Notes: generated by a model not told the origin, from the letters alone. DNA of 39,031 nt from Reclinomonas americana ATCC 50394 (GCA_048213135.1 PS015076.1:63264-102294), one strand, 5' to 3'; shown: positions 1 through 39,031, counted from the first letter of the stretch. Translations and numbers: made by a program.

Positions 1-2683
1 TGTGGAGACGCAACAGCAAAGCGAGCACGACGCTTGCGCAGCCGCTCGCCCACAATGTCGCGCAGGAATTCGAGCACGTCCGGTGCATGCTTGGCGTCGG
101 CATCGTCACGTCGCAAACCCAGCGCGGCGTTCCACGCACCCGCAGTACTGGCGGCCGCACAGCACGGACTCGGTTGCTTCACCCACGCGCCCAACACTGT
201 CGGCGAGTACGTGATGGAGAAATTGCGAAAGGCGCTGTTGAGACCGGGTAGCGCGCCGTCGGGGAACAGCAGCTGCATCAGCTGCTCATTCGTCAACTCC
301 TCGCTCTGCTCCGAATCCATCTCCACCGCCGTCGGTGGCGCTGCTGCGGTCGCGGTGGCGGCGACGGCGTCCTCCTTNNNNNNNNNNNNNNNNNNNNNNN
401 NNNNNNNNNNNNNNNNNNNNNNNNNNNNNNNNNNNNNNNNNNNNNNNNNNNNNNNNNNNNNNNNNNNNNNNNNNNNNNNNNNNNNNNNNNNNNNNNNNNN
501 NNNNNNNNNNNNNNNNNNNNNNNNNNNNNNNNNNNNNNNNNNNNNNNNNNNNNNNNNNNNNNNNNNNNNNNNNNNNNNNNNNNNNNNNNNNNNNNNNNNN
601 NNNNNNNNNNNNNNNNNNNNNNNNNNNNNNNNNNNNNNNNNNNNNNNNNNNNNNNNNNNNNNNNNNNNNNNNNNNNNNNNNNNNNNNNNNNNNNNNNNNN
701 NNNNNNNNNNNNNNNNNNNNNNNNNNNNNNNNNNNNNNNNNNNNNNNNNNNNNNNNNNNNNNNNNNNNNNNNNNNNNNNNNNNNNNNNNNNNNNNNNNNN
801 NNNNNNNNNNNNNNNNNNNNNNNNNNNNNNNNNNNNNNNNNNNNNNNNNNNNNNNNNNNNNNNNNNNNNNNNNNNNNNNNNNNNNNNNNNNNNNNNNNNN
901 NNNNNNNNNNNNNNNNNNNNNNNNNNNNNNNNNNNNNNNNNNNNNNNNNNNNNNNNNNNNNNNNNNNNNNNNNNNNNNNNNNNNNNNNNNNNNNNNNATT
1001 CTCGGTGGTGGTGGAGGCGACTGCACGCGATGGCACCGCCACCACCACCTTTTGCCTGCGTGTAGCACTGGCGGTGGTGTCCAGCGAGAGCAGTGTTGAC
1101 GGCGGCCGCGGTGGCAGCTCATTGACAATCATGGTCGCGAGAATCGCCTTTTGCTCATCCTCCGACGTCGGCGACGACAGCGGCGACGCCGACGAGCTCG
1201 ACAGCGAATCCGACAGCCGATCACTGTGCTCCGCCGCCGCCGCAGCCGCGGCAGCAGCGCTCGGCTTGCCCTCGATCAAATCACGCTCCAGCGGCACTGG
1301 CGCGTGCGGTCGTCCCATCAACAGCGACGGCGACGACGACGACTTGCCAATCACCATGAGACCGGCGGCGGCCGTCGACCAGCCGTTCTCCGTGGGGGGA
1401 CTGCGGGCGGCAAAGCTCTTGCGAATGGGCACAATCATGTCTTCCTCTTCTTCTTCTTCCTCTGTGTCGTCGCCCTCAATGAATAGTTGGCGGCGTTGGC
1501 TTGGTGGTTGAACGGGGGGCAAAGGGGCGTGGGGTGGGGGTGGTGAGGGGACTGTGGGGGAAGGAGAAGGGGTGAGAAAAAGGAAAGGGGGAAGGGGGGA
1601 GGAGAGCTGGGGAAACGGAGAAAGAACAAAGCCAGAGGCTAGAGGGTAGGACTGAAGAGTGGGAGGAGAAGAGGAGTGATTACAGAGAAGGAAGATGAGG
1701 AAGAAGAGGAAAGGAGAGAGTCGGACTGAGACAACTGAGCTGCGAAAGAGGGACAGCAAGAATGGAGGCAGCAGAGAGGATGATAGGGGGCAAAGGAGAA
1801 GAGGCAAGAGGAGGGCAGGGGGAGGAAAGACTGTCAGGAGGGAGGAGAGAGTCACAATGAGCTGTGAAAGAGGGACAGCGAGAAAGGGAAGCAGCGAAGA
1901 GGGACAGGAGGGAGGAGAAGTGACGAGAGGGAGGAAGGAGGAAGGGACGGACACAAGGAGGGGAGAGAAAGGGAAGGGAAGGAGGGGACGAGACGAGAAG
2001 ACAGGAAGGCAGAGGGAGGAGGCAAGAGGGGGCCAGAGGGAGGGATGAAGACCAGAGGGCGATGGAGGAGAGGCAGAGAGAGAAGAGAGAGAGAGAGAAG
2101 AGACAGAAGGAAGATGAGGAGGGAGAGACAGTGAGAGGGAGGGCAGGAGGACGCAACAGGGAGAGGCACGAGGGAGATACAGAGAGAACACGCTCCAAAA
2201 TGCACCTGCAGACGACAACACTGGCGATCGCGATGACAAGCTCGACCAACGCGCAGGCACAATCGCTATGGATGCTGATGTTGTAGTTGTAGTTGACACT
2301 GACTGTTCCTGTTGCCTTGCACTCTATTCTCCCCGCACGCACGCAACAATAATAAACACAGACACAAGAGAGTGAGAGATCAAACAGAGCGCGGACATTG
2401 GTTGCCGAGTTCCTCCGTGTGTGTGTGATTATTTCCCCTTGCCTCTCTTTGTCAGACAACTCACCCCTCCAATGCGCATCCACAGTGCACACTCTGTGTG
2501 TGCGTCTGTGAGGCGCCACATGCACTGAGAGCGCGCATGCTCAAATTCCGCTCTCCTTGCGCTCTCCAGCGAGGAGGAGGAGTTGTTGACAAGGGTGTGT
2601 AAGAGAGGGAGGCCGCGGGGTGCGCAGAAGCGGAAGGCCACTTGCGAGTGTTCTTCGCAGAGGGCCGAGTGCATCATCATCAT
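1..2683 (-). CDS. Partial multi-exon gene: low-complexity S/P/E-rich N-terminal part, then a papain/peptidase-C39-like (BIVM-like) motif; runs off the window start
   Basis: The minus-strand segment 377-15 reads KEDAV...LGAWVKQPSPCCAAASTAGAWNAALG...LRKRRARFA and ends at donor T|GTTGCG (plus 9-14). An upstream coding segment lies at ~1497-999, across an N gap. A possible first exon MMMMHSALCEEH... starts near 2683. The 5' exon structure is uncertain and the family call rests on motif resemblance only. Confidence 0.55.
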
Positions 2684-2927
2684 TGTGAGAGATGAGAGAG
2701 ATTGATAGCGAACGGTCACAATGATGAGTCAACGGTGCGCGGACAACTGCGGTATTGATATTGGGGGAATTGAAAGGGAGGTCAAATGTATGTGGGACTA
2801 CAGGTTAGTGATTGGGACGGGGGGGGGGGTGTTGTCTGTGAAAGGGAGCTGAGGGTCGGGAGGATGGAGGGCAGCAGCAGGAAAGTTATTGATTGCTTCA
2901 CGAATATGGACCGCAGCGGCCAAGCTT

Positions 2928-3364
2928 CAACAACAACAAATTCATTCACCAACAAACAAGCAACAGCTGTCTTGATGACCAAGTTCAACCGTATCCAAAA
3001 CATCAACACAGCCACCAATCTTGAGGCAGCAGCAGGTTCCTTGTGTGTGTGTGTTCGCTCTCGGAGCTCCGAACAAGTCGAGAATTGCGATCTCCACCGC
3101 ATAAGGCGTGGTTGACCAGTGGATTTGACGCACTTGCATAGACGCATAGCGTTTTCTGCGATCGTACACGGCACATCGAATTCGGGAAAAGGCCATAAGC
3201 CAGGCAAACAAAGCAAAGCCGGGTCCGGATCCGTGAAGCAGGCAAAGCAAAAAGCAGACAGTGGTGGTGTCGCGATCGTACGTTGGTGGCGTGGTTGAAA
3301 ACAGGAGAGAGCTTGTCATGTTGTTGGTGAGGCTCATATCGGTGGTGGCTGGTGGTGGGCGCAG

Positions 3365-3398
<34 letters not shown>

Positions 3399-3615
3399 CA
3401 TTGTTGTCGCATCAGTGATTTCAAATTATAAACACTGTGACAGCCACTGACCGGTGGCCGCACAGTGAGAAAACCAGAGGACTGAGGGTTGAAGGCGACG
3501 TTGACCACAGATACAATGTTGTTGTTGTCGTCGTCATTATGTGGCAAGGGATTTGTGGACATTAGTCATCAAGACAGCTGTTGCTTGTTTGTTGGTGAAT
3601 GAATTGTTGTTGTTG
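2928..3615. repeat. Inverted repeat pair with a 41-bp perfect core and ~585-bp spacer
   Basis: 2939-2979 (aattcattcacc...cttgatgac) is the exact reverse complement of 3565-3605. The match extends to ~51 bp with one indel. Confidence 0.9.
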
Positions 3616-4235
3616 TCGCATTATTGGAATGTGGTGAATGAAGTGTTTTGTTTTTTACAGTGATGGCGGTGGAGGGGAAGAACGTGCAAGACATGCTGAA
3701 AGCAGAGCCAGTGTCAGCAGTTACTGCCGTGCAGTGTTGATGCGTATACAGTGTTGCTGTTGTTGTATTCGCCCTGCGTCTCCCACTCATGCTGCCCTCA
3801 CCTGTGTGGTTGCTTGCCCATCTCCAACCCGACGAATATCGACCTCGGTTTTGGGCAACCATGAGCTGCGAGACTTCTTCTCGCACTCACTTCGCCCGCA
3901 CCCACGGCAGCGGAGCACGACACACACTGGCGCCACGCACACTCAACTGCGGCGCACGCGACGAATCCCGCCACAAATCCGAACGCGCGTACACAGAATG
4001 ACACAGGACGCCGCCTTGGGTTCGTTGCGTTGCGAGAAGTGTCTCATCCCCACTCAGCAGCAACCCTGCTGGTCAACATCTTGGATAGGGGGAGCCTTGT
4101 ATCAGAAGAACAGGTTCAAGCTCCACAGCAACAAAACTCCTGACGTTCTCCCATTTCTGCGAAGGGTCAAGGTTCCGCGATTCTGCAAAAGTCAACAGCG
4201 GCGGGCAAAGAGCACAAGCGTCAAGGAAAGGCCAG

Positions 4236-4380
4236 CGTTCCTGTCGGAGAGCTATCCACGGGGAACGACGCAGCACCACGGCTTCCAAAGATCGCATGAA
4301 TATCAACAACGGTGCTGATTTAACGTTCCTGTCGGAGAGCTCCACGCTTCCACAGAGCGTATGAATATCAACAACGGTTC
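4236..4380. repeat. Tandem pair of elements with conserved arms and a variable centre
   Basis: cgttcctgtcggagagct...atgaatatcaacaacggt occurs at 4236-4313 and again at 4324-4378. Confidence 0.9.
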
Positions 4381-4495
4381 TGCCTTCCTCCACGCAGAGA
4401 CGCGCAACAGCCAATTCATTCATTCGCCAGCAAACACGGCGACACACACGCGGCTGAAAGCGTACACAACAACAATCAAAAAAACGAACCCGTTA

Positions 4496-5002
4496 TCACT
4501 CATCGCTCGAGTGCACCTGCGCAACAACAAAACAAACACACACACACACATGCACGAACCACAACGTCAGCGCACAAGTTCCTCTCTCTCTCTCTCTCAA
4601 GCAGAACGCAACATCCGGCATCTCATTCATGGCGACGACAGCAGTAGTGCCACCGCACGAGACAGACTCGTGCGAGGCCTCACCGACAGGGTCGGCGCCG
4701 ATGATAGCGGCACACGGAAGGCTCTCCAAGCCCTCTGCGAGTGAGAGACAGAGAGTAAGAGAGTGAGTGACACACATTCTCCTCTCGCGGTCTCACATTC
4801 TCACACACGCATACACATGGATACATCTCACTCTCTCACACTCACACCCTTGCACACACACTCATACACTCACACACTCACACACACACTCAGCCGCTCT
4901 CCTGTCTTCCCTTTCCTCTCTCTCTCCACTCTCTCTCTCTCTCTCTCTCTGTCTGACTCTTTCTTCTCACGCACCATTCGGACGCGAATGCGAAGAACCC
5001 AT
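4496..5002 (-). CDS. 56-aa three-exon microprotein with an N-myristoylation-type start (MGSSHS)
   Basis: Exons 5002-4975, 4734-4613 and 4516-4496 join in frame through GT..CAG introns: MGSSHSRPNEGLESLPCAAIIGADPVGEASHESVSCGGTTAVVAMNEMPDVHSSDE, followed by TGA TAA. Confidence 0.65.
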
Positions 5003-5142
5003 CTCTCTCACACACGTGCTCACACTGCTTCACTCGCAACCACAAGAACAACGAAGGAGATCTCTCGCAAGAGAATAGAATCACAATGAATGTGTGTCCC
5101 ACTGTCGCCTTCGTGTCCCCCCCTCTCTCTCCCCTTTCCTCC

Positions 5143-6252
5143 ATGGCATCCACCGCTCCTCCCCCTCCCTTCTTCTGCAAAGTAATGCAAGAACCTGCGA
5201 GAGTCTTCACAGTCGCCATCACTCCCGATTCGCGCCACATTGTGAGTGGAGGTGTGAACAGCGTGGTGCGTGTGTGGTCACTGGCGAGTGGCAAGGAGGT
5301 GCGCCAGTTGCGAGGACACACCGATGACGTGCGGTCTGTCACCGTCACTCCCGACGGTCAGCACGTTGTCAGTGGGAGTGGTGACGCGTCTGTGCGCATG
5401 TGGTCGCTGGCGAGTGGCGAAGAGGTGCGACGCATGGAGGGGCACACAGGGAGGGTGAACTCTGTCGCCGTCTCTCCCGATGGTCTGCTCGTGGCGAGTG
5501 GGGGTTGGGACAAGACAGTGCGACTGTGGTCTCTGGTGAGTGGCGGCGAAGTGCGACGGCTGGAGGGACACGATGATCAGGCGTGGTCTGTCGTCTTTGC
5601 TCCCGATGGCCAGCACGTGCTCAGTGCGAGTCTGGACTGGACTGTGCGTGCGTGGTCTGTGGCGAGTGGGGAGGAAGTGCGGCGGTTCGTCGAGCACGGT
5701 GATGGTGATTCGGTGTACTCTGTGGCTGTGTCGCCAGACGGGCAGTGTGTGTTGAGTGGGAGCTCGGACTGCACAGTGCGAGTGTGGTCCATGGCGACTG
5801 GCGCCACCCTGCAGCGCCTGGAGAGACACGACGGATGGGTGTTTTCCGTCGCCTTCACTTTCGATGCTCGGTACATGGTGAGCGGGAGCGGAGGCAGCAC
5901 TGTACGACTGTGGTCCGCCGTGACTGGGGCGGAGATTTGCCAGCTGCAGGGGCACGCTAGCGCGGTGTGGTCGGTCGCCGCTGCACCCTGCGGTCAGCAC
6001 ATTGCGAGTGGCGGCGAGGACGGGACGGTACGAGTGTGGTCGACGCCGTGCGGACTCGCCCGCTTCGATCTCGACGAAGCACGGCAGGCCATGCGAGCTG
6101 TCCAGGAGATGCTGGAGGAGGAGGAGGAGGAGGAGGAGGAGGAGGAGGAGATGGATCCACGCTGCCTGCCAGAGATGGTGCTGCGCTGCTTCATCGTCGA
6201 GGACGCCGAGTTGGTGCTTTTTCGATGCCGCACGACGTCGATGTGTTTGTAA
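5143..6252 (+). CDS. Intronless 7-repeat WD40 protein with a helical/acidic C-terminal tail (paralog 1)
   Basis: Repeats of RVWSLASGxEVRxLEGHxxxVxSVAxxPDGQHVxSGSxDxTV. The start MASTA at 5143 matches paralog 2; an upstream in-frame ATG at 5086 is also possible. Confidence 0.93.
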   Translation: MASTAPPPPFFCKVMQEPARVFTVAITPDSRHIVSGGVNSVVRVWSLASGKEVRQLRGHTDDVRSVTVTPDGQHVVSGSGDASVRMWSLASGEEVRRMEGHTGRVNSVAVSPDGLLVASGGWDKTVRLWSLVSGGEVRRLEGHDDQAWSVVFAPDGQHVLSASLDWTVRAWSVASGEEVRRFVEHGDGDSVYSVAVSPDGQCVLSGSSDCTVRVWSMATGATLQRLERHDGWVFSVAFTFDARYMVSGSGGSTVRLWSAVTGAEICQLQGHASAVWSVAAAPCGQHIASGGEDGTVRVWSTPCGLARFDLDEARQAMRAVQEMLEEEEEEEEEEEEMDPRCLPEMVLRCFIVEDAELVLFRCRTTSMCL

Positions 6253-6482
6253 AGTGGCGAGGTTTGTTTTGAGAGTGAAAGTCGGTTCGCCCCTGTATCT
6301 ATGCATGCGATTACACGCGTGGCTTACACCATGGACAGGGGATGAAAGCAAGGCACCAACAACAAGCTCCACGTTCATGCATTCATTCTGTTGTCCCACA
6401 ACATTTTTTACACCTTACCTTCCTTGCGCGCACTCCGCTATTCCATCTCCCTCGCACGCTCTTTTGAACCCTTTCAAAAACC

Positions 6483-7574
6483 ATGGCATCCACGGCTTTG
6501 CTATCACGCAGGATGCTGCATAGAGTTGGGGGAGTGTACTCTGTCCACTTCTCCCCCGACGGTCTGCATGTGGTGAGCGGAGGTTCGGACGGCACAGTGC
6601 GAGTGTGGTCACTGGCGAGTGGTAAAGAAGTACGGCGACTGGAGGGACGAGCTGACTGGGTGTTGTGTGTCGCCGCTGTTGTCGGCGGTGAGCACATTGT
6701 GATTGGAAGTGAGAATGAGACTGTGCGAGTGTGGTCGCTGGCGAGTGGCGAGGAAGTGCGACAGCTGGAGGGACACACGCGAGGAGTGCGCGCTGCTGCT
6801 GTCACTCGCGATGGTCAGTACATTGTGAGTGGCAGCGACGACAAAACGATTCGAGTGTGGTCTGCGGCGAGTGGCGACGAGGTGCGACGGTTGGAGGGGC
6901 ATGCTGGGTGGGTGTGGTCGGTTGTCATCACGCACGATGGTCAGCACGTGGTGAGTGGAAGTCACGACAAGACAGTGCGCGTGTGGTCGCTGGCGAGTGG
7001 CGAAGAGGTGATGCGGTTGGAGGGGCACACTGCGTTTCTGTTCGCTGTCGCGGTTGCCCCCGACGGGCAGCACGTGGTGAGCAGCAGTTTTGATATGACA
7101 GTGCGCGTGTGGTCGCTGGCGAGTGGGCAAGAGTTGCGACAGCTGCACGGATACGTGAATTGGGTGCGATGCGTCGCCGTCATGCCCGACGGTCAACACC
7201 TTGTGTGTGGCAGCGACGATGCGACTGTGCGAGTGTGGTCGCTGGCGAGCGGCGACGAGGTGCGACGACTGGAGGGACACACCGACTGGGTATGGTCCGT
7301 CGCCATCTCGCCTGACGGTCAGCACCTTGTGAGCGGCAGCGATGACTCGACCATGAGTTTGTGGTCCACTCCATGCGGTCTCGCTCGCTGGGAGCTCGAC
7401 AAAGCACGCCAGGCCATGCCAGCGATTCAGGAGATACTGGAGGAGGAGGAAAGGGAGGAGGAGCAGGCGAATGTTCCACGCTGCCTGCCAGAGATAGTGC
7501 TGCGGTGCTTCATCGTCGAGGATGCCGAGGCAGTGCTCTTCCGGTGCCGCACCGATACCACACTGTGCCTCTAG
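6483..7574 (+). CDS. Intronless 7-repeat WD40 protein (paralog 2, tandem duplicate)
   Basis: Same repeat consensus, and the same tail STPCGLAR..LD.ARQAM..QE.LEEE..PRCLPE.VLRCFIVEDAE.VLFRCRT...CL as paralog 1. Confidence 0.93.
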   Translation: MASTALLSRRMLHRVGGVYSVHFSPDGLHVVSGGSDGTVRVWSLASGKEVRRLEGRADWVLCVAAVVGGEHIVIGSENETVRVWSLASGEEVRQLEGHTRGVRAAAVTRDGQYIVSGSDDKTIRVWSAASGDEVRRLEGHAGWVWSVVITHDGQHVVSGSHDKTVRVWSLASGEEVMRLEGHTAFLFAVAVAPDGQHVVSSSFDMTVRVWSLASGQELRQLHGYVNWVRCVAVMPDGQHLVCGSDDATVRVWSLASGDEVRRLEGHTDWVWSVAISPDGQHLVSGSDDSTMSLWSTPCGLARWELDKARQAMPAIQEILEEEEREEEQANVPRCLPEIVLRCFIVEDAEAVLFRCRTDTTLCL

Positions 7575-7897
7575 CGTGGTCGCTGGCCTCTTGAAGCCGT
7601 TCTGTCGGGGAAATGTATGCGTCGCGCGACGCACTGCGGGTTGCACTTGCACAATTGCTCCACAGAAGAATCCTACACGATGCTACTCGCTATTGACTTT
7701 CCCTTCGTGTCTCTCTCTCACTCTCTCTGTCTGTCTGCCGTTCTGTCTGTTTACATTATCTGCGCATCTCGACTTCCAGTCACCAAAGGCGACACAGGTG
7801 TAGCTTCGTCTGCACTGCTCAGTATTGGTATCGATATCGTGATGGATGATTGACGCCGACACATCTTCTCACCCCCTCTCTTTCCACCGCCTCCGCC

Positions 7898-9370
7898 ATG
7901 GGCGCCTGCTGCTGCGCACCGCGCGACGGCCACCCTCTCTCACATCAAAAGCCACACCACGAACAGCGGTACCTCACGCAATCACCAGTCACCACCGAGG
8001 CCACGACTCCCTCAACCGCCGATGTCAACGATGATGATGAGTACGATGATGACGATGAGAGGAGACACCGACGTCGGCGACGACGACGAGCACCGCCCAC
8101 ATTGCCACCAGAGGTCGCCCGCTTGACAGGTTGCAGCGGTCGCGTGCACGCAGTCGCTGTGTCGCCGCATGTCGCCGGATTGCCGCAGGTAATCTACAGA
8201 GCGAGAGAGTGCTCATTCTGTCTCCCTTCCCCACACACTCTCTCTCTCTCCCTCTCTCCAGCTGGTGGCCACGGCATGCGAGAACCAAACCGTGGAGATC
8301 TTCAACGCCGACACGGCCACGTTTCTCGGCAAACGCGAGGGACACAACAGCGAGGTGCTCTCCGTGGCCTTCTCGCCCTCCGATCCCACCATGCTGGTGA
8401 GTGGAGGCGGCGGTCGGCGCTACCTCAACTACGAGGTCATTCTGTGGGATCTGTCGGATATGGTGGCCAGTCGCCGGCGCGTCCGCATGCAGCCGCGCAG
8501 TCGCTTGCCGCCCATCAACCCTCTCCGCTGGCGATCGCGGAGACTGACGCACAGCACCGATTCGCTGGTCGTCTCACGTGATCAGCGGCTGGTGGTGGCG
8601 GCCGTGCGCGATGGCACTGTGCGCGTGTGGCAAGCGGCTTCCGGCAAGTTCCTGCGTGTGCTGGTCGGACATACCGCACCAGTGCGTTCGGTGGCGACGG
8701 TCCTTGTTGGTCAGGAGGAGTTGCTGGTGAGCGGATCCGACGATGGCACGATTCGGTGGTGGCGCATGGACACTGGCGAGTGTCTGCGGTTCGTGCAGAC
8801 CGATAGTGGCGTGCGGTCCGTGGCCGTGTCGGGCGATGATCGCTTGGTGGCGACGTCGCACGCCAATGTGGAGTGGCTCGGACGCAGTTCACCGTCGTTG
8901 CGACGCGCGTCTCACCCGATCCGCCTGTGGTCGTCGCTGTCGGTGTTTGACGACGATGGACCGCAGCTGGTGCGCTCGTTTGGTGGCGGCGGTGGCGACG
9001 GATTCGCGATTGTCGATGCGTCGTTTTGTGGCGACGACGCTCAGTTTGTGCTGAGTAGTGCGCTCGGTTCGTGCACGTGTCGCGCTTGATCGAGGCTGCT
9101 TGCCGTCGACTCACTTCGGTTGCTCGCAGACTGCACCGTGTGCATCTGGCAACGCAGCAATGAGAGCAACGAGTGCGTGGCCGTGGATGTGGTCGGGCCG
9201 GGTCCTCCGGCGCGCAGCCTGCACGATGGGCGCATCGTGTGCGGCTGCTACGAGGGAGTGTTGGCGGTGTTGGCACCGGGTGAGTTGTGGCAACCAGCGC
9301 ATAGGGGATAGAAGGAAGATGAAGATGCGAAAAGCGTGGGCTGCAATTGAAAAAGAGACGAACACAATGT

Positions 9371-9405
<35 letters not shown>

Positions 9406-9721
9406 ACTCTCATCCTTGGAAAAACAATGCGAGTACAAGGTGCAGCAGACAGAGCACAGCGCACCTCAACAACCAGCGCACTCAGTCCGCGAAGAAAGGG
9501 AGAGGGCGAATGTTGGCTCATTTGGAGCTCACCAATGCGCACGTGCAGGTCCCTGGAGCTCCCGCTGGTGTGCCCAACAAGAGTCGCGAGCGGCGCGGAA
9601 TGCCGTGGATGCCGTGTACGGGCTGCTGTGCATGGAGCGTGGCCGCGGCAATGTTGGTGGAGAACCGCTGCCACTGGTGGTGTTGCGCGTAGTGCAAAGT
9701 GGATGCGCGGCAGGAGTGTGA
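7898..9721 (+). CDS. Divergent four-exon WD40 protein with an MGACCC acylation-type N-terminus
   Basis: Exons ~7898-8188, 8262-9067, 9130-9279 and 9549-9721 with GT-AG introns in phase. WD repeats include EGHNSEVLSVAFSP and GHTAPVRSVA..LVSGSDDGTIRWW. Confidence 0.85.
9310..9512 (+). repeat. Dispersed ~200-bp intronic repeat; an inverted copy lies at ~15345-15520
   Basis: atgaagatgcgaa..gcgtgggctgcaa..aaaagagacgaacacaatg..(GA)n..gagcactctc..gcactcagtccgcgaagaaag matches the reverse complement of HGSNAT intron 1 sequence. Confidence 0.85.
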
Positions 9722-9783
9722 CGAATGCTGACAAACAAAATCTACTGCGGCTACATTCTACCCACACATGACACACACACCCG

Positions 9784-9939
9784 TTACTGCTTGTTCCGCT
9801 TTCCGTGACTGTGACCGTGACCGTGACCGTGATGGTGATGGTGATGGTGGTGATGGCCGGGGTGATGACACGCTCCACCCTCCTCCTCTCCTTCCTCGTC
9901 GTCGTCATCATCATCGCCGCCCTCCATCTCTTCGTCTTC

Positions 9940-9972
<33 letters not shown>

Positions 9973-12900
9973 CGCCAGGAACGGATTCTCCCACGTCTCC
10001 CACACTTCCGGACCGAGAGCCATCTCCTCGTCCGTCAGCAGGCACGCATCCAGCGTGCGCTCCACAGTCACGCGGTCCATGTGAATGCCAATGAACACGA
10101 CCTGCGTAAATTCGCAATGAGCAACTGATTGAAAAAATGGCCTTCTCCTTCTCCCACGTCAACCCACCTCCTGTCGTCGGTCGCCAAACTCGGGATGCGC
10201 AGGATCGAAATCCTTGCGCAGGTTCTCCCGCTCAGCCTCCGTCTCACACGGCCACTCCTCCACCGGCGTGGCCGCAAACCACGGATGGCTCTCCTCCACG
10301 TGGAAAATCTGCACACGCACGGGTAAGTCGCCGTGCTCTTGCTTTCTATGGCGAGAAGATGCTTCACGCAACATCGCCCGCCTGGCTAAACTCGATGCAG
10401 TCGTCGTTGCAGGCGGCGATCCACATAAAGCCCTTGGCACGCACGATAATCTGGCTCAACACCTGCTGCTCCAGCAGGTCCCAGAAGCGCTGCGGGTGCA
10501 CCGGCCTCCTCCGACGCCACACAAAGCTCGAAATGCCTGTGGGGGGACGGGGGTGGTGGGAGGGGGGAACGGGGCGATGGATGGCACCGGGCTTCGATTA
10601 CCAACCGTACTCCTCCGACTCGGGCACATGCTCGCCCGATCGCATCTGCTTCAGCCAGCCAACCGAGGCGGCGGCCTTGGCGAATGAGAAGAGGCCAGTG
10701 TTGAGCACGTGCTCCAGTGGGAGAGTCGAGTGCACCTTTGTGATGGGAAAAGGCGGTGAGTGCACTCACACTCGTCTCCTCTGCCTCTCCCCTGCTTCTT
10801 TCTCTCTCCCCCTCTTTCAGCAATCCATCCACTCACCGTGCGATGAATGCGAGCCTCCGGGTTCAACTTGCGAACAATGGCCTCAATCTGCTCCAGCTGC
10901 GCCGGCTCCACCAGATCCGTCTTGTTGATGATAATCACGTCGGCGAACTCGACCTGATCAATCAGCAAGTCGGCCACCGTCCTCTCGTCCTCCTCTGAAA
11001 TCTTGTCGGCTCCGTACTTTTCCGACAAATCGTCCGTGCTGCGCAGGTACTGGTGAAAGTTGTGCGCGTCGACCACGGTGACTGTGGTGTCGAGGCGCGC
11101 CACGTCCGACAGCGCCGACAGGCCGGGCACGTCAAAGGTGAACGTCTCGGCCACGGGCATCGGCTCCGCAATGCCGGTGCTGAACATGCACAGGTAAGTG
11201 ACCAAGGGGGGAGAGGAGTCGAGGGGAGTTTTGTTGCGCACCATTCAATGACCAAGTAGTCGAATCGGCGCTCCTCGGCCAGCTTCTTGACCTCGAGCAG
11301 CAGGTCCTGGGTGGTGGCGATAAGTGAGGAGAGACAGGAGGGAGAGAAGATGACATTAGTAATTCTCACCTCACGCAGCGTGCAGCAAATGCAACCTGTG
11401 GAGGGAGGGCGCGAATGAGTGCACGAAAATGGCAGAAATGTGAAGAAGGAAGAGCGTGGCAAACCGTTTTGCATCTCCACCATCTTCTCTTCCACCTTGC
11501 TCAGCTTGGCGCCGGATTTCTTCACCAGTTCCGCGTCGATGTTGACTGGGAAGGCGGAGGGGAGGGGGAAGGGAAAGGAAAGGAATGAGCAGTCACGCTG
11601 ACTACACAACAATCGTCAACAGCAGCGGGCGACTGACAAAGAGTGTGTGTCCGTGTGTTTGCTTGCGAGTAATTGAGAGAGAGGGAGAGAGACACGCACG
11701 GACGCGTAGACAGACAACAGGCAATAAAGAGGCTGCACTTATTCGATGTGTGGGTGTACCCACTCAACATATGCACCAGTACAATGAGGAGTGCACATAC
11801 AGACACACTCACGTGCAACACATGCTCAAGTATCGTTTAGAAGGCAGTAGCGCCTTTCTCTCTCTTTGCATGCGCGTGTAATCTCGTACACAACGCACGA
11901 ATGCGCAGTTACAGATAAATTCACATGCAACGCATAATCAAGCATGGCAGTAGCAGAGGTTTGTCTCTCTCTCTCTCTCTCTCGTTCAGTGAGCGTGTGA
12001 TCGTGCTCAATTCACAACCACCGTGCACAGGAGAGCGACAGACAAGCAAGTAATACATCATCAAGCAACGCTCATGAAGGCAGCAGCATGCTAATGTTTG
12101 TCTCTATCTCTCTCCCTCTCTCAGTGAGCATGTGATAGTGCTCAATTCACAACCACCGTACATAGGAGAGCGACAAACACGCAACACATCATCAAGCAAC
12201 GCTCATGAAGGCCGCAGCATGCTAATGTTTGTCTCTATCTCTCCCTCTATCAGTGAGCGTGTGATAGTGCTCACTTCACAACCACCGTGCACAGGAGAGC
12301 GTGCAGAGAGCGCTCACCCTCATACTCTACTGATGCGACGACAATATCGATCTCCGAGAAAGACCTCTTTGAATGCACACACGAGCTGCCCGCAGGATCT
12401 CTCCTGCAATCGCCCTCTCACCTTCGGCCATGTCGTTCACAATCACCGCCACTCGCATGCCAGAGCGATTCGTCAAGATGTGATTCAACAGCGTGGTCTG
12501 CAGGTCACAACAGATCAGAAAACACACGAAGCAGCGCGACAAACACACACACACACGAGGAAGGGAGGGAGAGGAAGAGAGGGAGAGGAACTCAGGAGTG
12601 ATCGCGTTCTCCTCTTCTCTCTCTCTCTCTTGCTCTCTCTCTCCCTCCTCTCTCTCCTCCCTCCCTCCTCCTCCTCCTCCTCCTACCTACCACCACCACC
12701 ACCTACCACCTACCTACCGTACCACCGACCGACGAACGAACGACGACGACGACGACGACGACGACCGACCGACGTACCGNNNNNNNNNNNNNNNNNNNNN
12801 NNNNNNNNNNNNNNNNNNNNNNNNNNNNNNNNNNNNNNNNNNNNNNNNNNNNNNNNNNNNNNNNNNNNNNNNNNNNNNNNNNNNNNNNNNNNNNNNNNNN

Positions 12901-13630
12901 NNNNNNNNNNNNNNNNNNNNNNNNNNNNNNNNNNNNNNNNNNNNNNNNNNNNNNNNNNNNNNNNNNNNNNNNNNNNNNNNNNNNNNNNNNNNNNNNNNNN
13001 NNNNNNNNNNNNNNNNNNNNNNNNNNNNNNNNNNNNNNNNNNNNNNNNNNNNNNNNNNNNNNNNNNNNNNNNNNNNNNNNNNNNNNNNNNNNNNNNNNNN
13101 NNNNNNNNNNNNNNNNNNNNNNNNNNNNNNNNNNNNNNNNNNNNNNNNNNNNNNNNNNNNNNNNNNNNNNNNNNNNNNNNNNNNNNNNNNNNNNNNNNNN
13201 NNNNNNNNNNNNNNNNNNNNNNNNNNNNNNNNNNNNNNTCACGTTCTCCTCTTCTCTCTCTCTCTCCTCTCTCCCTCCCTCCTCTCTCTCCCCCCCCTCC
13301 CCTCTCTCTCTCACACACACACACAATACCGCACCTTGCCAGAGCCAAGAAAGCCAGAGAGCACAGTCACCGGCAACTTGCCATCGTCTGCATCAGTGAA
13401 AAAATCGGAGAAATCGCAGTGAGACCCTTCCAACGCAATGCTTCCACCAGTGAGAGAGAGAGAGAGAGAGAGAAAGGAGAGAGGCAGTGTGTGTGCGTGT
13501 GAAAGATGAATGAGTGAAGTGTGTGAGTGTGAAAGGTGAATGAATGAGTGAGTAGTGACTGAGTGTGCGTATGAGTGTGTGTATGTGTGCATGTGTGTGA
13601 GAGAGAAAGTAGAGATCACCGCGTCTTCCT

Positions 13631-13663
<33 letters not shown>

Positions 13664-13804
13664 AACACACACAAGAGAGCGCACGCAAGTACGCACATGT
13701 CACACACAAACACACACACTCTCTCTCACACACACACACACACAGAGCGCGCGCCACTCACCACTCCCACTCGCAACACACACAGACGCAGACGACGACG
13801 CCAT
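9784..13804 (-). CDS. COG0523/CobW-family (ZNG1/YciC-like) G3E GTPase metallochaperone, 11 exons, with an acidic and His-rich C-terminal tail
   Basis: The spliced protein contains [68 protein letters not shown] and the CobW_C motifs VRAKGFMW and GDRRQE|VVFIG. All ten junctions are GT-AG and in phase. Confidence 0.95.
11935..12301. repeat. Three tandem ~130-bp intronic repeats
   Basis: cagtgagcrtgtgatmgtgctcamttcacaaccaccgtrcayaggagagcg recurs at ~11987, ~12122 and ~12251. Confidence 0.85.
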
Positions 13805-14058
13805 AACAAAACAAAAGCACAAACACACACAAAGACGGAGACAAACACACACAAAACTCGCACTGTCACACAAACACAAACACTCACAACTCACACGCCT
13901 AAGTCATCACCTAAACAGCCTAAGGCGACACTTAGTACACACAAACACACAAACACACACACACCTCTCTGCACACACCTCAGCACACTCACACACACTT
14001 GCACACACACATACACACACACACACCTTGCCCTTTCTTGTCCACACACTCACACACA

Positions 14059-14837
14059 ATGAGTGAACGCGAACCTCTTCTCCACCACACCTCCTCCTCC
14101 AGTGGCGGCATTCCCGCGGCCTCTCCCGCACGCGTTCTCCACTCTGTCAACGACGGCGACTCTCTCGCCTCCTCCGGCTTCACCTCTGATGGAGTGCCGC
14201 TGTCTCCGTCGCCACTCTCCTCCACGCGCTCGCCTCCTGCTGCGGTGGTGGTGATTGGGGCGAGTGGAGGCTCGGAGGTGTCGTTGAAGGAGGTCGTGCG
14301 TGCGCGGGTGGCGGGCGAGGTGGAGGGAGAGGCGGTGCAGGTGGAGGGGGCGCCGAGGGTGAGTGTGTAGGATTTTGGTGCATTGTATATTTCCGATGTG
14401 GGCTGGAGGGGCACTCGCTTTCGCTTTCTTTGTGTCTTTCTCTCTCTCTCTCACTCACTCACTCTGTGCCTTGTTGCAATCAAGATCGTACGTATTGTAT
14501 GCTCACTTGTCATCTCTCTTGCTCCACGCTCGCTTCGCACACTTTGCTTCCTTTCCCGAGTCTGTGTACGTCGTCTTCTTGTCGCGTTGTCTCTCTCTCT
14601 CTCTCACTCACTCACTCTCTGCCTTGTTGCAAACAAGATCCTACGCANNNNNNNNNNNNNNNNNNNNNNNNNNNNNNNNNNNNNNNNNNNNNNNNNNNNN
14701 NNNNNNNNNNNNNNNNNNNNNNNNNNNNNNNNNNNNNNNNNNNNNNNNNNNNNNNNNNNNNNNNNNNNNNNNNNNNNNNNNNNNNNNNNNTCTTCCTTTC
14801 CCGTACGTCTGTGTACGTCGTCTTCTTCGTCGTCGTC

Positions 14838-14896
<59 letters not shown>

Positions 14897-17314
14897 ACTC
14901 ACTCACTCACTCTCTGCCGTGTTGCAATCAAGATCGTACGTATTGTATGCTCACTTGTCATCTCTCATACCACGCTCACTTCGCATCTTCACTCTGGTTG
15001 CCTTTCCCAAATGGCTGTGTGCGCTCTCAGTCCGTCGACTTCTTCTCGCATTATATGCTCTCTCTCTCGCTTCTTGCAAACAAGATCCTATGCATTGCAT
15101 GCTCACTTGTCATCTCACATGCTCCACGCTCGTTGCATCTTCGCATTTCCCTCACAAAGAAATGGCCTGAAGGGCTGTGCGTGCTCACAGTCTGTCGTGC
15201 TTCTTGCATTGCATACTCTCTCTCTCTTTCTCGCTCTCGCGCTCTCTCTCTCTCCTCTCTCTCTCTCTCGCTCTCTCTCTCTCTCTCCGCAAGATCCCGT
15301 ATTGCTTGCACTTGTCATTGCACGTGCTCCATGCTCGTCGCATATTCATCCGCCCTCTCTCTTTCTTCGCGGACTGAGTGCGAGGAGTGCTATGCACCGT
15401 CTTCTCGCATTATTTTTCCGTATGAGGAGAGTGCTCTCTCTCTCTCTCTCTGTGCGCATTGTGTTCGTCTCTTTTTTCAGTTGCAGCCCACGCTCTTCGC
15501 ATCTTCATGCTTTCTCTCCCCAGTGACTGGGATGGAATGCGCTGGTTATTACGACTCGTCGATGTGTGCTGTGCACCGTTTTATGCCCACAAAGTTTTTT
15601 CGAGGGGAGAGTGCTCTCTCTTTCGCTTTCTTTCTCTCTCTGTCACTCTCTCTCTCTCTCTCTCTCCTTACATTTTGTGTTCGTCTCTCTTGTCAAGACA
15701 CGTGCTTCACGGTCTTCTCATCTCCACTCTTGCTCGCTTTCTTTTGAGATGGTTGGCGATGCAGTACAATGGTTGCTTGTGGCTGTGCGCACGCCTAGTC
15801 CTCCCCCGATTCGAAGCTCCTCTTTCTCGTTTCTCTTGTCTCACATCTTCCCCTCACCCTCCCTTCCCTCCCCACCCTCCCTTCCTCCCTCGATCAGAAA
15901 AAGGCGCCGCGTCTGTACAGTCTCGATGTCTTCCGCGGCCTGACCATGTTCGGCATGTTGCTGGTCGATAACCAGGTGTGTGTGTTCGCCATTTTATGTG
16001 CCGCCACTCTTCGTTTTCGTGCTCATCTCATCGCTTCCCCCCGCTGCAGGGCGACTTTAATAATGTGATATGGCCGCTCGGCGAGAGTGAATGGGAGGGG
16101 CTGCGACCGTCGGACTGTGTGTTTCCATCGTTGCGCATGACACACATGTGATTTCCCTTCGAGACATTTCTCTTCTCACACGCGTGTCGCAGGTTTGTGT
16201 TCATCATGGGCTTCTCTGTGGCCTTCACGCTGCGTAATGTCAAGAAATCGGATTGGAGAAGTGCGTCTCCTTGCTTGTTTCGTCGCTGCACAGCTGTTGT
16301 TTCTCACGTCCTGTCGCGCGGCCAGTTTGGTACCGCACACTGCGACGAGCCATCATCCTCATCGGCCTCGGCATCTTTTTCAGCGCACAATCACACAACT
16401 TTGGCCCACAGTTCCGCATTCCTGGGTGNNNNNNNNNNNNNNNNNNNNGGAGCTTTCGGCGCAGTGCAATGCCGCTGGATACTTGGACAACCAGATTTTT
16501 CATCGATTCATGTGCGTCGTCGTCCACACACTCCTAGTCCTGCTCCTTCCCCGCATAACACTCTGTGCGTTGCCAGGGTGCATCCAACAGACCCGGAGGG
16601 ACTCGTGTCCACTCTGACGGCCACGGTGAATGCGTATCTGGGCCTGGAATTCGGCCTGTTGTTCTTCCGCTTCCGTGCAACGCGTCGCAAGTTGATGCTG
16701 CGCTGGATCTTCCTCTCCGCCGTCATGGTTTGCAAAGAGGAGATCTGTGTCTTTTCTTCTGCTGTGTGTGTGCCTCACTTGCGTGCTGTGGTGGTGCAGG
16801 TGGCCGTGGGCTCCCTATGCATCCCATTCAATCCGGTCACCAAGAAGCTGTGGTCCGTCTCCTTCACCGGCATCACCATCGGCATCAGCGGAGTTGCGCT
16901 GACGGCGCTGTATGCCATTCTGGACGTGTATGAGTACCGCGGGAGGTTTGTGAAGAGGGGGAGAGGGAGGTGTCTGTTCTTCGTCGTCTCTCACTCACGC
17001 ACTTGCGCNNNNNNNNNNNNNNNNNNNNGCGCGCGCGCAGGAGCATCCTTCACAAGTGCATGATGCCCTTTGTGTGGCTCGGCACCAACCCACTGGTCAT
17101 CTTCCTGGGCATGGTGGAGCTGGAGGTGCTGATGCTGCGCAATATTCACGTCGATGGCATGTCGCTGTGGGACTACACCTTCACCAAGGGATTCGCCAGC
17201 TGGATGGGCGGCGCTCTGTCGTTTGCCTCGCTGGTGTACTCGTTGTTGCACTCGGCGCTGTGGATTACGGTCGCCGGTGTGCTGTATCGTTTCAAGATTT
17301 TCATCAAGCTGTGA
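14059..17314 (+). CDS. HGSNAT: Heparan-alpha-glucosaminide N-acetyltransferase-like membrane protein
   Basis: RLYSLDVFRGLTMFGMLLVDNQ|G, WEGLRPSDCVFPS|FVFIMGFS, FRIPGV, CNAAGYLD, DPEGLVSTL, IPFNPVTKKLWSVSF, WLGTNPLVIF, and a C-terminal YRFKIFIKL. It also has an N-terminal EREPLL dileucine-type motif. Small gaps hide part of the gene. Confidence 0.9.
14455..15335. repeat. Degenerate tandem repeats in HGSNAT intron 1
   Basis: caagatcgtacgtattgtatgctcacttgtcatctc-like units at ~14481, 14634, 14929, 15081 and 15290, separated by CT microsatellites. Confidence 0.8.
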
Positions 17315-17935
17315 GGTTGAGGTTGAGGAATGGGGGGAAAATAGCGTTTTAGTGNNNNNNNNNNNNNNNNNNNNNNNNNNNNNNNNNNNAAATGCACGAT
17401 CGTCATTCGTGAGGCGACGTCGTGCGGGAGGGACGTCGGGACTTCGTTACGGACGACGGAGTATGGATTCGGAGTATTGATCCGAGTATTGACATTCTGT
17501 CCGCCAATATAGTTACTCGAAATTCTCCGGAGCAGTAGTGTGCACAGAGTTGACGATGCAAGGCGAAGGTAGCGGCAGGTATGTCACTCTGAAGTTCCGC
17601 GTCACGCTCGCAACATGCAGAGTTTGTGACTAGTTTTTTCATCACAACGGCAGCGGTAGCAGCAGTGCCAGCAGCCCTCCAGCTGCAGTGAGGGTATGTA
17701 TTCTCCTCCTCAGTATGCATCTCTCTCTCTCTCTCCGTGATTTGATTACTCATCCGCTTCTCTGTTGTTTTTGCAGCACGGACTCAGTGCAGCGAGGATC
17801 GCAATTGATGGTGGAGCGCGGGCGAGTGACGGAGCCCGGGCCAGCCTCTCGCAACAGTCATCGGTCGATGTTGAAAACACAACCTCTTGTTTCGTATCCA
17901 TTTTTCCCGCATTCACTCCACTACGTATTGATTGA

Positions 17936-20900
17936 ATGTTGCCAGCCCTCGACATTGCTGGAGTGATTGTCGTGCTGCTGGAAAACTTGCACGAAGCCAC
18001 CTGCGTGTGGACCGACAAAATGCGACAGCGAAAGCGCAGGAACGGCGAGGTTCTCGCGCTGCTGGCTCGACTGGAGACGCTGTCGCATCGGCTGGGCACA
18101 TTCAGTCGCGGTGCGCGTGCTTGTGGTTGCTGTGTGGTGTGCGTGATGACTCGCCTGACACTGGGAGCAGGCATGGACATGCTGCAGTGCATTCCGGCTG
18201 ACAGCCCGGTGCAGGAATTCCTGAAAAGCAAGTACCAACGCCTTCGTGCCGTGTGCGCCATGGTTTGAGTGCTTGCTGATTGTACATCTTTGCACACTGG
18301 AGCGCTTGCTGACCAAGGTAATGAACAGACGCTTCCACTGATTGCGCATGGCATTGACGAATTGCAGCATGACTTGTGCCTATGTGAGTGTTCTCGTCGC
18401 CGACAATCACCACTGTGCGCTCTCCCACTTACACTCGATGCAGTGGACAACTTGCGTCGACTCAGGATTATTTTGGAGAACCTTGAGCGTCAGCGTGCTG
18501 CCGTGTTGGATGACATTCGGTTCGCTGATGTGATACTTGCTTTGTCTGCTACCATGCAAGCTGATGCTCACACAATCCTTCTCCCTTCCTGCTCTTTGTT
18601 TGCTGCACGTCAAGGTTCGTGTGATTCGTGCATTCAGACTTCTTGCAGGAGATGCTAACATTTTGTTCATCTTGCGATGTGTGCAGGGATGTTCTCACTG
18701 TTGCGTTTCGTGCTCGTCACCTCACATTGCGTTCAATTTTCTCATGACTGCAATAGTCGATCGGACGACCGCAAGCGGCTGTTCGCCCGGCGGGGCCGTC
18801 TGGTGGTCTCAACGACGCGCAGGTTAAGGAAGCGCTGCGACCTCCGGGGTTTGTCGAGCTGCCGCCCGTCATGCACGAGGTGGGTAATGTGCTTGCGCTC
18901 TTCGTGCGATCCGTTTTGGTTTGTCGTCTACAGCTAAACTCTTCTGACACTTGTCAATTCTCACCTGCAGGCCATCAAATCCACATTCTATCAGAGTGAA
19001 GTGTGGTGGTACCGCGAATTGGGCAAGCGTGGACAAGAGTACCTCGCCATGAGCCATGTTCGACAGTCGGACTGGATTCGCGCTCTCGAGTGTTACCGAC
19101 GAGTGATCGATGACCAGGAAAATTCGCACAGTCTGCAGGGCCTCGTGAACGTCTGTGAGTGCCAGCTACAACTCGGCGGCGCACTCGAGGCGTTGAACCT
19201 GGCCACATTTTGTCTTTCTGTCGGTATTGGAGTCCACTCGGAGAGTGCAACGGAGGCGGGCAGTGATTGGGTTTGTTGAAGATCCCACCAGTACTGCGCA
19301 CTTCATTGCTCACGCTGCGCTCACGTGTCTTTCCTCCGTTGCACAGCTGCAGCAAATCGAGTCGACGTACTTGCGTGCGGAGCGAGCAGTGGGCGTGCAA
19401 CCTGAGTCGCGGTCGAAAGAGGTGCGCTCGAATTTAAAGAATATGGCGCAGGCGCGTAAGTTGGCATGCTTGGAAACGGGAGCGACACCTTGGGTCGAGT
19501 TGCGATCGCCCGGCCCGGCAGGTGGCGATGACCGTGACTTGGATCTCGCACTGTCCTTGTGGATGCACCAGACGGCGCTGCCATCCATGCTGTCTGCTAT
19601 CGCGCTGCCTGGTCCGGCCTGGAAACTACAATCGCACGATGTTGACGATTACGGCTCCAGGTACGTGGGTTTTCGTGCAGCTCACCATCACTCTGATGAA
19701 TTGGTTACTGATCATTATGCACGATAGCATTCTGCTCATGAATCTCAAATCGAAGCCCACCATTCCACACGTCAAGCCGCCGGTATTCGGTGAGGACCCT
19801 GCCCTGGAGGAAGGCGCTTGGTACTCGACACCCTGGAAGGCCGTCGTGACTGGAGCGCCGATAAGCCTGGAAGAAACGGCGCAACTAGCCTCGCATCCTG
19901 ATGTTGTGTATGCATGGCAGTTGATGTGCAACCAGCGTGCTTGTTGCTGTGTCTGCTAACCGTCTTGGTGAGTAGGAATGGGACGAGGACCTGCTGTCTT
20001 TTAAAGTGCTGCGCAAGCTCCCCTTTGGGTGTCGCTTGATTCACGCGCATCACAAGTCGATTTCCGTGTTGCGTACGTGTGATATCTCTGCGCGCGCGGC
20101 TGATCGTGAGCTCTCAACGCATGTTTCGATAGGGGATTCGACTCGCGAGACTATGTGCTCCTGGATTGCACCGTTCGCACACCCGGTAAGCTCTTTGATG
20201 TGTCTCTCGGCAGGATTGCGTGCGTGTTGGACTCAGCAGCCGTGCGCCACGCAGATTCCACTGTGTACTATATGGTCACTGTTGACAATGTGGTGCGAAA
20301 TGTTCCTGTTCCGCGTGGAGCAGTGCGAGCTCAGTGCAGCTACTGTGTGGCTGCAGTTCCCGTTGCGCCGCACATTACCAACATTCGCATGCTCAATCAG
20401 TGTCTGCCTGGCGGTGAGTGGCATGCTGCATCTGATTTGGTGTCGGTAGTGGAATTGCACTGATGATCCTTGCGCCACGTTGCAGGTCGTGCCAACGCCG
20501 ACTATTTCAAGAATAAGGGCAACAAGCGATTCTTGCAAAGCATCACGCGTGCTGTTCTTGCTGCAGCACGGAAGAAGGCCGCAGCGCCGCCGGGCGAGCG
20601 CCGATCGGGAGCTCCGATGCCGCGAGCAATTTCAGCGTTTGAGATGCCTCGCGCAGGACTTAGCGCCCCGTTGGAGATACCTCTGCGCAACATATCCTTG
20701 TCCCAAAGTCATATTCTCGGTCCACTTACGCCACGGGAACCACTTCTGGATCCTTCTGGGTTGTCTCAGCCGATCGCTCGTTCACGGGTGGTAACCGGGC
20801 TGCCGAGCGTTCGGCCACCAGTAGCACCGATGCCGCCGAGTGTTCGGTCACCAGCAGTGCCGGTGCTGCCTAACGCCGCGCTGACCGACGTCAACGCCGT

Positions 20901-21042
20901 CCAGCACGCGGCCGCAACTAGGTTGGCTGTTGCCGACGTCGCCAGAAGCGGGGCGGACATCAGGCGCGTTGAAAAGCCGACTGACCTAGATGAGCGTCCA
21001 TCTGACGACGACGACTTTGATGACGATGACCAAGAGCAGTAA
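17936..21042 (+). CDS. Multi-exon protein: helical/TPR-like region, divergent START-like domain, Pro-rich acidic tail
   Basis: TPR-like segment DWIRALECYRRVID...NVCECQLQLGGALEALNLA. START-like segment HPD|EWDEDLLSFKVLRKLPFGCRLIH..S|VGFDSRDYVLLD...VPRGAVRA. The 5' end is uncertain; there may be extra exons at 17556-17870. Confidence 0.75.
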
Positions 21043-21089
21043 GAGATTCGCAATGCAACCCCCCACCATGGCTTTAATTTGCGTTCCTT

Positions 21090-23519
21090 TCACTGCACGA
21101 TATTCTTGGCGATATTCTTGGCGATTCGACGCAGGAACTTCTTGCACGCTCGCTCGTGGAAGACCACCCCTGAGCGTTCACGATTCCCAGTGAGCAAGAC
21201 GACGAAAGATCGTCGTCGAGGTCGGCAGGTCACATGCACGTCGACTCACCATTTTCGCTGATTTGCACCGCCACCCGAAGGATGCATGTGGAGAGTGTTG
21301 TGGCGACGGCTGTCGCAAACAACATGAACATGGCGCGCCTGCGCTTCCGCGGTATCGTAGACTCCACGTCCATTTCGTCTGGCGCGCTCACCGCGCAATA
21401 GTGTTCCGTCATGGGATCTAATCATCAAGATGGTGCACACACTGAGTAGCACATCGAGAAGAGCGCACGGCGCGCGACAACGTCACTCAAGTCGCGCAAC
21501 TGACAGCACTCTCGCGGCCTTCTCGCAGTACAAAATCGTACAACAGGTACTCGGAGTCGGGAAATGAATTCTTTGGTCCCTCGACCTGTATCCAGTGCAC
21601 GAGGCGAGTGTCGAACGGACCTTCCTGCAGCACGTCAAATGTGCGGGTGACATCCGAATCCCACAGCTGTTATAGGTAGCACTCAGGAGTCAGAGTGTGT
21701 GCAAAGCAAAGAGGAAATGCGATGTCACAAACCCGAGGATTGCGGAACCGCTCAATAACGTTAGAGGCAGAGAGTGGCACGTCGTAGGAGACCAGCTTGA
21801 ACACCTGGTAGCGAGCAGGATGACAAAACTTGAGTGCAAGCGACGAACACATCAGTGCACCAACTGAATCTGTAAACTCGTGCTCACCTTTCCTGGCGTA
21901 CCGCTGACTCTCATCACCGGGGGCGCGGTGCTTTCGACGACAAGTTGTGCTATCTGGAACCTGTTCGAGGCATTTCAGAAACGAGAACCTGTCGCGCTGC
22001 GGCAGAAAGGAGGAGAACAGTACCGAAGAGCGCCCTCCTGTTTCGCGTCCAGCACCTTCCACTTGATGCGCTGTGCCTCGGCAATCGACTGCATGCGAGC
22101 AAAGCCATTGGTGACCTGTTATAATTTGCAGGGAGGACCAGCAGCATGAGACCGGAGACAACAGCGCTAGAAGGAGCGATGATTGAGGAAAAGTGACTGA
22201 CGACGCACCAACCAGATGGGAAACTCGAGAAACATCTGCAACGGTCCTCGGCTTCGTACCATCTCGTCACCCTTGCTAATTGCACTCATTGCCACAGGCT
22301 CCACGTGCGCACGCTCGCAAACAGCGCGATAAAGTTCCGAAATCTGCACACATGAGCGAAGTGAACGACGGAAAAAAGTGCATCATACATGTATGCACCG
22401 CAGGCTGACACACCAGGGCGCGCGGTGAGCCCTTTGCTTGCGCCAGATTGCGATGCAACTGATCAAGCTTGCTGCTGAAGTCGTCCACAGCGGCCGCCGC
22501 ACTCGCGCTGGATCTGCTTGCTCTCCCAACATGTCCCTCAAGGCAGAGCGCAGCACACACACTCAATAACTGGTGGTAATCGGCTGAGTAGCTGGCAAGC
22601 TGCAGTCGCTGCGCCGCGCCAACGAGGTCTCCTTGCACCGCCAGCATTTTGGCAGCGTTCCACGCAATATCCTCTTCTGACCAATGACCCCACTTGGCCA
22701 GCGACACCTGCGTCGCAAGTGTGTCACAGCAGTGTTTGGCCGTCGTTGACAACGGAACAGGGGCAGCAGCGCAACAAACTGGCGTCGAGACTGCAGCCGC
22801 TGCGATTCATCCGCCAGGGGCACAAAGAGTTTGGCATAACTGACGGTAAGATCAGACTCGAGCACGGTGTGCGGCGCCGGCAGTCCGTCTGGGTCAGCGC
22901 CAGCGGCCGGGGCAGTCAGTGCACTCACAATGCGCGTAAAATCCTCCACGCGACTGCCTCACGCAGTAAGTCGACACGACACACAAACACACTTTGCAAA
23001 CACGCAGCGACACCACACTCACGTGAAGTCATTGCGCAGAAACTCCACGTAACCGTGAAGCTCCGTCAGTGCGGCCGCCAGGTCCTCCACCACGCCCTCT
23101 TCTCACGACGGCCAACATCAGCAACGGCACACCAACCAGGCACATCATACAAACAAAACACACGTACCAGTGCAGCGGTTAAACTCCAAGTCGTCGACAA
23201 TAGCCAGCAGCACCGGCAAGAAACGCGCACACACTGCATGCAACTGATTTCGCAAGCTGCGGACGGCCGGATGCTGATGCTCTCTCACTGCCTCCTCCAG
23301 CGTACGATTCAACAAAAGCACTCGTCCACTGAACGGCTCGGCGTGGATGATCAGCTCGAGTGCCAACAGATCGCGTACCAGTCGAGAATCACGATCGGCG
23401 CGGTCTCGATCAGCAATGTCGCGCACAACGTTGGCAATTCTGACCACGGCTTTGGTCAGGCAGAGCGCGGCGGCGGAGAATGACTCGTCGTCGGCGCGGT
23501 GATCGCTCTCGCCTTCCAT
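21090..23519 (-). CDS. Multi-exon protein: helical N-terminal region and divergent START-like domain (paralog of the convergent neighbour)
   Basis: Starts MEGESDHR... Contains VFKLVSYDVPLSASNVIERFRNPR|LWDSDVTRTFDVLQEGPFDTRLVH. The last exon is GVVFHERACKKFLRRIAKNIAKNIVQ*. The junctions near 22020-21890 are uncertain. Confidence 0.75.
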
Positions 23520-23578
23520 GTTGTGTTATATTGATTTGTGGTGTAAAATTCCGATGCGTTGTCCGCCAATATATATTT

Positions 23579-23583
<5 letters not shown>

Positions 23584-23676
<93 letters not shown>

Positions 23677-23720
23677 TGTGTGTGTGTATGTGTGTGTGTA
23701 TGTGTGTATGTGTATGTGTA
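23584..23720. repeat. (GT)n microsatellite
   Basis: About 90 bp of pure GT followed by degenerate GT. Confidence 0.95.
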
Positions 23721-23835
23721 TGCGAGAGAGAGGGAGAAAGAGAGAGAATGGAATGCAAATGAGTGATTCAGTGTCAGTGTGTGTGTGTGTAAGTGTGCGT
23801 GTGTGTGTGTGAGAGAGAGAGAAAGGTGAGTGCAC

Positions 23836-24295
23836 AGTCCTGTTGCACTTTACATTACGCTTCACGACTTGTCCATGAGCGAAGACAACTGCAGGTCCGT
23901 CTTGCTAACAGTCGCTTCATCCTTGCTCCTCGTACAGCTGTCTCGTGTTTGGTTTGAGTGTTTAGAGCTGCCTCTGTCTTTCTTTCACCCCCTCTCTCTC
24001 TTCTATCTCTTTCTCTCTCTCTCTCTCTTTCTCTTTCTCTTTCTCTCTCACTCTCTCTCAGAGAAATCGATTCTAAATGAGAGACTTCTGCATCCGTCTC
24101 AGCGCCACACTCTGCAGAACGTCGCACGCTGCATCTCTTCATGAGTGTCTCGCAGCGTTTTGCTGTCCTATTGCACTTTACATAACGCTTCACGACTTGT
24201 CCATGAGCGAAGACAGGTCCGTCTGTGCACAGTCGCTTCATCCTTCCCCCTCATACAGCTGTCTCGTCTTTGATTTGAGTGTTTCGAGCTGCCTC
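23836..24295. repeat. Direct duplication of a ~130-bp unit
   Basis: gtcctrttgcactttacatwacgcttcacgacttgtccatgagcgaagaca...tttgagtgttt.gagctgcctct at ~23838-23976 and ~24165-24295. Confidence 0.85.
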
Positions 24296-24403
24296 TCTCT
24301 TTCTCTCTCTTTCTCTCTCTCTCTCTCTCATGCGTCTAACCCATGCATGTTCCTTCGCAGTTGTTCCGCCGCTCCTGATCATGACTCGGTAGAGGCACCA
24401 CTA

Positions 24404-25574
24404 ATGGGACTGGATGCCCTTGATGAACGCGCGCCGCTTCCTGGCGTCACGAAGGAGGAGGAGACAATACAACGACTTCTGCGCGCCGAGGCGCGTTTCA
24501 AAATCGAAACACTCGCGAGGGAGTGCTTCACACGGACGAAGAATTTCGGTGGGCGCTGTGTCACTCCTGGTCTCCTAATTCACAGTCTCACAGCTCGTCG
24601 TGCCATGCAGTCGTCCCGACCGCACCCACGATTGTTCCTGCAAACGAGACAGAGGAGGTGACGAGTGCCGAGGTCACCGAAATGGCCGCAGTCATTGGTG
24701 AGAGTGACTAGTACTGGTATCGTCTCGATCTGCGCCCGCCGTTGTCCCCCAACGATATGTGCAGACCGTTTGCTCGGCGAGAATCTGCTCACGCTACGCT
24801 GGGACTCGGTGCCTGCGTACCGTGGGTTGCGTCTGCACGAGCGACGCATGGCCGCCGCACGTGAGCGAATGGCGCTCTTGTGTGACAACAACGACCCCAC
24901 TGCCATCGACGGCAGCAAGCTGTGCGAAAGTACGCTCGTTGCCTCGTACAGCACAGCGCAACGTATTGCTCATGGTGCCCATTTCCATTTGTTGAAAATA
25001 GGCTGGCTACGTGGCATTCTGGTTGGAGGGTGGCAGCAGCTCGGAAGAGTTGCGAGCCGTGTTGGCGGACTGGGAACAGGCGGTTCGCGTGTTTGACAGG
25101 CAGGAAGTCGCGCTGATTTGTGGCGGGGGAACGATGGGCTACCGAGTTGAGTGAGGAGATTCGCAAGTTCTCACCCGCGTTGTATTCGTGCTGACTGCCG
25201 TGGTTGCGCAGGCGCCAGAGAGCGAAATACACCCCCTGGCCGGCAGCGACGAGGATGAGATCACACAATGGAGTTGCGCATCCGACATGTGGAGTGCCGG
25301 TGTGGTGATTGCCGAGGCGTTGCTGAGCCGCAAGATGGTGCAAATCGACTCCTCGTTGTCGCGCCTGCCGCCAACGAAAGTGGCCAAGACGCTGCTCAGG
25401 ATGCTAGAGGACAAGTGCAGCAGTCGCCACCACAAGACGATTACTGAGGAGCTGTACTTCCAGCGGGGTGTCGACCTGGTCGAGGCACTCCTGGTGCTCG
25501 ATCCACAACGCCGACTGACGGCGGAGCAGGCGCTGGAGAGCGACTTTTGCGTGTTTATGACACGCTCTGTGTAA
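24404..25574 (+). CDS. Protein kinase-like gene with only the activation segment and C-lobe recognisable (pseudokinase or truncated gene)
   Basis: LRAVLADWEQ...GGTMGYR|APE, SDMWSAGVVIAE and DLVEALLVLDPQRRLTAEQALESDF. No GxGxxG, VAIK or HRD motif was found upstream. Confidence 0.7.
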
Positions 25575-25610
25575 CACGCAGTGAGCAGCAGCCATCGGCG
25601 TCAACAACGA

Positions 25611-26012
25611 CAACAACAACAACAACAACAAGAAGAAGAAGAAGAAGAAGAAGAAGAAGAAGAAGAAGAAGAANNNNNNNNNNNNNNNNNNNNNNNNNNN
25701 NNNNNNNNNNNNNNNNNNNNNNNNNNNNNNNNNNNNNNNNNNNNNNNNNNNNNNNNNNNNNNNNNNNNNNNNNNNNNNNNNNNNNNNNNNNNNNNNNNNN
25801 NNNNNNNNNNNNNNNNNNNNNNNNNNNNNNNNNNNNNNNNNNNNNNNNNNNNNNNNNNNNNNNNNNNNNNNNNNNNNNNNNNNNNNNNNNNNNNNNNNNN
25901 NNNNNNNNNNNNNNNNNNNNNNNNGAAAGAAAGAAAGAAGAAAGAAGAAGAAGAAGAAGAAGAAGAGAAGAAGAAGAAGAAGAAGAAGAAGAAGAAGAAG
26001 AAGAAGAAGAAG

Positions 26013-26045
<33 letters not shown>
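25611..26045. repeat. (CAA)n/(GAA)n/(GCA)n trinucleotide microsatellite around an assembly gap
   Basis: Directly visible in the sequence. Confidence 0.9.
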
Positions 26046-26047
<2 letters not shown>

Positions 26048-26215
26048 CAGTAGTAGTATGTTGCGACTTGGTTTTGCGACAAATCACACTGCTACACCGC
26101 AGTGTGGCCTTCTTTTCAGAAACAAGTCGATGTTATCCTCCACCAAACACTTCTGCAAGAAGACAAGAGCGAGGTACGACCAACTTCACAGGACTCTCTT
26201 TGTTCATTTTTCCCA

Positions 26216-26478
26216 ATGTCATCACGCGGTGGTCGCGGTGTCGGCGGCTTCCTCCTCAAACGCGGAGGCGCCTTTACCGAAAAGTGGCAAAAGCGATGGT
26301 TCCAGTGGGACGACGCTCGTCGCGAGTTGGCCTACTATACTAATGATGATGTTGAGTGGAGAATAGAGAAGAGGGAGAGAGAGAGAGTGAGTGAGTGAGT
26401 GAGCAGTAAGTGATGGTGAGAGAGAGTGTGTGTGTGAGCGAGTGAGTGAGTGAGTGAGTGATCGAGTGAGTGTGTGAG

Positions 26479-26561
<83 letters not shown>

Positions 26562-27458
26562 NNNNNNNNNNNNNNNNNNNNNNNNNNNNNNNNNNNNNNN
26601 NNNNNNNNNNNNNNNNNNNNNNNNNNNNNNNNNNNNNNNNNNNNNNNNNNNNNNNNNNNNNNNNNNNNNNNNNNNNNNNNNNNNNNNNNNNNNNNNNNNN
26701 NNNNNNNNNNNNNNNNNNNNNNNNNNNNNNNNNNNNNNNNNNNNNNNNNNNNNNNNNNNNNNNNNNNNNNNNNNNNNNNNNNNNNNNNNNNNNNNNNNNN
26801 NNNNNNNNNNNNNNNNNNNNNNNNNNNNNNNNNNNNNNNNNNNNNNNNNNNNNNNNNNNNNNNNNNNNNNNNNNNNNNNNNNNNNNNNNNNNNNNNNNNN
26901 NNNNNNNNNNNNNNNNNNNNNNNNNNNNNNNNNNNNNNNNNNNNNNNNNNNNNNNNNNNNNNNNNNNNNNNNNNNNNNNNNNNNNNNNNNNNNNNNNNNN
27001 NNNNNNNNNNNNNNNNNNNNNNNNNNNNNNNNNNNNNNNNNNNNNNNNNNNNNNNNNNNNNNNNNNNNNNNNNNNNNNNNNNNNNNNNNNNNNNNNNNNN
27101 NNNNNNNNNNNNNNNNNNNNNNNNNNNNNNNNNNNNNNNNNNNNNNNNNNNNNNNNNNNNNNNNNNNNNNNNNNNNNNNNNNNNNNNNNNNNNNNNNNNN
27201 NNNNNNNNNNNNNNNNNNNNNNNNNNNNNNNNNNNNNNNNNNNNNNNNNNNNNNNNNNNNNNNNNNNNNNNNNNNNNNNNNNNNNNNNNNNNNNNNNNNN
27301 NNNNNNNNNNNNNNNNNNNNNNNNNNNNNNNNNNNNNNNNNNNNNNNNNNNNNNNNNNNNNNNNNNNNNNNNNNNNNNNNNNNNNNNNNNNNNNNNNNNN
27401 NNNNNNNNNNNNNNNNNNNNNNNNNNNNNNNNNNNNNNNNNNNNTAGTGTGTGTCGTC

Positions 27459-27540
<82 letters not shown>

Positions 27541-29222
27541 GCTCCACCAAAAAAGGCGTCTTCCCCTACGACGGCATGCTGGAAATGCGCAAGGAGTCCA
27601 TCAAGCCCAACGTTGTGCTTCTTCTCACACCCTCACCTATCTCTCTCACACTCACTCATTCACTGCTCTCTCTCTCTCTCACTCACTCGCACAGTGCTTC
27701 AGTGTTCTGGTGAACAAGAAGCCGCAGAACCGCAGTCACAAGCCCACACAGTACTTTCTGGTCGCGCGCAGTGAGAACGAAGTCGATTTGTGGATGGAGC
27801 TCATTGCGCGTCAGTCGCCACACATTCCCTCGTTGCAGCGGGAGGCCATGATTGATGATGATGATGATGACGATGATGTTGGCGGCGACGATGGTGGTGA
27901 TAAAGTCCGTGATGAGACAGGCACTGGAACAGCTGCTGTGGGCTCGCTGGGAGCAAAGAGTGTCACTGGCGATGTTGTCCTTGGCGGTACTGCAGAGACC
28001 GCAGTGACTGTGCCTGCTGCGATGGAGACCGCTGCTGCGGTGGGAGAGGAGGAGGTGTGCTGTGAAATGCGCGTTCGTCTGCTGCATTGCGTGTCTTAGC
28101 GTGTGTGCGCGCGCAGAGTGGTGGCAGTGCGTCGCGTGTGGCGCCCAAGCGACCGATTTTGTATTCGTACCCGGCGTCGGTGCATGGCTGGCGATGTGAG
28201 TTGGCGTTGCGCGAGAAGAACGTCAAGTATGATGTGCAGTCGCCGCCGGGTGGATTGAAGAGGTTTGTTTTTGGGAAAGGAGGGGTTTCTACTTCAGTGT
28301 TCTCTTTTTCGCTATGACGCTCTCTCTCTCTCTCGCTTTCTCTCTCCAGCGTGCGCCGCTTCCCCCTTCTCCTCCTTTCTTCTCTCACTCCCTCTGTCCC
28401 TTCTGCATTCTCTCACTTACTCTTACCTGCTTGTTCAACTTTCTCTCCACCGTCCTCTGCTTCCTCCCCTCTCATCCTCTCCTCTCTTCTCATCCTCGTC
28501 TCCCACCACAGCCGCGAGTTCCTCGCCATGAACCCCCGCGGCCAAGTACCCGTATTCGTCGACGAGAACGTGGTGGTGCGTGAGAGCGTGGCCATCATGG
28601 AGTACATTGAGCGGGCGTTCATCGGACACGCCTTTCCGCGACTGAGCCCGCCCGCCGACAATGCACTTCAAGTGTCGCGCTTCATGGTACGCACGACGGC
28701 GACTATGCCACACACATCACGCTCACCCGCCTCCCTCGCCTCTCCAGGAATGCATGAACAACCTCAGCTTCCTCACCCACATTGCAGAGCCAGTCATGTG
28801 GCACTGCGTCTCGCTGCAAGTATTACCGCCCGACATGCTGCTGGATCGCGTCCGTCTCGCCATTCGCGAACTGCGCTACTGGAACGACTGCCTGCTGGAG
28901 AGCGCCGGCCCCTTTGTCCTCGGCGCCTCGCTGACCATGGTGCGTCTTGATGCAGCCTCCGTCTCACGCGCACACACCGCGTGTAGCTCACACATGCATC
29001 CAGGTCGATCTGGGCCTCCTCCCACACGTCTCACTGCTCTCCGACCTCGGCATCGACCTGTCCGGAATGCGACGTCTCGCCGACTGGCGCGACACCATGT
29101 TCACACGGCAATCGGTGCGCGACACGTACCGAGAGACACCAGAAGGCCGCGGCGTGCTCAACACAGCACCCATTCGCGAACTCCTGCAAGCCAGCGAAGT
29201 CGACGCTGCACGAAGAAAGTAA
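26216..29222 (+). CDS. PH domain-glutathione S-transferase fusion protein, 7 visible exons
   Basis: PH: GFLLKRGGAFTEKWQKRWF...KPN|CFSV...YFLVARSENEVDLWMELI. An acidic linker follows. GST-N: ILYSYPAS..WRCELAL, EFLAMNPRGQVPVFVDENVVVRESVAIMEYIE. GST-C: GPFVLGASLTM|VDL...RLADW. Junctions are in phase; an N gap lies in intron 1. Confidence 0.85.
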
Positions 29223-29290
29223 AAACCGTCGTCCTCGTGTCCTCAATCACCTTGATCGTTGCAGTTGCCAGTGAGCTCGCGCGCACAGTC

Positions 29291-32200
29291 ATGGCGCAAG
29301 TGTACAAGCACATTCACTGCTTCTTCTGTGGTGGTGCCTCTTGCAAACACGAAGACTGGCAGTTGAGCGTTATTCACACTCATTTTCTTTCACTCTCACA
29401 CTGATTGTGACTGACACACAGACGAGCTCTGAGTGGACCCAACCCGCGACTTGCGCTGGAGGGACTTCACTCTCACTGGGTCACTGATTACATTGTGGCG
29501 TCGCAGAGGCCGAGTCAGCGACTCATGCGCGAGTATAACGTCATTCAGCAGTTCAAAGAGCGCGGGATTGCCGCCATTTTTAACTTGCAGGAGGCCAAGG
29601 AGCATCCGAGTTGAGTGAGAGAGATAAGGGGAAGAGTAAGGGGGAGAGGGAGGAGAGGGAGATGAGTGGAGAAGAGTTGCTGTTTTGTGATCGGACAACC
29701 TGTATCATGTACCTTTCTGTTGAGTCTTCGTGGCTTTTGTTTCTGTCTGTTCACTCTTCTCGCCCCACTTTGCATTCACTCTCTTCTTTCTAATCTTCGT
29801 TCTTTCCCCTCTTCATCAGGCATCATGTTCTTTAACCGCTTCTCTTCTCTTCTCCTTCTGTTCTCTTCGAGATCTTCTGTCTTCTTCGTCCTCCTCCCCG
29901 TTCTCCTCATCCGCTGCCTTCTGTATGGCTCTACGTTGCTCATCTATCTTTCTCCCCTCTTCATGAGGCTTCTCGTTCTTGAACTGCTTCTCTTCTCCTT
30001 CTCTTTCTTCTCTTCCTCTTCTGTTTTCTTCTTCCTCCTCCCCGTTCTCCTTCTCCGCTGCCTTCTGTTTGTCTCAACGTTGCTCATCCCTCTTCATCAG
30101 ATCCCTCGTTCTTGAACCTCTTCTTCTTCTTCTCCTCCTCGTTCACTTCTTCCGCTGCATTCTGTGTCGCTCCTATTCTTCAGTTTCGACTTCATCTTTT
30201 CTATTCCTTCTCCCTTGTCTTCCTTCGTCTCCGTCCACCTCGTTCTTGTTTCCGTCGCTTCCCTCTTCTGTCTTCCTCTTCCTCCTCCCCGCTCTCCTCC
30301 TCCTCCTCCTCGTTCTCCTTTACCGCTGCATTCTGTAAGACTAAATGTTGCTCATCTCGCTCTCCTCCCCTCTTCATCAGGTCCCTCGTCGTTAAACCTC
30401 TTCTTCTTCTTCTTCTCCCAGTTCTCCTCCGCTACTACATTCTGTAATGCTCCTGTTCTTCGGTTTCGCCTTCACCTTTCTCTTCTTCTTCGCCTCGTTG
30501 TTCTCCCTCCTGCCTTCCTCCTCCTCCTCCTCCTCCTCAGCGTCCTCCTTCTTGTTCCCTCATCTTCTTTGCCTCCTTTTCTCTTCCCTCTCCTCCTCCT
30601 CCTCCTCCTCCTCCTCCTCCTTCTTCTTCTTCTTCTTCTTCTTCTTCTCCTCCCCCTCCTTCTCCCTCCCCGCTCACCCCCTTCCCCTCTCTCCACAGGC
30701 TGCGGCGATGGCATCCTCCCCGAGATCGGCTTCTCCTACGACCCAGTGGATTTCCAGCGCGAAGGCAGTTGCGTATTCAACCTCGCCTTCTCTCCTCCGG
30801 CCTTCACTCACACTTTCCTCTCTTTTCTCAGTCTCCTACTACAATCTGTGCTGGCGCGACATGACGGCACCCGACTACAACATTGTCATGAACATTTGCC
30901 ACCTGGCGGCCATGCATCGCGAGTACGACCAGAAAATCCTCGTGCACTGCCATGCGGGACTCGGTCGCACTGGCCTGGTGATCTCGTGCTTTCTCGTTTT
31001 CCACGAGGGCCTCTCGGCACAAGAGGCCATCACGCACACCAGAGCAAAGAGGTCGGGCCGCGTTGCATAGTTCTGTGTGCGCCCTTGTCGCTCACCACGC
31101 TGTGCAGACCCAAGTCCATTCAGACGCGCGGTCAAGTCCGTTTCGTGTATCGCTTTGCCGAGTATGTGTCGCTGCTGAGGCGCGTGTACGAGGATGTGCC
31201 GGCCAAGCGAATGTCGCTGCATGGAATCATGGAGAAGCAGCGGATTCTTTGTTGCGTGGGCTGCATGACAGCCATGATGATCAGCCCATTCTTTCTGTAC
31301 CCCTAATTTCTAGTTCCCGTTCTGCTTCTTTTTCGCAAGCTCGTTCTCCACTCCTGGCATCTCTTCTCTTTCTGCTCTCACAAGGCACCCTTTCACAACA
31401 CCTTTTCTGTCTTCGTCTCCTTGCCCCCATCCTTTCACGACTTCCACTTGTCTTCTCTCTTTCTACTCTCCCCTCACACTCCGTTTTCCTTTCCCTTTCC
31501 CTCTCCCTGTCGCACTTCACTCGTGTCCTTTCTTTTCTTCCCGCACNNNNNNNNNNNNNNNNNNNNNNNNNNNNNNNNNNNNNNNNNNNNNNNNNNNNNN
31601 NNNNNNNNNNNNNNNNNNNNNNNNNNNNNNNNNNNNNNNNNNNNNNNNNNNNNNNNNNNNNNNNNNNNNNNNNNNNNNNNNNNNNNNNNNNNNNNNNNNN
31701 NNNNNNNNNNNNNNNNNNNNNNNNNNNNNNNNNNNNNNNNNNNNNNNNNNNNNNNNNNNNNNNNNNNNNNNNNNNNNNNNNNNNNNNNNNNNNNNNNNNN
31801 NNNNNNNNNNNNNNNNNNNNNNNNNNNNNNNNNNNNNNNNNNNNNNNNNNNNNNNNNNNNNNNNNNNNNNNNNNNNNNNNNNNNNNNNNNNNNNNNNNNN
31901 NNNNNNNNNNNNNNNNNNNNNNNNNNNNNNNNNNNNNNNNNNNNNNNNNNNNNNNNNNNNNNNNNNNNNNNNNNNNNNNNNNNNNNNNNNNNNNNNNNNN
32001 NNNNNNNNNNNNNNNNNNNNNNNTCCCCCTTTCCTCCCCCTCTCCTCCCCTTACCTTTCCCCTTCCTCTCCCTTTCCTCCCCCTTTCCTCCACCGTTCCT
32101 CTGCCTCTTCCCTCCGCCTCTTCCCTCCTTCTGCTTCCCCTCCTTTTCCCTTACTCTCCCCCCTTTCCCTTACTCTTCCCCTTTCCCCCACCCTTTCCCT

Positions 32201-33564
32201 ACATCAGTGCACGGCATCGAATACCGCGAGCTCCGGCACACCCCAAAGATCGTGCACTGCACGTGCGCCGCCATGGAGGACGTGTTCGCCACGTTTGTCT
32301 CCGACGACCAGCGCAACGACGCCCTCCTCTCCCTGCTGACGTACGACAATGAGCAGCACCACAATGCCATTTCGGAGGCCATGGTGCGCTTTTCTCTCTC
32401 ACTCTCTCGACGCCCACACAGTCACCTCTCACCACCCGTGCCTGCAGGCGGAGCTGAACGAAGGCTGGTACGTCTGCCTGGACACCAACACGGCCGAGGA
32501 GTTGCCGATGATCTTTGCGCTCCTCATTCGATTCCTGTACTCCTTGAAGGTTTTTTTAACCACCACGATTACTGTCTCCTTCTCCGCCTCTCTCCCCTCA
32601 CCTCCCCGTGCAGGAACCAGTGCTGTCTGCCAACGAAATCACCATACTGCTGTCGGAGCCGGAGGATGCACGTCGCGCGGCGGTGTCACCTCTCGACAGA
32701 CTGCACCGCGACATGCGCTTCACGGTGGCCAGAATATTGGAGATGCTGCAGCGCATTCTCGAGTGGTCGCACATCTCCGGAGGCGCAGCTGCTGCTGCTG
32801 CTGCGGGCACGGGACTCCAGCTGTCCCCCATCGTCGACTCGTTTATGCCCTCCCGCGTCCCCAACGTCTCCGCATTACCAATGCTGGAGCCTCTGGAGGT
32901 GGCCTCGAGTGCGCCGCCGCCGCCGGTGAGTCGCTCATTCTCTTTCACTCACTCTCCCCGTTCCCCTGTCCTCACCCGCCTGCGCAGCCGCCAGAGGGCA
33001 AGCTGCACCGACTGGTCGCCAAGCAAGTGGCCGGCGAGCTTCTTGCCGCACTCACGCACGATCGCAACATGCTGTGGGTACAACCGTCCAGCGCCGAAGC
33101 CGTGGCGTCGGCACCACCGCCAGCACCCACACCTCCACTGGTCATTCTCTGGCACGAGCTCATTCGCAGTGGACGCATTCCACGGCTGCCCGGCACGGCC
33201 GCCCACGCCGCCGCCCTCAAGGAGTCGCCGCTCTCCACCGACTCGTGGAATGCTCCCGATCTGTACCAGGAGCCCGACTCTGACACAATTGCGCGCATCA
33301 TTGAGGAGGCTGGTGCGTGGCGCGAGCGCTGCAGGAGACCACATTCGCTCGCTCACACTGTTCACACAGAGGCCAACGAGGCCATTCTGCAGAGTCCTTC
33401 CTGCGTGGCGCAGCAGGCCGATGCACAAATGGGAGAGATTGTCGACGATGCCGAAGGTGAAGCCTCCTCCTCCATGCTGTCGCCTCCCCCTTTCCCCTCC
33501 CGCTCACCGTCTCCCTCGCGCAGACGACGAAATGCTGGACTCGGAGGCCGAGTTGCCCGAGTAG
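29291..33564 (+). CDS. PTPDC1: Protein tyrosine phosphatase domain-containing protein 1 (dual-specificity phosphatase family)
   Basis: CFFCGGASCKHEDW, EGLHSHWVTDYIVASQRPS, NLQEAKEHPSCG, catalytic HCHAGLGRTG, RPKSIQTRGQ and QRILLHGIEYRELRHTPKIV all match PTPDC1-family motifs as I recall them. Confidence 0.9.
29800..30460. repeat. Degenerate pyrimidine-rich tandem repeats in PTPDC1 intron 2
   Basis: ccgctgcmttctgt...gttgctcatc...cctcttcatcag...cctcttcttc units recur several times. Confidence 0.7.
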
Positions 33565-33620
33565 CATTAAAACATTCGGCTATACACTAAAAAAAACTAT
33601 GGAAAAAACATCATGTTATG

Positions 33621-36600
33621 CTATCTTTTTGTGCCCGATCTCGACGACGGAGCATCGGTGCCACTCTCTTTCCGGGAGCGCAAGCCCGACGCCCGAAATC
33701 TCTGGTCGTTCTTCGTCTCCAGCGTGTACGTCGTCAGAAGATCGTGGATTTGCGAGGCTGCGAGAGTGATGTTGATGAGAAGAAGATGAAGATGAAGAAG
33801 AAACACTCCCACACGCAACTGGTGTGACGCGACGATGCCGACGAGTACGCCGTGGTACCGCTAGAGGCATCGGTGTTGTCAACACGATCGTCTCCCGGTT
33901 CCACGGCCGATGCACGACGCGCCGCCGGTGTATGCTGCGCCGGCTGCGACTGTTGCTGCTGCAGCTGCAAATATTGTTGTTGCTGATGCTGTCCGCTTGC
34001 GGGGGTGGCCGACGCCTGCTGCTCCTGCGCCGTGAGCGTCTGTTGCTGTCGCTCGAGAGACGGCGGTGGCGAGGCGTCGCCAGCTGTCGATGCGGATGCC
34101 GGACTTGGTGCAGGGGATGAATTCTCGGGCGACACAGAGGGGCGCCCTGGCCTCGCGCCGGCGGGCGTGGCGTGCACCATTCCCGCAGCGACCCCGGCGG
34201 CAGCAGCGGCCGCCGACAAACCGGCTGTTGTGGTCGACAAGACGGGGATCGGCTCGCCGCCGTGATTCGACCACGTGGCACTCGCCTTGTTCCGCTTGCG
34301 ACCAAACAGAGAAGCCTGTGCGGAGAGGTCAGACGAAAGAGAGGAGAGCGAGAGCAGAGAGGTTTCGGCGTGTGGGTAACGCACCGCGGCCTCCAGTGCG
34401 ACACCGCGCACATGATCTAGATCCGTGGACTGCTGCAAGTTGCCTGCATCTGCACCACCCTCTGACTGTCCCAGCAGGCGACCTGATTCAGGGGTGCAGC
34501 AGCAACACACTCGATCAGCAAGGAGTCCCACATGACATGCGCACGTAGAGTACGTAACCGCCATCTGTCGTGTCGCTGCGTCCCGAGTCTGTGGCGTGCG
34601 AGCGTGGCGTGACCAGCGACGCGCTTCCAGACAGCTCGGGATCATCCGCCATGTCTGCGCCACGCTCGTCGTCGGAGCCTCTATGCATGACAAAGAGAAT
34701 GAGACTGTGAGTGACACCAATCGCAACCAACTCTCGTCGACTGAAATGCGCACCGTCCACTATCGCCATCGCCGACGGCGGTGCCTTGCGCATTCTGCAG
34801 AGCGTCGCTGGGAAAATGCACGGCCATGTCGTACCGTTTGTGCATATCGCTGGCGCGCTCGCGAAGACCGGCTCGTGTGCGTTGCACGCGTGAGAGGAAC
34901 TTGTCGGAGAAGCGCGTCGAGCGGCCGACAATGCGGCACAGTTCGAGCAAGTAAATGAACTTGTAAATGATCCAACCCACCGCACCCAGTCCCCACGCCA
35001 AGGCTGCGTCAGCACGAATGAGCGGCGAAAGGTACTCGACAGACTCAGCAAAGCAATCCATCTCACCGGCCACCAAATACGACAAGAACAGCAGGACCCA
35101 CTCCAAGAAGCCGCGCCCGACACGGCTCTTCAGCACCGACACGTCCTGCTGCATGGCGTCCACCGAGTCCTTGTTGCCCATAATGTCACGCTCCAGTTGC
35201 TCCAGTCGGCGTGCCATGTGCTCGCTCTCCCGCCGCGTGTCGCTGACGTGTGTGTCGAGCTTGTCCATGAAAATGGTGTTGGCAAACAGCTCCTTGCGCA
35301 GCGGAGTCAGGTGCATCTGCACCTCGTCCTCGGTCAGCTTTGCCAGACGACTGTCGCGAGCCTACAGAGCAACAATGAGAGGAGGAAACAAGACTGCCAC
35401 CTTTGTGGAGAGACCACCTTTGTGGAGAGATACGCACCACAATATCGCGCTGCATCATGTCGTTTTGTGCCCGCAGCACCTCGTTCTGCTTCGTGAGCAT
35501 GTCGATTCGACTCTGCAACTGTTCGACCACGGACTCGAGTCGCTCGGTTGCCGTTCGACACTCCTCCAGCGCCGACACTCGCGCTCTCAACTGCGTCAGC
35601 TCGCGTTGCGCCAGCAGTGGCACAGGCAGCTGTAGGTTGGAAGCCGAGGCCGATGCCAATGGTGGTGGCATCACGGTGGCCGCCAAATCCAGCGCCGCTG
35701 CCGTGCTGTTGTTGGGCGTCGTCAACGACTCGGCGGCATTGGCAGCCGACGTCGGCGACGACATGTTGTTCATCGAGGCCACTCGGGGCACTGCGTGGTG
35801 CGAGGATGAGAAGCTGCTGATCAAAAATGGAAGAGGACAACCGACGCAACTGCGAAGCATCGACGCGTTGCGCTGCGCCGCGGAGGCATGCAAGCGCAAT
35901 TTCTGCGACATGACCTCCACAGTGGCCGTCACGCGAATCTGCGAACCGCCACCACGCACTTGCTTGCCGCTGCGCGTGAGCAGCGGGTACCATTTGGTCC
36001 GCGGATTGTCGACAAACATGTGCGGGTCGAGACGAATCTGACCGACGAGCGCCTCGTCGGCGCGCACGACGGCATTGTCGATCACCTTGATGAGCAGCTC
36101 GCTGGACATGGAGCTAATGGGCACCGTCATCTGGTAGTTCCACACCGGGGCACGCGTGTTGGCCACCACCGGCGAGAGGAAGCGGCGACCACCGGCCGAC
36201 ACCTCGCAGTACGCATCGACACCGACCTGATGGCGACCCTGCGGCAACTGTCGCGCCGCATGCAGCGTCAGCGTCCAATTGCCAATCGTCTCACTTGGCG
36301 GCGACTGCTTCGACGACGCCTGACTGTCGAGCGACCCGGGGCACGCCGGCGCACCGGTATCGGAGTGCGGCAACAGCAACTGGCCCGGCGATGGCGGCAC
36401 GCTGTTGGCTGGCGTGCCGGCAGGGGTGTTGGCGGCTGACGACGGAATCGAACGGGCCGAGGGGCCTGACAGGAAATTGCCGAGAACACCAGAGCTGCGC
36501 GCCGACGACGGCGGCTGCAGTTCCGTGTCGCTGCCGGCGCTGTTGACGCCACTGCCGCTGCCGCCGCCGGCCGAGATCCCGTCGACTCCGCCGCTGTCGC

Positions 36601-38476
36601 GGTTCGTGTGCACCGTCACCATGTCGGCCCATCGCGAGATCAAGCTGGTGCGCTCCTCCGACGTTGGCAATGCATCGCTTCCGTTACTCGCCCCCGACAG
36701 CTGCTGCACCGAGGAGCGCCGGTGCACAACACGACGCGAGCCGCCATTGGCCGACGATGAGGAGACCGAGTGGTGGTGATCGGCGGCGGCGGCGGTGTGT
36801 GACGAGTGCGGCACATGCAGGTGACCGCCCGACGACAAATCCTCCTCCGAGGTGGTGTTGTTGGTGCCGGCAAGTGATGCATCGTCGGCTTCGTGAGAAA
36901 TCGGCGACGGGAGGCGCGTGTCGCGTCGGTGCTGCGTGGCGATGCGATCGGCCAGCGTTCGTGAATCGTGTCGCGACTGCGAACAAAAGGATCAGGAGGA
37001 GGAAGTAAAAGGGGAAGGCGGGGAGGAGGGTGATTGTTATAAAACCTTGGAGGCCACCAGTTCGGCCGACAGCGGCGACTGGAGCGGCGACTGCAGGCGG
37101 GTCGACGGCTGTGGAGGAGGTGGCTGACGATCGGGCACGGGTCGAAAGGCGCCGCTGGCCCTCTGTCGCTGCCGATCGGCGGCGGCCACAGCTGCTGCGG
37201 CCGCAATGGCCGCCGCATCGTACCGCCTCTTGCGCTCGGCCGCCGCCGCCGCCACCTCGCGCTGCTGTTGTACGCGAATGGCGTGCAGCGATAATTCGGG
37301 GTGTGAGGCGGCGGCGAGTCTCGCTTGCTGCGACTCCGAGATGGCCGAGGTGACGGAGGGGGGTAGGGCGGTGGCGTTGGACGAACGGCCTTGCGAGCGG
37401 GCGGCCACCCTGTAAAAGGAGAAGGGGAAAAGGGGGAAAGGATGGGAGACGAAAGGGATGGGAGGGGGGAAAGGGGGGAAGGATGGGAGAGGAAAGGGAT
37501 GGGAGGGGGAAGGATACGAGGGGGAAGGGATAAGAGGGGAAAGGGATAAGAGGGGAAAGGGATAAGAGGGGAAAGGGATGAGAGGGGGAAGGGATGAGAG
37601 GGGGAGGGGAAGGAGAAGAGGGAGAGGAGGAGAGGCAAAGCGTGTGAGAGAGATGATGCGGAGGTGGACGAGAATGGATGGAAAGAGCGGGGAATAAGAA
37701 TACGAGCAAACAGAAATGACCAGAAAGGGGTAAAAGAGTGGGAGGGGGAAGGGGCGAGGACGGAATGGCAGACTGAATAGGAAATGGGTAAGGGGTGAGA
37801 CGGAGTGGGTGAATAGGAAGAAAGTGAGAATAGTGTGAAACACGCGGAGAGGGCTGGAAGTGAAAGAAAAAAGGAGGGAGGTGGGAAAACAGAGATGAGT
37901 GGATAGAGGGCAGTGGGAGAGAGTTGAGGGCGATGAAAGAAAAGGAGAAGAGGCGGGGCGACAAAGAGAGAGGAGTGAATGGAAGGCAGCGGGAACAAGG
38001 GCGGGAGCAAACAGGAATGATGAGAAAGAGAGAGAAGGGATTGGGGAGTGAAGGAGCGAGATTGGAGAGAAGGAGAGAGATGGACAGAGAAGCAGGCGTA
38101 AGGACTCGAAAAAAACAAGAGATAAAGTAAGCAAGCGCGCAAGAGTGGGAGAAGACAGACCGGCAGCGGGAGCATGAGGAGAAAGAGAGGAACAGAAACG
38201 AAAACAACAATGACCACGTGTTACCAACTCACCGCTCCATGTGCTGCTTAAACTCCATGGCCGCCGAGCTTCGTGGATCCACAGGCGTCTCCGGTGCCTC
38301 TCGCTCGTATTCCCCACTCAGCAGCAAGCCGCCAGCCGCAGCCGCGGACACCGTCAAGCCATGTGGCGGTCCCGACGACGACAACGCCGACAAGGTCGGC
38401 GATGCTCCACCGGAACCCGTCGATGACACGTGCGATCGTGCGTATCCTTCGCCGTCCAGAGGAACGAGGGCGCCAG
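33621..38476 (-). CDS. Large multi-exon protein: disordered N-terminus, C2 domain, coiled coil, hydrophobic (TM) segment, disordered tail; 5' end likely beyond the window
   Basis: C2: WTLTLHAARQLP...DAYCEV...SPVVANTRAPVWN...LLIKVID...LVGQIRL...KWYPL. Coiled coil: ELTQLRARVSALEE...LQSRIDMLTKQNEVLR. Hydrophobic segment: FLEWVLLFLSYLVA|ALAWGLGAVGWIIYKFIYLL. Nine GT-AG introns are in phase. Confidence 0.85.
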
Positions 38477-39031
38477 CTGGGTGGGTGAAGGGGAAGGGTG
38501 AGGGAGGGAGAAGGGTAAGGGAGAAGGGTGAAGAGAAGAGAGAAAAGGAGAGAAAAGGAGAGAAGGACGAGAAAGAGAAAAGAGATGACATGTGTTCCGG
38601 TTTGTCAAATGAATGGGCGACAGGAGAGTGAGGGAGGGGAGTGGGAGAAGAGAGGAGGACATAAGCAGGGGAGGAGAGGCAACGAGAGAGAGGAGAGCAC
38701 AAGAAGAGATGATGACATGTGTTCCGGTTTCTCAAGTGAATGGGCGACAGGAGAGAGAGAGAGGAGGGCGGGTGTAGGAGAAGAGAGGAGGAGAAGCAGG
38801 AGAGGTGAGTGAGCGAATGCGGAAGAGACATGGGAGAAGAGAAGGACGAGAAGAGAGGTGACAAGCGAATCGGTTTCTCAAATGAATGAGCGAATGCGAG
38901 AGAGAGAGAGAGAGAGAGAGGAGGGAAGGAAGGAGGAGGACGCGAGGTGGGTACGGGTAGCGACGAAGGAGGAGGTAGAACGTAAACGGTAGGTAAGGAC
39001 GGAAGGACGGACCTACGTCGGGACCGGGAAC

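What the first reader, a model, noticed from the sequence alone, without database searches (positions are those of the whole stretch)
9..35850. Abundant +1-shifted 5' splice-site class (non-G|GTTG[A/C/T]G) beside the normal G|GTG[A/C/T]G donors
Seen in sequence: about 18 of ~70 hand-assigned introns begin GTTGCG, GTTGAG or GTTGTG. Plus-strand cases start at 16130, 18700, 19903, 20068, 25146, 26351, 27612, 29362, 29610, 30768 and 31251. Minus-strand cases start at 14, 4612, 10372, 21500, 22775, 33819 and 35850. This is the genome's common GTGCG/GTGAG/GTGTG donor with one extra T. The exon base before these is never G (9 T, 7 A, 2 C; five read CA|G), whereas most other donors have -1 G. I found only four non-G donors of the normal type (16261, 16512, 18384, minus 23023). 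Cleavage before the GT restores frame and conserved motifs: GYR|APE, KPN|CF, EHPS|CG, RILL|HG, FPS|FVF. Established knowledge: rare human /GUUAAGU sites pair with U1 in a +1-shifted register (Roca and Krainer). Inference: here the intron's first G takes the role of the -1 G in about a quarter of introns, moving the +5 G to +6. That implies routine shifted or bulged U1/U6 pairing, or dedicated variant snRNAs.
Basis: partly seen in the sequence, partly recalled or inferred. Interest (0 to 1): 0.85.

Follow-up and report, generated by a model that had tools for sequence, protein, structure and literature searches.

The report
Abundant one-base-shifted intron start sites
About a quarter of the short introns in this stretch of an unidentified eukaryote start with GTTGNG instead of the usual GTGNG and lack the usual G before the cut, as if the splicing machinery reads them one base out of step, which in humans is only a rarity.

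Summary
All 18 listed hexamers sit at the stated coordinates. Intron-free or distant homologues align without a gap across five of the junctions: minus 10372, 29362, 29610, 30768 and 31251. Nine more fit stop-free multi-exon gene chains. Four are uncertain or untestable: 18700, 26351, minus 4612 and minus 14.

I curated 65 introns:
- 41 have G at +5 (the normal class).
- 18 are GTTG[A/C/T]G.
- 6 are other.

The base before the cut is G in 0 of 18 GTTGNG donors and in 35 of 41 normal donors (Fisher p=2e-10). For homology-proven junctions alone it is 0 of 5 against 9 of 9 (p=5e-4).

Flanking preferences move by one base. Position -1 behaves like normal -2, +5 like +4, and +7 like +6.

This fits a +1-shifted U1 register better than a bulged U. 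U1 and U6 could not be examined, because no genome, RNA run or snRNA gene was available, so the mechanism is inferred. Three literature searches found no report of such an abundant class.

The parts
16130..16192 (+). 63-nt intron, donor C|GTTGCGC, in a multi-pass membrane protein gene
   Evidence: Chain-consistent. Read-through has an in-frame stop. There are 5 frame-keeping GT-AG solutions; one alternative is C|GTCGGAC 21 nt upstream. A donor-blind parse picked this donor.
18700..18756 (+). 57-nt candidate intron, donor T|GTTGCGT (uncertain)
   Evidence: It needs a 13-nt micro-exon (18687-18699), or else an alternative upstream path that changes the frame. There are 8 frame-keeping solutions. 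No homologues were found for this gene.
19903..19975 (+). 73-nt intron, donor T|GTTGTGT
   Evidence: Chain-consistent. An alternative GT 3 nt downstream (T|GTGTATG) also keeps the frame.
20068..20132 (+). 65-nt intron, donor T|GTTGCGT
   Evidence: With the TAG acceptor, this is the only donor that opens the 93-codon downstream exon and the rest of the chain to the stop at 21042. An alternative, C|GTACGTG, needs a GAG acceptor.
25146..25211 (+). 66-nt intron, donor A|GTTGAGT, in a CMGC-like kinase gene
   Evidence: It joins ...GYR to APE.... Read-through stops after 2 codons. The downstream exon matches Pkinase and CDK12. A donor-blind parse picked this donor.
26351..27539 (+). 1189-nt candidate intron, donor T|GTTGAGT (uncertain), in a PH-domain gene
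   Evidence: Chain-consistent. However, A|GTGAGTG 36 nt downstream uses the same acceptor and frame, and the intron contains an 883-nt N run.
27612..27694 (+). 83-nt intron, donor C|GTTGTGC
   Evidence: Chain-consistent. The downstream exon starts at PH profile position 69 (weak). An alternative GT 3 nt downstream keeps the frame.
29362..29421 (+). 60-nt intron, donor A|GTTGAGC, in a dual-specificity phosphatase gene
   Evidence: Gap-free alignment to P0121 across the junction; best of 5 solutions.
29610..30698 (+). 1089-nt intron, donor A|GTTGAGT
   Evidence: The only frame-keeping GT-AG solution within 36 nt. It joins EHPS|CG exactly as in P0121.
30768..30831 (+). 64-nt intron, donor A|GTTGCGT
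   Evidence: The only frame-keeping solution. The junction ...EGI|SYY... aligns gap-free to P0121.
31251..32207 (+). 957-nt intron, donor T|GTTGCGT; it joins the catalytic half to a part the gene parse had called a separate gene
   Evidence: The junction ...RILL|HG... aligns to P0121. The intron contains a 477-nt N run.
1..14 (-). Donor T|GTTGCGT at the window edge (untestable)
   Evidence: The motif is present after an open exon. The acceptor lies outside the window.
4517..4612 (-). 96-nt candidate intron, donor T|GTTGCGT (uncertain)
   Evidence: In frame with no stop in read-through, and 11 frame-keeping solutions. The composition is intron-like.
10309..10372 (-). 64-nt intron, donor T|GTTGCGT, in a ZigA/CobW-like GTPase gene
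   Evidence: The junction AGD|IFHV aligns without a gap to P0106, P0120 and bacterial ZigA proteins. It is the best of 7 solutions.
21418..21500 (-). 83-nt intron, donor A|GTTGCGC
   Evidence: Read-through stops after 5 codons. Splicing links to a downstream exon that is itself followed by a normal G|GTGAGT intron. The 10-exon chain has 0 stops. There are 2 frame-keeping solutions. The branch-like motif is weak.
22708..22775 (-). 68-nt intron, donor T|GTTGCGC
   Evidence: Chain-consistent. A donor-blind parse picked this donor. There are 6 frame-keeping solutions; among the alternatives no other donor has G at +5.
33758..33819 (-). 62-nt intron, donor A|GTTGCGT, in a C2-domain gene
   Evidence: Chain-consistent. 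There are 3 frame-keeping solutions; the other two donors lack G at +5.
35791..35850 (-). 60-nt intron, donor A|GTTGCGT
   Evidence: CTCAT branch-like motif and CAG acceptor. The intron is in frame with no stop in read-through, so its removal is not forced.

Best explanation
These are ordinary GT-AG spliceosomal introns. Their 5' splice site is the genome's normal recognition motif, (G)|GUGNGU, with U in place of the first intron G. The GU used for cleavage therefore lies one base upstream, giving H|GUUGNGU.

U1 snRNA would pair with them in a register shifted by +1:
- intron +1 G with the C that normally pairs with exon -1 G;
- +2 U mismatched;
- +3 U with the A that normally pairs with +2 U;
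- +6 G with the C that normally pairs with +5 G.

The cut is fixed later at the GU by U6, U5 and Prp8, which must accommodate one extra U.

Shown here:
- the class exists;
- it is abundant in this window;
- it lacks the -1 G preference;
- its flanking preferences are displaced by one base.

Inferred: the U1 register and the later accommodation step.
For: - Five junctions are proven by homology and nine more by stop-free gene chains.
- 18 of 65 curated donors are GTTGHG, against 2.1% of all GT sites.
- -1 G occurs in 0 of 18 against 35 of 41 (p=2e-10). Homology-proven junctions alone give 0 of 5 against 9 of 9 (p=5e-4).
- The per-position likelihood of the class under the normal-donor profile is far better when shifted by one. 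The log-likelihood ratio is +29.3 at -1, +14.7 at +7 and 44.9 in total.
- Mean potential pairs to the U1 5' end are 3.8 canonical and 6.6 shifted. Normal donors score 6.9 in the canonical register.
- RNAduplex puts +3U on A7 and +6G on C4 in 6 of 18 donors (standard U1 5' end) or 14 of 18 (the G5 variant reported for Mastigamoeba). It almost never chooses the bulged arrangement, 0 and 1 of 18.
- Length (median 66 against 69 nt, p=0.93), acceptor (13 CAG, 4 TAG) and branch-like motifs match those of normal introns.
- Shifted pairing with the cleavage site set later is established for rare human sites (Roca and Krainer 2009, as cited in PMC4856993; passages seen).
Against: - No RNA evidence and no U1 or U6 sequence of this organism could be obtained.
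- Pair counts do not separate shift (6.6) from bulge (6.4).
- Predicted U1 duplexes of the class are about 3 to 4 kcal/mol weaker than those of normal donors (-1.9 against -6.3, or -4.5 against -7.8). It is odd that so weak a class is so common.
- It also outnumbers normal donors without -1 G (18 against 6), although those should pair at least as well.
- The depletion of -1 G is not significant against non-donor GTTGHG background (0 of 18 against 11 of 77, p=0.12).
- The enrichment of 'CA|G' is not significant (5 of 18 against 4 of 41, p=0.11).
- Four of the 18 are unverified, and the sample is a single 39-kb window.
Confidence: 0.5

Rival explanations
1. A dedicated variant U1 snRNA serves this class. 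Its 5' end would pair without a mismatch with GUUGNGU, for example through a change at the position opposite +2 U. The genome would then run two 5' splice-site dialects, each with its own U1.
For: - The class is abundant (18 of 65), yet its predicted duplexes with a single U1 are much weaker than those of normal donors.
- Lineage-specific changes of the U1 5' end that track donor consensus are reported for Entamoeba and for a Mastigamoeba candidate (preprint 10.1101/2022.06.08.495308; passages and section 15 seen).
- Variant U1 genes exist in humans (titles and abstracts seen only in the listing).
Against: No snRNA gene could be examined. The one-base displacement of the exon-side and +7 preferences is just as well explained by one U1 in a shifted register.
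Confidence: 0.2
2. A standard U1 pairs in the normal register at +1 and +2, with one U (+2 or +3) bulged out, as in the human 'bulge +2/+3' register. There is no shift on the exon side.
For: - The mean number of potential pairs matches the shifted register (6.4 against 6.6).
- The register is experimentally validated for a few human sites (PMC4856993; passages seen: 68 predicted, 54 after curation).
- Three 'other' donors with -1 G look like one-base bulge forms: G|GTTACGT, G|GTACTGT and G|GTGAAGC.
Against: In this register -1 still faces the same U1 C, so the -1 G preference should persist. It is 0 of 18 against 35 of 41. RNAduplex chose this arrangement in 0 and 1 of 18 donors.
Confidence: 0.12
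3. The class is a by-product of how introns arise or drift in this lineage, for example T slippage at donors that lack -1 G, or a mobile-intron insertion bias. It is tolerated by a permissive spliceosome, and no particular pairing register is involved.
For: Other off-consensus donors coexist in the window, such as G|GTTTTTTT, G|GTTTTATA and C|GTTGCC. This suggests a tolerant machinery.
Against: +4 G and +6 G are invariant (18 of 18 each), and +7 is T or C only (18 of 18). Non-donor GTTGHG sites have +7 A25 T17 G13 C22. This points to selection on a displaced recognition motif.
Confidence: 0.1
4. The class is an artefact of hand-assigned boundaries: the true donors are nearby normal sites.
For: One GTTG donor that my own parse chose (31062, C|GTTGCA) was wrong; homology placed the donor at 31052, G|GTCGGG. 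26351, 20068, 16130 and 25146 each have a frame-keeping alternative donor with G at +5.
Against: Five junctions are fixed by gap-free homology, and two of them (29610, 30768) are the only frame-keeping GT-AG solution. Donor-blind methods also enrich the motif.
Confidence: 0.03

Closest known systems
+1 shifted-register 5' splice sites of human genes (Roca and Krainer 2009, Nat Struct Mol Biol; known to me from the reference list and passages of PMC4856993, and from recollection; the paper itself is not held)
   Same: The intron starts GU and is followed by an extra base. Complementarity to U1 is poor in the normal register and good when shifted by one. The exon -1 base is not the usual G. The cleavage site is uncoupled from the U1 register.
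   Different: In humans these are rare individual sites (rarity recalled; no count of shifted sites was seen). Here the class is 18 of 65 introns in the window. No suppressor-U1 proof exists here.
Bulge +2/+3 register 5' splice sites (Roca et al. 2012 and Tan et al. 2016, PMC4856993; passages seen)
   Same: The GUU... start allows one U to be looped out while +1, +2 and the downstream G still pair.
   Different: That register keeps the -1 G:C pair. The class here shows no -1 G (0 of 18). In humans there are 68 predicted sites (54 after curation), against about a quarter of the introns here.
Lineage-specific donor consensus with co-evolved U1 in Archamoebae: Entamoeba GUUUGU with U1 ACAAAC, and Mastigamoeba GUGCGC with a U1 candidate ACGUAC (preprint 10.1101/2022.06.08.495308; passages and section 15 seen)
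   Same: The normal donors here are GUG[C/A/U]G with C preferred at +4, like the Mastigamoeba consensus. GUUUG donors also occur: 7 of the 41 normal donors start GTTTG. The best phosphatase homologue is from the archamoeba Pelomyxa schiedti (45% identity).
   Different: The passages seen describe a single consensus per species and no second, displaced class. Whether this window comes from that lineage is unknown.
Strict GTGCG(T/C) donors of Mamiellales green algae
   Same: The normal donor core, GTGCG, is the same.
   Different: Those genomes are intron-poor with near-invariant signals. Here introns are dense and the donors fall into two classes.

Membership tests
U2-type GT-AG spliceosomal intron | GT at the 5' end and AG at the 3' end | tested here: met
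   17 of 17 GTTGHG introns with both ends in the window (assertion). Acceptors are 13 CAG and 4 TAG.
U2-type GT-AG spliceosomal intron | Branch-like motif shortly upstream of the 3' splice site, and the same size class as other introns | tested here: met
   A CTNAY motif is present in 14 of 17, with a median of 17.5 nt from the A to the 3' splice site. Normal introns have it in 36 of 41, at 19.5 nt. Median length is 66 against 69 nt, Mann-Whitney p=0.93.
U2-type GT-AG spliceosomal intron | Removal restores the reading frame or homology | tested here: met
   Five are gap-free against homologues. In 15 of 17, removal is forced by a frameshift or stop. Six gene chains have 0 internal stops.
U2-type GT-AG spliceosomal intron | Spliced junction seen in RNA | not testable with these tools
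   No RNA holder was listed.
+1 shifted-register 5' splice site | More complementarity to the U1 5' end when shifted by one base than in the canonical register | tested here: met
   Mean pairs are 3.8 canonical and 6.6 shifted (standard U1 5' end), or 2.8 and 7.1 (G5 variant). The U1 sequence is taken from papers, not from this organism.
+1 shifted-register 5' splice site | Sequence preferences on both sides of the cut are displaced by one base (exon -1 behaves as -2) | tested here: met
   -1 is T9 A7 C2 G0, against normal -2 of A15 T14 C9 G3 and normal -1 of G35/41. The log-likelihood ratio is 29.3 at -1, 14.7 at +7 and 44.9 in total.
+1 shifted-register 5' splice site | Rescue of donor mutants by suppressor U1 only in the shifted register | not testable with these tools
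   This is a bench experiment.
Bulge +2/+3 register 5' splice site | The canonical pairs at -1, +1 and +2 are kept, so the -1 G preference is retained | tested here: not met
   -1 G is 0 of 18 against 35 of 41 in normal donors. RNAduplex chose the bulged arrangement in 0 and 1 of 18.
U12-type (minor) intron | Extended, highly conserved U12-type donor consensus at the intron start (consensus recalled) | tested here: not met
   All 18 donors read GTTG[A/C/T]G.

The most novel reading that the evidence does not exclude
In this organism roughly a quarter of all spliceosomal introns genome-wide are recognised one base out of register. Either a single U1 pairs in a +1 shift, or a second U1 species serves them. 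The position of U1 pairing and the position of cleavage would then be routinely uncoupled, and two 5' splice-site dialects would coexist in one genome.
Probability: 0.45. Interest if true: 0.8.

Novelty: new variant of a known kind. Interest (0 to 1): 0.66.

Why it matters
Non-canonical U1 registers are known as rare exceptions in humans and matter there mainly for interpreting disease mutations. A genome in which a displaced register serves about one intron in four would be a natural system for three questions:
- how the cleavage site is chosen independently of U1 pairing;
- how U6 and the catalytic core accommodate an extra nucleotide;
- whether snRNA variants co-evolve with splice-site classes.

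It matters in practice too. Gene predictors trained on a single donor profile will mis-place or miss these donors. My own donor-blind parse mis-called several of them.

Tried and rejected
- Genome and RNA: no whole genome is held. No RNA holder was listed for 17400-25600. There are no earlier notes for this genome, nor any by sequence or specific words. No Rfam family reached its threshold in the window.
- Gene parsing: a donor-blind Viterbi parse without 3' signals was too noisy to use. Self-trained codon usage drifted into low-complexity sequence.
- A donor rejected: 31062, C|GTTGCA, was picked by my parse but rejected by homology in favour of 31052, G|GTCGGG.
- Homologues: a 93-residue exon of the TPR-like gene (20134-20412) gave only 2 weak hits of 1.84 billion representatives, so 18700, 19903 and 20068 could not be checked by homology. 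An exon of the membrane-protein gene gave no hit. Exon-level PDB searches and Pfam searches (9 of 10 exons without a family) gave nothing. My 'HGSNAT-like' label for that gene therefore rests on recollection only.
- Orthologues: the 80 kept metagenome loci for the ZigA exon are all at 59% identity or less, so no orthologous introns could be compared.
- Tests that were not significant: 'CA|G' enrichment, 5 of 18 against 4 of 41, p=0.11. -1 G depletion against non-donor GTTGHG background, p=0.12.
- Kinase junction: the PDB alignment of the kinase exon starts at residue 20-21, so the APE junction is supported by motif and frame, not by alignment.
- Literature: searches found no report of an abundant GTTGNG or GUUGNG donor class. 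Supplementary files of the Mastigamoeba genome paper (PMC8136499) are closed and might hold splice-site data.

Full report
**What the window is.** The 39,031-base window is eukaryotic nuclear DNA with about 55% G+C outside low-complexity stretches. It holds nine N-masked runs, 2,908 bases in all. It is densely packed with genes that carry many short introns. Gene parsing and exon-level family searches identify these genes:
- three WD40 genes;
- a ZigA/CobW-like GTPase (minus strand);
- a multi-pass membrane protein, which I recall as HGSNAT-like but for which no tool gave support;
- a TPR-like gene;
- an unnamed gene on the minus strand (21090-23519);
- a CMGC-like kinase;
- a PH-domain and GST-like gene;
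- a dual-specificity phosphatase;
- a C2-domain gene.

The organism is not identified. No genome is held, no RNA run was listed, and no protein identical to the window's own was returned. The best phosphatase homologue is from Pelomyxa schiedti at 45% identity.

**Checking the observation.** All 18 hexamers are at the stated coordinates, with T, A or C before them. One 'normal' donor, given as minus 23023, starts at 23022.

**Are they intron starts? Homology.**
- For the GTPase gene, bacterial and transcriptome homologues align across every junction. At minus 10372 the join AGD|IFHV matches them without a gap and is the best of 7 frame-keeping GT-AG solutions.
- For the phosphatase gene, P0121 aligns (score 590) across the joins made by 29362, 29610, 30768 and 31251, with no gap at any of them.
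- 29610 and 30768 are the only frame-keeping GT-AG solutions within 36 nt.
- The same test overturned one of my own calls. 31062, C|GTTGCA, is wrong, and the true donor is 31052, G|GTCGGG.
- The join at 31251 shows that a stretch my parse had called a separate gene (32273-33564) is the C-terminal part of the phosphatase gene.

**Are they intron starts? Gene chains.** Six multi-exon chains translate with no internal stop, including all the GTTGNG donors inside them: the minus-strand gene at 21090-23519, kinase, PH/GST, phosphatase, GTPase and C2-domain gene. The membrane-protein chains and the TPR-like gene chain contained coordinate slips that I corrected. They were not re-translated after the correction.

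For 15 of the 17 introns with both ends in the window, removal is forced by a frameshift or an in-frame stop. The weak cases are:
- 18700, which needs a 13-nt micro-exon;
- 26351, which has an A|GTGAGTG alternative 36 nt downstream and an N run in the intron;
- minus 4612 and minus 35850, which are in frame with no stop in read-through;
- minus 14, whose acceptor is off the window;
- 19903 and 27612, the two GTTGTG donors, which have a GT three bases downstream that also keeps the frame.

**More than chance.**
- GTTGHG is 95 of 4,551 GT sites (2.1%) but 18 of 65 curated donors (p=1e-15). Without the six uncertain rows it is 14 of 59 (p=2e-11).
- Two donor-blind approaches agree. A Viterbi parse used only codon usage, intron length, a branch-like motif and YAG. 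It chose 6 GTTGHG donors among its 75 introns (p=0.005).
- A screen of all GT hexamers for 3' signals plus open-frame continuity ranked GTTGCG first, with 6 of 45 sites and p=9e-4, ahead of GTGCGT at 5 of 42.

**Two classes of donor.** Of the 65 curated introns, 41 have G at +5, 18 are GTTGHG and 6 are other.
- T at +3 is therefore not special in itself. What defines the second class is that the downstream G sits at +6 instead of +5.
- -1 G occurs in 35 of 41 normal donors and 0 of 18 GTTGHG donors (Fisher p=2e-10).
- Without the uncertain rows this is 35 of 40 against 0 of 14 (p=4e-9).
- For homology-proven junctions only it is 9 of 9 against 0 of 5 (p=5e-4).
- None of the 11 GGTTGHG sites in the window looks like a donor.
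- A caveat applies. Against the background of non-donor GTTGHG sites (11 of 77 preceded by G), 0 of 18 is not significant (p=0.12). The finding is a missing preference, not a proven exclusion.

**Displacement by one base.** The independent positions of the GTTGHG class match the normal class one base along.

| GTTGHG class | Normal class, one base along | Normal class, same position |
|---|---|---|
| -1: T9 A7 C2 G0 | -2: A15 T14 C9 G3 | -1: G 35 of 41 |
| +5: C12 A4 T2 | +4: C17 T11 A8 G5 | +5: G 41 of 41 |
| +7: T13 C5 | +6: T24 C11 A4 G2 | +7: G16 C9 T8 A8 |

The summed log-likelihood ratio for 'shifted' over 'not shifted' is 44.9. Nearly all of it comes from -1 (29.3) and +7 (14.7). Non-donor GTTGHG sites show no such +7 bias (A25 C22 T17 G13). 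Intron length, acceptor and branch-like motif do not differ between the classes, so the same spliceosome is the simplest assumption.

**Mechanism.** I used the U1 5' end printed in PMC4856993.
- The class makes 3.8 potential pairs in the canonical register, 6.6 in a +1 shift and 6.4 with a bulged +3 U. Normal donors make 6.9 in the canonical register.
- Pair counts therefore do not separate shift from bulge. Two things do. A bulge keeps -1 opposite the same U1 C, so the -1 G preference should persist, and it does not. Nearest-neighbour folding also prefers the shifted arrangement and chose the bulged one in 0 and 1 of 18 cases.
- Against a simple shift, the predicted duplexes are 3 to 4 kcal/mol weaker than for normal donors. 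Yet the class outnumbers normal donors that lack -1 G (18 against 6). This leaves room for a dedicated U1 variant.
- The preference for C at normal +4 and at shifted +5 would suit a U1 with G at position 5. Such a U1 candidate is reported for Mastigamoeba, whose donors read GUGCGC (preprint 10.1101/2022.06.08.495308; passages and section 15 seen). Whether this organism has such a U1 is unknown.
- Three of the six 'other' donors carry -1 G and a G at +6: G|GTTACGT, G|GTACTGT and G|GTGAAGC. They look like true one-base bulge forms, but they are not homology-checked.

**Comparison with what is known.** Shifted and bulged U1 registers are established for small numbers of human sites. The bulge +2/+3 register has 68 predicted sites, 54 after curation (PMC4856993, passages seen). 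The founding paper on the shifted register is not held. Lineage-specific donor consensus with co-evolved U1 is described for Archamoebae. The main text of the Mastigamoeba genome paper reports 3.4 introns per gene and 60.7% G+C but nothing on donor classes (passages seen; supplements closed). Searches for the motif and for shifted registers in protists found nothing comparable.

**Verdict.** The shifted-register reading is the best-supported explanation, but it rests on sequence statistics from a single window. I rate it a new variant of a known kind. If RNA data and the organism's snRNA genes confirm it genome-wide, it would be of real interest to people who study splice-site recognition.

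Noticed in passing
window 5185-6252 and 6513-7574 (+): Two tandem, intron-free WD40 paralogues of about 355 residues. Their repeat units are near-identical, and both end in an acidic run followed by a shared tail.
   Followed up: no
window 9784-13390 (-): The ZigA/CobW-like GTPase gene has at least 9 introns, yet its closest listed relatives are mostly bacterial (57-64% identity). Eukaryote transcriptome hits are at 49-55%.
   Followed up: partly
window 11546-12421, 12498-13334 (-); 26351-27539, 29610-30698, 31251-32207 (+): Five introns of 837-1189 nt stand apart from the 56-101 nt norm. They are filled with CT/GA/CA microsatellite-like low-complexity sequence, and three of them contain N-masked runs.
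   Followed up: no
window 34483-34558 (-), 21950-22023 (-), 33457-33523 (+): Donors G|GTTACGT, G|GTACTGT and G|GTGAAGC keep the -1 G but have their downstream G at +6. They look like single-base bulge variants of the normal motif. The first has several frame-keeping alternatives.
   Followed up: partly
window 24938-25001 (+): Donor C|GTTGCC in the kinase gene has a non-G at -1 and starts GTTG, but has C at +6. It may be a weak member of the shifted class. A perfect GTACGC eight bases upstream is out of frame.
   Followed up: partly
window 32550-32613 (+) and 36977-37045 (-): Donors G|GTTTTTTT and G|GTTTTATA have no G at +5 or +6. The first is one of only two frame-keeping solutions and is the better fit to the homologue.
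   Followed up: partly
window 21040-21092: Two convergent genes, the TPR-like gene on the plus strand and the unnamed gene on the minus strand, end about 50 bases apart.
   Followed up: no
window 12018, 12153, 12282 (-): The same short motif (ggtg|GTTGTGAA) recurs about every 130 bases inside the long GTPase intron. This suggests a tandem repeat.
   Followed up: no
window 16426-16464 (+): In the membrane-protein gene the reading frame changes across a 20-base N run. A splice junction there is hidden and could not be placed.
   Followed up: no
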